Below are positions 1-34,334 of a DNA stretch of 34,334 nucleotides, piece by piece. How positions within the stretch are numbered: the stretch's first letter is position 1; each line of letters begins with the position of its first letter. A model generated the notes under the pieces. It made no database searches, was not told the origin of the DNA, and saw only the letters and a program-made list of their open reading frames with translations. This DNA comes from Caldilineae bacterium (lineage in GTDB: Bacteria > Chloroflexota > Anaerolineae > DTLA01). Made by a program: the position numbers and the translations under genes. The DNA lies in contig JBBIHX010000016.1 of assembly GCA_037446815.1 (NCBI GenBank), positions 1-34,334 of the forward strand, in the 5' to 3' direction.

Positions 1-132
1 GTTGGTGAAACGCATGGACACTGTCCTCGTGTGTCGTTGCGAGCGAAGCGAAGCAACCTCACGCCCCAGGGATTGCTTCGGGCGCTCCGCGCCCTCGCAA
101 TGACAAATACCAACAGACTTTGGAACCGAATC
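1..132 (+). mobile_element. MITE-like element type 1 (150-bp family), truncated by window start
   Basis: Near-identical to 7501-7650, 18444-18593 and 30108-30257; right end ccaacagactttggaaccgaatc; internal GTCGTTGCGAG...CTCGCAATGAC palindrome; first 18 nt missing. Confidence 0.8.
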
Positions 133-140
133 CCGCGGGC

Positions 141-169
141 TTGCCCTGCCCTGGGGGTTGTGATATACT
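141..169 (+). promoter_or_regulatory. sigma70-type promoter for GT4 gene
   Basis: TTGCCC(141-146)-17 bp-TATACT(164-169) with extended TGn. Confidence 0.6.
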
Positions 170-223
170 CGCGACACCGAGCCGGGGCGTTTTCGCTGCC
201 GGCGGCATCTTTGAGAGGGGCTT

Positions 224-1330
224 GTGAACGTCGCGATCGTCCACGACTGGCTGAATCAGATGGGCGGAGCCGAGGGGGTGCTGGAAGTCCTCATGGACAT
301 ATACCCGAACGCTCCGCTGTACACGTCCATCTACTGGCGCGAGGGGATGCCGGACGCGTACAAGCAGTGGGACATCCGCACCTCGTTTCTGGATCGCTGG
401 CCGCTGGTGAAGCGCAAGCACCAGGTATTCCTGCCCTTCTATCCCCTCGCCTTTGAGCGGTTTGACTTCGCGGGGTACGATGTTGTCATCTCCAACAAGA
501 GCGGCTTCTGCCACGGCATCATCACGCCGCCGGAGACGCTGCACATCTGCTACTGCCTGACGCCGACGCGCTACCTGTGGGACACGGCCAACTACATCCG
601 CCGCGAGGGGCTGGGGAAACTCGCCCAGGCCGCGCTGGTGCCGTTCCTGGCCCAGTTGCGCATGTGGGATCGCCTCGCTGCGGATCGCGTGGATGCGTTC
701 ATCGCCATCTCGCAGGCGGTGCGCCAGCGCATCGCCAAGTACTATCGGCGCGAATCGGTGGTCATCTACCCGCCGGTGCACACCGAGCGGTTTGAGGTGG
801 CCGCGAAGCACGAGGACTACTACCTCGTGGTGTCGCGCCTGGTGCCGTACAAGCGGATAGACCTGGCCGTGGAGGCATTCAACCGCCTGGGCAAGCCGCT
901 GGTCATCATCGGCGAGGGGCGCGACCGCAAGGCGCTGGAGGCCCTGGCGCGGCCCAACGTTACGTTCCTGGGGCGCCTGCCCTTTGAGCAGGTGCGCGAC
1001 CATATGGCCCGGTGCCGGGCGCTCATCTTCCCCGGCCTAGAGGACTTCGGCATCACGCCGGTGGAGGCGCAGGCGGCGGGCCGACCTGTCATCGCCTTCG
1101 CCGGCGGCGGCGCGCTGGATACGGTGGAAGACGGGCGGACGGGCATCCTGTTCCGCGAGCAGACGCCCGAGTCGTTGATGGAAGCGGTGGCGCGGTGCGA
1201 GCAGATGGAATTTGCCCCCGACGTGCTACGCGCCAATGCCGAGCGTTTCAGCGTGGCCGAGTTCCGACGACAACTGTCGGCGTTCGTGGCGCAGGCGTTG
1301 CAGGGGCGAGGTTCACCGCGGAGCGGCTGA
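224..1330 (+). CDS. glycosyltransferase family 4 (GT-B)
   Basis: N-terminal VAIVHDWLNQMGGAE, YLVVSRLVPYKRIDL, EDFGITPVEAQAAG motif; GTG start after gagagggg. Confidence 0.92.
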   Translation: MNVAIVHDWLNQMGGAEGVLEVLMDIYPNAPLYTSIYWREGMPDAYKQWDIRTSFLDRWPLVKRKHQVFLPFYPLAFERFDFAGYDVVISNKSGFCHGIITPPETLHICYCLTPTRYLWDTANYIRREGLGKLAQAALVPFLAQLRMWDRLAADRVDAFIAISQAVRQRIAKYYRRESVVIYPPVHTERFEVAAKHEDYYLVVSRLVPYKRIDLAVEAFNRLGKPLVIIGEGRDRKALEALARPNVTFLGRLPFEQVRDHMARCRALIFPGLEDFGITPVEAQAAGRPVIAFAGGGALDTVEDGRTGILFREQTPESLMEAVARCEQMEFAPDVLRANAERFSVAEFRRQLSAFVAQALQGRGSPRSG

Positions 1331-1391
1331 GATCGCAGAGGGAGTTGATTCTGGTTCTTCTTTCTCCGCGTCCTCTGCGCCTCCGCGGTGA
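1313..1391. repeat. palindromic repeat family F (tcaccgc.gag...ctc.gcggtga)
   Basis: tcaccgcggag 1313-1323 inverted at 1381-1391; overlaps GT4 stop; second copy 9800-9875. Confidence 0.65.
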
Positions 1392-1458
1392 GATCGTTTT
1401 CCACCGCGGAGCCGTTGGCTGCGCAGAGGGTAAGACGAACAACTCTTGGGGGGTGAAC

Positions 1459-2040
1459 ATGGTAACACGAGAGGAAGCCTGGCGGTTGCTCACCGAGCAC
1501 AACAGCGAACCGGAGCACATCAAGCACGCAATTGCCGTGGAGGCGGCAATGCGCGCCTACGCCCGCAAGTTCGGCGAGGACGAGGACCTGTGGGGCATCG
1601 TGGGCCTCATCCATGACCTGGACTACGAGGAGCACCCGACGATGGGGCCGGACGGGCACCCATTTGTCGGCGCGCAGATGCTGGAGGATTTGGGCTGGCC
1701 CGCTGTCATCGTGCGGGCGGTGCGCTCCCACGCCAACTACAGCGGCGTGCCCCGCCAGACGCCCCTAGAGAAGGCCCTGTTCGCCGTGGACGAACTCACC
1801 GGCCTGGTCATCGCCGTGGCTCTGGTGCGGCCCAGCAAGAACATCGCCGACGTAGAGGTCAAGTCGGTGCGCAAGAAGTGGAAGGACAAAGCCTTCGCCC
1901 GCGCCGTCAACCGTGAGGAGATTGAGCAGGGCGCGGCCGAACTGGGCGTGGACCTGGACGAGCACATCGCCACCGTGATTGAGGCGCTGAAGCCGGTGGC
2001 CGCCCAGTTGGGCATAGACGGCTCGCTGGCCCAGGGTTAG
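1459..2040 (+). CDS. HD/HDIG-domain metal-dependent phosphohydrolase (COG2316-like)
   Basis: H..AVEAAM, GLIHDLDYE, HPFVG, SHA, AVDELTG motifs; ATG 1459 after gggggtga. Confidence 0.88.
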   Translation: MVTREEAWRLLTEHNSEPEHIKHAIAVEAAMRAYARKFGEDEDLWGIVGLIHDLDYEEHPTMGPDGHPFVGAQMLEDLGWPAVIVRAVRSHANYSGVPRQTPLEKALFAVDELTGLVIAVALVRPSKNIADVEVKSVRKKWKDKAFARAVNREEIEQGAAELGVDLDEHIATVIEALKPVAAQLGIDGSLAQG

Positions 2041-2045
2041 GGGAG

Positions 2046-3050
2046 ATGGACGCGAGACAACGCGAATCGGCCTTGCCCATTGCCATCGTACTGGTGGCGC
2101 TGGTGGCCCTGACGGCGCTGGCGGCAATCCTGCCCAGGACGGCAGCACAGCCGGCAGTGGCGACAACTACCCCGCGGGCCGCGCCGACCGAAACGCCGTC
2201 GCCCTCGCGGCGCCCCACGCGCACGGCATCGCCCACGGCGACGATGACACCCAGCCCGACGTCCACGCCACTGCCGCCCATCATCCACATCGCGCAGAAG
2301 GGCGAATCGGTGGGCATCATCGCCAAGCAGTACGGCGTGTCCGAGCGGTCGGTGCTGGAGGCCAATGGCCTGGAGGCGGACTCCATCATCCGCATCGGCC
2401 AGGAGTTGATTATCCCGCGCCCGACGCCCACGCCGGAGCCTGCCGCGACGCAGCCGCCCACGGTGCCCGCCGGCACGCCATCGGCAACAGGCGCGGCCCC
2501 GCTGGCCCCTGGCGAGCAGACGTATACGGTAGAGTCGGGCGACACCCTTTCGGGCATCGCCAAGAAGTTCAATACTAACGTCAACCTGCTCATGAGCCGC
2601 AACAACATCAAAGACCCATCGCTCCTGCGGGTGGGCCAGGTGATCATCATCCCTGCGGGCACGCCTACGCCGCTGCCCACGCCCACCTTCCGGCCGACCA
2701 GCACGCCCACGCCCGGCCCGCCGTATGGCCCGCCTGCCCTGCTGTGGCCGCCGGATGGTACCGTGTTCCGAGGCGAGAGCGCGGTGGCGCTCGTGCAGTG
2801 GGCCTCGGTGGGATTGCTCGCCCCGGAGGAGTGGTACGTGGTGCGCGTGTACCGCGGCGACGACCTCATCGGCGAGCAGTGGACAAAGGCCACGGCGTGG
2901 CGGCTGCCTGTGGAGTTGCGCCCGCCGGCCGACGCCGCCGACCACCGCCTCATTTGGCAGGTGCTGGTCATGCGACAGGAGGGGCCGGAGCCGGGCAAGG
3001 GCACGGTGCTCGTGGCTCCGGGCGAGTCGCGCGGATTGGAGTGGTACTGA
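2046..3050 (+). CDS. membrane-anchored/secreted protein with two LysM domains and Thr/Pro linkers
   Basis: N-terminal hydrophobic segment; HIAQKGESVGIIAKQYGV and YTVESGDTLSGIAKKFNT LysM repeats; C-terminal beta-rich domain. Confidence 0.88.
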   Translation: MDARQRESALPIAIVLVALVALTALAAILPRTAAQPAVATTTPRAAPTETPSPSRRPTRTASPTATMTPSPTSTPLPPIIHIAQKGESVGIIAKQYGVSERSVLEANGLEADSIIRIGQELIIPRPTPTPEPAATQPPTVPAGTPSATGAAPLAPGEQTYTVESGDTLSGIAKKFNTNVNLLMSRNNIKDPSLLRVGQVIIIPAGTPTPLPTPTFRPTSTPTPGPPYGPPALLWPPDGTVFRGESAVALVQWASVGLLAPEEWYVVRVYRGDDLIGEQWTKATAWRLPVELRPPADAADHRLIWQVLVMRQEGPEPGKGTVLVAPGESRGLEWY

Positions 3051-3249
3051 TTGCACGGCGTTGCCGAGTGCAGTCCGTCGGCTCACCTGCTCTGCCGTAG
3101 GCCCAAGGGCGTGAGCCCGTGGAGGGCAGGCGCGTAGGCGGCTATCCCTAGCCGCCAGGGGGTTGGGCCGCGTCGGGTATGAAAACCCGACCTAGGGATG
3201 GAGGTTCAGCAGACTCCCTCGGTGGTGCTTGCATGTGGAGGTCTATCCC

Positions 3250-5058
3250 GTGAAGTCGCTCAGGTTTGTTGTGCGCTGCGCCCGTAGATATGCGCGGGCG
3301 CTTGCAATCACGATTGTCAGCATGTTGTTGCTAGTGGGCGTCCAACTGGTGGCCCCGTGGATCGTCAAGACGATGATTGCCGCGGTTACAGCGACCGGCG
3401 CGGGGCCGGAGACGATGGGGACGGTTACGCGGCTTTCCCTGTTGGCGCTGGCGATCTTTGTGGCGCGTGGGTTCTTCAGTTACCTGCGCAGTTACATGGC
3501 CCATGTGGCCGGGTGGAACGTTGTCGCCGATGTCCGCGCCGACCTATACCGGCACCTGCAACGCCTGTCGCTCCGCTTCTACGAGGACAAGCAGACCGGC
3601 CAATTGATGTCGCGCGTGGTCAACGACTCAGACCTGCTGGAGCAGTTGATCGCGCATGCTGTGCCCGACGCGCTGGTCAACGTGCTCATGCTGGTGGGCG
3701 TAACCGCCGTGCTGTTCAGCATGAGTTGGCAGTTGACGCTGCTGAGCATGATTCCCATACCCCTCATCGCGCTGGCGATGCGGGGCGTAACGCGGTACGT
3801 CCGCCCGGCCTTTCGCGCACGCCAGGTGGAACTGGGCGAACTGAACGCCGCGCTGAACGACAACTTGTCGGGCATCCGCGAGATCAAGGCGTTCACCCGC
3901 GAGGATGCGGAAGCGGCCCATATCTGGGGCCACATTGTGAAGTACCGCGACGCCCTCCTGCGCGCCCTGCGCCTCATGGCGATGTTCCACCCGTTTGTGG
4001 AATTCGCGTCATCGTTGGGCACGATTGTACTCGTGTACTTCGGCGGCCAACTCGTGCTGAAGCAGATGCTGCCGCTGGCCGACCTGGTGGCGTTCTTCCT
4101 GTACCTGGAGATGCTCTACCAGCCCGTGCGCGCCCTGAGCGGCGTGTGGGAAAGCGTCCAGCAGTCGCTGGCGGGAGCGGAGCGCGTGAGCGAACTCCTG
4201 GCCCAGCAGCCAGACATGGTGGACAGGCCCGATGCGGTGGAACTGAAGGGGCGGGCGACGGGCGACATCCGGTTTGAGAACGTGAGTTTCTGGTATCGGC
4301 CCGGGGACAAGGTTCTGGACAACATCAACCTGCACATTGCGCCCGGCACGGTCGTGGCGCTGGTGGGGCCGACAGGCGTGGGCAAGACGACGCTGGCAAG
4401 CCTCATCCCGCGCTTCTACGACGTTTGCGAGGGGCGCATTACCCTTGACGGCCACGACATCCGCGATTTGACCCTCAAGAGCCTGCGCCGACAGATCAGC
4501 ATCGTCCTCCAGGATGTGTTCCTGTTCCACGGCACGGTGCGCGAGAACATCCTGTTCGGCCGCCCCGACGCGACCGAAGAGGAGATGATTCGCGCGGCCA
4601 AGATCGCCAACGCCCATGAGTTCATCGCGCAATTGCCCGACGGATACGACACGCTCATCGGGGAGCGCGGGGTGAAACTGTCGGGCGGGCAGCGGCAAAG
4701 GCTGGCCATCGCGCGGGCCGTGCTCAAGGACGCGCCCATCCTAATCCTGGACGAGGCGACCTCATCGGTGGACACCGAGACCGAGGCCCTCATCCAGCAG
4801 GCGCTGGAGCGGCTCATGGTCGGGCGGACGACGATTATCATCGCCCATCGGCTGTCTACCATTCGCAAGGCCGACAAGATCGTCGTCCTGGACGAAAGCC
4901 GCATCGTGGAGGAGGGCACTCACGAAGAGTTGATGGCGCGCGACGGGCTATACCGCCGCCTGTGGGAGATTCAGGGCGAGGCCCTGTCGCTGTGGGCGGC
5001 CTCGGAGCGGCAAGAAGCCCCGCTGACCGGGCAGGGGTGCGGCTCGGACGCAAGGTGA
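3250..5058 (+). CDS. ABC exporter, fused permease/ATP-binding protein (MsbA/MdlB type)
   Basis: TM domain then GPTGVGKT, LSGGQRQR, ILILDEATS, IAHRLST; GTG 3250 after ggagg. Confidence 0.93.
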   Translation: MKSLRFVVRCARRYARALAITIVSMLLLVGVQLVAPWIVKTMIAAVTATGAGPETMGTVTRLSLLALAIFVARGFFSYLRSYMAHVAGWNVVADVRADLYRHLQRLSLRFYEDKQTGQLMSRVVNDSDLLEQLIAHAVPDALVNVLMLVGVTAVLFSMSWQLTLLSMIPIPLIALAMRGVTRYVRPAFRARQVELGELNAALNDNLSGIREIKAFTREDAEAAHIWGHIVKYRDALLRALRLMAMFHPFVEFASSLGTIVLVYFGGQLVLKQMLPLADLVAFFLYLEMLYQPVRALSGVWESVQQSLAGAERVSELLAQQPDMVDRPDAVELKGRATGDIRFENVSFWYRPGDKVLDNINLHIAPGTVVALVGPTGVGKTTLASLIPRFYDVCEGRITLDGHDIRDLTLKSLRRQISIVLQDVFLFHGTVRENILFGRPDATEEEMIRAAKIANAHEFIAQLPDGYDTLIGERGVKLSGGQRQRLAIARAVLKDAPILILDEATSSVDTETEALIQQALERLMVGRTTIIIAHRLSTIRKADKIVVLDESRIVEEGTHEELMARDGLYRRLWEIQGEALSLWAASERQEAPLTGQGCGSDAR

Positions 5059-5079
5059 AATGAAGGGAGGGATGCGGTC

Positions 5080-5991
5080 ATGATGACTCACGCGCACGAC
5101 ATGGCTCCGTGGCCCGACCTGGAGGCCCACGCCCGTAGGGTGGCAGTTGCGACGAGCGGGGTCTCGCTGTTTCTGTACGACACAGGCCCCGCGGAAGCCG
5201 CGCCGCTGCTCCTCATCCACGGCCTGGGGAGCGAGGCCGACACCTGGCGCTATGTCATCCCGCGCCTGACGCCGCAATTCCGCGTCATCGCGCCGGACCT
5301 GCCGGGCTTCGGCCGCAGCGACAAGCCACGGCGGGCCTACACCGTTCCGTTCTTCTGCGATGCGTTGCTCCAACTGCTGGACGCGCTGGGGATTGCGCGG
5401 GCCGGGCTTGTGGGGCACTCGCTGGGCGCGATCATCGCCCAGTCGCTTGCCCTGCGACTTTCCGAGCGCGTGGAGCGCCTAGTCCTGGTGGACGGGAGCC
5501 TGTTCGCCCCCTCGCAAGCCCTGGACATGGCGACGCTCCTGCTGCTCCTGCCCGGCGTGGGCGAGATGCTGTATCGGCGCTTCCAGCGCGACGCCGACGC
5601 CGCCTATCGTTCGCTGGAGCCGTACTACGCGCACCTGGACGGCTTGCCCGAGTCGGAGCGGGAATACCTGCGGCGGCGGGTGAACGAGCGCGTCCGCGAC
5701 GAGAATCAGCGGCGCGCGTTCTTCTCCGCGTTTCGGCGGCTGGCCCTGTACCTGCCGGCGCAACAGCGCGGCCTTCGGGAGGCGATGGCGCGTCTGACCG
5801 TGCCGACGCTCGTCATCTGGGGCGAGGCCGACCGCATCAATCCTGTGGCGAATGGGCGGGCGTTGGCGGCGCTGCAACCCGCGGCGCGTCTGGTTGTGGT
5901 GCCGAGCGCGGGCCACAACGTGCAGGAGGAGAAGCCGCACGCCGTCGCCCAGGCCATCCTGGACTGGTCGGGGGCCGCGGCCAGTGCGTAA
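5080..5991 (+). CDS. alpha/beta fold hydrolase
   Basis: LLLIHGLG, PDLPGFGRS, GHSLG nucleophile elbow, WGEAD, AGH. Confidence 0.92.
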   Translation: MMTHAHDMAPWPDLEAHARRVAVATSGVSLFLYDTGPAEAAPLLLIHGLGSEADTWRYVIPRLTPQFRVIAPDLPGFGRSDKPRRAYTVPFFCDALLQLLDALGIARAGLVGHSLGAIIAQSLALRLSERVERLVLVDGSLFAPSQALDMATLLLLLPGVGEMLYRRFQRDADAAYRSLEPYYAHLDGLPESEREYLRRRVNERVRDENQRRAFFSAFRRLALYLPAQQRGLREAMARLTVPTLVIWGEADRINPVANGRALAALQPAARLVVVPSAGHNVQEEKPHAVAQAILDWSGAAASA

Positions 5992-6024
5992 CGTGCGACG
6001 CACTTCGGAAGTGCGTCGCACGTT
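5990..6024. repeat. 35-bp palindrome family B
   Basis: aacgtgcgacgcactt-cgg-aagtgcgtcgcacgtt; six copies in window. Confidence 0.9.
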
Positions 6025-6070
6025 AGGCTCTGGGCCCGTCATTGTGAGGTACGGAGTGCCGAAGAATCTC

Positions 6071-6097
6071 GTAGGGCAAATTGCCAATTTGCCCTAC
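6071..6097. repeat. GTAG-type REP-like palindrome
   Basis: gtagggcaaattgccaatttgccctac; copy at 21168-21194; related gtagggcgaccggccggtcgccctac at 17380-17405. Confidence 0.75.
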
Positions 6098-7437
6098 TTT
6101 GCCCCAGCCGCGTTATCCGTGGACACGTCTTCGCGGTTGCCATCCCTCGCCAGCGCGCGCGGCTCCACCAGGCGCGCCGTCAGCCCCAGCCCCGGCAGCA
6201 GCCCCACCGCCGTGAGGCCGAACAGCGGCTCATAGGACACCGCGCTCGCCAATGCTCCGCCCAGCAGCGGGAACGCGATGATGATGCCCGTCAAGGTATT
6301 GCTCAGCCCAACGTAAATCGGGCGCTTGCTCTCCGGCGAGATTTCCAGCAGGTAGTTCATGTGCCCCAGCATGAACGAACTGTTCAGCGCGCCCAGCGAG
6401 GCGAACAGCAAGAGGTACGCGCCCATGAACCACGGCGTGTCCCCGGGGAGGAACAGGCCCGCCACCGTGGCGATGGCCGGCGCGATAACCGCGATGAATG
6501 CCTCTATGCGGGTCGTCAGCCGCCCGCCGAACCGCTCCAGAAGGTACCCGCCCAGGATGGAGTACAGGAACCCGCCCACGATTTGCGCCGAAAGGAAAAG
6601 CCCGATGGTCGCAGTGGGCACGCCTTTCTGATTGATGGCATACACCGCGTAGAAGGGCGACGAAAGGGACGTCAGCCCCAGGATGAGTCGGATGGCCGAG
6701 ATGGTGCGGAAGTTTGCGTCGCCGCGCCAGATGCTCCCCAATTCGCGCACGTAGTCGCGGACGGTGAGCGCGGTGTCGTCCACCTGGCACGGCGTCTCGC
6801 GTATGCTTGCGCAGAAGGAGAGCGACAGGGCCAGGAAGAACGCCGCCGCCAGGAACAGCGCCGCGTAATTGGCCGGATAGGCAAACGGGCCGCGGTCGCC
6901 CAGGATGTACCCAACGATGCCGCCGACGCCGGTTGTCAACAAGGCGCTGACGACCTGCGTTGTTCCGATGAATCGCCCCCGCCGTCTGGGCGGAATGGCT
7001 TTGCTGAACAGGTCAAACCAGGCCACGCTGGCGATGCCGTCGCACATGTTGAAGATGCCGAAGCCGGCCAGGATGATGGCCGCGGCCAACACGGGTTGGG
7101 ATTGGGCGAGCAGGAACAACGCCAACGCGCCCAGGATGAACATGGGCCGCCCGACGAGCGACGGGAGTATGATGCCCGGCTTCTTGCAGGGCAGGCGGTT
7201 GATGCGCCCCGCCGCAAGCAACTGGGGCAGCAGCCATCCCCCGGAGGCCAGCGTGCTCACCAGGCCCACCGCCACCGGCGAATGGGTCAGGTGGTCTATC
7301 AGCGTGGGCAGGACCGTGCTGACGCTGACGAACGACATCGCCAGGCCGAAACTGACCCAGTCGCCCATGAGCGCCAGGGCATTCCATTGGTAGTTGGGGG
7401 GCAAGGTTGTCGCGGTATCGGATGCGTTGTCGACCAT
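6094..7437 (-). CDS. MFS transporter
   Basis: About 12 hydrophobic segments, DLFSKAIPPRRRGRF loop, GGYLLERFGGR motif A-like; ATG 7437 after ggggag. Confidence 0.88.
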   Translation of the reverse strand: MVDNASDTATTLPPNYQWNALALMGDWVSFGLAMSFVSVSTVLPTLIDHLTHSPVAVGLVSTLASGGWLLPQLLAAGRINRLPCKKPGIILPSLVGRPMFILGALALFLLAQSQPVLAAAIILAGFGIFNMCDGIASVAWFDLFSKAIPPRRRGRFIGTTQVVSALLTTGVGGIVGYILGDRGPFAYPANYAALFLAAAFFLALSLSFCASIRETPCQVDDTALTVRDYVRELGSIWRGDANFRTISAIRLILGLTSLSSPFYAVYAINQKGVPTATIGLFLSAQIVGGFLYSILGGYLLERFGGRLTTRIEAFIAVIAPAIATVAGLFLPGDTPWFMGAYLLLFASLGALNSSFMLGHMNYLLEISPESKRPIYVGLSNTLTGIIIAFPLLGGALASAVSYEPLFGLTAVGLLPGLGLTARLVEPRALARDGNREDVSTDNAAGAK

Positions 7438-7456
7438 GGTATTCGTCTCCCCCGTG

Positions 7457-7485
7457 ATTATATGCCTGCGGCCCCCGCTCTCCAA
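7457..7485 (-). promoter_or_regulatory. sigma70-type promoter for MFS gene
   Basis: TTGGAG(7485-7480)-17 bp-TATAAT(7462-7457). Confidence 0.6.
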
Positions 7486-7500
7486 ACGTTCACAGGACGC

Positions 7501-7650
7501 GACGCGGCTTCATCTTGTGTCGGTGAAGCGCATGGACACTCTCCTTGTGTGTCGTTGCGAGCGAAGCGAAGCAACCTCACGCCCCAGAGATTGCTTCGGG
7601 CGCTCCGCGCCCTCGCAATGACAAATACCAACAGACTTTGGAACCGAATC
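7501..7650 (+). mobile_element. MITE-like element type 1
   Basis: 150 bp; ends gacgcggcttcatcttgtgtcgg / ccaacagactttggaaccgaatc; flanks caggacgc and cagaaagc (6/8 match). Confidence 0.8.
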
Positions 7651-7680
7651 CAGAAAGCGGCGCGGCTCCGAAGAGGCGTG

Positions 7681-7719
7681 AAAACGAAACGCCGGAGGCC
7701 CCATTGCCCCCGGCGTTTC
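7681..7719 (-). terminator. rho-independent terminator after carbamate kinase
   Basis: Stem gaaacgccgg...ccggcgtttc followed by gtttt on minus strand. Confidence 0.65.
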
Positions 7720-7741
7720 CTGTGGAACTCAACGCGATGCG

Positions 7742-8686
7742 CTACGGGACGATGAGCGTCCCCGTCTCGCCGCGCAGGGCGCGCTCAATATTCTCCGGGT
7801 TGGTGATGATGGCCTGCTTCCCGCCCGCCTCCAGGAACCAGATGATGGCCTGGATCTTGGGGAGCATGGAGCCCTTTGCGAAGTGCCCCTCGGCCATGTA
7901 CTGCTTGGCCTCGGCAACGGTCATGCGGTCTATGGCCTTCTGGTCCGGCTTGCCGTAGTTCAGGTACACCTTCTCCACGGCGGTGGAGATGAGGAACAGG
8001 TCGGCCTTGATGCTTCGGGCCAACAGCGACGAGGCGTAGTCCTTGTCAATCACGGCGGCGATGCCTTCCAGTTCGCCCCGTTCGTTCTCCACGACGGGGA
8101 TGCCGCCGCCGCCCACGGTGATCACCACAAACCCCTTGCGAATCAACTCCTCTACCGCGTCCTGCTCCTTGACGACCTTCGGAAGGGGTGAAGCGACAAC
8201 CCGGCGCCAGCCGCGTCCGGCGTCCTCTACCACGTGCCAGCCCTCCTGGTCGCGGCGGCGAAGGGCCTCCTCTTCGGTCATGAACGAGCCGATGGGCTTG
8301 GTTGGGTTCTGGAAGGCGGGGTCGTTGCGATCCACGATGACCTGGGTAACGACGGTTACCGCCTGCTTCTTGATGCCGCGGCGCAGGAATTCGTTCTGCA
8401 GGTTCTGCTGGAGCATGTAGCCGATGGCGCCCTGGGTGTCGGCCCCGCATACGTCCAGCGGCACCTCGTGCAGTTCGTGGCGCGCCAGTTCGCTGCGGCG
8501 CAGGATGAACCCCACCTGCGGGCCGTTGCCGTGGCCGATGGCCACATCCCAGCCCTGCTCAATCATGCCGGCGATGTGATGGCAGGTCTCCTTCGCGGCC
8601 TGGTACTGGTCGGGCACGGTCTGGTGGTTCTTGTCCTTGATGAGCGAGTTGCCGCCAATGGCAACCACTGCGACCTTCTTCGTCAT
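7742..8686 (-). CDS. arcC: carbamate kinase
   Basis: VVAIGGNSL, HGNGPQVG, PTKPIG, GRGWRRVVASP, GGGGIPV, AVIDKD, GSMLPK. Confidence 0.96.
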   Translation of the reverse strand: MTKKVAVVAIGGNSLIKDKNHQTVPDQYQAAKETCHHIAGMIEQGWDVAIGHGNGPQVGFILRRSELARHELHEVPLDVCGADTQGAIGYMLQQNLQNEFLRRGIKKQAVTVVTQVIVDRNDPAFQNPTKPIGSFMTEEEALRRRDQEGWHVVEDAGRGWRRVVASPLPKVVKEQDAVEELIRKGFVVITVGGGGIPVVENERGELEGIAAVIDKDYASSLLARSIKADLFLISTAVEKVYLNYGKPDQKAIDRMTVAEAKQYMAEGHFAKGSMLPKIQAIIWFLEAGGKQAIITNPENIERALRGETGTLIVP

Positions 8687-8720
8687 GGGGATGCACTCCT
8701 TTGTATGATGTGTCTATGGC

Positions 8721-9764
8721 CTACAGAAGTCCCGACATCGTCAGCGCCATGACGGCCTTCTGCACGTGCAGGCGGTTCTCGGCGACGTCGTAGATGCACG
8801 AGCGCGGGCCGCTGGCGACCTCGTCGGTAACCTCATGCCCGCGGTCAATGGGCATCGGATGGGTGAAGATGGCGTTGTCGGTCAGGCGCATCTTCTCGGC
8901 GTCGCAAATCCACTCGGTCAGTTTCAGCGCCCGCTCAATCTCCTGCTGCTTGAGGAACTCGCCGTCCTTGTATGCTTCGGGGCTCATCCAGTGGCGCGAG
9001 TACACCACATGGGCGCCCACATACCCCTCGCGCACGTCGGTGGTCTCCTCAAACGACGTGCCGTTGGCGCGGCAGTTGGCCTTGGTCCACTCAATGACCT
9101 GCGGGTCCAGCGGGTACCCCTCAGGGTGCGCCAGGGTTACGTGCATCCCAAAGCGGGAGCCGATGAGCAGCGCCTCCTGCACCGAGCACCAGGAGCGGGC
9201 CAGCGCGCCATGTCCCCAGGTTACGAGCAGTTTCTTGCCCTTCAGCACGCTCATGTCCAGCCCTTGCCCAGGCCCCTTGCCGTACCACTCGGCCCAGCCC
9301 ATGATGTCGGCCAGGCCCTGGAATGGGTGGTACTTGTCGTGAGCCATGGAGAAGACAGGCATCCTGGCCCAGTAGGCGTACTCGCGGATGAGGTCATCGC
9401 CCTCGCCATACGCGCCGATCTTGTCCTCCAGGATGCGGATGCCCAAGCCCGCGGCGTAGCGATCCATCACCTTGGCGGCATCCTCCACGGTCTCGCCCGC
9501 GGTGGTCGCCGTCTTCAGGCGCATGGCCTTCGGTTCCAGGAACTGCGCGTGCCCGCCTAGTTCGGTGGCTGCGCATTCAAAACTCTGGCGCGTGCGCACC
9601 GACGGGTTGTAGAAGAACATGAAGAATGTCTTGTTCTGCAGGAGACTGGTGAAGCGGGGATTGAAGCGGTCGCGCTTCATCTTCGCAGCCAGGTCCAGCA
9701 CCGCATCCAGTTCATCCTTGCTCCATTCCTGCGTCGTAATCAGGTCCTTGCCGTAGAGATCCAT
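8721..9764 (-). CDS. transcarbamylase (OTCase/knotted family), divergent, substrate unknown
   Basis: NPSVRT, HPFQGLAD, AENRLHVQKA; atypical TWGHGALARSW, YSRHW and THPMP (not HCLP). Confidence 0.85.
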   Translation of the reverse strand: MDLYGKDLITTQEWSKDELDAVLDLAAKMKRDRFNPRFTSLLQNKTFFMFFYNPSVRTRQSFECAATELGGHAQFLEPKAMRLKTATTAGETVEDAAKVMDRYAAGLGIRILEDKIGAYGEGDDLIREYAYWARMPVFSMAHDKYHPFQGLADIMGWAEWYGKGPGQGLDMSVLKGKKLLVTWGHGALARSWCSVQEALLIGSRFGMHVTLAHPEGYPLDPQVIEWTKANCRANGTSFEETTDVREGYVGAHVVYSRHWMSPEAYKDGEFLKQQEIERALKLTEWICDAEKMRLTDNAIFTHPMPIDRGHEVTDEVASGPRSCIYDVAENRLHVQKAVMALTMSGLL

Positions 9765-9799
9765 CTTCTGCCTCCCAACAGGAAAGATTCAAGAATCCA

Positions 9800-9875
9800 C
9801 TCACCGCAGAGGGCGTGGAACACGCAGAGGGAGAAAAGCGTTCCTCCCTCTGTGGCCTGCGCGCTCTGCGGTGAG
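9800..9875. repeat. palindromic repeat family F between the transcarbamylase genes
   Basis: ctcaccgcagag 9800-9811 inverted at 9864-9875. Confidence 0.65.
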
Positions 9876-9897
9876 CCTACTGTAGGTTGTGTCCGTC

Positions 9898-10968
9898 CTA
9901 GGCCATGACCAGGCTCATGACGGCTTTCTGGACGTGCAGGCGGTTCTCGGCCTCATCGTACGCAGCCGATAGCCACGGGCGCTCCTTGGAACGGGTCGTG
10001 TTGTCAATGACCTCGTCGGTTACCTCGTACCCGCGGTCGCAGGGCAGGCAGTGCAGGTAGATGCTCTCGGGATCGGTGAGACGCATCTTCTCGGCGTCGC
10101 AAATCCAGTCCTTGTGGCTGTCAAAGATGGCCTGGGTCTTCTTGGGATCGTCCTCGCCGACCGGGGGCTTGAAGATGGGCACGGCGCACCAGGCCTTGGG
10201 ATAGACGACGTGGGCGCCCTTGAACGCCTCGCGCATGTCGTGGCTGATCTTGAACGAGCCGCCGTTGTGCCGCGCGTTGGCCTCGCACGCCGCCAGGACT
10301 TCGGGATCCAGTTCCATGCCCTCGGGGTGCGCCAGCGTAACGTTCATGCCCATCATGGTAGCGGCGATGATGGCGCTCTGGGGCACGGCGCGGGGCTTGT
10401 GAATGCTGGGCGAGTAGGCCCAACTCATGACGAAGTTGACGCCCTTGAACGTGCCGAACTTCTCCTTGACGGTGAGGATGTCGGCCAGGGCCTGGAATGG
10501 ATGGTACTTGTCGTCCTCCATGTTGAGCACGGGGATGTCGGCCCAGTAGGCGAAGTTGCGGATCAACTCGTTGGCGCCGCCGTACACCCAGTCCACCGGA
10601 TCGCCATAGCAGCGGATGGCGATGGCGTCGCCCATGCGAGCCAGCACGCGCGCCACGTCGGAGACGCGCTCGGTGGAGTAGGCCACTTCCTTGCCGGGGA
10701 GCGCCGGGGTGTAAATCTTGCCCGGGTCCAGGTAGTGGGCATGGCCGCCCAGTTGAGTCATGCCGGCCTCAAATGAGTTGCGGGTGCGCAGGCTCTGGTT
10801 GTAGAAGATCATGAACAGCGTGCGGGCGCGAAGCAGGTGGTCGTGCGGTTCGCGCATGGCGTAGCGCCGCTTTAGGTCCAGCGCCACGTCCAGGATGGTC
10901 TCAACCTCTTCGCGCGTCCAGTCCAACAGGGTGATGAAATCCTTGCCACGAAACGTTTCGGTCTTCAT
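9898..10968 (-). CDS. knotted transcarbamylase, YgeW/AOTCase-like
   Basis: NQSLRT, HPFQALAD, SWAYSPSIHKPRAVPQS Pro-rich loop, YPKAW, HCLP; ATG 10968 best spaced from aaggag. Confidence 0.87.
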   Translation of the reverse strand: MKTETFRGKDFITLLDWTREEVETILDVALDLKRRYAMREPHDHLLRARTLFMIFYNQSLRTRNSFEAGMTQLGGHAHYLDPGKIYTPALPGKEVAYSTERVSDVARVLARMGDAIAIRCYGDPVDWVYGGANELIRNFAYWADIPVLNMEDDKYHPFQALADILTVKEKFGTFKGVNFVMSWAYSPSIHKPRAVPQSAIIAATMMGMNVTLAHPEGMELDPEVLAACEANARHNGGSFKISHDMREAFKGAHVVYPKAWCAVPIFKPPVGEDDPKKTQAIFDSHKDWICDAEKMRLTDPESIYLHCLPCDRGYEVTDEVIDNTTRSKERPWLSAAYDEAENRLHVQKAVMSLVMA

Positions 10969-11001
10969 AAGCATCTCCTTTTGTAAAGTTGTTTTCGTTT
11001 C

Positions 11002-11742
11002 CTAACGCAAGGGAGCAATGCGGCGAATCAAATGGAACTTGAATACACTGGGCAAGAAGTAGTTCTGCGAGTAGCCGACAATCTGATTGTCCTGGGTGTA
11101 ACTGACCTCCTCTAGCAACAGGAGCACGGTGCTCGGCTTGACGCGCAACTTGGCGGCGACGGAGGAGTCGGCGCGGGTTGCGATGATGTTGGTCCAGGCG
11201 AAGGCAAGGGGCACCTGGCGCTCCAGCAGGTAGTCCAACACCGAACCCTTGAACGAGGCGCGCAGTGTGGCGATGTCCGTAACCCATGCGGGCAGCACGT
11301 CGTACATGTAGGCGGCGATGACGCCGTTGGTAACCTTGGTGCGGCCTACGGTGATGACCGTTTCGCCTGGGGCGATTCCCAGGCGCGAGGCGATTTCGCG
11401 CGGGGCCGGTTCCTCGCGGATTTCCAAATCTTCGGTCGTGCAGACGAGGCCCATGCGTCGGGCAAGGGTGTCCAGGCTCTCCAGTTGCTCCAGCCCGCTG
11501 TCTATGACATGGGTTGGCGCGTTGATGAAGGTCCCCAACCCTCGGCGGCGGGTGATGAGGCCCTTGTCCTCAAAGGCGCGCAGGGCCTCGCGGAGCGTGG
11601 CGCGGGAGATGCCCAGCCGCTGGGCCAGTTCCGGCTCCGGCGGCAACCGATCGCCGACACGGTAGGTCCCGTCCTGGATGAGACGATTGAGCGCCTCCTC
11701 GGCCTGGAGGTACAGGGGACGGGAGTCGTATTTCACTCGCAT
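11002..11742 (-). CDS. GntR family (HutC/UTRA) transcriptional regulator
   Basis: PLYLQ, GDRLPPEPELAQRLGISRATLREAL, RRRGLGTFI; C-terminal UTRA-like domain. Confidence 0.93.
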   Translation of the reverse strand: MRVKYDSRPLYLQAEEALNRLIQDGTYRVGDRLPPEPELAQRLGISRATLREALRAFEDKGLITRRRGLGTFINAPTHVIDSGLEQLESLDTLARRMGLVCTTEDLEIREEPAPREIASRLGIAPGETVITVGRTKVTNGVIAAYMYDVLPAWVTDIATLRASFKGSVLDYLLERQVPLAFAWTNIIATRADSSVAAKLRVKPSTVLLLLEEVSYTQDNQIVGYSQNYFLPSVFKFHLIRRIAPLR

Positions 11743-11754
11743 CCGGACACCCCT

Positions 11755-11801
11755 TTGTCTGATGTCTGACATATTATACACGCGCGCCGCGGGGCCGTCA
11801 A
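11755..11801 (-). promoter_or_regulatory. sigma70 promoter with candidate GntR operator
   Basis: TTGACG(11801-11796)-17 bp-TATAAT(11778-11773), followed by atgtcagacatcagacaa (palindrome atgtc-a-gacat; tcagaca twice). Confidence 0.75.
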
Positions 11802-11817
11802 ATCGCCAGCGGTTGCG

Positions 11818-11991
11818 GAATCGGTTCCAAGGGCTGTTGGCATCTACCGTCATTCTGAGCGGCGAAGCCGCGAAGAATCTCACCCCTCACCCCAACCCTC
11901 TCCCGAAGGGCGAGGGCGTGTCGCCTTCGGCTCAGCATGACAGAGAGGGAGGCGGCGCGCGGGACAGACCAACACAGTTTGGAACCGAATC
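11818..11991. mobile_element. MITE-like element type 2 (same TIRs, different cargo)
   Basis: Ends gaatcggttccaagggctgttgg / ccaacacagtttggaaccgaatc; cargo gtcattctgagc...gctcagcatgac with nested ccctctccc..gggcgaggg hairpin. Confidence 0.72.
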
Positions 11992-11999
11992 CAGCCGCG

Positions 12000-12150
12000 G
12001 AATCGGTTCCAAAGTCTGTTGGTAACCGTCATTGCGAGGGCGAGGAGCAGCCGAAGCAATTTCCGGGACGTGCGATTGCTTCGCGTCGCTCGCAATGACA
12101 TACAAGTGGAGTGGGCATGCGGTTCGCCAACACAAGATGAAGCACCGAAC
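12000..12150 (-). mobile_element. MITE-like element type 1, reverse orientation, diverged
   Basis: gaatcggttccaaagtctgttgg...gtcattgcgag...ctcgcaatgac...ccaacacaagatgaa; 8 bp from previous element; right end degenerate. Confidence 0.72.
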
Positions 12151-12158
12151 CGGCCGGC

Positions 12159-12187
12159 TTGACATCCTCACGACGCAGGGCTATCCT
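12159..12187 (+). promoter_or_regulatory. sigma70-type promoter for GNAT gene
   Basis: TTGACA(12159-12164)-17 bp-TATCCT(12182-12187). Confidence 0.68.
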
Positions 12188-12245
12188 TTCCATCCTGCGC
12201 GGCCCGACGCTTCGCGGCCCTAGCAAGCCCATAGGAGGACGGCTC

Positions 12246-12788
12246 GTGCTACCCAAACGCATCACCGCCGGAGACGGCCAGACCATCACGATTCGCCACG
12301 TGCGCGAAACGGACGCCGCTCCCCTCATCCGCCTGCTGAACGAGGTCTTCGCCGAGGAAGCCTTTATGCTGCGCTCCTCGTTCAACCAGACCCTGGAGGA
12401 CGAGGAGAGTTTTATCCGCAGCGTGTCGCCGCCCAGCCTGTACATCGTCGCCGAGTGCAGGGGCGCGCTCGTGGGCTGGCTTACGCTGTTCCAGCACCGC
12501 GCCGAGTTCTGCCGCCACGTCGCGGAACTGGGGATCGGGGTCAAGAGGGAGTTTCGGGGCCACGGCATCGGCTCCGCCCTCGTGGAGACGGCACAGGATT
12601 GGGCGCGGCGGGTAGGGTTTGAGAAGATCACCCTGGGCGTGCGGGCGTCCAACACGGTGGCGCGGCGGCTCTACGAGAAGCGCGGCTTCGTGTATGAGGG
12701 CCATCGCACGCGCCAGGTGAAGCACCGCGGCCAGTACGACGACGACTACCTGATGGCGTGGTTTGTGGACGCAGGCGCGCGCCTCTAA
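12246..12788 (+). CDS. GNAT family N-acetyltransferase
   Basis: LGIGVKREFRGHGIGSAL acetyl-CoA motif, N.VARRLYEKRGF; GTG 12246 after aggagg. Confidence 0.9.
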   Translation: MLPKRITAGDGQTITIRHVRETDAAPLIRLLNEVFAEEAFMLRSSFNQTLEDEESFIRSVSPPSLYIVAECRGALVGWLTLFQHRAEFCRHVAELGIGVKREFRGHGIGSALVETAQDWARRVGFEKITLGVRASNTVARRLYEKRGFVYEGHRTRQVKHRGQYDDDYLMAWFVDAGARL

Positions 12789-12833
12789 TCCATCGGCGCG
12801 GACGCGCCGGAAGCCCCGTTCCGCCTCGGCGGA

Positions 12834-13181
12834 CTACCCCGCGGCCTCCAGTTCGTCCAGCAGCGCCACAGCGCGGCGCAAGTGCGGGATCACGATGGAA
12901 CCGCCCACGACCAGCGCGACGGAGAAGACCTCAAACAGTTCCTCGCGGGTCGCGCCTTCCTCCACGCAGCGGATGACGTGGTAGGCAATGCAATCGTCGC
13001 AGCGCAACACCATGGACGCGACCAGGCCGAGCATCTCCTTGGTCTTCGTGGGGAGCGCGCCCGCGTTGTAGGTCTGGGTGTCCAGCGCGAAGAACCGCTT
13101 GATGACCAGGTTGTCCGCTTCCAGGATGCGCGCGTTCATCCGCTCGCGGAATTGCCGAAACTCCTCCAACCGACTGCCCAT
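12834..13181 (-). CDS. carboxymuconolactone decarboxylase/AhpD family protein
   Basis: GALPTKTKEMLGLVAS, LRCDDCIAYH CxxC motif, GATREE; ATG 13181 after aaggag. Confidence 0.9.
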   Translation of the reverse strand: MGSRLEEFRQFRERMNARILEADNLVIKRFFALDTQTYNAGALPTKTKEMLGLVASMVLRCDDCIAYHVIRCVEEGATREELFEVFSVALVVGGSIVIPHLRRAVALLDELEAAG

Positions 13182-13311
13182 ACGATCTCCTTGTGCGAAG
13201 TTGCGGTAGTTTATCACGCGCCCCGCCATCGCGCCAAACGCACGGCGCCCGGGCCAATCCCCGCCGCCGTCATCCTGAGCCGCGAAGGGCGAAGCAGGAC
13301 GGGAGGGGGAC

Positions 13312-13346
13312 AACGTGCGACGCACCTGCGAGGTGCGTCGCACGTT
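13312..13346. repeat. 35-bp palindrome family B
   Basis: aacgtgcgacgcacct-gcg-aggtgcgtcgcacgtt. Confidence 0.9.
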
Positions 13347-13380
13347 CCCCATTCGCGTCATTCGCGGATACACGGCGGCC

Positions 13381-16300
13381 TCACTCCGCGCCGGTAACGG
13401 GCAGGCGCGCGGGGGCCGCCAGCACATCGGCGTCGGCGCGCACCAGCAGGCGGTAGCCGCCGACGTAGGGCGCGCGCTGGGCGTACTGGCTGACCACGCC
13501 CACGATTCGGAGCACGTCTCCGCGCGCGATCTTGGGCCGTTGGGCCTGGCCGCCCTCGCGAAAGTACACCCGCGCCGGCCCCGACCCGTCGTCCAGCCAT
13601 AGGGCGCGACTCTCCACGTCCATCACGCGCCCCACCAGCGCGACAAGCCGTCCTTCCCATGCCTCGCCCATGTCGCCGGTGCGGATGCCGACCGGAGCGA
13701 TGGCAATGTCGGCATCAAAGACCTGCAAATCGCCCGGGACGGACACATAGAGTTGCAGTTCGCCATGGTAGTCGCGCAGGCGGCCCGTGGCCCGCAGCCA
13801 CTGACCTTCCACCAGCGGCGGATACTCGCCCTTGGCAAGGTACACCGCCAACCCCACGTTGCGGTCCTGGAGGAACACCAGCCGCTCGCTCACCGTTCCC
13901 GGCGGCGCGGTCAGTTGCCCCTGCGTGATGAGCCGTGTCCCCGGCGGCTGGATTCGCGCCAGGGGCAGGTCCATGAAGGGCGGGCCAGGCTGCGGCGTGG
14001 GCGGGGGAAGGGCGCGATTCGCCTCGCCCGGCGTAACCGCGCAGTCCCGCGTCCACTCGCCCACCCCATCGGGGATGCGGCCAAATGAGCGGTCGTACCC
14101 GGGTGTCTTCGTGTACACGAAGCGATCGGCCGGCGTGCCGTGGGGCCTCAGCAGTTGCACCGTGTCGCCGCCGTTGTTCAGCGCGATTCCGGTCTGGCGG
14201 CCGAAGAGCACCAGGTAGCCGCCCGGCGGGACTTCGCTCCCTGGCGGCAGGGTGTACGGCTTGCTGCCGCCATCGGGCGCGTCGTCCAGCACCCAGCCGG
14301 CGAGATTCACCGCGCGCGCCTCCAGATTCCGCAGTTCTATCCATTCATCGTGTCCGGAATCCAACTGCCCATCCCCGTCCCAATCCGTGGCATGGGGCGC
14401 GGGCAGGATTTCGTTCAGAACCACCCGCGCCAGAAGGTCGGGAGTTGAAGTGCCCGTGGGTGTCGGGCTGGGCGTGCGGGTCGCCGTGCGGGTGTAGGTG
14501 GCCGTCCGCGTGGGAGTGGCCGTGCGGGTGNNNNNNNNNNNNNNNNNNNNNNNNNNNNNNNNNNNNNNNNNNNNNNNNNNNNNNNNNNNNNNNNNNNNNN
14601 NNNNNNNNNNNNNNNNNNNNNNNNNNNNNNGCGGGTCGCCGTGCGGGTGTAGGTGGCCGTCCGCGTGGGAGTGGCCGTGCGGGTGTAGGTGGCCGTCCGC
14701 GTGGGAGTGGCCGTGCGGGTGGGGCTGGGTGTGCGCGTCGGAGTCGGCGATCCCGGCGCGTTGGCGTGTCCCGGCGATGGCGGGTAGGCGGCCGTCCACC
14801 CGCCCGACTCCGTGCGGCTCCACGAGCGGTCGTAGCCCATGGGCGGATAGGCGGTCTCATCTACCAGGGCGCCATCGGGCCCCAACAAGCGCACGCTATC
14901 CCCGTCGTTGTTCAGTGCCAGGCCGGTATCGCGCTTGAACAGGACGAGATAGCCGCCCGGCTCCACCCACAGGTCGGCGGGCGCACGCCACGGCTTGCTG
15001 CCTCCATCTGCCGCGTCGTCCAACTCCCAGCCGGCCAGGTTGATCGCGACCGGGCCGCAGTTGAACACCTCTACCCACTCGTCGTCGCTGGAGGGAGTGC
15101 CATCGGAATCCCAATCCACGTAACGGGGCGCGGGGAGAATCTCGTTCAGTCGCACCGTGCGGGGATACGGGGTGCTGGTGGGCGTAACGCTTGGCGTCGG
15201 GGTCGGCGCAGGCGTCTCCGTCGGCCAGGGCGCCGGAGGCTCGGTCGCTGTGAGCGTGGCGGTGGGCGTGTCTGTGGGCGCCGAAGTGTCCGTCGGCGTC
15301 GGCGTGGGCGAAGGCGTCTCCGTCGGCGAAGGCGTGCGCGTCGGCGTCGGCGTGCACGTAACCGGCAGGTTCGGGCCTCCGGGTGAAGGCGCGTATTCCC
15401 ACGTCCAGGCGCCATCGGCCTGCTTGCTGTATGCGCGGTCGTAGTCGGCCTTGCCGTAGGTTACCTTCTCCACCAGGACGTTATCCGGGCGCAGGAAATG
15501 CACTTCGTCGCCGTCGTTGTTCAGCGCGATGCCCGACTGCTTCTGGTAGATGACGAGATACCCCCTGCCCCAGATGAACGTATAGGGCGGGATGCGATAC
15601 TCCTTGGAGCCGCCATCCCGTCGGTCGTCCAACTTCCACCCGCCCACGTCCACCGGATACCACGCAGAGTTGTAGATTTCAATGTACTCGTCGTCTGGCG
15701 AAGGCGTGCCGTCTCCGTCGTAATCCACCCAACGCGGGGCGGGCATGATTTCGCTCAAGTGCAGGGTGGTGGGATAGGGTGTCTTTGTGAGCGTCGGCGT
15801 GGCCGTGAGCGTCGCCGTCCTGGTGGGAGTAGGCGTGCGCGTCGGCGTGGGCGTCCTTGTCGGCGAGGGCGTGCGGGTGAGGGTGGCGGTTTTGGTGTCC
15901 GTTGGCGTCCTGGTGAACGTCGGCGTGCGCGTAGACGTTGGAGAGGGAATGTCGGTGCTCGTGGCGGTGGGCGTGGCGGTGGCGGGGAGATTGGGGCCGC
16001 CAGGCGAGGGCGGATAAAGGAGCGTCCACACGCCCGCGCCATCCGCCGTGCGGCTGTACGATGCGTCGGGCAGCGATGTGTAGTACGTGTGCGCGTCGGC
16101 CACCGTGCCGTCGGGCCGCAGCAGCCGCACCGTGTCGCCCGCGTTGTCCAGGTTGATGCCCGTCGCCCTGCGGAAGAACAGGAGAAAACCGCCGGGCTGA
16201 ATCCACGTGCCCGCGGGGATGACGTAAGGCGCGGAGCCGGCATCCCGGATGTCGTCCAGCATCCAGCCGCCGAGGTCAACCGGCTGATCGCTTGCGCAGA

Positions 16301-16481
16301 AGAGTTCTATCCACTCGTCCAGGTGGTTTGCAACGCCATCGCCGTCCCAGTCCACGGCGACCGGCGCGGGGAGATACTCGTTGAGGACGACGGGCGGCGC
16401 TTGGGCGAACGCGAAGGACCGCAAGAGCGTATTCGCCAGGAACACGGAGACGACAGGCAACCCCCACGCCCAGCGGCGCAT
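13381..16481 (-). CDS. secreted protein with four lamin-tail domains, Thr/Pro linkers and C-terminal OB-fold-like region (one gene across scaffold gap)
   Basis: Signal peptide; four L(N/S)E(I/Y)xPAP...DxDxDG...DE(W/Y)(I/V)E...LxNxGD repeats; removing 100 N plus the 55-bp duplicated overlap gives 2946 bp in frame (981 aa). Confidence 0.82.
14476..14685. other. scaffold gap with 55-bp duplicated flanks inside 36-bp tandem repeat
   Basis: 14476-14530 is identical to 14631-14685. Confidence 0.9.
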
Positions 16482-16570
16482 GCCCTCACCCCCATGAGCA
16501 TATATCCGGCCGACCGCCTGCCCGCGGGCCGCCGGAATCCGCGAAGCCTATCGTGCTAGGATTGGGACGC

Positions 16571-16957
16571 CTAGGGATTCATGCCCTGAAGGTAAGCCAC
16601 CCACTCCTGCCAGTGGGAAGGCGCGTTGCTGTCTGCTGTGTCTGCGGAAGCCGCAGGGGAGGTGCCTCGGGGTTGCGACGGTTCCACGACGACGAGGACT
16701 TCGTTGGGGCGGGTCCAGCGGAGCCACTGCCTGGCGGCCAAGTCGGCCCAGTGCGGGCGCGACAGGGCCTCTCGCTGGGAGCGCAGGTCGGCGATTTCGG
16801 CCTCCAGCGCCGACTTGCTCTGCTGGAGGGTTTCAACCTGCCGATACAGGGTGTGGAGTTCGCGCGCGTCGTTGGCCAGGTTCGTCAGCGTCAGCACGCC
16901 AAACGCCACCAGGAACAACGCCACGATTTGTTGGAGAGACAGGAGCCTGTTTTTCAC
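16571..16957 (-). CDS. ftsB: septum formation initiator FtsB/DivIC family protein
   Basis: Short N-tail, one TM, coiled coil, AARQWLRWTRPNEVLV resembling AR..LG...PGE motif; GTG after gaggagg. Confidence 0.7.
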   Translation of the reverse strand: MKNRLLSLQQIVALFLVAFGVLTLTNLANDARELHTLYRQVETLQQSKSALEAEIADLRSQREALSRPHWADLAARQWLRWTRPNEVLVVVEPSQPRGTSPAASADTADSNAPSHWQEWVAYLQGMNP

Positions 16958-17054
16958 CGCGCCGCCTCCTCATGTGCCCGCTGCCCCACACCCATAGCAT
17001 ACCGCCATTGTGTTTCGTTGTCAAGCGGTTCAAGATCGGTGCCAAATAAAAAGG

Positions 17055-17138
17055 TGCCGAAGGAGGGATTTGAACCCACATGGGCGATTGCCCACTGCGC
17101 CCTGAACGCAGCGCGTCTGCCAATTCCGCCACTTCGGC
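17055..17138 (-). tRNA. tRNA-Leu(CAG)
   Basis: GCCGAAG/CTTCGGC acceptor stem, TGGCGGAATTGGCAGACGC D arm, CTGCG-TT CAG GG-CGCAG anticodon arm, long variable arm, GGTTCAAATCC; followed by CCT, so CCA not fully encoded. Confidence 0.96.
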
Positions 17139-17150
17139 ACTTCGGTTATT

Positions 17151-17179
17151 ATGGTAATGCGTTTTGGCCGATTTGTCAA
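17151..17179 (-). promoter_or_regulatory. sigma70 promoter for tRNA-Leu
   Basis: TTGACA(17179-17174)-17 bp-TACCAT(17156-17151). Confidence 0.72.
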
Positions 17180-17193
17180 ACTGGGTGGTGCGA

Positions 17194-17466
17194 CGATTGG
17201 TTTCAAACTCTGTTGGCATCTACCGTCATTCCGAGCGGCGAAGCCGCGAGGAATCTCGCGCCCCAATCCGTCCAATCCGTGCTATCCGTGGATGCAACCC
17301 CGAAGATGCTTCGCCTTCGCTCGCGATGACAGATGGGGGAATGCCGTGCGCTCGGCGCAGTCGGGGGCAGCGCCGTCATGTAGGGCGACCGGCCGGTCGC
17401 CCTACATGCTCGCAATGACGGAGGGCGCAACAACGTGCGACGCACCTTCGAGGTGCGTCGCACGTG
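17194..17466. repeat. composite repeat mosaic starting with a degenerate MITE end
   Basis: cgattggtttcaaactctgttgg TIR-like end, family C gtcattccgagcggcgaagccgcg, 9-bp periodic atccgtg.., GTAG REP 17380-17405, family B 17432-17466. Confidence 0.75.
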
Positions 17467-17483
17467 GAGACGCGGGCGGGATG

Positions 17484-18329
17484 CTACGGGAGCGGACAGC
17501 CGGCGATGCCGACCACGCCCGGGCCGGTGTGCGTGCCGATGACCGGGCTTAGTTCGGCGATGAAGCAGTCCTTGCAGTTGAAGCGATCCTGGATGGCCTG
17601 CTGAACGCCCTGGGCATCCTCCATGGCCTCCAGTTGGGCAATGCCTGCCACCATGGGGCGTTCGGTGCCGACGCCTTCCTGAACGTAGGCCATCGCGCGC
17701 TCCAGTCCCTTGCGCTTGGAGCGGGCCTTGTCCAGCGGCTCTATCGCGCCGTTGGTGAGGGTGAGCACCGGCTTGACGTTGAGGAGCGTGCCCATGAGGG
17801 CCGAGGCCCTGCCGATGCGCCCGCCCTTGTGCAGGTACTCAAGCGTGTCCACCACGAACCCGATGGTCATGGCGTCTCGCATGAACCCCAGTACTTTGAC
17901 GACCTCGGAGAGCGGCTCGCCGGCGTCCAGCGCCTTCACGGCCTGCTGGATGAGAATGCCCAGGCCGATGGACGTGGACAGCGAGTCAAAGATGGTAACG
18001 GGCGCCTGGCCCATTTCCTCCAGGGCGGCATGGGCCGAACTGATGGTGCCGCTCAACTTGCTGGAGATGTGGATGGAGAGGATTCCGTCCGCGCCATCCT
18101 TCAGCATCTGCTCATACTTGGCGCGGAATTCCCCCGCCGAGGGCTGCGAGGTGGTCGGCAACGTGGGCGAGTTCTTCAGCAGGTCCAGGAACTGGCGAGT
18201 GTCCAGGTCCACGCGGTCCAGGTACGTGCGCTGGGGCGTTACGACTTTGAGCGGGATGATTTCTATGCGCGGGTGGCCGTGGAGCGCCGGGGACATGTCT
18301 GCCGTGCTGTCGGTAAGAATCTTGATCAT
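17484..18329 (-). CDS. DegV/FakB family fatty-acid-binding protein
   Basis: IKILTDSTAD, PTTSQPS, ISSKLSGT, LHKGGRIG, LNVKPVL, VIGTHTGPG. Confidence 0.94.
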   Translation of the reverse strand: MIKILTDSTADMSPALHGHPRIEIIPLKVVTPQRTYLDRVDLDTRQFLDLLKNSPTLPTTSQPSAGEFRAKYEQMLKDGADGILSIHISSKLSGTISSAHAALEEMGQAPVTIFDSLSTSIGLGILIQQAVKALDAGEPLSEVVKVLGFMRDAMTIGFVVDTLEYLHKGGRIGRASALMGTLLNVKPVLTLTNGAIEPLDKARSKRKGLERAMAYVQEGVGTERPMVAGIAQLEAMEDAQGVQQAIQDRFNCKDCFIAELSPVIGTHTGPGVVGIAGCPLP

Positions 18330-18443
18330 ATCCGATACCTCCTCCAGAACATCATGATGGCGTTCACAACATACTAACCCCCTACCCGTCCTGAAGTTGC
18401 GAACCGCCACGCCTCCTGTCGTCGGTTCGGCGCCAGAGTGGGT

Positions 18444-18593
18444 GAGTCGGTCTCATCTTGTGTTGGTGAACCGTAGGCGCACTCTCCTCGTGTGTCGTTG
18501 CGAGCGAAGCGAAGCAACCCCACGTCCCAGGGATTGCTTCGGGCGCTCCGCGCCCTCGCAATGACAAATACCAACAGACTTTGGAACCGAATC
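18444..18593 (+). mobile_element. MITE-like element type 1 with perfect 8-bp target site duplication
   Basis: 150 bp; gagtgggt at 18436-18443 and 18594-18601. Confidence 0.85.
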
Positions 18594-18601
18594 GAGTGGG
18601 T

Positions 18602-18718
18602 GGGCATCTACTGTCGTCCTGAATCGCCAAGCGCCGAAGAATCTCCCCCTATCCGCGCAATCCATGTTATCCGTGGATACCGTTTCTCTATTCGCGTGGA
18701 TTCGCGTTATCCGTGGAC
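18602..18718. repeat. composite repeat unit (family C plus 9-bp periodic motifs)
   Basis: Reverse-complement homolog of the 119-bp unit at 26718-26836. Confidence 0.65.
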
Positions 18719-18743
18719 AACGATGATGTTCCCGAACGCGGCT

Positions 18744-18772
18744 TTGACACAATCGCCCTGTTCGCATACAAT
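18744..18772 (+). promoter_or_regulatory. sigma70 promoter upstream of fusA paralog
   Basis: TTGACA(18744-18749)-17 bp-TACAAT(18767-18772). Confidence 0.8.
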
Positions 18773-18987
18773 ACGCCTGCACGTGGGCCTGCGTGGAGGA
18801 ATCCCCAGGCCCGCCATTCATGTTTCGTATTACCCGAATCACGCAACCGGACAACGCCGCCTGCCGCGGAGCGCACGGGCCACGCAGACGGGACACACAG
18901 CGAATATCGGTGGGCGCTGCGGCCACGGGGTTGTTCCGGTGAATTTGTCAATACACTCGGACGCAATGTCCTGGACGAGGAGGATCC

Positions 18988-21057
18988 ATGGCCGGTTATG
19001 ACATCAGCAAGTTGCGCAATGTGGCCTTGCTGGGACACGGGAACAGCGGGAAAACCTCGCTGGCCGAGGCAATGCTCTTTGACGCGGGCGCCATCTCGCG
19101 ACTGGGCAAGGTAGATGAGGGGAACACCACATCGGACTTTGACCCCGAAGAGCAGCGACGCAAGATCTCGGTCAACACGTCCATCCTTCCGCTGGACTGG
19201 GAGGGCCATCGCATCACCATTCTGGACACGCCCGGCTATACCGACTTCGTAGGCGAAGTGCGCAGCGCTGTGCGGGTGGCCGAGGGCGCGGTCGTCCTGC
19301 TGGATGCCGTCGCGGGCGTGGAAGTGGGCACCGAACTGGTGTGGCAGCACGCCAACGACTACAAGTTGCCGCGCATCGTTCTGGTCAACAAGATGGACCG
19401 CGAAAACGCCGACTTTCACAAGGCCGTCGCGAGCCTGGCCGAGATTTTCGGCGTGCGTCCGGCCATCATGCAGTTGCCCATCGGCAGCCAGGCCAACTTC
19501 AAGGGCGTGGTGGACCTGGTATCCCGGGCGGCGTATCTCGGCCCGAAGGGCGAGAAAGGCGCTATCCCGTCCGACATGGCGGGCCAAGTAGAGGAAGCCC
19601 GCACTCAATTGATTGAGGTCGCCGCCGAGGGCGATGACGAACTCATCATGAAATACCTGGACGGCGAGACGCTCACCGACGAGGAAATCTACCGTGGGCT
19701 TCGGCTGGGCGTGGCGAGCGGCAAGATTGTGCCGGTCCTGTGCGGGTCATCCCTGGCGAACATCGGCGTTCAGGCGCTCCTTCACGCCATCGTTGCGCTG
19801 CTCCCCTCGCCGACCGACGCCGCCGAGATCCGCGCCAAGAACCCCGCCACCGGCGAAACCGAAGTCCTGGCCCCCAGCGACAACGGGCCCCTGGCGGCGC
19901 TGGCCTTCAAGACAACGGCCGACCCGTTCGTCGGTCGGCTCACCTACCTGCGCGTATACTCCGGCGTTCTGGAGTCGGACTCGCGGGTGTTCAACACCCG
20001 TTCCGAGAGCGAGGAACGCATCGGCCAGTTGTTCCTCATTCGCGGCAAGGAGCAGATTCCTGTGAAGGAGTTGCGCGCGGGCGAAATCGGCGGCGTGGCG
20101 AAGTTGAGCAGCACCATCACGGGCGACACCCTGTGCGACAAGGGCCGCCCGCTCCTGCTGGATCCGGTAACGTATCCCAAGCCCATCTTCTCCGCGTCCA
20201 TCTCGCCGAAGACCAAGGCCGACCTGGACAAGATGAGCACGGCGCTGGCCCGATTGGTGGAGGAAGATCCCACGCTGGCAGTTTCCCGCGACGCCGAGAC
20301 CAACGAGACTATTCTGTCCGGCATGGGCGAGTCCCACGTGGACATCGCGGCCCGCAAACTCCAGCAGAAGTTCGGCGTGGAGATCGTCCTGGGCACGCCC
20401 AAGGTCCCCTACCGCGAGACCATCACCCGGACGGCAAGCGCCCAGGGTCGCCACAAGAAGCAAACCGGCGGCCACGGGCAGTTCGGCGACGTGTGGCTGC
20501 GGTTGGAGCCCCTGCCGCGCGGCGCGGGGTTTGAGTTCGTGGACGAGGTCTTCGGCGGCTCCGTCCCGCGCCAGTACATCCCCGCGGTGGAGAAGGGCGT
20601 GCGCGAGACCATGACGAAGGGCATCCTGGCCGGCTATCCGGTTGTGGATGTGCGTGTGGCGTTGTACGATGGCTCGTACCACGCAGTGGACTCGTCGGAA
20701 ATGGCGTTCAAGATTGCTGCGAACCTGGGGTTCAAGAAAGCCATGGAAGAGGCCGGCCCGGTGCTGCTGGAACCCATTATGCAGGTCGTCATCACGATTC
20801 CCGAGCAGTACATGGGCGACGTGCTGGGCGATCTGAACACGCGGCGGGCGCGCGTGCAGGGCATGGAGCAGTCGCACGGGCGCAGCGTCGTGACGGCGCA
20901 GGTTCCCCTGGCCGAGATGCTGCACTACGCCACGACCCTGCGCTCTATCACCCAGGGGCGCGGCGTGTACACCATGGAGTTCTCGCACTACGAGGAAGTT
21001 CCGGCGCACATCGCGCAGCAGATTATCCAGGCCGCGAAGGCTGCCGAATCCAAGTAG
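18988..21057 (+). CDS. fusA: elongation factor G, EF-G2-type paralog
   Basis: 689 aa; GHGNSGKT, DTPG, NKMD, GMGESH, PYRETI, KKQTGGHGQFG, DGSYHAVDSSEMAF; RKISV replaces RGITI; not in str operon. Confidence 0.93.
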   Translation: MAGYDISKLRNVALLGHGNSGKTSLAEAMLFDAGAISRLGKVDEGNTTSDFDPEEQRRKISVNTSILPLDWEGHRITILDTPGYTDFVGEVRSAVRVAEGAVVLLDAVAGVEVGTELVWQHANDYKLPRIVLVNKMDRENADFHKAVASLAEIFGVRPAIMQLPIGSQANFKGVVDLVSRAAYLGPKGEKGAIPSDMAGQVEEARTQLIEVAAEGDDELIMKYLDGETLTDEEIYRGLRLGVASGKIVPVLCGSSLANIGVQALLHAIVALLPSPTDAAEIRAKNPATGETEVLAPSDNGPLAALAFKTTADPFVGRLTYLRVYSGVLESDSRVFNTRSESEERIGQLFLIRGKEQIPVKELRAGEIGGVAKLSSTITGDTLCDKGRPLLLDPVTYPKPIFSASISPKTKADLDKMSTALARLVEEDPTLAVSRDAETNETILSGMGESHVDIAARKLQQKFGVEIVLGTPKVPYRETITRTASAQGRHKKQTGGHGQFGDVWLRLEPLPRGAGFEFVDEVFGGSVPRQYIPAVEKGVRETMTKGILAGYPVVDVRVALYDGSYHAVDSSEMAFKIAANLGFKKAMEEAGPVLLEPIMQVVITIPEQYMGDVLGDLNTRRARVQGMEQSHGRSVVTAQVPLAEMLHYATTLRSITQGRGVYTMEFSHYEEVPAHIAQQIIQAAKAAESK

Positions 21058-21083
21058 TTGCGCGGGCGTCAGAGACCTTTCGC

Positions 21084-21117
21084 GCGGGCTTGCAGCGATG
21101 CAGGCCCGCTTCTTTTT
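21084..21117 (+). terminator. rho-independent terminator after fusA
   Basis: gcgggcttgca-gcga-tgcaggcccgc followed by ttcttttt. Confidence 0.85.
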
Positions 21118-21134
21118 GGGCGCACCCCGCGCGG

Positions 21135-21470
21135 GGCGGTATCCACGGATAGCACGGATGGCGGAAAGTAGGGCAAATTGCCAATTTGCCCCACGAGTTT
21201 CCTCGGCGCCCCGCGTCTCAGACCGACGGTTGCATGTGGGACCGACCCGCCGGTCGCCCTTACACTACCCGTGCGGCGGTATCCACGGATAGCGCGGATT
21301 GCGCGGATAGGGGCATGCGCTCAACGTGCGACGCACCTCCGAGGTGCGTCGCACGTTGTCCCTCCATCCCATTGTCATGCTGAGCCGAAGGCGAAGCATC
21401 TCCAGGCTTGCATCCACGGATAGCGCGGATTGCACGGATTTGGGCGCGCGATCCTTCGCGGATTCTCCCC
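21135..21470. repeat. composite repeat mosaic
   Basis: Three ccacggatagc(a/g)cggat periodic blocks, GTAG REP 21168-21194, family B 21323-21357, family C gtcatgctgagccgaaggcgaagcatct. Confidence 0.75.
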
Positions 21471-21477
21471 TGCGGTT

Positions 21478-21627
21478 GACTCGGTTCCAAAGTCTGTTGG
21501 TAGCCGTCATTGCGAGGGCACGCAGTGCCCGAAGCAGTCTCCGGGGCGTGGGATTGCTTCGCTCCGCTCGCAATGACACACGAGGACAGCGTGCATGCGG
21601 TTCACCAACGCAAGATGAAACCGACTC
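21478..21627 (-). mobile_element. MITE-like element type 1, reverse orientation
   Basis: 150 bp; gactcggttccaaagtctgttgg / ccaacgcaagatgaaaccgactc; no clear TSD. Confidence 0.8.
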
Positions 21628-21642
21628 CCCGCTATCCCCGTC

Positions 21643-21672
21643 TTGCGCGGAACCTTGCTTTGGGTCTATAAT
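21643..21672 (+). promoter_or_regulatory. sigma70-type promoter for nfeD operon
   Basis: TTGCGC(21643-21648)-18 bp-TATAAT(21667-21672). Confidence 0.62.
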
Positions 21673-21692
21673 GCAGGCAAGGAGAGTGCACG

Positions 21693-23009
21693 ATGACTGC
21701 GGATCGCAAAGTGCGTATCGCCATAAGTTTGTCCCTCGTGGTGCTGGGGCTGCTGCTCCTTGCGGCTCCCTCCGGCGCGCAGACCGGCGGAAAGGCAATC
21801 GTGCTCAACGTCAAGGGCCCCATCACGCCCGTTGTGCTCTCCTACCTCAACCGCGGGCTGGAGTATGCCCAGAATGGCAACGCTTCTCTCATCGTCATCC
21901 AGTTGGACACCCCCGGTGGCTCGGTGGAGATCATGAAGTCGCTGACCGACGAGATGATTCGGAGTTACGTGCCCATCGCCGTGTGGGTGGGGCCGGAGGG
22001 GGCGCGCGCGGCATCGGCGGGCACGTTCGTCACCCTGGCGGCGCACGTTGCAGCCATGGCGCCCGGGACCACCATCGGCGCGGCCAGCGTCGTCAGCATG
22101 CAGGGCGAGGAACTGGACGAAACCAGCAAGGCCAAGATCACGAACGACCTCACGGCGCGGATTCGCAATTTCACCCAGCGCCGAGGCCCCCAGGCCCAGG
22201 AATGGGCCGAGCGCACCGTAACCGAGGCCATCGCCGCCACCGCCGACGAGGTGTACCAACTCGGCGTCATTGACTTCGTCGCCCCCACCATCCCCGACCT
22301 GCTGCGCCAGATGGACGGCATGACGGTGCGCGTGGCGGGCCAGGACATGGTGCTGCGCACGGCAGACCTGCCGGTGGAGAACGTGCCTATGACCCTCCCC
22401 GAGCAGTTGCTGCACCTCATCACCGACCCCAACATCGCCTTCATCCTGCTCACGCTTGGGTTGAACGGCCTTCTGTTTGAATTGTCCAGCCCGGGCGGGT
22501 TCGCTGCCGGAATCATCGGCGGCATCTGTCTGGTGCTTGCCCTGTACGCGCTGGGCGTGCTGTCGGTCAACTGGACGGGCATCCTGTTCATCATCCTGGC
22601 GTTCGTCCTATTCATCGCGGACATCAAGGCGACCGCCCACGGCGTGCTCACGGTGGGCGGCATCGCCTCGTTCGTCTTCGGCGCGCTGATTCTGTTCAGT
22701 TCGCCCATCTACACCATCTCTCGCGCGCTGGTCTTCTCCGTTGCATTGGGGACGGGAGCCTTCTTCGCCTTCGCCGTGAGCAAGGCGCTGCTTGCCCAGA
22801 AGCGCCGGCCAAGCACCGGCCGCGAGGCGCTCATCGGCAGACGGGCTGTTGTGCGCGTGCCGTTGGAGCCTGAAGGAATGGTCATGCTCGCCGGGGAACT
22901 GTGGATGGCGCGGGCCGAGCAGGGGACTATTGACCGCGGCGAGACCGTGGAAGTCGTGGGGCTGGACGGGTTTACCGTTATCGTTCGCGCTGTTCCATCA
23001 GAGAACTGA
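21693..23009 (+). CDS. nfeD: NfeD family membrane-bound serine protease (long form)
   Basis: [25 protein letters not shown]lpP-like domain, TM bundle, C-terminal OB domain GELWMA. Confidence 0.92.
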
Positions 23010-23026
23010 CGAAAGGGGGAAGGGAG

Positions 23027-23797
23027 ATGTTTGAGGTGCTGACGAGTTTCGGCGGGCTGATTCTCATCTTGATATTCCTGCTCGGCATGGCCATCAAGAT
23101 CGTGCAGGAGTACGAGCGGGGCGTGGTGTTCCGCCTGGGGCGATTGGTGGGCGCCAAGGGCCCCGGTCTGTTCCTCATCATCCCGTTCGTGGACCGCATG
23201 GTCAAGGTGGACCTGCGGGTGGTAACGCTGGATATTCCTGCCCAGGAAGCCATCACCAAGGACAACGTTACGGTCAAAGTCAACGCGGTGGCCTACTTCC
23301 GGGTCATCAACCCCGAGGCGGCCATTGTGCAGGTGGAAGACTACCGCCGCGCCACGTGGCAAATCGCCCAGACAACGCTGCGGAGCGTCCTGGGCCAATC
23401 GGAACTGGACGAATTGCTGGCCCACCGCGAGGAAATCAACCAGAAACTCCAGCGCATTATTGACGAGCAGACCGAGCCGTGGGGCATCAAGGTCAGCATC
23501 GTGGAGGTCAAGGATGTGGAGTTGCCCGACACCATGAAGCGGGCGATGGCGCGCCAGGCCGAGGCCGAACGCGAGAAGCGGGCCAAGATCATCCACGCCG
23601 AGGGCGAGTTCCAGGCGTCGCAGACCTTGCGCCAGGCTGCCAGCGTCATCTCCACGGAGCCTGCCGCCATTCAGCTGCGCTACTTGCAGACCCTGACCGA
23701 GATCGCCGTGGAGAAGAACTCCACCATCATCTTCCCAGTGCCGCTGGACTTCCTGAAAGCCTTTGCCCAATCCCTGGGATTGCAGGGGAAAGAGTAA
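23027..23797 (+). CDS. SPFH/stomatin (slipin) family protein
   Basis: [46 protein letters not shown]; canonical nfeD partner. Confidence 0.95.
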
Positions 23798-23815
23798 TCT
23801 CCTCCGAGGAAACAC

Positions 23816-25213
23816 TTGGACGCAAATCGGGAAAAGAACGCGGCCGCCGCCAGTTCGGTGGTGGCCGCCGTGGGACTCACAACGTTCAAGATTGTGGTCG
23901 GCCTGATGACCGGCAGCCTGGGCATCCTGTCCGAGGCGGCGCATTCTGGACTGGACTTGGTGGCGGCCCTCGTTACATGGTTTGCCGTGAGGGTCTCCGA
24001 CCGCCCCGCCGATTCCCGGCACCATTACGGGCATGGGAAGGTGGAGAACCTCTCCGCCCTGGTGGAAACTCTGCTCCTTCTCCTCACCTGCGCCTGGATC
24101 GTGTACGAAGCGATTCGCCGCATCTTCTTTGCCGAGGTGCACGTGGATGCCAACCTCTGGGCGTTTCTGGTGATGGGGGTCTCCATCGTCATAGACTTCA
24201 CCCGGTCTCGGGTCCTCATGCGGGCGGCGGAGAAGCATAACAGCCAGGCGCTGGAGGCCGACGCGCTCCATTTCCAGACGGACATCTGGAGTTCCTCGGT
24301 GGTCATTGTGGGGCTGGCGCTGACGTGGGGCGAGCAGCGGCTCGGCTGGCCGTCGTGGTTGGCCAAGTCGGACGCCGTGGCCGCGCTGGGCGTGGCGTTC
24401 ATCGTCATCGGCGTGAGCGTGCGCCTGGGTCGGCGGACCATCGCCGCGTTGCTGGACACGGCGCCGCCGGGGTTGCGCGAAACCGTCCGAGACACGGTCG
24501 CTTCGGTGCCGGGCGTGCTCAGCGTGAACCAGGTGCGGGTGCGCCAGGGCGGGCCCTACACGTTCGCCGACGTGGACATCGCCGTGGGGCGCGAGATGTC
24601 CTTCAGCCAGGCGCACGATGTGGCAACGGCGGTGGAGCGCCGCCTGCGCCAACTCCTGCCGCAGGCGGATGTAGTCGTCCACGTGGGGCCCGCGACCCAT
24701 CGCGGCGAGACCGACGACCAGAAGGTGCGCGCGGTGGCAGCGGCGCATGGCCTTGCGGCTCATTCCATCCACGTGCACCACATTCGCGGCCAGGTGTACC
24801 TGGAGTTTCACCTGGAAGTGCCCGACGATCTGGACTTGGCGCGGGCGCACGCCCTCGTCTCGGAGGTGGAATCGGCCCTGCGGGGCGAGTTCCCGGGCCT
24901 TGTGGATGTCATCACCCACATAGAGCCGGCCTCCCGCGAGCGGGTGGTGGCCCCCATCTCGCCCGAAGAGGTCGCGCGGGTGGAGGCAGAGGTGCGGCGC
25001 ATTGCCGACGAGCAGTGCGGCGATGGCCATTGGCATCGCCTCATGGTGCGCGACGAGTCGGGCATGTTGTCCATCTCCTTGCACTGCCAGATGGCGGGCA
25101 GCGCCTCGGTCCAGGCCGCGCACGACCTCTGCGAGCAATTGGAAGCGGCCGTGCGCCAGACGATTCCCAACGTGGGGCAGGTGGTCATCCACGTGGAACC
25201 CCTGGACGATTGA
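23816..25213 (+). CDS. cation diffusion facilitator (FieF-like) with three C-terminal ZT_dimer-like domains
   Basis: HSGLD and HFQTD metal sites, HHYGHGKVE; three AH...VH(V/I)xP repeats; TTG start. Confidence 0.9.
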   Translation: MDANREKNAAAASSVVAAVGLTTFKIVVGLMTGSLGILSEAAHSGLDLVAALVTWFAVRVSDRPADSRHHYGHGKVENLSALVETLLLLLTCAWIVYEAIRRIFFAEVHVDANLWAFLVMGVSIVIDFTRSRVLMRAAEKHNSQALEADALHFQTDIWSSSVVIVGLALTWGEQRLGWPSWLAKSDAVAALGVAFIVIGVSVRLGRRTIAALLDTAPPGLRETVRDTVASVPGVLSVNQVRVRQGGPYTFADVDIAVGREMSFSQAHDVATAVERRLRQLLPQADVVVHVGPATHRGETDDQKVRAVAAAHGLAAHSIHVHHIRGQVYLEFHLEVPDDLDLARAHALVSEVESALRGEFPGLVDVITHIEPASRERVVAPISPEEVARVEAEVRRIADEQCGDGHWHRLMVRDESGMLSISLHCQMAGSASVQAAHDLCEQLEAAVRQTIPNVGQVVIHVEPLDD

Positions 25214-25244
25214 ACCCTGTACATAGCGCAATCGGAGCGTCCTC

Positions 25245-25835
25245 ATGCTTGGCCGTTTGGGCAAACAACGCGGCTGGATTGGACTTGCCCTGTCCTACAT
25301 CCTGGTGGCGGGGGTTGCATTTCTGGCGGCGCGATGGCCGGCCCCCGGCGGCGTGCAGATTCTGGCGCCCGAGCCTTCGCCCACGCCCCAGCCCAGCCCC
25401 ACGCCCGCGCCCGCGCGGGTATACGTGAGCGGAGCCGTCGTCGCGCCGGGCGTGTACACCCTGCCGCCAGGGAGCATCGCCCAGGACGCCCTGAACGCCG
25501 CCGGTGGCCCCGCGCAGGACGCCGACCTGTCCCTGGTGAACCTCGCCGCGCCCGTGTCCAACGGCCAGCAGGTACACATCCCCCGCGTCGGCGAGAAGGT
25601 GGCCCAGAAAAGCCCGACGCCGGCATCACGCGCCCTCACCGGGCCGCTCAACCTCAACACGGCCACGGCTTCGGAACTGGAGCAACTCCCCGGCATCGGC
25701 CCCGCCCTGGCTGCGCGAATTGTGCAGTACCGCCAGGAACACGGACCCTTTCGCACGGTAGATGCGTTGTTGTTGGTGTCAGGGATCGGCCCAGCCACGC
25801 TGGACAGGATTCGGAGCCTGGTTACGGTGGACTGA
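25245..25835 (+). CDS. comEA: ComEA family DNA-binding protein (SLBB plus helix-hairpin-helix)
   Basis: TM, VYVSGAVVAPGVY, VNLAA, LNLNTATASELEQLPGIGPALAARI, VSGIGP. Confidence 0.92.
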   Translation: MLGRLGKQRGWIGLALSYILVAGVAFLAARWPAPGGVQILAPEPSPTPQPSPTPAPARVYVSGAVVAPGVYTLPPGSIAQDALNAAGGPAQDADLSLVNLAAPVSNGQQVHIPRVGEKVAQKSPTPASRALTGPLNLNTATASELEQLPGIGPALAARIVQYRQEHGPFRTVDALLLVSGIGPATLDRIRSLVTVD

Positions 25836-25901
25836 CCGCCCTGGCACGGGCCTTGCACCCCGTCATCACGCGAAACCATCATCCGTCAGAAAGGGGAGCC
25901 T

Positions 25902-26498
25902 ATGTTCCGAACGTCGCTTGCGCCAAAGGCCGCCGCCATACTCCTCCTCGCGCTGCTCGCTGCGTTGCCGCCGTCGGGCGCGGCCCGGCCCATCGCCGAA
26001 GCGCAGTTGCCCCTGCTGCACCTTTCGCCCACCTTGCTCGTCGTGCCGATTGGAGAGACGTCGTGCGCGGACTTGCGGGTGGAGGACGTGGAGAACCTGT
26101 TCGGGTTTGAGACGACGATTCGCTTTGATCCCAGTCGGCTGGCCGTCGTGGACGCGGCGCCTGGGACGCCTGGGGTTCAGGTTGCGATCGGGCCGTTCCT
26201 TCAGCCCGCGAACCCCTCCAACTGGTGGGTCGCGAACTCGGTGGACAACGCGGGTGGCACCATCGGGTTGGCCATCGCCCTCATCGCGCCCGAGACGGGG
26301 CGCAGCGGCAGCGGCACCCTTGCCACGGTGTGCTTCCGGGGGCTGAATCGGGGGCATTCGGCCATTGCCCTGCCGGAGACCGGCACGCTCCTGCTAGACC
26401 CGCAGGTTTCCGTCATCCCCTTTGCGACGAAGTCCGGCGGGGCGCTCGTCGGGCCCGTGTACCGCTTCCGAGTCCCCATGGTGGCGAAGGGCTACTAG
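25902..26498 (+). CDS. secreted cohesin-domain protein
   Basis: Signal peptide; VENLFGFETTIRFDPSRL...GSGTLATVCF cohesin-like pattern; C-terminal YRFRVPMVAK. Confidence 0.7.
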   Translation: MFRTSLAPKAAAILLLALLAALPPSGAARPIAEAQLPLLHLSPTLLVVPIGETSCADLRVEDVENLFGFETTIRFDPSRLAVVDAAPGTPGVQVAIGPFLQPANPSNWWVANSVDNAGGTIGLAIALIAPETGRSGSGTLATVCFRGLNRGHSAIALPETGTLLLDPQVSVIPFATKSGGALVGPVYRFRVPMVAKGY

Positions 26499-26527
26499 CG
26501 CGCACCCGCGGATGACCGGGCCGTAAC

Positions 26528-26980
26528 CGCGAATCGCGCGAACGCACGCGAATGGAGAACGTGCGACGCACCTCGGAGGTGCGTCGCACGTTGTCATGCC
26601 GAACGCCCGAGTCTAAAGCCTCGGGCTGAGTGCACAAAGCCCTACGGGCTGACAGCCCCGAAGGGGCTTTGGTCGTTCAGCGCGGGGGTTTAGCCCCGCG
26701 CGGTCATTGCAGGCGAAGCGAATCGCGCGAACCCACGCGAATACAGAAACGGTATCCACGGATAGCACGGATAGCGCGGATTGGAGAAGGCGAGATTCTT
26801 CGCGGCTTCGCCGCTCAGAATGACAGCACCTGAACCGCGAATCGCGCGAATCCACGCGAACAGACAAACGGTATCCACGGATAGCACGGATGGCGCGGAT
26901 AGGACGAGGTGAGATTCTTCGCGGCTTCGCCGCTCAGAATGACAGCACCTGGACCGCGAATCACGCGAACCCACACGAAT
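26528..26980. repeat. composite repeat mosaic including 119-bp tandem duplication
   Basis: Family B 26558-26592; cccgag..ctcggg, agccccgaaggggct and cgcgggg..ccccgcg hairpins; units 26718-26836 and 26837-26955, partial third copy. Confidence 0.8.
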
Positions 26981-27031
26981 GGGGGTGGGGCGGGGGCTTC
27001 CCCTGATGCCACGTGCGAGGGGCTGCTCCGC

Positions 27032-27241
27032 GCGCCTGCCGGTGGCCCTACTGCGAGGGCATGACGAAGTCGCGTCCGACGATGATNNNNNNNNNNNNNN
27101 NNNNNNNNNNNNNNNNNNNNNNNNNNNNNNNNNNNNNNNNNNNNNNNNNNNNNNNNNNNNNNNNNNNNNNNNNNNNNNNNNNNNNNGCGCCTGCCGGTGG
27201 CCCTACTGCGAGGGCATGACGAAGTCGCGTCCGACGATGAT
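27032..27241. other. scaffold gap with 55-bp duplicated flanks
   Basis: 27032-27086 is identical to 27187-27241. Confidence 0.9.
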
Positions 27242-28552
27242 GCGCAGGTTGCCGGCGCCGGTCTGGCCGCTGCTCTCCTTGCGGATGTTCCGCTCTGCGA
27301 CGTTGAGCAACTGGGCCAGCAGCGCCACGGTCTGCGTGTTGCCGGCGTAGTCTATGATGAGCGTCTCGGGGTAGTCGCTGCGGTCGGCGTTCTCAATCGC
27401 CACGACCTCAAACCCTTGCTCCTTGAGGAGAGCGGCCATCTGCGCCGCTAGGCCGGGCACGCCCGCGCCGTTGAGCACCTCAATCTGGGCCGACTCGCCG
27501 GGGACGCGCTTGTGGTTGTTGTTGCCGGACGAGAACATCTCGTCCACCAGCGCGCGGATCTTCTCCCGATCGGGCAGAAGGACGTCGCCGCCGCTGGGGG
27601 TCTTGGTCTCCACCACCATGGTGTAGTCTATGACCCTGGACTGGATGTTCGCCGAGTCCACCTGGTTGCCCAGTTTGGCCAGGGCGAGGATCTCTCCGGG
27701 CTGCAGGTCGGTCTGCACAGCGCCCATGACCGTCGCCATGAGGCTGGGGAGTTTGGGCAGGAGGTTGAGCCGCAGGGCTTTGTCGCGCGCGGCCATGAGC
27801 ACCTGCTGCTGGCGGCGCCCGCGGTCAATGTCGCTGCTGCCATGGCGCACTCGGGCATATTTCAGCGCCAGGTCGCCGTCCATGTGCACCAGGCCGGCGG
27901 GGATGTGGACTTCCTGGTAGCCGTAGTCGTCGGTGGGGTACTGCGTGTCGTCTATGGGCTTCTCCACCAGCACGTCAATGCCGCCGATTTGGTCAATGAG
28001 TTTGCGGAACCCGTCAAAGTCCACCAGGATGTAGCCGTGGATGGGCACGCCCAGGAACTCCTGCACAGTGCGCATGGCCAGGGCCGGCCCGCCGCCAGGA
28101 TACTTCTTGAGCTCGCCAAGGACAAACGCCTGATTGATGCGGCTTTCGCCGTAGCCGGGGATCGGCACCCACAGGTCGCGCGGGATGGACAACATGCCCG
28201 CGGACTTGGTGGCGGGGTCAAGCGTCAGCACGATGAGGGTGTCGGTGCGGTACACGGTTTCATCGGGGCGCTTGTCGGCTCCCAGCAGGAGCAGGTTCAC
28301 GCGCTCGGTGCGTTGCCAGACTGGCACCTGCGGCAGGTCGGAGTTGGTCCCGGCCGGTGGCGCGGGCGCGAAGAAGTTGAGGTTCGGCAACAGCGGGATG
28401 TTGGCTTCGGCGACCAGCGCACGCACGGTGCCATAGAAGACGTAGCCGGAAAACAACCCGCCCAGCGCAAACAGCACCAGGGCGATATAGAGAAACAGAC
28501 GCGTTTTCTGCTGTGTCCCCCCTCGCGGAGGGAAGGATAATTGTCTGCTCAT
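27203..28552 (-). CDS. LCP (LytR-CpsA-Psr) family protein with LytR C-terminal domain
   Basis: TM, NLLLLGADKR, RTDTL, LSIPRDLWV, YARVRH..SDIDRGRRQQ, IEVLNGAGVPGLA; start uncertain. Confidence 0.92.
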   Translation of the reverse strand: MSRQLSFPPRGGTQQKTRLFLYIALVLFALGGLFSGYVFYGTVRALVAEANIPLLPNLNFFAPAPPAGTNSDLPQVPVWQRTERVNLLLLGADKRPDETVYRTDTLIVLTLDPATKSAGMLSIPRDLWVPIPGYGESRINQAFVLGELKKYPGGGPALAMRTVQEFLGVPIHGYILVDFDGFRKLIDQIGGIDVLVEKPIDDTQYPTDDYGYQEVHIPAGLVHMDGDLALKYARVRHGSSDIDRGRRQQQVLMAARDKALRLNLLPKLPSLMATVMGAVQTDLQPGEILALAKLGNQVDSANIQSRVIDYTMVVETKTPSGGDVLLPDREKIRALVDEMFSSGNNNHKRVPGESAQIEVLNGAGVPGLAAQMAALLKEQGFEVVAIENADRSDYPETLIIDYAGNTQTVALLAQLLNVAERNIRKESSGQTGAGNLRIIVGRDFVMPSQ

Positions 28553-28615
28553 CCAGCGTTCCAGAATCAAGATAGAAAGCCCCGGGTGCAGATAGACGAT
28601 CACGGGGCAGTTGGC

Positions 28616-28643
28616 ATTATATCCATTTGACGCCGGACGTCAA
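28616..28643 (-). promoter_or_regulatory. sigma70-type promoter for LCP gene
   Basis: TTGACG(28643-28638)-16 bp-TATAAT(28621-28616). Confidence 0.68.
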
Positions 28644-28657
28644 CTAACGGTTCCCTG

Positions 28658-28880
28658 GGATTCGCGCGATTCGCTTCGCCCGCCATGACCGCGCGGGGCT
28701 AAACCCCCGCGCTGCATGACCCAAGCCCGTAGGGCTTTGTGCACTTAGCCCGAGGCTTCAGACTCGGGCGTCCGGCGGGCGGGCACACCTCACCCCCGGC
28801 CTGCGGCCTCCCTCTCTTCGCCCACGACGAGGTGCCGGGCATGACAACGTGCGACGCACCTCCGAGGTACGTCGCACGTT
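28658..28880. repeat. composite repeat mosaic, inverted homolog of 26558-26733
   Basis: Same module order in reverse complement; family B at 28846-28880. Confidence 0.8.
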
Positions 28881-28905
28881 ACCTGCTTTGCTCGCAATGG
28901 CGGTG

Positions 28906-29640
28906 CTAGCGGCTCTTATCCCACAGCAACTTGAGCGTGTTCAGCGCAAGGCCATACCGGCGGTCTAGCACGCGGGGGTCGGTGCTCTCCGGCTCGTTGA
29001 ACATGGTAACGAACGGCACGGTGATGCCCTGCACGCGCAGGTACCCGTTGGGCTTGCCGCCGGTGAGGAGACCCCAGTCGTCCTCGCCGTAGGTGCGCTC
29101 CATCTCGGAGCGGGGTACGGAGTGGGTGAGGATGCCATCCTTGCGCTTTTCATCGTAACGCGCCAGGTTGCGCCGCCATGATTCCTCAAAGGAGACGAGG
29201 ATGTACAAAATGGCGCCCCGTTGCAGCACGCGGGGGTCCAGCCGCGAGAGGGCGCGCTCGTAGCCATAGTTCTTGCCGCGCGAGAACTCCACCAGCGTCG
29301 TGTGGCCCGGCCTGGGGTCGGAGCGGAGCCGGTCCTGCAGCGCGCGGTTCAGGTCGTCTATCAGCACATCCCAGACCTCGTCCGAGGCGACCACGTACCC
29401 GAATTCGGCCGGGCGCGACAGTCGGCGGGGCTTGCCCTGCTTCTCCAGTTCGTCCTCCTGCAGAAACCGCTGCCAGAGGAACACGAAGTCGTCCACGACA
29501 TCAAAGTTGCCGATGGCGTACCGTTGCGCGCGAACGTGGTCGGGCACCTTGGACATGAAATCTATGAACTCAGACTTGCCGCTGGCCGGACGTCCGAGAA
29601 CCAGCAGGTACGGGAATACGTCGGCGGGTGTATCAGCCAT
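28906..29640 (-). CDS. hypothetical P-loop NTPase/kinase-like protein
   Basis: LLVLGRPASGKSE Walker A, LVEFSRG, ESWRRNLAR lid-like motif; ATG after gggag. Confidence 0.75.
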   Translation of the reverse strand: MADTPADVFPYLLVLGRPASGKSEFIDFMSKVPDHVRAQRYAIGNFDVVDDFVFLWQRFLQEDELEKQGKPRRLSRPAEFGYVVASDEVWDVLIDDLNRALQDRLRSDPRPGHTTLVEFSRGKNYGYERALSRLDPRVLQRGAILYILVSFEESWRRNLARYDEKRKDGILTHSVPRSEMERTYGEDDWGLLTGGKPNGYLRVQGITVPFVTMFNEPESTDPRVLDRRYGLALNTLKLLWDKSR

Positions 29641-29664
29641 GGCCTGCTCCCGAAGATGCTGCGA

Positions 29665-29859
29665 TTAGTTGTTCTCGCTCTTGTCCTTCGCAGACGGCTC
29701 CGCGCTCTCGGTCTTCTTCGGCTCGCCGGTGGATGCTTCACGGAAGCCACGGATCGCCTTGCCCAGGGCAGACCCGATCTCCGGCAGCCTCCCGACGCCG
29801 AAGATGATCACGACGATGACCAGGATCAGGATCAGTTCGGGCACGCCAAGTTGTGGCAT
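29665..29859 (-). CDS. tatA: twin-arginine translocase subunit TatA/E
   Basis: [41 protein letters not shown] after ggagg. Confidence 0.94.
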
Positions 29860-29896
29860 ACCAACCTCCCATTCGTTGTTTGCAGCCGCACGCGCG

Positions 29897-29926
29897 ATTA
29901 TAGCACGTTGCGGCGTACCTATGCAA
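29897..29926 (-). promoter_or_regulatory. sigma70-type promoter for tatA
   Basis: TTGCAT(29926-29921)-18 bp-TATAAT(29902-29897), extended TGn. Confidence 0.7.
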
Positions 29927-29942
29927 AAACCCCCGCGCCGAA

Positions 29943-30099
29943 GATTCCGTTCCGAAGTCTGTTGGTGTCTGTCATTGCGACGGCGCGGCGCCCTCACCCC
30001 AGCCCTCTCCCGAAGGGCGAGGGCGTATCGCCTTCGGCTCAGCATGACAGAGCGGGGAGGCGGCGCGTGGGGCAGATCAACACAAGATGAAACCGAGTC
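29943..30099. mobile_element. MITE-like element type 2
   Basis: Ends gattccgttccgaagtctgttgg / tcaacacaagatgaaaccgagtc; cargo largely shared with 11818-11991. Confidence 0.72.
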
Positions 30100-30107
30100 C
30101 CACTGCC

Positions 30108-30257
30108 GACTCGGTTCCATCTTGTGTTGGTGAAACGCCTGGACACTCTCCTCGTGTGTCGTTGCGAGCGAAGCGAAGCAACCTCACGCCCCGGCGATTG
30201 CTTCGGGCGCTGCGCGCCCTCGCAATGACAAATACCAACAGACTTTGGAACCAAGTC
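30108..30257 (+). mobile_element. MITE-like element type 1
   Basis: 150 bp; gactcggttccatcttgtgttgg / ccaacagactttggaaccaagtc; flanks ccactgcc and cccctgcc (7/8 match). Confidence 0.85.
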
Positions 30258-30273
30258 CCCCTGCCGCGCCGTT

Positions 30274-30302
30274 TTGATATGTCCCCTGTGCGGTGCTATA
30301 AT
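30274..30302 (+). promoter_or_regulatory. sigma70 promoter for DUF151-dnaB operon
   Basis: TTGATA(30274-30279)-17 bp-TATAAT(30297-30302), extended TGn. Confidence 0.8.
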
Positions 30303-30348
30303 TGTCTTGCCGCGGCCAACCCCTTGGCCATGGAAAGGAGCGAGCGCT

Positions 30349-30864
30349 ATGATTGAGGTGAGAGTGGATAGCATTCGGGTGAGCCTGGTGTCTGCGCATC
30401 GGGTCGTGGTTCTGAGGGACACGTCGTCGCCGCGCTACCTTCCCATCTGGATTGGCCCGTTTGAGGCCGAGGCCATCGCCGCCGAGTTGCAGGGTGTGCG
30501 CGCCCCACGCCCCATGACCCACGACCTGCTCAAGAATGTCCTGGCCCATCTGGGCGCCCAGGTTACCCATGTCCTCATCACAAGCCTGCGCGGGGATACG
30601 TTCTACGCACGCATCTTCTTGGATGTGGCGGGCCAGGTTACCGACATTGACTCGCGCCCTAGCGACGCCATTGCCCTCGCCGTCCGCACCCGTTCGCCCA
30701 TCTTCGTCGCCGAAGAGGTGCTTGCGCAGGCGGGGCTGGAGCCGGACCCGGGAATCAGCCTGGACGAGGAAGACAAACTCGCGCCCTACCGCGAATTCGT
30801 GGAAAACCTGGACCTGGATCTTCCCGGCGGTGAGGGTTCTGAGACCGATGAGGATGCCGAATGA
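30349..30864 (+). CDS. bifunctional nuclease family protein (DUF151)
   Basis: [45 protein letters not shown] after aaggag. Confidence 0.93.
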
Positions 30865-32237
30865 GCACAGATCGCGTCCCGCCTCAGAATATTGAGGCCG
30901 AGCAGTCGCTTCTGGGCAGCATTCTGATAGACCCCGAGGCGATCATTCGGGTGTCGCCCATCGTGCGCCCCGAGGATTTCTACCGCGACATCCACGGCAT
31001 TATCTATGAGGCCGCGCTGGACCTGCACGAGCGCCGCCAGCCTGCCGATTTCGTAACCCTGCGCGATGCCCTCCAGCAGCGCAATCAGTTGGAACTGGTG
31101 GGCGGGACGGCGTACCTGAGCGCCCTCGTCAACGCCGTCCCCACGTCGGCCCACGCCGAACACTACGCGCAGATCGTCCAGCGCACGGCGATTCTGCGGC
31201 GGCTCATTGACGCCGCCACCCAGATCACCGGCATCGCCTACGAGCCGGTGGACGATGTGGAAGAGGCCATTGACCGGGCCGAGCAGGTGCTGTTCGCGGT
31301 GGCCGAGCGCCGACATGCCCGCGACCTCACGCCCATCGGCCAGGTCATCGCCCGCTATTACGACCGACTCCAGATGCTGGCCGAGAACAAGGGCCAACTT
31401 CTGGGCATTCCGACGGGGTTCACGGCGCTGGACAAACTCCTCGGCGGGCTTCAGCCGTCGGACCTCATCATCCTGGCGGCGCGCCCCAGCATGGGCAAGA
31501 CCGCCCTGGCGCTGACCATGGCCACCCAGGCTGCCAAGCGCCATGGGGTGCACGTCGCCATCTTCAGCCTGGAAATGTCGGCGGAACAACTGGTGCAGCG
31601 CCTGCTGGCTGCCGAGAGCGGCATTGACATCCAGCGCCTGCGAACCGGCGACATCCGCGACGATGAGTGGCCTATCCTAATCCAGGCGGCCAGCGCCCTG
31701 TCGGATACCCACATCTTCATAGACGACTCGCCTTCGCTCACGGTGCTGTCCATGCGGTCCAAGGCCCGTCGCATCCACAGTCAGTACGGCCTGGACCTCA
31801 TCATCGTGGACTATCTGCAACTCATGGAGGGCGACCGCCGTTCCGAAAACCGCGTGCAGGAGATTTCCAACATCTCCCGCGGGCTCAAAGGACTGGCCCG
31901 CGAACTCAACGTCCCCGTGCTGGCCCTGTCGCAACTCTCGCGCGCGGTGGAGGCCCGGCAGGACAAGCGCCCCCAACTGTCCGACCTGCGCGAGTCCGGC
32001 TCCATAGAGCAGGACGCCGACGTGGTGCTGTTCATCTACCGCGACGCCATGTACTACAAGACCGAAGAGGAGTGGGCGCGCGCCTTCCCCGACAAGCCCT
32101 ACTACCCGGGCCTGTCCGAGGTCTGGGTCAGCAAACAGCGCAACGGGCCCGCGGGTAAGAAGGTTGACCTGTACTTTGAGGAGAGCCTCGCCGTGTTCCG
32201 CGACCTGAAGCGCGAGAGCGTGCAGTTGAATCCATGA
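30861..32237 (+). CDS. dnaB: replicative DNA helicase
   Basis: [59 protein letters not shown]; no intein. Confidence 0.97.
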
Positions 32238-32908
32238 GCGAAGCCGAGCGCGCCAACAAACCCATACGCCCCTTTGCGGGATTGCCCGACGGCCGCATCG
32301 CCACGACCGCGCTGCCGAACGTGTTGTTCTCCGAACTTCTGGCGGATTGCGACGACCTGGCGGAACTGAAGGTAACGCTCCACATCTTCTGGGCGCTGGC
32401 GCGGCGACCGCGCAGGCATCCGGGGATAAGCCTGGCCGAACTGCGGCGCGACCCGCTCCTCCGCCACAGCCTGGGCGTCCTGGGCGGCGACCTGCACGAT
32501 ACCCTGGACCGCGCCCTGCGACGGGCCGTCGCGAGGGGATCGCTCTTGCGGATACGCGGGCAGAGAAAGGGTGAGGAGGAGACGTGGTTCTTCACCAATA
32601 GTCCCAAGGGGCGCGCGGCCGTGGAACGGCTCACACGGGGCGAGGAGGGATTTGAGCCGCTGGCCGGCGAGACGTTTGAGGGCACTCCCCCCTCGCGGCC
32701 CAGCATCTTCGCCCTGTACGAGCAGAACGTGGGCCTGGTGCAGCCCATCATCGCGCAGGAGCTGATGGAGGCCGAAGACACGTACCCCGCCGCCTGGATT
32801 GAAGACGCATTCCGCATCGCCGCCGAGCGCAACGTGCGCAATTGGCGGTACGTGCGGGCGATTCTGGAGCGGTGGGCCACCGAGGGCAAGGGCGATGAGA
32901 CGGATTGA
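32234..32908 (+). CDS. DnaD-domain replication protein
   Basis: N-terminal winged-helix-like ELKVTLHIFW; C-terminal IFALYEQNVG...AFRIAAERNVRNWRYVRAILERW (DnaD YxxxIxxxW motif). Confidence 0.85.
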   Translation: MSEAERANKPIRPFAGLPDGRIATTALPNVLFSELLADCDDLAELKVTLHIFWALARRPRRHPGISLAELRRDPLLRHSLGVLGGDLHDTLDRALRRAVARGSLLRIRGQRKGEEETWFFTNSPKGRAAVERLTRGEEGFEPLAGETFEGTPPSRPSIFALYEQNVGLVQPIIAQELMEAEDTYPAAWIEDAFRIAAERNVRNWRYVRAILERWATEGKGDETD

Positions 32909-34292
32909 CGACATTCTCAAGGGCATGACGCCGGACGTTCCACCCAAGAGCAGCGGAAAGGCCGCGTCATCGGGGCGCGCTGACGAGGACGTGTGCCCCA
33001 TCTGCGGCGGCACGGGCCTGTTGTTGCCCGACCTGCCCGTTGACCACCCCGAATTTGGCCACGCGGTGCCGTGCCAGTGCGCCCTCCGCAAACTGGAAGA
33101 GCGCAGGCAGGAACTGCTCCGCAAGTGGAGCGACCTGGGCGCCCTGTCCCACATGACCTTTGAGAACTTCACGCCGGGCGGTCGCCAGCACACGCCGGCG
33201 CAGCAGCGCAACTTGCAGACGGCCTACCAGCGGGCGCGCGCCTTCGCCGAGAACCCGCAGGGCTGGCTGGTGTTCCGCGGTGGGTTTGGATCGGGCAAGA
33301 CCCACCTGGCCGCCGCCATCGCCAACTACCGCCTGGCACTTGGGGAAGCGGTTGTCTTCGCCGTGGTGCCTGATTTGCTGGACTACCTGCGGGCCAGTTT
33401 CAGCCCAACCAGCGATACGCCCTTTGACGAGCGGTTCCAAACCATCCTGGACGCGCCGCTCCTCATCCTGGACGACCTGGGCACCCAGAGTTCCACGCCC
33501 TGGGCGCAGGAAAAACTGTTCCAGATTCTGAACCATCGCTACAACCGCCGCCAGCCCACGGTGATTACGATGAACTGCGAACTGGATGAGATTGACCTGC
33601 GCGTGCGGTCGCGCCTGTTGGATATGGACCTGGTAGAGCACGTGGTGCTGCAGGTCCCCGACTATCGCGGCGCGGTCCCCGAAGGCATCGCCGAACTGGA
33701 CACCCTGTCGCTGTACCGCGAGATGACCTTTGACCGCTTTGACCTGCGCCAGAACGAGGCGGGGCTCACGGCCGAGCAGCGGGAGAATCTGCGAGAGGCC
33801 TTCGTCTTCGCCAAGAAGTACGCGCAAAGCCCGGATGGGTGGGTGGTGTTCCAGGGCGTGTATGGGTGCGGCAAGACCCATCTGGCGGCGGCCATCGCCA
33901 ACTACCGCCACGCCCAGGGCGAGCCGGTGGTGTTCGTCGTCGTCCCGGACCTGCTGGATCACCTGCGGGCCACCTTCAGCCCGTTGAGCCCGGTGTCCTA
34001 CGACCGCCGCCTGGAAGAGGTGAAGATGGCCGAGTTCCTCGTGCTGGATGACCTGGGGACCGAGAGCGCGACCCCCTGGGCCCGCGAGAAACTGTACCAG
34101 ATCTGCAACTACCGCTATCTGGCGCGGCTGCCCACCGTCTTCACCACCAGCCAGGAGATTGACAAATTGGACCCGCGCCTGCGCATCCGCATGTTGGACC
34201 AGACGCGTTGCACCATCGTGGAGATCAAGGCGCCCGCATACCGCGAGCAGGAGCGGCGCAACAAGAAGTCGGGCCCCTCGCGCCCGCGATGA
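32895..34292 (+). CDS. DnaC/DnaI/IstB-like helicase loader with Zn-binding N-terminus and two tandem AAA+ domains
   Basis: CPICGGTG...CQC; GGFGSGKT/LILDDLG and GVYGCGKT/LVLDDLG; ATG 32895 overlaps dnaD end. Confidence 0.88.
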   Translation: MRRIDDILKGMTPDVPPKSSGKAASSGRADEDVCPICGGTGLLLPDLPVDHPEFGHAVPCQCALRKLEERRQELLRKWSDLGALSHMTFENFTPGGRQHTPAQQRNLQTAYQRARAFAENPQGWLVFRGGFGSGKTHLAAAIANYRLALGEAVVFAVVPDLLDYLRASFSPTSDTPFDERFQTILDAPLLILDDLGTQSSTPWAQEKLFQILNHRYNRRQPTVITMNCELDEIDLRVRSRLLDMDLVEHVVLQVPDYRGAVPEGIAELDTLSLYREMTFDRFDLRQNEAGLTAEQRENLREAFVFAKKYAQSPDGWVVFQGVYGCGKTHLAAAIANYRHAQGEPVVFVVVPDLLDHLRATFSPLSPVSYDRRLEEVKMAEFLVLDDLGTESATPWAREKLYQICNYRYLARLPTVFTTSQEIDKLDPRLRIRMLDQTRCTIVEIKAPAYREQERRNKKSGPSRPR

Positions 34293-34299
34293 GGCGCCG

Positions 34300-34334
34300 C
34301 TCCCTCGCCCATCGGGAGAGGGCTGGGGTGAGGG
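34300..34334. repeat. repeat family D (ccctc.ccc...gggagaggg..ggggtgaggg)
   Basis: Reverse-complement homolog of 11883-11916 and 29991-30023. Confidence 0.65.

Follow-up and report, generated by a model that had tools for sequence, protein, structure and literature searches.

MITE copies in the genome of a Caldilineae bacterium (Chloroflexota; GCA_037446815.1, contig JBBIHX010000016.1), studied within one 34-kb stretch of 34,334 nt (hereafter the window), were confirmed to associate with outward-facing σ70-type promoters at short distance. We consider it probable (roughly 80%) that they form a family moved in trans by an IS-encoded transposase that inserts elements upstream of the −35 box at a spacing which is fixed within a lineage and differs between lineages. 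Promoters are here matches in sequence to the σ70-type consensus, scored as TTGACA, a spacer of 16–18 nt and TATAAT (A2 and T6 required), with a threshold of at least 9/12 consensus positions on the outward-facing strand.

Alignment and repeat finding revealed nine copies of this approximately 150-bp family in the window, seven of them complete. The copies have no coding capacity, end in imperfect 23-nt terminal inverted repeats (TIRs; GAnTCGGTTyCA-N5-TGTTGG) and are associated with 8-bp target duplications; the end motif occurs 15 times at up to three mismatches, against 0.05 expected from shuffles. Type A and type B copies have their ends in common and differ in their interiors, and old, degenerate copies are common. 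Based on the end motif, repeats, alignment, flanks and duplication test, type A copies were placed at 1..132 (minus strand; cut by the window start, with an AAAGTC-type end at 132), 7501..7650 (plus; 150 bp, flanking 8-mers 6/8 alike), 12000..12151 (plus; right end degenerate, with a 2-bp insertion), 18444..18593 (plus), 21478..21627 (plus; without duplication, 2/8) and 30108..30257 (minus). Type B copies lie at 11818..11991 (plus; 174 bp, flanking 8-mers 5/8 alike) and 29943..30099 (plus; 157 bp, without duplication, 3/8), and a degenerate type B-related copy at 17194..17370 (plus) has three mismatches in its left end and a right end that is hardly recognisable, its right coordinate being approximate. 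The copy at 18444..18593 has a perfect 8-bp duplication, GAGTGGGT (18436–18443 and 18594–18601), and sits inside the debris of an older copy; such debris also adjoins the left side of the copy at 21478..21627. Two pairs stand back to back, the copies at 11818 and 12000 with exactly 8 bp between them and those at 29943 and 30108 likewise across 8 bp. All nine copies are intergenic, which bears out the gene avoidance proposed in a preliminary description of this DNA.

Eight promoters adjoin element ends in the window, and all eight aim in the correct orientation at a Pfam-supported gene or a tRNA gene. Six lie 14–16 bp from the end: TTGGAG-17-TATAAT (7457..7485, minus), 15 bp from end 7501 and upstream of an MFS transporter gene (6094 to about 7432, minus); TTGACG-17-TATAAT (11773..11801, minus; 11/12), 16 bp from end 11818 and upstream of a GntR/UTRA regulator; TTGACA-17-TACCAT (17151..17179, minus), 14 bp from end 17194 and upstream of tRNA-Leu(CAG) (17053–17138); TTGCGC-18-TATAAT (21643..21672, plus), 15 bp from end 21627 and upstream of nfeD (ATG at 21693); TTGCAT-18-TATAAT (29897..29926, minus), 16 bp from end 29943 and upstream of tatA; and TTGATA-17-TATAAT (30274..30302, plus; 11/12, TG before the −10), 16 bp from end 30257 and upstream of a bifunctional-nuclease-domain gene and dnaB. 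For ends 7501 and 29943 the best frame of the scorer lies 1 bp further out, so that these offsets are ambiguous by ±1. Two promoters are closer, TTGCCC-17-TATACT (141..169, plus) at 8 bp from end 132, upstream of a glycosyltransferase ORF (224–1330), and TTGACA-17-TATCCT (12159..12187, plus) at 7 bp from end 12151, upstream of a GNAT acetyltransferase gene. Both flank reading and the explicit scorer reproduced every end-to-−35 distance, and every exception, in the preliminary description. As it had also claimed, either end type can face a promoter, with ATCTTG-type (7501, 21627) and AAAGTC-type ends (29943, 30257) both found at 15–16 bp.

These positions are far from random. Eight of the 12 window ends that face unique DNA have an outward site of at least 9/12 at 0–17 bp, compared to 86 of 22,598 random window positions (0.38%; binomial P = 2e-17), and at 14–17 bp the figures are 6/12 and 21/22,598 (0.093%; P = 6e-16). 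The whole window contains 18 sites of this quality in 68,086 positions, ten of which (the eight promoters) adjoin element ends; a stricter promoter scan found 13 sites, six adjoining element ends. Six of the seven complete copies have an end that faces a promoter of at least 9/12 within 17 bp. The scorer found no such promoter at either end of the copy at 18444..18593, though among the window copies it alone has a perfect duplication. In the window scan no outward site of at least 9/12 fell inside an element end; all listed sites start outside the elements.

The association was found independently in other genomes. A scan of species genomes for the end pattern yielded at least 62 loci (an arbitrary sample among the matches listed), at least 41 of which contain family members, and 39 of these 41 derive from Chloroflexota-labelled MAGs. 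Across loci, the end motifs form inverted pairs with 100–260 bp or about 1.5 kb between them. Among the matches listed, 18 of 56 family ends have a promoter of at least 9/12 at an offset of 0–16 bp, compared to 203 of 34,558 random positions in the same loci (0.6%; P = 1e-26), 2/56 in the opposite-strand control and 0/21 chance pattern hits in other phyla. Within 0–40 bp, 18 of the 19 promoter matches among those listed fall at 0–16 bp (P = 1.5e-6). Also among the matches listed, 37/56 ends have no promoter of at least 9/12 within 40 bp, and 7/26 complete elements lack one on both sides. In a rough test of orientation, promoter-facing ends showed no significant excess of outward-running longest open frames (15/21 vs. 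16/34, P = 0.098).

Offsets among the matches listed are genome-specific, either 13–16 bp or 2–9 bp with a mode of 5; in assembly JAUWJD, 6/6 elements lie at 4–5 bp. Thus, the 15–16 bp spacing put forward earlier holds in the window and does not extend to the whole family. Something other than polymerase contact may lie behind the two offset classes. Aligned flanks of the 13–16 bp class have T-rich columns at 14–17 (TTG), and the remainder of the first 13 nt lacks a motif. Sharp offsets coexist with degenerate −35 hexamers at the target sites (TTGGAG, TTGCGC, TTGCAT, TGGCGC).

Together with the TIRs, target duplications identify the repeats as non-autonomous transposons, as had been proposed. 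Among 25 genuine end pairs, taken from the window and the listed loci, the 8-bp duplication is perfect in ten and matches at 6/8 or better in 12, compared to 0/78 shifted controls; the other 13 pairs have no recognisable duplication, and the duplicated 8-mers have no common consensus. Of the ten elements whose duplications are perfect, and which are presumably the youngest, seven face a promoter of at least 9/12 within 16 bp. The −35 and −10 hexamers lie in unique, non-homologous flanks, and in the 13–16 bp class both are beyond the duplication. In loci L043 and L060 a perfect duplication overlaps the first 3–4 bases of the −35; these bases are part of the duplicated target and were therefore present before insertion. 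The promoters thus predate the insertions. The 8-mer at 30100–30107, which is the own target duplication of the copy at 30108–30257 (7/8 with 30258–30265), formerly adjoined the copy at 29943–30099. One target was used twice, and each copy therefore came to end, on insertion, 16 bp from the same −35.

ISs of 1.5 kb that are bounded by MITE-type ends and 8-bp duplications encode a 427-aa zinc-ribbon DDE transposase. In L022 (2001–3522) MITE-type ends and a perfect duplication enclose a single 427-aa ORF, and tblastn located this protein, either between such ends or next to them, in L052, L002, L009, L055, L034, L017, L054 and L031; a transposase bounded by the MITE TIRs had been predicted. The protein matches Pfam PF00872 (25.1 bits, cut-off 21), as do 10/10 relatives. 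Residues D170, D233 and E353 and the C254-x2-H257 motif are invariant, the N-terminus is a zinc ribbon, and fold comparison ranked the ISCth4 transposase first (E = 5e-8). The NCBIfam IS256 model is matched by 10/10 members (best E = 2.4e-17), and scores stay well under the family cut-off (31.7 vs. 150 bits). The L022 protein matches neither the NCBIfam ISKra4 model (1/10 relatives, E = 0.0077) nor the ISLre2 model (3/10 relatives, best E = 6.5e-5). These profiles place the transposase in the Mutator/IS256 superfamily, nearest to IS256/ISH6. The proposed link to ISLre2/TnGBS-type Mutator elements hence stands for the superfamily and not for the ISLre2 or ISKra4 models. Overall, the earlier interpretation is partly supported, in that mobility, promoter association, a partner transposase and intergenic copies were upheld, whereas a family-wide 15–16 bp spacing and ISLre2/ISKra4 affiliation were not. 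No transposase of this kind was detected in the window by tblastn; therefore, trans-mobilisation in the Caldilineae genome is assumed.

We infer that the MITEs are moved in trans by the 427-aa transposase of the 1.5-kb IS with matching ends, possibly via a circular copy-out intermediate like that of IS256-type elements. Insertion would be non-random, at a fixed distance upstream of the −35 of housekeeping-sigma promoters (about 15–16 bp in the Caldilineae genome; in certain other Chloroflexota, about 5 bp), with either end facing the promoter. Most likely, promoter-bound RNA polymerase holoenzyme would serve as a ruler that positions the transpososome, with sigma region 4 or the alpha C-terminal domain as the candidate contact, and the element would then be pasted in with an 8-bp stagger. 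Landing there would be safe, leaving genes and core promoters intact. Copies and debris may accumulate upstream of strong promoters, and recombination among them could then reshuffle promoter flanks. Polymerase guidance, UP-element replacement and genome-wide marking of promoters, all put forward in the preliminary description, may apply here.

Targeting could also be real without polymerase contact if the transposase reads the sequence or shape of the −35 and upstream region directly. The promoter is the sole feature common to the flanks, with its T-rich columns at 14–17, the N-terminal zinc ribbon could read DNA, and the relative ISH6 targets an AT-rich 8-mer (PMC3942029); however, degenerate hexamers combined with a sharp offset, and duplicated 8-mers without consensus, speak against it, and we regard direct reading as possible but rather unlikely. 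It is improbable that insertion is random among intergenic regions, with selection purging damage to genes and core promoters so that survivors lie just upstream of promoters. The intergenic location of all copies, the many ends without a promoter (37/56 among the matches listed) and the frequency of old copies would agree with this. Yet selection should leave a boundary rather than the peak at 0–16 bp, and it does not account for the sharp offsets within genomes (JAUWJD and the six window ends), for one 8-bp target used by two different copies, or for the elements with perfect duplications, presumably youngest, that already face promoters.

That the elements themselves bring or create promoters, through an outward promoter in the end or a hybrid −35, so that the association would not reflect target choice, appears very improbable. 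Some MITEs and ISs elsewhere have outward promoters, for instance the Correia element (PMC10969869), and −35 and duplication overlap in the 2–9 bp class. Against this, the hexamers of the 13–16 bp class lie beyond the duplication in mutually unrelated flanks, the overlapping −35 bases in L043 and L060 belong to a duplicated target older than the insertion, and the element ends have no outward site of their own of at least 9/12. The constant spacing from the −35, together with conservation in many Chloroflexota genomes, could also indicate a regulatory operator, with the 23-nt motif as a regulon signal rather than a transposon end. This is scarcely credible given that inverted motif pairs are flanked by 8-bp direct duplications of unrelated sequence and, in the long form, enclose a transposase gene.

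The ISKra2/4/5/6 elements presumably originate from a Chloroflexi genome. They are named among the ISKra4-group (p-MULT 4) elements, whose promoter-upstream insertion was published in 2014 by Guerillot et al. with Chloroflexi among the host phyla (PMC3942029). The ISLre2/TnGBS and ISKra4 groups insert 13–17 bp upstream of σA −35 boxes with 8–9-bp repeats, and that study suggested that they interact with the polymerase initiation complex (PMC3942029). The ISKra4 group resembles the MITE family in this spacing, repeat length and hosts, and also in having promoters on both sides, attributed there to its two nearly alike inverted repeats (PMC3942029). In contrast, the transposase described here lacks an ISKra4-model match, the window elements are non-coding and there is a second offset class (2–9 bp); this comparison was made by transposase models and the published description.

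ISLre2/TnGBS elements (p-MULT 3) have Mutator-like DDE transposition and a promoter-upstream target in common with the family (15–17 bp from the −35, 8–9-bp repeats, a terminal C at the repeat ends; PMC3942029). Unlike the MITE family, their orientation on insertion is fixed, the right repeat lying beside the promoter, and their hosts are almost exclusively Firmicutes rather than Chloroflexota. The IS256 family (p-MULT 1, including ISCth4; PDB 6xg8, 6xgx) is the nearest named sequence family, with 8-bp duplications and D..D..E with a C(2)H motif in common, and NCBIfam associates the N-terminal 4-Cys domain with IS256 variants. However, the transposase scores far under the family cut-off, and IS256 insertion is reported to be random relative to promoters (PMC3942029). 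Promoter-proximal targeted transposition is thus known for the ISLre2/TnGBS and ISKra4 groups, and the present case extends it to a further transposase lineage and to MITEs. The preliminary description knew of no report in this bacterial lineage; our literature search likewise found none of promoter targeting for this transposase clade or for MITEs, although the 2014 paper does list Chloroflexi. This rare targeting habit is apparently unreported in this transposase lineage.

Neisseria Correia elements are likewise small, have inverted repeats and lie directly upstream of genes, but they carry their own promoters (PMC10969869), whereas promoters beside the MITEs lie in unique flank and are older than the insertion. 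Yeast Ty3 is similar in principle, its integrase being positioned by the transcription initiation complex at polymerase III start sites, an analogy already drawn by Guerillot et al. (PMC3942029); Ty3 is an unrelated element class in another host domain, and the likeness is one of analogy.

Repeat finding and alignment resolved nine copies of the MITE family in 34 kb of the window (34,334 bp, G+C ~65%, N runs at 14531-14630 and 27087-27186). Type A copies, ~150 bp long, lie at 1-132 (cut by the window start), 7501-7650, 12000-12151, 18444-18593, 21478-21627 and 30108-30257. Type B copies, which have type A ends and another interior, occupy 11818-11991 and 29943-30099, and a degenerate copy starts at 17194; copy sizes range from 144 to 174 bp. 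The ends are imperfect inverted repeats of the form GAnTCGGTTyCA-N5-TGTTGG and come in two flavours set by the five variable bases (AAGTC or TCTTG). With up to 3 mismatches allowed, this motif has 15 matches in the window versus 0.05 expected. Inverted 23-nt ends are present in every complete window copy and the elements are small, non-coding and multicopy, as MITEs are by definition. All window copies sit between Pfam-supported genes. Type A copies fold into a long predicted hairpin (z of -3.9, -2.6 and -3.5), the one type B copy tested (z of -0.36) lacks this fold, and no T-tract terminator prediction in the window spans a whole element; the elements could conceivably act as transcription terminators or insulators. 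The type B interior includes a module, CCCTCACCCC...GGGCGAGGG, at 11884-11926 and 29990-30030 that recurs inverted at the window end (34292-34334) and may represent a further small element lodged within type B.

The preliminary description had placed the element ends 15-16 bp upstream of sigma70 -35 boxes. Reading and scoring the flanks (TTGACA and TATAAT separated by 16-18 nt, A2 and T6 required, threshold of at least 9/12) bore out the proximity to promoters and reproduced every distance reported. The -35 is 14 bp from the end at 17194 (tRNA-Leu downstream), 15 bp from those at 7501 (MFS transporter) and 21627 (nfeD), and 16 bp from those at 11818 (gntR), 29943 (tatA) and 30257 (nuclease-domain gene and dnaB), with the spacing frame at 7501 and 29943 ambiguous by ±1. 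Shorter spacings occur at 132 (8 bp, glycosyltransferase downstream) and 12151 (7 bp, GNAT acetyltransferase). All eight of these end-adjacent predicted promoters point at a supported gene or tRNA; the flanks of 18444 and 18593, read and scored in the same way, have no promoter at either end. The ends at 7-8 bp are not free exceptions: in the tandem pair that finishes at 12151, the opposite side is 16 bp from the gntR promoter, and the copy with its end at 132 has its opposite side outside the window.

Sites scoring at least 9/12 are rare in the window (18 in 68,086 positions on both strands), and 10 of the 18, corresponding to 8 promoters, adjoin element ends. A promoter at an offset (distance from end to -35) of 0-17 bp was found at 8 of 12 unique-facing ends versus 86 of 22,598 random positions (binomial P = 2e-17), and at 14-17 bp for 6 of 12 versus 21 of 22,598 (binomial P = 6e-16). 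An independent promoter scan, which also required 4/6 per hexamer, returned 13 window sites, six of them adjoining element ends.

Scanning species genomes for the end motif yielded at least 62 loci. Among the loci listed, none is from the window's own genome; 39 are in MAGs labelled Chloroflexota, Anaerolineae, Anaerolineales or Caldilineales, two further loci with complete elements are in bins labelled Planctomycetota and Solirubrobacterales, and 21 single matches in other phyla were treated as chance controls. The closest of the listed loci, in an Anaerolineae MAG (L027), holds a copy ~85% identical to type A by eye; its duplication is perfect, and promoters lie 15 and 9 bp away. From the loci listed, 56 family ends remained once duplicate flanks were removed and a flank of 50 nt or more was required. 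Of these 56 ends, 19 have a promoter scoring at least 9/12 within 40 bp (offsets 2, 3, 3, 4, 4, 5, 5, 5, 5, 7, 7, 8, 13, 14, 15, 15, 15, 15 and 24), compared with 2/56 in the opposite-strand control and 0/21 for the chance matches in other phyla. Offsets of 0-16 account for 18/56 ends versus 203/34,558 random positions in the same loci (P = 1e-26), and the placement of 18 of the 19 promoter matches at 0-16 and not 17-40 has a P of 1.5e-6. The flanks in other genomes carry an outward-strand promoter excess. Pooling the window and the loci listed, 19 of 26 complete copies have at least one promoter-facing end and 2 of 26 have both; both end types face promoters, as had been suggested. The longest open frame runs outward from 15/21 promoter-facing ends versus 16/34 (P = 0.098), a comparison too crude in GC-rich DNA to carry weight.

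The promoter offset is genome-specific. Among the loci listed, all 6/6 elements of assembly JAUWJD have one end 4-5 bp from a -35, and offsets are 3-5 in JBBINH, 7-8 in CAVZDU and 3 and 7 in DATKWG; they are 15, 15 and 15 in DYEI, 15 in JARYMK, 15 and 14 in JAIMBM and 13-14 in CP070811. The window itself shows 14-16 bp. The original spacing of 15-16 bp therefore describes six window ends, at 14-16 bp, but does not extend to several other genomes, at 2-9 bp. The 2-9 bp class is not explained by mis-set element ends: in four loci (L043, L060, L052 and L057) a perfect duplication lies directly against the same terminal GA. Nor is the offset set by the third end base or by the end type, since the window shows all variants (GAT, GAC, GAA and GAG) and both types at 15-16 bp. 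The first 3-4 bases of the -35 fall within the duplicated 8-mer in L043 and L060, and the promoter therefore predates the element.

The window repeats are transposons. Ends were paired in the window and the loci listed, and their flanking 8 bp were compared alongside shifted controls; a spurious pairing (17194/18593, the 26th output row) was left out of the 25 pairs. Duplications of 8 bp, the target-site duplication expected of a MITE, are perfect in 10/25 pairs and reach at least 6/8 in 12/25, versus none of 78 shifted comparisons at 6/8. In the window, the duplication is perfect for 18444-18593, 7/8 for 30108-30257 and 6/8 for 7501-7650, and the flanking 8-mers of three other copies match at 5/8, 3/8 and 2/8. 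About half of the end pairs in the window and loci listed have no duplication; cases with both ends at promoter distance are the 29943-30257 pair (16 and 16) and two other loci (L001 and L051). Our guess is that such pairs arose by recombination between copies inserted at different promoters.

Two pairs of window copies stand back to back, exactly 8 bp apart (11991/12000 and 30099/30108), an arrangement seen in none of the loci listed among the at least 62. The 8 bp between 29943-30099 and 30108-30257 are the second copy's duplication, and thus the first copy formerly ended 16 bp from the same -35 from which the second copy now ends 16 bp. This reuse of a target is a natural replicate that supports positional targeting. 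Same-target reuse was rejected for 11991/12000, where the intervening 8-mer has only a 3/8 match to the right of 12151 (flanks read by eye). Separately, debris of older copies of the 17194/11818 type (18594-18720 and 21386-21477) surrounds or adjoins the type A copies at 18444-18593 and 21478-21627, which suggests repeated insertion into the same upstream zones.

At one species-genome locus (L022), the same ends and a perfect 8-bp duplication enclose 1,522 bp with a single 427-aa ORF. Between or next to ends of this kind, tblastn recovered related transposases (54-64% identity) in L052, L002, L009, L055, L034, L017, L054 and L031, the L017 copy being internally deleted and the L031 copy a fragment; the 427-aa transposase has no tblastn match in the window. 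A transposase bounded by the same TIRs, proposed in the preliminary description as something to seek, thus exists in L022, L052, L002, L009 and others, though not in the window, and provides the autonomous partner of a MITE in other Chloroflexota assemblies among the loci listed. The non-coding elements share their ends and duplication length with an IS encoding a Mutator/IS256-superfamily transposase.

The L022 transposase matches Pfam PF00872 (Transposase, Mutator family; 25.1 bits, cut-off 21) and also carries a zinc-ribbon domain. It scores 31.7 bits against NCBIfam IS256, below the cut-off of 150 that strict IS256 membership demands, and 31.4 bits against ISH6 (cut-off 240), with no NCBIfam ISLre2 or ISKra4 match at E ≤ 1. 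Across ten family members, down to 27% identity, PF00872, IS256 and ISH6 each match 10/10, ISLre2 matches 3/10 (best E 6.5e-5) and ISKra4 1/10 (E 0.0077). Of the HMM families put forward earlier, IS256 was therefore recovered, below its cut-off, and ISLre2 and ISKra4 were not for L022. Invariant positions in the ten-sequence alignment are CxxC...CxxC, D170, D233, C254-x2-H257 and E353, from which we infer the probable catalytic identity of particular Asp residues. In a predicted model (mean pLDDT 68, core above 80), helices span 255-336. The best PDB fold match is the ISCth4 transposase (E 5e-8, TM 0.34-0.43), and a sequence profile reaches the same entry ("Mutator family transposase") with E 0.011; phmmer against the PDB gave no meaningful match, and tblastn against plasmid records gave none. 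The profile, the DDE with C/D(2)H and a long helical insert preceding the Glu, the 8-bp repeats and the terminal C (family ends read 5'-G...C-3') together place the element in the Mutator/IS256 superfamily. Clustering at 90% identity divides this large, unnamed transposase family into more than 1,615 clusters, most of which are on ~1.5-kb contigs; at 50% identity it has 414 representatives, including many fragments.

According to passages of PMC3942029 (Guerillot et al., 2014), insertion of ISLre2/TnGBS and ISKra4-group elements takes place 13-17 bp upstream of sigmaA -35 boxes and is accompanied by repeats of 8-9 bp. The same passages give D-D-E with C/D(2)H as the hallmark of Mutator-like transposases, count direct repeats of 8-9 bp and repeat ends with a terminal C among p-MULT features, and describe IS256 itself as inserting randomly. 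The six window ends at 14-16 bp resemble the 15-17 bp of ISLre2/TnGBS, but several genomes with this family have offsets of 2-9 bp. ISLre2/TnGBS elements insert in a single orientation with the right repeat by the promoter, whereas here both end types face promoters, and the L022 transposase lacks an ISLre2 model match. Promoters on either side of near-symmetric repeats are shared with the ISKra4 group, and elements with such repeats are described as inserting in both orientations (passages of PMC3942029); L022 has no ISKra4 model match. For ISLre2/ISKra4 transposases, PMC3942029 (its Figure 8) reports a signature motif in which a conserved Asp lies between the N1 and N2 domains. The family behaves like ISLre2/ISKra4 elements, yet it lies outside both by membership tests. 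It is a distinct IS256-like clade, set apart by profile models, with a MITE form and a second offset class.

No description of this family was found in full-text literature, though its IS may match one already named in ISfinder. The word MITE is absent from the main text of PMC3942029, a 2024 review of prokaryotic MITEs (PMC10969869) does not mention IS256, ISLre2 or Chloroflex, and a 2024 MITE preprint (10.1101/2024.01.18.576219) does not mention Chloroflex, promoter, IS256 or Anaerolinea. No further promoter-targeting family appears in passages of a 2022 IS survey (PMC9208149) and of a 2025-26 preprint (10.1101/2025.07.22.666184).

The core reading, in which a MITE family targets promoters and is linked to a Mutator-like transposase, has good support. 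The spacing to pre-existing predicted promoters is sharp, strand-specific and genome-specific. Selection alone could place surviving copies near promoters, but it would leave a boundary and not a peak and would not yield differing sharp offsets across genomes; we consider it very improbable. That the elements themselves bear the promoters is contradicted by flanks that are unrelated to each other and by the duplications. The duplications equally contradict a fixed operator motif in place of a transposon end, as does the transposase gene enclosed by the same ends.

Under the promoter-targeting reading, a transposase of this kind, encoded at another place in the genome, would move the MITE copies in trans, possibly via a circular intermediate like that reported for IS256-type elements (PMC3942029, in part). 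By analogy with the polymerase-contact proposal of Brochet et al. for TnGBS, as discussed in passages of PMC3942029, the target is probably picked by contact with promoter-bound polymerase holoenzyme. A transposase that reads promoter DNA directly, which the present data do not separate from a polymerase tether, strikes us as unlikely. We give roughly one chance in three to a broader form of the promoter-targeting reading, in which this would be a third independent prokaryotic Mutator-like lineage (IS256/ISH6-like, with an N-terminal zinc ribbon) whose integration is tethered to promoter-bound holoenzyme. A lineage-specific ruler would then set ends ~5 or ~15 bp from the -35, one helical turn apart, and MITE offspring would sit at the majority of strong housekeeping promoters in certain Anaerolineae genomes, so that ends could serve as promoter markers in uncultured Chloroflexota.

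Few ways are known for a bacterial transposon to pick a functional landmark over a sequence, and promoter-upstream targeting is one of them. The same behaviour in a clade outside the ISLre2/ISKra4 models suggests convergence or an older, portable targeting module. The natural offset variants of ~5 and ~15 bp offer a contrast that could reveal what is measured; with the MITE form, each genome offers numerous independent insertions, and at 150 bp the element is an assay-friendly substrate. In Chloroflexota known from metagenomes only, which have no transcription start maps, sigmaA promoters could be recognised by the element ends beside them. Where copies pile up upstream of strong promoters, they are likely to form recombination hot spots at which promoters are swapped between genes.

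The window contains other repeats. A ~35-nt palindrome with a perfect stem (AACGTGCGACGCACC...GGTGCGTCGCACGTT) has six intergenic occurrences (5979-6024, 13301-13346, 17421-17466, 21312-21357, 26547-26592 and 28835-28880); its first bases come after the end motif in one species-genome locus (L004), with a looser match there in another (L033), and it could represent either a REP-like hairpin or a MITE module that has been shuffled. A second repeat family, with inverted copies at 28638-28776 and 26598-26741 and ends unlike those of the MITE family, starts 7 bp upstream of the -35 of a LytR-CpsA-Psr gene, which has a strong predicted promoter (TTGACG-16-TATAAT, minus strand). Other elements may share the promoter-upstream niche. 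A 119-bp unit forms a tandem repeat at 92% identity (26718-26955 and 21137-21450), and short CGGATAGC/CGCGAATC-type repeats are scattered over several intergenic regions.

Among the genes, a large minus-strand ORF (13381-16481) encodes three lamin-tail domains (PF00932), is rich in 18-nt periodic repeats and repeated modules of ~600-730 nt, and is broken by the 100-N assembly gap at 14531-14630. A single minus-strand cluster (7742-11883), resembling an arginine or agmatine catabolic set, consists of two neighbouring carbamoyltransferase paralogues (OTCace domains), a gene of the amino-acid-kinase family and a GntR/UTRA regulator. At 30861-34292, dnaB is followed by a DnaB_2 (DnaD-like) gene and an IstB/DnaC-like ATPase ORF with an internal duplication (33245-33406 versus 33821-33982, 76% identity).

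Follow-up and report, generated by a model that had tools for sequence, protein, structure and literature searches.

Insertion directed to promoters is known for the TnGBS ICEs, the ISLre2 family (p-MULT 3) and the ISKra4 group (p-MULT 4) (Guerillot et al. 2014, PMC3942029; Brochet et al. 2009, cited there). According to PMC3942029, these Mutator-like DDE elements insert 15–17 bp upstream of the −35 of sigmaA promoters with duplication of 8–9 bp. Their inverted ends are 18–39 bp in length with a conserved terminal C, and where these closely resemble each other promoters flank the element on both sides. New here is a 150-bp MITE that sits 13–17 nt upstream of predicted −35 boxes, with near single-base precision. 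It recurs in a stretch of 34,334 nucleotides (the window) of a 3.19-Mb Anaerolineae MAG that is 93.6% complete.

A 150-bp non-coding mobile element

The window contains four exact 150-bp copies of the element and five related or partial copies, every one of them intergenic. These are listed below with their flanking duplications (TSD), in window coordinates.

1–132, plus strand: partial 150-bp MITE copy, truncated at the contig start, with an IRL-type end at 110–132
7493–7500, unstranded: left TSD of copy 7501, caggacgc; the right copy, cagaaagc, is at 7651–7658 (6/8)
7501–7650, plus strand: 150-bp MITE copy with an IRR-type end (CATCTTGTG form) on the left, an IRL-type end (CAAAGTCTG form) on the right and a hairpin-pair interior
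11818–11991, unstranded: 174-bp relative with the same ends as the 150-bp copies and another hairpin cargo (GTCATTCTGAG type, nested GC-rich hairpin)
11992–11999, unstranded: 8-bp spacer, the shared target 8-mer of elements 11818–11991 and 12000–12150
12000–12150, minus strand: diverged 150-bp-type copy, inverted, far end decayed, 83% identity
17194–17265, unstranded: one-ended relic with a degenerate TIR and a GTCATTCCGAG hairpin, adjoining the tRNA gene 17055–17138
18436–18443, unstranded: left TSD of copy 18444, gagtgggt; the right copy at 18594–18601 is identical (8/8)
18444–18593, plus strand: 150-bp MITE copy, missing from a ~98%-identical strain and without an adjoining promoter
21478–21627, minus strand: 150-bp MITE copy, inverted; TSD lost (2/8)
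29943–30099, unstranded: 157-bp relative with the same ends as the 150-bp copies, 8 bp from copy 30108
30100–30107, unstranded: 8-bp spacer ccactgcc, the left TSD of copy 30108; the right copy, cccctgcc, is at 30258–30265 (7/8)
30108–30257, plus strand: 150-bp MITE copy

A sequence-only reading of the window had placed the four 150-bp copies at exactly these coordinates and had quoted the flanking 8-mers of 18444, 30108 and 7501 correctly. Its truncated or diverged copies at 1–132 (cut by the contig start) and 12000–12150 (far end decayed) stand, and three further relatives, at 11818–11991, 29943–30099 and 17194–17265, had gone unlisted. A detail to be added is that copy 21478 is opposite in orientation to the other three 150-bp copies, its TSD having gone. 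The ends had been described as imperfect inverted repeats, and indeed the left and right ends agree at 18/23 positions. With ≤2 mismatches allowed, the window has 13 occurrences of the 23-nt end pattern, compared with 0.03 expected from 100 shuffles. Relatives 11818–11991 and 29943–30099 each lie exactly 8 bp from the adjoining copy.

A blastn search of the MAG, as the earlier reading had suggested, gave 362 matches, 172 of them near full length and 160 with 30-bp flanks. The length is exactly 150 bp in 126/160 copies, and conservation falls from ~0.9 to ~0.35 right at both ends of the consensus. Many hundreds of copies per genome had been anticipated. We counted 713 TIR-like ends in the MAG, giving 222 TIR-bounded elements <400 bp, with 134 further TIR-like ends interrupted by contig ends. 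Identity to the consensus has a median of 0.92 (range 0.53–0.97), and TSDs are better retained among the less diverged copies, which bears out the claim that the insertions are of different ages.

The 8-bp TSD is perfect in 68/160 copies and at least 7/8 in 101/160. Flank identity at the level of chance, named beforehand together with a lack of empty sites as the outcome that would speak against transposition, is ruled out: the mean identity over 8 bp is 6.16, against 2.31 ± 0.11 for shuffled pairings (n = 160 copies). The signal is specific to k = 8, with k = 7 and k = 9 near background. Flank positions 1–8 are GC-rich and carry ≤0.08 bit of information each. The ends read ...GAATC / GA..., and the p-MULT characteristics of 18–39 bp inverted ends with a terminal C and of 8–9 bp duplications are both present, the duplications here being 8 bp.

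Empty sites, which the reading had proposed as a check, were found. In a contig from a related strain (run X1, record 1) positions 17436–18431 are joined to 18595–20836 with 6 letters between, bridging copy 18444–18593. In sister species (genomes G001/G002) the element is missing at all five of the orthologous sites examined and the promoter is kept; the original 8-mers are unreadable there because the sites are only ~80% identical. The defining features of a MITE were all observed, i.e. TIRs at sharp boundaries, a TSD of fixed length, an autonomous relative with the same ends (described below) and presence/absence polymorphism. The 150-bp repeat is a real non-coding mobile element.

The hairpin interior

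The sequence-only reading had not included the hairpin interior, nor the promoter targeting and the identity of the parent that are considered in later sections. The interior is no remnant of a transposase, but consists of two TGTC-tagged REP-like hairpins arranged as an inverted pair. The predicted fold of the consensus has a free energy of about −68 kcal/mol. Across 152 distinct copies 92% of cells are paired, compared with 37–41% for slid partners, a control that favors the structure since this was taken from the consensus. One stem pair covaries (GC 105 vs AT 37).

The strong fold, the high proportion of paired cells and the covarying pair are what would be expected of a structured ncRNA gene family (an sRNA or cis-regulator) that is not mobile DNA. 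Yet copies are found in either orientation with respect to genes, and show TSDs and an empty site, and Rfam matched only tRNA in the window. Given also the consensus origin of the structure, we consider an RNA gene family to be extremely unlikely.

The hairpins might alternatively mark a repeat of the REP/BIME type, in which case a hairpin-specific enzyme, either a tyrosine transposase of RAYT type or a small Ssn-like GIY-YIG nuclease, would have spread it and the inverted ends would be incidental. The TGTC-tagged pair itself is consistent with this, as is the fact that sister genomes G003 and G004 have the core without ends, as ~82-bp tandem arrays. Moreover, of 899 hairpin heads in the MAG, 536 are not within TIR-bounded elements, and one small GIY-YIG protein is encoded there. 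Against such a mode of spread, the 8-bp duplications lie exactly outside the inverted ends, and these are the ends of a DDE IS. The closest solved relatives of the GIY-YIG protein are UPF0213 proteins, and no hairpins were found next to its gene, the only small GIY-YIG gene in the MAG. The published SRM search pattern shows no enrichment, with 14 sites in the MAG against 20–36 in three Markov controls. Spread by a hairpin-specific enzyme is thus very unlikely in our judgment, and we treat the element as a MITE carrying hairpins.

Predicted promoters beside the element

Promoters were predicted by scanning with the consensus only, accepting ≤3 mismatches of 12. Those adjoining elements in the window are as follows.

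7457–7484, minus strand: predicted outward sigma70-like promoter toward an MFS gene, −10 TATAAT at 7457–7462 and −35 at 7479–7484; 2/12 mismatches, offset 16 from copy 7501
11773–11801, minus strand: predicted outward promoter TTGACG/17 nt/TATAAT toward a GntR gene, by element 11818–11991; 1 mismatch, offset 16
21643–21672, plus strand: predicted outward promoter TTGCGC/18 nt/TATAAT toward an NfeD gene; 3 mismatches, offset 15
29897–29926, minus strand: predicted outward promoter TTGCAT/18 nt/TATAAT left of element 29943–30099; 3 mismatches, offset 16
30274–30302, plus strand: predicted outward promoter TTGATA/17 nt/TATAAT of a bifunctional-nuclease-domain gene; conserved in all four sister genomes

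Over the genome the predicted −35 box has a sharply defined position. In 346 non-MITE flanks it starts at an offset of 15 in 82 cases, 16 in 23, 14 in 20, 17 in 9 and 13 in 4, and any other offset between 0 and 34 occurs in ≤2 flanks. Promoter-like flanks that qualify number 115/346 (33%), compared with 0.13% of random positions; an outward ORF follows within 400 nt in 110 of the 115. Counted by element, 111/201 (55%) have at least one predicted sigma70-type promoter with its −35 at 13–17 nt from the end, mostly at 15. No recognizable promoter was found on either side of 73/201 elements, including copy 18444, the empty-site copy. Among 160 elements there are 94 outward and 5 inward promoters. 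PMC3942029 takes as its criterion that >20% of insertion sites have a predicted sigmaA promoter 13–17 bp from the IR-genome junction, and the proportion found here, using our own consensus scan and not the PPP software, is above that value.

Could random intergenic insertion give this pattern, the promoter link reflecting survival of those copies that spare genes and promoters? The intergenic location of all the window copies would be expected, as would the 73 elements that lack a promoter flank and the looser offsets of full-length ISs elsewhere. However, survival of this kind would leave a zone free of copies and, upstream of it, a broad tail, whereas there are 82 flanks at offset 15 and ≤2 at each of 18–34. 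In addition, 11/16 close neighbor pairs are exactly 8 bp apart, often differing in family or orientation, and in 9 of these 11 the spacer is identical to a flanking 8-mer. That one 8-mer has been hit repeatedly by different family members points to aiming. The rows fit repeated insertion, and are not evidence for the circles, with 6–10 bp separating the ends, through which p-MULT elements transpose. Random insertion is therefore improbable, and aimed insertion is the reading that we prefer.

The element is present at 69/248 promoters with ≤1 mismatch and 137/552 with ≤2, i.e. at about a quarter of near-consensus promoters. An association on this scale might indicate a mobile promoter cassette, an element that owns or creates promoters and does not find existing ones. 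Yet the 8-bp TSD separates the promoter from the element end, either end of the element may have a promoter beside it, and the −35/−10 spacers vary among the examples compared. Furthermore the orthologous promoters exist in sister genomes that have no copy at the sites examined. A promoter cassette is highly unlikely for these reasons, leaving an element aimed at existing promoters as our preferred explanation.

The probable parent insertion sequence and known systems

ISs of 1.5 kb in other Chloroflexota have the same asymmetric IRL/IRR ends, with perfect 8-bp duplications and a ~430-aa transposase of the Mutator superfamily. That at locus L046 is 1545 bp in length with an open frame of 440 aa (428 aa from the first ATG), and is flanked on each side by the duplication ACTCCCTG. 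L069, a deletion derivative of 1019 bp, likewise has CAATGCGT to its left and right. In GTDB genomes a TIR pair is found 1.3–1.8 kb apart at 35/57 related loci, and 8/8 duplications in 12/30 distinct insertions. The shared ends and the genome-wide 8-bp TSD agree with the DDE transposition claimed in the sequence-only reading. Full-length ISs elsewhere are promoter-proximal in 22/59 flanks, with looser offsets and a second cluster at an offset of 4–5.

The L046 transposase scores 27.9 bits against Pfam PF00872 (cut-off 21) and that of L037 26.6 bits, the matched stretch being only ~60 residues. D171, D234 and E354 are invariant in eight relatives, along with an HQxCxWH stretch, and from their spacing these residues probably form the DDE triad. 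There is an N-terminal 4-Cys zinc ribbon. The best PDB match is weak, to the Mutator family transposase 6xg8. Several family assignments were rejected. Three full-length proteins score 33.1, 37.9 and 39.4 bits with the IS256 model NF033543, for which the cut-off is 150. Scores with the ISH6 model NF041731 are 27–43 bits (cut-off 240), and the flanks are GC-rich and not the AANATNTT target of ISH6. Neither the ISKra4 nor the ISLre2 NCBIfam model was listed at E up to 10, and hhalign against two Anaerolineae ISKra4 proteins gave a probability of 0.9%.

The window had been said to lack a transposase, and none was found in it; nor was one of the parent family found in the whole MAG, in its four sister genomes or in the genus, which is why we infer mobilization in this lineage. 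The MITE shares only ~25–30 bp per end with the parent IS, and may or may not have arisen by simple internal deletion.

We consider it very probable that the element is a MITE of a 1.5-kb IS from the bacterial Mutator-like (p-MULT) superfamily, moved in trans, with target choice aimed upstream of sigma70-type promoters. The MITE would retain two ~25-bp parent ends, in the IRL form (...CCAAAGTCTGTTGG) and the IRR form (...CATCTTGTGTTGG), with the inverted pair of TGTC-tagged hairpins replacing the transposase gene. From the known chemistry of the family, a transposase supplied in trans would bind the ends and insert the element at a staggered 8-bp cut; since none was found in the MAG it would be either unassembled or lost. 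At a sigma70-type promoter the 8-bp target would be 7 nt upstream of the −35 hexamer, so that the element end would lie 15 ± 1 nt from the −35 box, whichever way round the element is. As the target 8-mer and promoter would outlast the insertion, the same site would be open to repeat insertion, generating rows of elements exactly 8 bp apart. For TnGBS, contact with the RNA polymerase initiation complex is the proposal made in PMC3942029. Alternatively, what is recognized may be DNA that is promoter-shaped or bent, or simply the −35 sequence.

A wider proposal is more doubtful, and on balance we think it unlikely. This would be a third Mutator-like lineage, nearer to IS256/ISH6 than to TnGBS/ISLre2/ISKra4, that reads sigma70 promoters at single-base precision, presumably via the RNA polymerase initiation complex. 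The MITE would lie at −51 of around a quarter of near-consensus promoters, with its REP-hairpin cargo acting as a promoter insulator or regulatory handle. If true, such a role would explain the hairpin pair in every MITE size class.

Classical bacterial MITEs (Correia/NEMIS, Chunjie, QMITE and others; PMC10969869) are likewise short, non-coding and mostly intergenic, with inverted ends, TSDs and many copies. By term search, 'IS256' and 'upstream of promoter' are absent from that review, and on this search neither aimed insertion at −51 nor a REP-hairpin cargo is described in it. The interior partly resembles the CGTC/TGTC-tagged REPs (Di Nocera et al. 2013, PMC3733652), with a TGTC start, a stem opening AT, a CCA-like tail and inverted dimers, but the stems there are 8–9 bp with loops of 4–5 nt, whereas here they are longer and bulged. 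In Halothiobacillus neapolitanus and Anabaena variabilis, REP dimers are reported within palindromes of greater length (PMC3733652). These REPs include the dRS3/NTS repeats of Neisseria, which Ssn nucleases cut (Chenal et al. 2025, PMC11893778); here the search pattern for Ssn-related motifs (SRM) is unenriched, and the hairpins showed no association with a nuclease gene.

Among the transposase families IS256 (p-MULT 1) provides the best family-level match (NF033543), and shares the PF00872 match, a length of ~1.3–1.5 kb with one ORF, and 8–9 bp duplications. Its insertion is reported as random in PMC3942029, unlike the promoter-proximal insertion found here. ISH6 (p-MULT 2), the second-best match, also has 8-bp duplications, but the same paper describes duplication of the AT-rich AANATNTT target, whereas the 8-mers here are GC-rich and information-free. 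As described in PMC3942029, TnGBS, ISLre2 and ISKra4 have the same insertion geometry as the 150-bp MITE. By term search 'MITE' is absent from that paper, whereas the element here is a derivative of 150 bp, non-coding and present in hundreds of copies. The parent transposase differs from those of ISKra4 and ISLre2 in matching neither model and in its N-terminal zinc ribbon. The targeting of the MITE thus appears to be like that of TnGBS, ISLre2 and ISKra4, but its probable transposase matches none of those models.

Copies, duplications and empty sites

Four copies of the 150-bp non-coding MITE lie in the window exactly where the sequence-only reading had placed them (7501-7650, 18444-18593, 21478-21627 and 30108-30257). 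The following further related or partial copies are present:

1-132, related or partial copy
11818-11991, related or partial copy
12000-12150, related or partial copy
17194-17265, related or partial copy
29943-30099, related or partial copy

All are intergenic, amid housekeeping genes such as those of EF-G, DnaB, OTCase, DegV and LytR. The window contains 13 matches to the 23-nt end pattern, against an expectation of 0.03 from shuffled sequences, and tRNA alone was matched there by Rfam. Two runs of 100 N interrupt the window. That at 27087-27186 has an identical 55-nt sequence on each side (27032-27086 and 27187-27241) and looks like a scaffolding artefact; that at 14531-14630 sits within a highly repetitive lamin-tail-domain gene.

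The MAG comprises 3.19 Mb in 265 contigs and is 93.6% complete, the window being its contig C16. As the assembly breaks at the repeat, all copy numbers are lower bounds. A blastn search of the MAG with copy 30108 gave 362 matches, of which 172 are near full length and 160 have 30-bp flanks. On alignment of these 160, conservation falls at either end of the 150-bp consensus, and 126 are exactly 150 bp long. The 8-bp target-site duplication, proposed from the window, holds across the genome; it is perfect in 68 of the 160 copies and matches at 7/8 or better in 101. Mean flank identity is 6.16/8, compared with 2.31 ± 0.11 for shuffled pairings, and values for k = 7 and k = 9 are close to background. 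Identity of the copies to the consensus ranges from 0.53 to 0.97 (median 0.92), and 23 have a neighbour that is at least 99% identical. With a looser end pattern 713 sites are detected, 134 of them cut by contig ends. There are 222 TIR-bounded elements shorter than 400 bp, mainly of 150-151 bp (n = 160) and 174-175 bp (n = 19). A second MITE family of 150-151 bp has ends of identical type and a different hairpin pair.

Elements frequently lie side by side. The spacing is exactly 8 bp in 11 of 16 close neighbour pairs, the partners often being unlike in size class or orientation. The spacer is the same as one flanking 8-mer in nine of these 11 pairs, and the same as both flanks in four. This matches the prediction of repeated insertion into the same surviving target.

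An unoccupied target, which the sequence-only reading had suggested looking for, was found on comparing contigs of four public DNA runs (X1-X4) with 17000-31500 of the window. One X1 contig (3244 nt, ~98% identical) covers 17436-18431 and 18595-20836. Since these segments are joined by just 6 letters, the contig lacks copy 18444-18593, together with one copy of its 8-mer. No element within 17000-31500 is bridged by contigs from X2-X4. Five intergenic sites on contig C2 have orthologues in the sister genomes G001 and G002 (~80% identity) that are free of the element and of end-like sequence, and the adjoining promoters are still recognisable there. Synteny with the sister genomes is poor, and they provided no clean empty site for the window's own insertions. 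Gene order is unlike at sites 18444 and 21478. At site 7501 the left flank is common to G003, another sister genome, up to the 8-mer, followed by other repeats. At site 30108 a TIR-like end occupies the corresponding position in G001 and G002, and could derive either from one ancient, shared insertion or from a second hit on the site.

Position relative to predicted promoters

Where the flanks of the elements contain a predicted promoter, it lies at a near-constant distance. Of 402 outward flanks from 201 elements, 55% have T at positions 16 and 17 (background 20%), with a −10 signal following at 39-44. In 56 flanks another element starts after 8 ± 1 bp, and the remaining 346 were scored for sigma70-like promoters, predicted rather than mapped, as at most three mismatches to TTGACA-N16-18-TATAAT. 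The offset from the element end to the start of the −35 box is 15 nt in 82 flanks, 16 in 23, 14 in 20, 17 in nine and 13 in four, with no more than two flanks at any other value. A predicted promoter is present in 115 of the 346 flanks, compared with 0.13% of random positions, and in 110 of those 115 an outward ORF lies downstream, at a median of 38.5 nt past the −10 box. Counted by element, 111 of the 201 have a promoter flank at either end and 73 have none. Among the promoter-like sites of the whole genome, 69/248 with at most one mismatch have a TIR end 13-17 nt upstream, as do 137/552 with at most two and 222/1293 with at most three. Of the seven window elements in which both ends can be recognised, five adjoin such a predicted promoter.

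Mechanically called longest-ORF starts at 7485, 11883, 12159 and 30274 overlap predicted −35 or −10 boxes next to the elements. The true start codons are therefore probably farther downstream, and the called ORFs too long.

Full-length insertion sequences (IS) with the same ends in other genomes are promoter-proximal in 22 of 59 flanks, with looser offsets and a second cluster at 4-5. At seven such loci in other Chloroflexota (L105, L129, L130, L135, L137, L140 and L147) the nearest promoter-like −35 is at offset 4-7 instead of 15, overlapping the duplicated 8-mer. These may reflect a second targeting register or chance.

Hairpin interior and other repeats

Positions ~50-123 of the MITE form an inverted pair of hairpins, each with a TGTC head and a stem that opens AT. 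The units resemble the CGTC/TGTC-tagged REPs described by Di Nocera et al. (PMC3733652), where REP dimers enclosed in longer palindromes are also reported. Sister genomes contain the hairpin core without the ends, in part as ~82-bp tandem arrays, and 536 of the 899 hairpin heads in the MAG lie outside TIR-bounded elements. In the sister genomes G003 and G004 a 75-nt core is arranged head-to-tail with a period of ~82 bp (e.g. L003:1150-1630), alongside dozens of scattered copies, with no inverted ends. The REP-hairpin interior joins MITEs and tagged REPs, repeat classes that are usually handled separately. Covariation was rejected as a sign of a selected fold, the lone covarying pair following subfamilies.

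The search string for the Ssn-related motif (SRM) given by Chenal et al. (PMC11893778) matches 14 sites in the MAG and 20-36 in controls, so there is no enrichment. The sole small GIY-YIG gene of the MAG is inside an operon and is without hairpins, and its closest solved relatives are UPF0213 proteins:

G000:C99:3514-3732 (L015:1453-1719), minus strand, stand-alone GIY-YIG protein of UPF0213 type, 88 aa, single-copy in 5/5 genus genomes

These results thus lend no support to a link between the hairpins and a hairpin nuclease.

A GC-rich hairpin module (CCCTCACCCC...GAAGGGCGAGGGC..., 95% alike) is found at 11884-11949 and 29991-30056, where in two elements it occupies the hairpin-cargo loop; similar cases occur on other contigs. 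The module resembles a nested insertion belonging to a third class of repeat. Separately, a perfect palindrome of ~35 nt (AACGTGCGACGCAC...GTGCGTCGCACGTT) has six intergenic copies in the window:

5979-6024, palindrome copy
13301-13346, palindrome copy
17421-17466, palindrome copy
21312-21357, palindrome copy
26547-26592, palindrome copy
28835-28880, palindrome copy

This hairpin also occurs at the 30108 site of the sister genomes, and is probably another REP or terminator-like family. Repeat arrays of the type CGGTATCCACGGATAGC(A/G)CGGAT lie at 21137-21450 and 26512-26990, the latter stretch including a pair of 119-bp tandem units (26718-26955). In G003, the orthologous counterpart of site 7501 is occupied by similar sequence rich in CGGATTCG.

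The parent insertion sequence and comparison with published systems

Of 401 genomes sampled from the class, 26 contain the end pattern, with 472 matches in the MAG, no more than 25 in any other genome, and none for a reversed control pattern. In one sampled genome (G251) two ends 1349 bp apart enclose a transposase-like gene. Relatives of its protein occur in 21 of the 401 genomes, adjoining end-pattern matches, and in none of the five genomes of the MAG's genus. Locus L046 is an intact IS of 1545 bp with ends GACTCGGTTCTAAAGTGTGTTGG and GACTCGGTTCTATCTTATGTTGG, an open frame of 440 aa (428 aa from the first ATG), and ACTCCCTG on either side. A deletion form of 1019 bp (L069) has a perfect duplication. 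Scanning GTDB genomes produced 57 loci, and nearly all of the records containing them have titles that name Chloroflexota lineages; a TIR pair 1.3-1.8 kb apart is present at 35 loci, and the duplication is 8/8 in 12 of 30 distinct insertions. The MITE keeps both unlike end forms of the IS, the similarity being confined to ~25-30 bp per end. Among 8000 metagenome proteins scored, 1682 are relatives of the transposase at E ≤1e-5, mostly on 1.5-kb contigs; the family is large in metagenomes.

No transposase of the parent family could be detected in the MAG (93.6% complete), and repeats often go unassembled; the best tblastn match had E = 0.36, and tblastn of a plasmid collection gave no match. 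Candidates for an autonomous copy in the MAG were rejected: no TIR pair above 400 bp has a duplication, and the unpaired ends inspected are decayed MITEs or belong to the second MITE family. As a parent within the genus, IS256 was discarded, PF00872 having no matches in the MAG and the PF00872 genes of G001, G002 and a further sampled genome (G011) lacking matching ends. So was ISKra4, which is absent from all five genus genomes and elsewhere in the class forms a family of its own. Its transposase model is matched at E ≤1e-20 in 27 of 121 sampled class genomes (e.g. L160-L165), nine passing the family cut-off; two of these genomes (G071 and G089) also carry the parent-IS family, at separate loci.

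The transposase scores 27.9 bits with Pfam PF00872 (Mutator), above the cut-off of 21, and 27-43 bits with the NCBIfam IS256 and ISH6 models, below their cut-offs of 150 and 240. NCBIfam ISKra4 and ISLre2 models gave no match even at E up to 10, and a profile comparison with true ISKra4 genes from elsewhere in the class returned a probability of 0.9%. The best PDB sequence match is weak (Mutator family transposase 6xg8, E = 0.15). Eight relatives have D171, D234, E354 and an HQxCxWH stretch in common; the three residues would correspond to the DDE triad, and the stretch to the Mutator C-x-x-H motif. Judged by the sole sequence models that match, the lineage is closest to IS256/ISH6.

The behavior of the MITE is of a known kind, since the insertion geometry is that published for TnGBS/ISLre2 and the ISKra4 group. 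According to Guerillot et al. 2014 (PMC3942029) these insert 15-17 bp upstream of the sigmaA −35 box. The p-MULT duplications are 8-9 bp, and the ends are 18-39 bp with a terminal C; elements whose ends are nearly symmetric occur in both orientations. The same source describes IS256 insertion as random and the ISH6 target as AANATNTT, and, drawing an analogy with Ty3, proposes contact with the polymerase initiation complex. Searches of open-access text, together with a term search of a 2024 MITE review, returned no publication dealing with MITEs of this family or with bacterial MITEs aimed at promoters.

The several hundred insertions in one 3.2-Mb genome provide a large natural data set of aimed bacterial transposition, and in annotation the elements would flag genuine promoters of an uncultured phylum. 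Being 150 bp and non-coding, the MITE would be a convenient substrate for tests of promoter finding by DDE transposases. While the geometry matches that of TnGBS/ISLre2/ISKra4, the transposase is not detectably one of these, the element at work is a MITE carrying REP hairpins, and the scale within a single genome is large. Matching geometry with a transposase not detectably of these families implies that promoter targeting either is older and more widespread across the Mutator superfamily than has been reported, or arose more than once.

Follow-up and report, generated by a model that had tools for sequence, protein, structure and literature searches.

The 34,334-nt window analysed here, i.e. 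the whole stretch of the Caldilineae bacterium contig under study, harbours on its minus strand four co-directional ORFs coding for a GntR regulator, two different transcarbamylases, neither of them characterized so far, that we call TC1 and TC2, and a carbamate kinase (CK). Judging from sequence comparisons, this operon probably represents a catabolic module that gains ATP from ureido compounds stemming from N-heterocycle breakdown. The best overall explanation, of which we are about half convinced, is a substrate-inducible ureido-cleavage module at the ATP-yielding end of the reductive urate pathway, with 2,3-diureidopropionate (DUPA) as the likeliest substrate. If so, both ureido groups of purine-derived DUPA would yield ATP, anaerobically.

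Layout and signals of the operon

The features of the region are the following, all on the minus strand:

11773..11801 (11801-11773), minus strand: sigma-70-type promoter, TTGACG-17-TATAAT, matching at 11/12 positions
11002..11742, minus strand: GntR-family (HutC/UTRA subfamily) transcriptional regulator (PF00392, 70.8 bits; PF07702, 86.8 bits)
9898..10974, minus strand: TC1, short YgeW-like transcarbamylase of 358 aa (Pfam OTCace_N and OTCace, motifs, trees)
8721..9764, minus strand: TC2, 347-aa transcarbamylase belonging to a separate and highly conserved family (Pfam OTCace_N and OTCace, motifs, trees)
7742..8686, minus strand: CK of the arcC type, 314 aa (TIGR00746, 394.8 vs. a cutoff of 358.25; NF009007, 429.5 vs. 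266)
7680..7719, minus strand: terminator-like hairpin, with a 14-bp stem and a 6-nt loop, followed by GUUUUC
6094..7485, minus strand: neighbouring MFS transporter, with its own promoter-like site at 7484-7457

The spacers between successive genes, from the regulator through TC1 and TC2 to CK, are 27, 133 and 34 nt long. The regulator ORF, at 11002-11883, extends as far as a GTG at 11883; its start, however, is likely the ATG at 11742, because of an AAAGGGG ribosome-binding site and of the position of the promoter. No NCBIfam equivalog reached its cutoff with the regulator. The region scanned has four promoter-like sites vs. 1.0 expected. A perfect 5+1+5 palindrome, ATGTCAGACAT (11772-11762), adjoins the -10 box and might serve as an operator. 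At the other end, the hairpin begins 22 nt past the CK stop codon (arms 7686-7699 and 7706-7719), with a folding energy of -33.9 kcal/mol and a z score of -3.7; a scan with a consensus pattern listed no terminator 3' of CK. The MFS transporter gene, which follows CK only in the near-identical relatives L001 and L002, is probably outside the conserved module. No arginine or agmatine deiminase domain was detected among the 35 ORFs scanned in the window. The gene order, the promoter and terminator, and the lack of an adjacent arcA or aguA reported in the initial annotation were thus all recovered.

Family placement of the two transcarbamylases

TC1 and TC2 are paralogous, with 43% identity. Both retain every carbamoyl-phosphate-binding motif with its invariant residues (SLRTR, HPFQ and HCLP in TC1; SVRTR and HPFQ, which is HPCQ in most orthologs, in TC2); neither is therefore a pseudoenzyme. 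TC1 harbours a proline-rich loop, WAYSPSIHKPRAVPQ, and a YPKAW motif, and TC2 a loop devoid of proline, WGHGALARSWCSVQ, and the motifs YSRHW and HPMP. String searches located all the motifs quoted in the initial annotation, namely WAYSPS at 185, KPRAVPQ at 193, YPKAW at 258 and HCLP at 308 in TC1, and WGHGALARSW at 183, YSRHW at 255 and HPMP at 302 in TC2.

On the substrate side, TC1 resembles YgeW. The two share the WAYSPS..KP..VPQ loop (MSWAYSPSxhKPRAVPQSAI in TC1 vs. MTWAYSPSYGKPLSVPQGII in YgeW), YPKxW (VVYPKAW vs. IVYPKSW) and HCLPxD (HCLPcD vs. HCLPAD), and the YgeW-like loop residues are invariant across 27 TC1 sequences. TC1 was grouped with the YgeW clade in two trees (SH-aLRT of 86 in one, local support of 95 in the other). 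Nevertheless, both proteins fail the YgeW family model, with 168.8 bits for TC1 and 118 bits for TC2 vs. a cutoff of 453; they are only 34% (TC1) and 29% (TC2) identical to YgeW, and they lack its N-terminal helix, 120s insertion, long 240s insertion and C-terminal extension. Because of its score below the model cutoff and its lack of these insertions, TC1 is best described as YgeW-like, not as a YgeW.

Going by automatic annotation, TC1 and TC2 would be ornithine or N-acetylornithine carbamoyltransferases (OTCases or AOTCases) serving arginine biosynthesis, or (acetyl)citrulline catabolism in an arginine-deiminase-type pathway. TC2 orthologs do carry these names in their sources, and TC1 barely reaches the cutoff of the NCBIfam AOTCase equivalog (288.6 vs. 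288). The best solved-structure matches of TC1 and TC2 are the Xanthomonas AOTCase (ArgF') and the Pyrococcus OTCase; ArgF' has a similar length and is the best match in the PDB both by sequence (214 and 176 bits for TC1 and TC2, respectively) and by structure (TM of about 0.8 and 0.73), and the TC1 loop, like that of ArgF', contains proline. However, the AOTCase clade, with 100% support in two trees, leaves out both proteins, which form separate clades and are also outside the OTCase rows in two trees. Forcing TC1 together with AOTCase was rejected by the AU test (p-AU 0.004). At the four positions that set AOTCase specificity (W77, E92, N185 and K302), neither protein has the AOTCase residue: TC1 has P, T, P and E, and TC2 has a gap, G, S and E. 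The SMG motif of OTCases was not found in TC1 or TC2 by string search, HCLP is missing in TC2, and the OTCase model scores of TC1 and TC2 (229.1 and 185.3) are under the cutoff of 280.85. The scanned neighbour ORFs included no arg gene and no arginine or agmatine deiminase gene; the setting, with CK, is catabolic rather than that of an arginine-biosynthesis cluster. An OTCase or AOTCase identity is therefore hardly tenable, and the argF or AOTCase names are probably wrong, as the initial annotation had proposed for argF.

Conservation of the module in other genomes

We collected 80 related loci, 66 bacterial and 14 Asgard, all selected through TC2, with flanks of up to 8 kb. TC1 is encoded on the TC2 strand in 45 of the 66 bacterial loci, at a distance within 300 nt in 30 of them, of 301-1000 nt in 10 and beyond that in five. 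CK is present in 40 bacterial loci and is found together with TC1 in 32. CK adjoins TC2 in 52/80 loci, including 12 of the 14 Asgard loci. Five Asgard loci also have a TC1-like gene, which is 1-6 kb away from TC2 with other genes between. The bacterial phyla with TC2 loci include Chloroflexota, Acidobacteriota, Caldisericota, Eisenbacteria and Myxococcota. The pair is conserved across phyla. A GntR gene is located upstream on the TC2 strand in 10/80 loci; L028 is an 11th case, but with the gene on the other strand. In 17 loci, a flavin-reductase-like gene immediately precedes TC2, and in nine of these it lies between TC1 and TC2.

The active sites of transcarbamylases sit between neighbouring subunits, and TC1 and TC2 might accordingly form one enzyme, a mixed trimer with active sites at TC1/TC2 interfaces. 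Their genes are tightly adjacent on the same strand in 30/66 bacterial loci, and the TC1 and TC2 trees agree on the two groupings checked (L030/L059/L072 and the Acidobacteriota loci). In contrast, each protein has the full invariant carbamoyl-phosphate-binding set, TC2 occurs with no nearby TC1 in 14 bacterial loci whose flanks measure 1.2 kb or more on each side and in four archaeal loci with adequate flanks, and the archaeal TC1-like genes are at a distance. No catalytic trimer of a transcarbamylase is known to be heteromeric. We consider such an enzyme quite improbable; TC1 and TC2 would most likely form separate homotrimers.

Purine-pathway neighbours and proposed function

In 20/80 loci, 11 bacterial and nine archaeal, the module has neighbours from the reductive urate (2,8-dioxopurine) pathway; together with the YgeW-like loops of TC1, they lend independent support to the initial suggestion of a tie to YgeW and anaerobic purine breakdown. 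These neighbours code for SsnA, HyuA-like, YgeY, YgfK or DPD-like, and Xdh proteins. SsnA was found in L043, L057, L060 and L064 (NF005540, 515 bits vs. a cutoff of 444 for the scored representative L057), and YgeY in L008, L011, L016 and L028 (NF009555, 447.9 bits vs. 321 for L011). HyuA-like proteins are encoded in 13 loci; ten are near full length and 30-38% identical to Escherichia coli HyuA, and those of L042, L059 and L060 are partial matches (33-40% over 124-188 aa). L071 and L075 code for YgfK, and L064 for a reductase that scored as a fused PreT/PreA type; L057 and L060 have a weak YgfK tblastn match (27%) at the same position.

The gene order in L071 is GntR, a 498-aa PLP enzyme, TC1, TC2, CK, YgfK, Xdh-like and SsnA. 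In the Acidobacteriota loci L057 and L064, it is HyuA, SsnA, the reductase, a PLP enzyme, TC1, TC2, CK and a threonine-synthase-like PLP enzyme; L060 has the same order, but with a partial HyuA match at the locus edge. No M20 hydrolase was found in these three loci. In L061, pyruvate:ferredoxin oxidoreductase subunits are encoded between TC1 and TC2, which fits pyruvate as an end product. Two PLP enzymes, of the threonine-synthase-like and CysK/CBS-like families, are recurrent and are both missing from the window. SsnA, HyuA, YgeY, YgfK and Xdh were found neither in the window nor in its closest relatives L001-L003, and none was detected within the fetched flanks of 60 of the 80 loci.

YgeW is reported to phosphorolyse DUPA and to yield ATP together with YqeA (bioRxiv 10.1101/2025.04.24.650524; PMC12507026; PMC12990295), and SsnA clusters of Chloroflexota with PF00185 neighbours are described (PMC12507026). 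In the scheme that we infer for the direction of catalysis, the substrate, the allocation of the ureido groups and the regulator effector, each transcarbamylase would catalyse R-NH-CO-NH2 + Pi -> R-NH2 + carbamoyl phosphate, and CK would convert carbamoyl phosphate + ADP -> ATP + NH3 + CO2, thereby pulling the unfavourable phosphorolysis forward. The likeliest substrate would be DUPA, the double-ureido intermediate of the pathway. TC1 would take off one ureido group and TC2 the other, by phosphorolysis, thus doing the job of the hydrolase YgeY in E. coli. This would leave 2,3-diaminopropionate and raise the yield from one ATP per purine to as many as two. Binding of a pathway intermediate would relieve the repression of the operon by the GntR/HutC regulator. 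We propose this two-step DUPA scheme tentatively, with slightly more doubt than confidence.

Like the operon, the reductive urate pathway of E. coli and Clostridium has a catabolic transcarbamylase beside a carbamate kinase, YgeW and YqeA, and homologs of ssnA, hyuA, ygeY, ygfK and xdh occur in loci related to the operon. However, E. coli has one transcarbamylase and the M20 hydrolase YgeY where the operon has two transcarbamylases, and the sigma-54 activator YgeV where the operon has a GntR regulator. No ortholog of YgeX (diaminopropionate ammonia-lyase) was found in any of the 80 loci, the two recurrent PLP enzymes being members of different families. Furthermore, L011 codes for YgeY, TC1 and TC2, i.e. 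three ureido-cleaving enzymes for two groups, and L008, L016 and L028 for YgeY and TC2 but not TC1; the replacement of YgeY by a second transcarbamylase thus does not fit every locus. The flavin-reductase-like gene has no role in the DUPA scheme and counts against it.

Some of these features would suit two transcarbamylases that act on different ureido substrates and share one CK, one on a purine-derived diureido acid and the other on N-carbamoyl-beta-alanine/N-carbamoyl-beta-aminoisobutyrate from reductive pyrimidine breakdown or on hydantoin-derived N-carbamoyl amino acids. TC2 and CK without TC1 in the 14 bacterial loci, their tighter pairing in archaea and the presence of YgeY besides both transcarbamylases in L011 are consistent with this arrangement. 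So are the Acidobacteriota clusters, whose fused PreT/PreA reductase is of the dihydropyrimidine-dehydrogenase type and whose HyuA is dihydropyrimidinase-like; these enzymes also make up the set for reductive pyrimidine degradation. A catabolic beta-alanine transcarbamylase was raised as an open possibility by Shi et al. 2015 (PMC4581275). Nevertheless, SsnA over its equivalog cutoff, YgeY and the Xdh-like genes indicate purines, and the one-to-one map onto the E. coli cluster, minus YgeY, favours a single diureido substrate. A PydA-type reductase is described in the Clostridioides difficile urate pathway (PMC12507026), and DPD-type reductases are thus not pyrimidine-specific. Two separate substrates therefore appear rather unlikely.

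We also considered whether the ureido compounds broken down by the module come from the oxidative purine pathway (allantoate, ureidoglycine or oxalurate), which seems very doubtful. Allantoate also has two ureido groups, and an allantoate-phosphorolysing transcarbamylase adjoining a carbamate kinase is documented (PMC4016543). This enzyme, the purine-catabolic ureidoglycine transcarbamylase of Rubrobacter xylanophilus (Rxyl_2847), is described as acting on the diureido acid allantoate. However, it is a pseudo-ATCase with STRT/HPTQ/HPLA motifs and oxidative-pathway neighbours, on a branch other than those of TC1 and TC2. Among the neighbours scanned, there was no gene for allantoinase, uricase or the glyoxylate pathway, and the oxamate transcarbamylase of E. 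coli is described as the unrelated AllFGH (PMC11326118).

The operon would share the energetics of the arginine deiminase pathway, with its catabolic OTCase and carbamate kinase, and of the agmatine/putrescine transcarbamylase pathway, in which carbamate kinase couples the phosphorolysis of a ureido group to ATP synthesis. It differs from them by its lack of a deiminase and of the SMG motif, by the tree branches of its enzymes and by its two transcarbamylases per kinase.

Organization of the operon

The operon encodes two paralogous transcarbamylases, TC1 and TC2, together with an ArcC-type carbamate kinase (CK) and a transcriptional regulator. Its features in the window are as follows.

11801-11773, minus strand: promoter TTGACG-17-TATAAT, near consensus, ahead of the regulator gene
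11002-11883, minus strand: ORF of the GntR+UTRA regulator, likely start ATG at 11742, preceded by an AAAGGGG ribosome-binding site
9898-10974, minus strand: TC1, 358 aa
8721-9764, minus strand: TC2, 347 aa
7742-8686, minus strand: carbamate kinase, 314 aa

The four genes are co-directional, with spacers of 27, 133 and 34 nt, and their domain contents are supported by Pfam and NCBIfam. The regulator belongs to the HutC subfamily of the GntR family, with an N-terminal winged helix (PF00392, 70.8 bits) and a C-terminal UTRA domain (PF07702, 86.8 bits), and we infer that ATGTCAGACAT is a candidate operator site for it. CK scores 394.8 bits with TIGR00746, above the equivalog cutoff of 358.25. A 14 bp hairpin followed by GUUUUC begins 22 nt 3' of the CK stop codon (-33.9 kcal/mol, z = -3.7, with 1 of 200 shuffled sequences equally stable upon folding). 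It was spotted by sequence reading and folding; a consensus terminator scan gave nothing after CK. The initial annotation had described an operon with one promoter and one terminator and no deiminase, and this description agrees with the near-consensus promoter, the stable hairpin after CK and the lack of deiminase domains among the 35 scanned ORFs of the window. String searches also located each of its quoted motifs in its place. The downstream MFS gene comes with a promoter-like site of its own, and its synteny is limited to two near-identical relatives.

Assignment of the two transcarbamylases

TC1 and TC2 share 43% identity, and both score far more bits with models of the OTCase side than with those of ATCases. 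The closest solved relatives of TC1 and TC2 are the Xanthomonas AOTCase (214 and 176 bits, respectively) and the Pyrococcus OTCase, and TC1 lies on the line of the AOTCase model NF003384, with 288.6 bits for an equivalog cutoff of 288. TC2 is below it (223.7 bits), and representatives labelled AOTCase score 315-531 bits on this model. Both proteins fall short of the cutoff of the OTCase model TIGR00658 (229.1 and 185.3 bits; cutoff 280.85) and of that of the PTCase model. HCLP is found in TC1 only, and the SMG motif of OTCases is missing from both by string search, as initially noted. Trp77, in the 80s loop, is a residue that we take to define AOTCases as well. The specificity residues described for these enzymes are Glu92, Asn185 and Lys302 in X. 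campestris numbering (PMC4581275, in excerpt). In our alignments, Trp77, Glu92, Asn185 and Lys302 are all substituted, being P, T, P and E in TC1 and a gap, G, S and E in TC2.

For phylogeny, we collected the 150 best representatives at 50% identity from a whole-library search with TC1, and the 93 of at least 300 aa were retained and labelled by NCBIfam (33 clear AOTCases, 20 OTCases and 38 under every cutoff, with two partial AOTCase matches discarded). A FastTree analysis of 128 rows combined 18 of the 33 AOTCases, 12 of the 20 OTCases, all 38 unlabelled proteins, the transcarbamylases of 31 of the 80 related loci described below, and E. coli YgeW, ArgI and PyrB; 62 of these rows were used with IQ-TREE (LG+C20). 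In both trees, an AOTCase clade with 100% support leaves out TC1 and TC2, and neither protein clusters with characterized OTCases or AOTCases. The TC2 orthologs form a separate clade (support 99). The TC1 orthologs also group together (97-98), and with moderate support this clade connects to that of YgeW (local support 95 in FastTree, SH-aLRT 86 in IQ-TREE). Constraining TC1 with the AOTCases costs 45 log-likelihood units (p-AU 0.004), for a group that was chosen after the tree was seen. Furthermore, no arg, other arginine-pathway or deiminase genes were seen in the window or among the scanned neighbour ORFs of the 80 loci (best 80 of 514). The argF and AOTCase names carried by TC2 orthologs in the sources are probably wrong, as had been suspected for the automatic argF label, and so, probably, is the AOTCase name that TC1 earns by barely reaching the NF003384 cutoff.

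To compare the proteins, we aligned 41 TC1 orthologs, 77 TC2 orthologs, six TC1-like sequences (five archaeal, one from Caldiserica), 18 AOTCase representatives, and E. coli YgeW and ArgI. The TC1 loop MSWAYSPSxhKPRAVPQSAI matches that of YgeW, MTWAYSPSYGKPLSVPQGII, nearly letter for letter, and VVYPKAW and HCLPcD of TC1 correspond to IVYPKSW and HCLPAD of YgeW; these shared residues are unchanged across 27 TC1 sequences. The signature of knotted transcarbamylases combines a proline-rich loop with an extended 120s loop (PMC4581275, in excerpt); the TC1 loop has three or more prolines. The YgeW-type (YTCase) motif set S[LT]RT / HP[TMF]Q / H[AVC]LP (Table 1 of PMC4016543), together with a WAYSPS..KP..VPQ loop, is present in TC1 only, as SLRT, HPFQ and HCLP. 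Nevertheless, both proteins fail the YgeW models NF005538 (453 bits) and TIGR03316 (500 bits), with 168.8 and 157.2 bits for TC1 and 118 and 111.2 bits for TC2. The terminal helices of YgeW and its insertions (120s and 240s) are absent from TC1, and TC2 does not carry the insertions either in the alignment. The YgeW-type assignment of the initial annotation holds for the loop, YPKAW, the motifs and the position in the tree, but not for the family models or the insertions. Since TC1 shares the substrate-side elements of YgeW and lacks its terminal helices and insertions, the most fitting description is that of a short, YgeW-like enzyme.

The region of TC2 that aligns with the proline-rich loop of TC1, GHGALARSWCSVQ, contains zero prolines. 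SVRTR, the proline-free loop WGHGALARSWCSVQ, YSRHW and HPMP are (nearly) invariant in 24 TC2 orthologs. The TC2 motifs SVRT / HP[CF]Q / HPMP match no row of Table 1 of PMC4016543, and HPMP resembles HP[LG]P of ATCases. Because all carbamoyl-phosphate-binding motifs are retained in TC1 and TC2, each looks catalytically competent on its own. Their AlphaFold models are ordinary transcarbamylase folds, with mean pLDDT values of 88.3 for TC1 and 75.4 for TC2, whose residues 54-90 are under 50. Foldseek searches against the PDB gave generic AOTCase and OTCase matches only and did not separate YgeW-like from AOTCase-like proteins. An allantoate/ureidoglycine transcarbamylase (UGTCase) function, the hypothesis considered first, was dropped on account of the motifs, which differ in both proteins from STRT / HPTQ / HPLA of ureidoglycine transcarbamylase (pseudo-ATCase group 1), and of the gene context.

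Conservation, genetic environments and possible function

A species-level scan with one genome per species revealed TC2-like genes in 514 stretches of species-representative genomes, the best 80 of which were fetched (66 bacterial and 14 from Asgard archaea). As these loci were picked through TC2, the counts are silent on TC1 without TC2. TC2 orthologs show 75-97% identity in Anaerolineae, Chloroflexia, Ca. Hakubella and Asgard archaea, and ~70% in Acidobacteriota.

Genes on the strand of TC2 or accompanying it in the best 80 of 514 loci
Bacteria, 66 loci: TC1 or TC1-like gene on the same strand, 45; CK, 40; both, 32
Asgard archaea, 14 loci: TC1-like gene on the same strand, 5; CK, 12; both, 5

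Conservation of the pair, which had been put forward as a check of the initial reading, is thus seen in 45 of the 66 bacterial loci, with TC1 at no more than 300 nt from TC2 in 30 loci, at 301-1000 nt in 10 and further away in five. The Asgard TC1-like genes are 50-53% identical and lie 1-6 kb upstream. In 14 of the 66 bacterial and four of the 14 Asgard loci (best 80 of 514), TC1 is missing even though the flanks extend for 1.2 kb or more on each side. Small PF05635 genes ('23S rRNA-intervening sequence protein') are inserted among TC1, TC2 and CK in four loci (L015, L040, L047 and L075), with two copies each in L015 and L075.

We then clustered the ORFs of these loci (best 80 of 514) and scanned representatives, and pathway genes were checked by direct searches with E. 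coli proteins. A flavin-reductase-like protein of ~189 aa (PF01613), absent from the window, is encoded directly upstream of TC2 in 17 of the 80 loci, frequently in the interval separating TC1 and TC2 (e.g. L026:7014-7580 and L011:7275-7829). Two PLP enzymes, a threonine-synthase-like protein following CK (L064:10074-11360; 184 bits to solved threonine synthases) and a 498-aa CysK/CBS-like protein (L064:5416-6891), are each present in L064 and 13 other loci, 14 of the 80 (best 80 of 514). Instead of YgeX, the diaminopropionate ammonia-lyase, these two enzymes accompany the module. GntR regulators are found on the TC2 strand in 10 loci, and on the opposite strand in L028 (best 80 of 514), and a BMP-family ABC transporter in L004, L007 and L061.

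CK adjoins the transcarbamylases in the window, which has no ssnA, hyuA, ygeY or ygfK. Genes of the reductive urate (2,8-dioxopurine) pathway occur in 20 of the 80 loci (best 80 of 514), 11 bacterial and nine archaeal. They encode HyuA-like proteins (13 loci), SsnA (L043, L057, L060, L064 and L071; 515 bits for the L057 representative, cutoff 444), YgeY (four loci; 448 bits for the L011 representative, cutoff 321) and YgfK (L071 and L075), with a YgfK/PreT-like fragment in L030 and an Xdh-like protein in L071. A fused PreT-PreA reductase scored in L064, and L057 and L060 gave weak YgfK tblastn matches at the same position. A YgfK-like match in L048 is an HdrA-type protein and was left out of the counts. 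The gene order is GntR, PLP enzyme, TC1, TC2, CK, YgfK, Xdh and SsnA in L071 (Chloroflexia), and HyuA, SsnA, reductase, PLP enzyme, TC1, TC2, CK and PLP enzyme, without an M20 hydrolase, in the Acidobacteriota loci. These two arrangements, the most informative ones, correspond to the E. coli set with a second transcarbamylase where YgeY would stand. Long ORFs without Pfam matches in the high-GC Acidobacteriota loci were discarded as wrong-frame; the 926-aa reductase is on the opposite strand to them. When 117 neighbour ORFs of the plus strand and 97 of the minus strand were scanned with Pfam, few further pathway genes emerged: a reductive subunit in L030, the C-terminal part of YgfK in L071 and PFOR subunits in L061. 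Unrelated housekeeping genes occupy most of the flanks. In Asgard loci L036-L056, the CK-TC2 pair is near a conserved block coding for a 285-aa protein lacking a family match, a DUF123 protein, a transglutaminase-like protein, a HyuA-like amidohydrolase and a 495-aa SsnA/chlorohydrolase-like amidohydrolase.

Elucidation of the reductive urate pathway dates from 2025 and is confined to gut bacteria. Its double-ureido intermediate is 2,3-diureidopropionate (DUPA), one ureido group of which is phosphorolysed by YgeW, yielding ATP with the carbamate kinase YqeA, while YgeY hydrolyses the other, whose energy is lost; two studies conflict over which group YgeW attacks (bioRxiv 10.1101/2025.04.24.650524, PMC12507026 and PMC12990295, in excerpts). 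We propose that, with two transcarbamylases, phosphorolysis would take both ureido groups, TC1 (YgeW-like) acting on one and TC2 on the other, and that the shared CK would pull both reactions forward, for a yield of at most two ATP per purine. HPMP of TC2, which is ATCase-like, may speculatively point to action on the N-carbamoyl-alpha-amino group. We regard as tentative, and rather doubtful, the full proposal that TC2 founds a new transcarbamylase family phosphorolysing the N-carbamoyl-alpha-amino group left by TC1, within a doubled-yield 2,8-dioxopurine pathway horizontally transferred between bacteria and archaea, and that purine-fermenting Chloroflexota, Acidobacteriota and Asgard archaea might gain two ATP per purine by substrate-level phosphorylation.

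Several observations count against this two-phosphorolysis scheme. Upstream pathway genes are absent within reach in the window and its closest relatives, 60 of the 80 loci (best 80 of 514) show no pathway genes in the fetched flanks, and no YgeX ortholog was detected in the window or these 80 loci with the E. coli protein as query. YgeY is found with both TC1 and TC2 in L011, and with TC2 alone in L008, L016 and L028. An exclusion of YgeY by TC1 was considered and given up, since three of the four YgeY loci have no TC1 and one has both, too few for a conclusion. Lastly, the flavin reductase has no place in the scheme. It may serve the luciferase-family reductase reported in Chloroflexota clusters (PMC12507026, in excerpt), although no gene for the latter was seen at the loci analysed.

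The coupling of a catabolic transcarbamylase to carbamate kinase and the reductive urate pathway are already known, and PF00185 neighbours of SsnA in Chloroflexota are mentioned in the excerpt of PMC12507026. New are the doubled enzyme, the mini-YgeW TC1 and the TC2 family, none of which was found described; nor was a two-transcarbamylase purine module in the literature searched. If true, the two-phosphorolysis scheme would make two transcarbamylases per kinase a way for environmental anaerobes to double their ATP yield, provide functions for two widespread protein families now mislabelled argF or AOTCase, and widen the range of purine fermentation to include uncultured Chloroflexota, Acidobacteriota and Asgard archaea. 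The module may also bear on which ureido group YgeW targets, since each group would have its own enzyme here.

Other features of the window

The sequence GGATTCGGTTCCAAA occurs in eight copies at no more than two mismatches in the window, for 0.05 expected by chance (119-133, 7637-7651, 11817-11831, 11978-11992, 11999-12013, 18580-18594, 21477-21491 and 30244-30258), with copies on both sides of the operon. Within 11968-12023, a pair of copies makes up a 25-nt inverted repeat, which is flanked by a second palindrome, GTCATTGCGAG/CTCGCAATGAC. The family resembles dispersed repeats of the REP or MITE type. Scaffold gaps are present as two runs of exactly 100 N each (14531-14630 and 27087-27186), the first of which cuts the Pro/Thr-rich repeat region of lamin-tail-domain proteins. 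These are two large, secreted-looking proteins (13381-16481, minus strand) with one and three PF00932 lamin tail domains and long Pro/Thr-rich linkers, one of them also harbouring an OB-fold domain. Finally, a cation-diffusion-facilitator transporter (23816-25213, plus strand) has three copies of ZT_dimer, one being usual.
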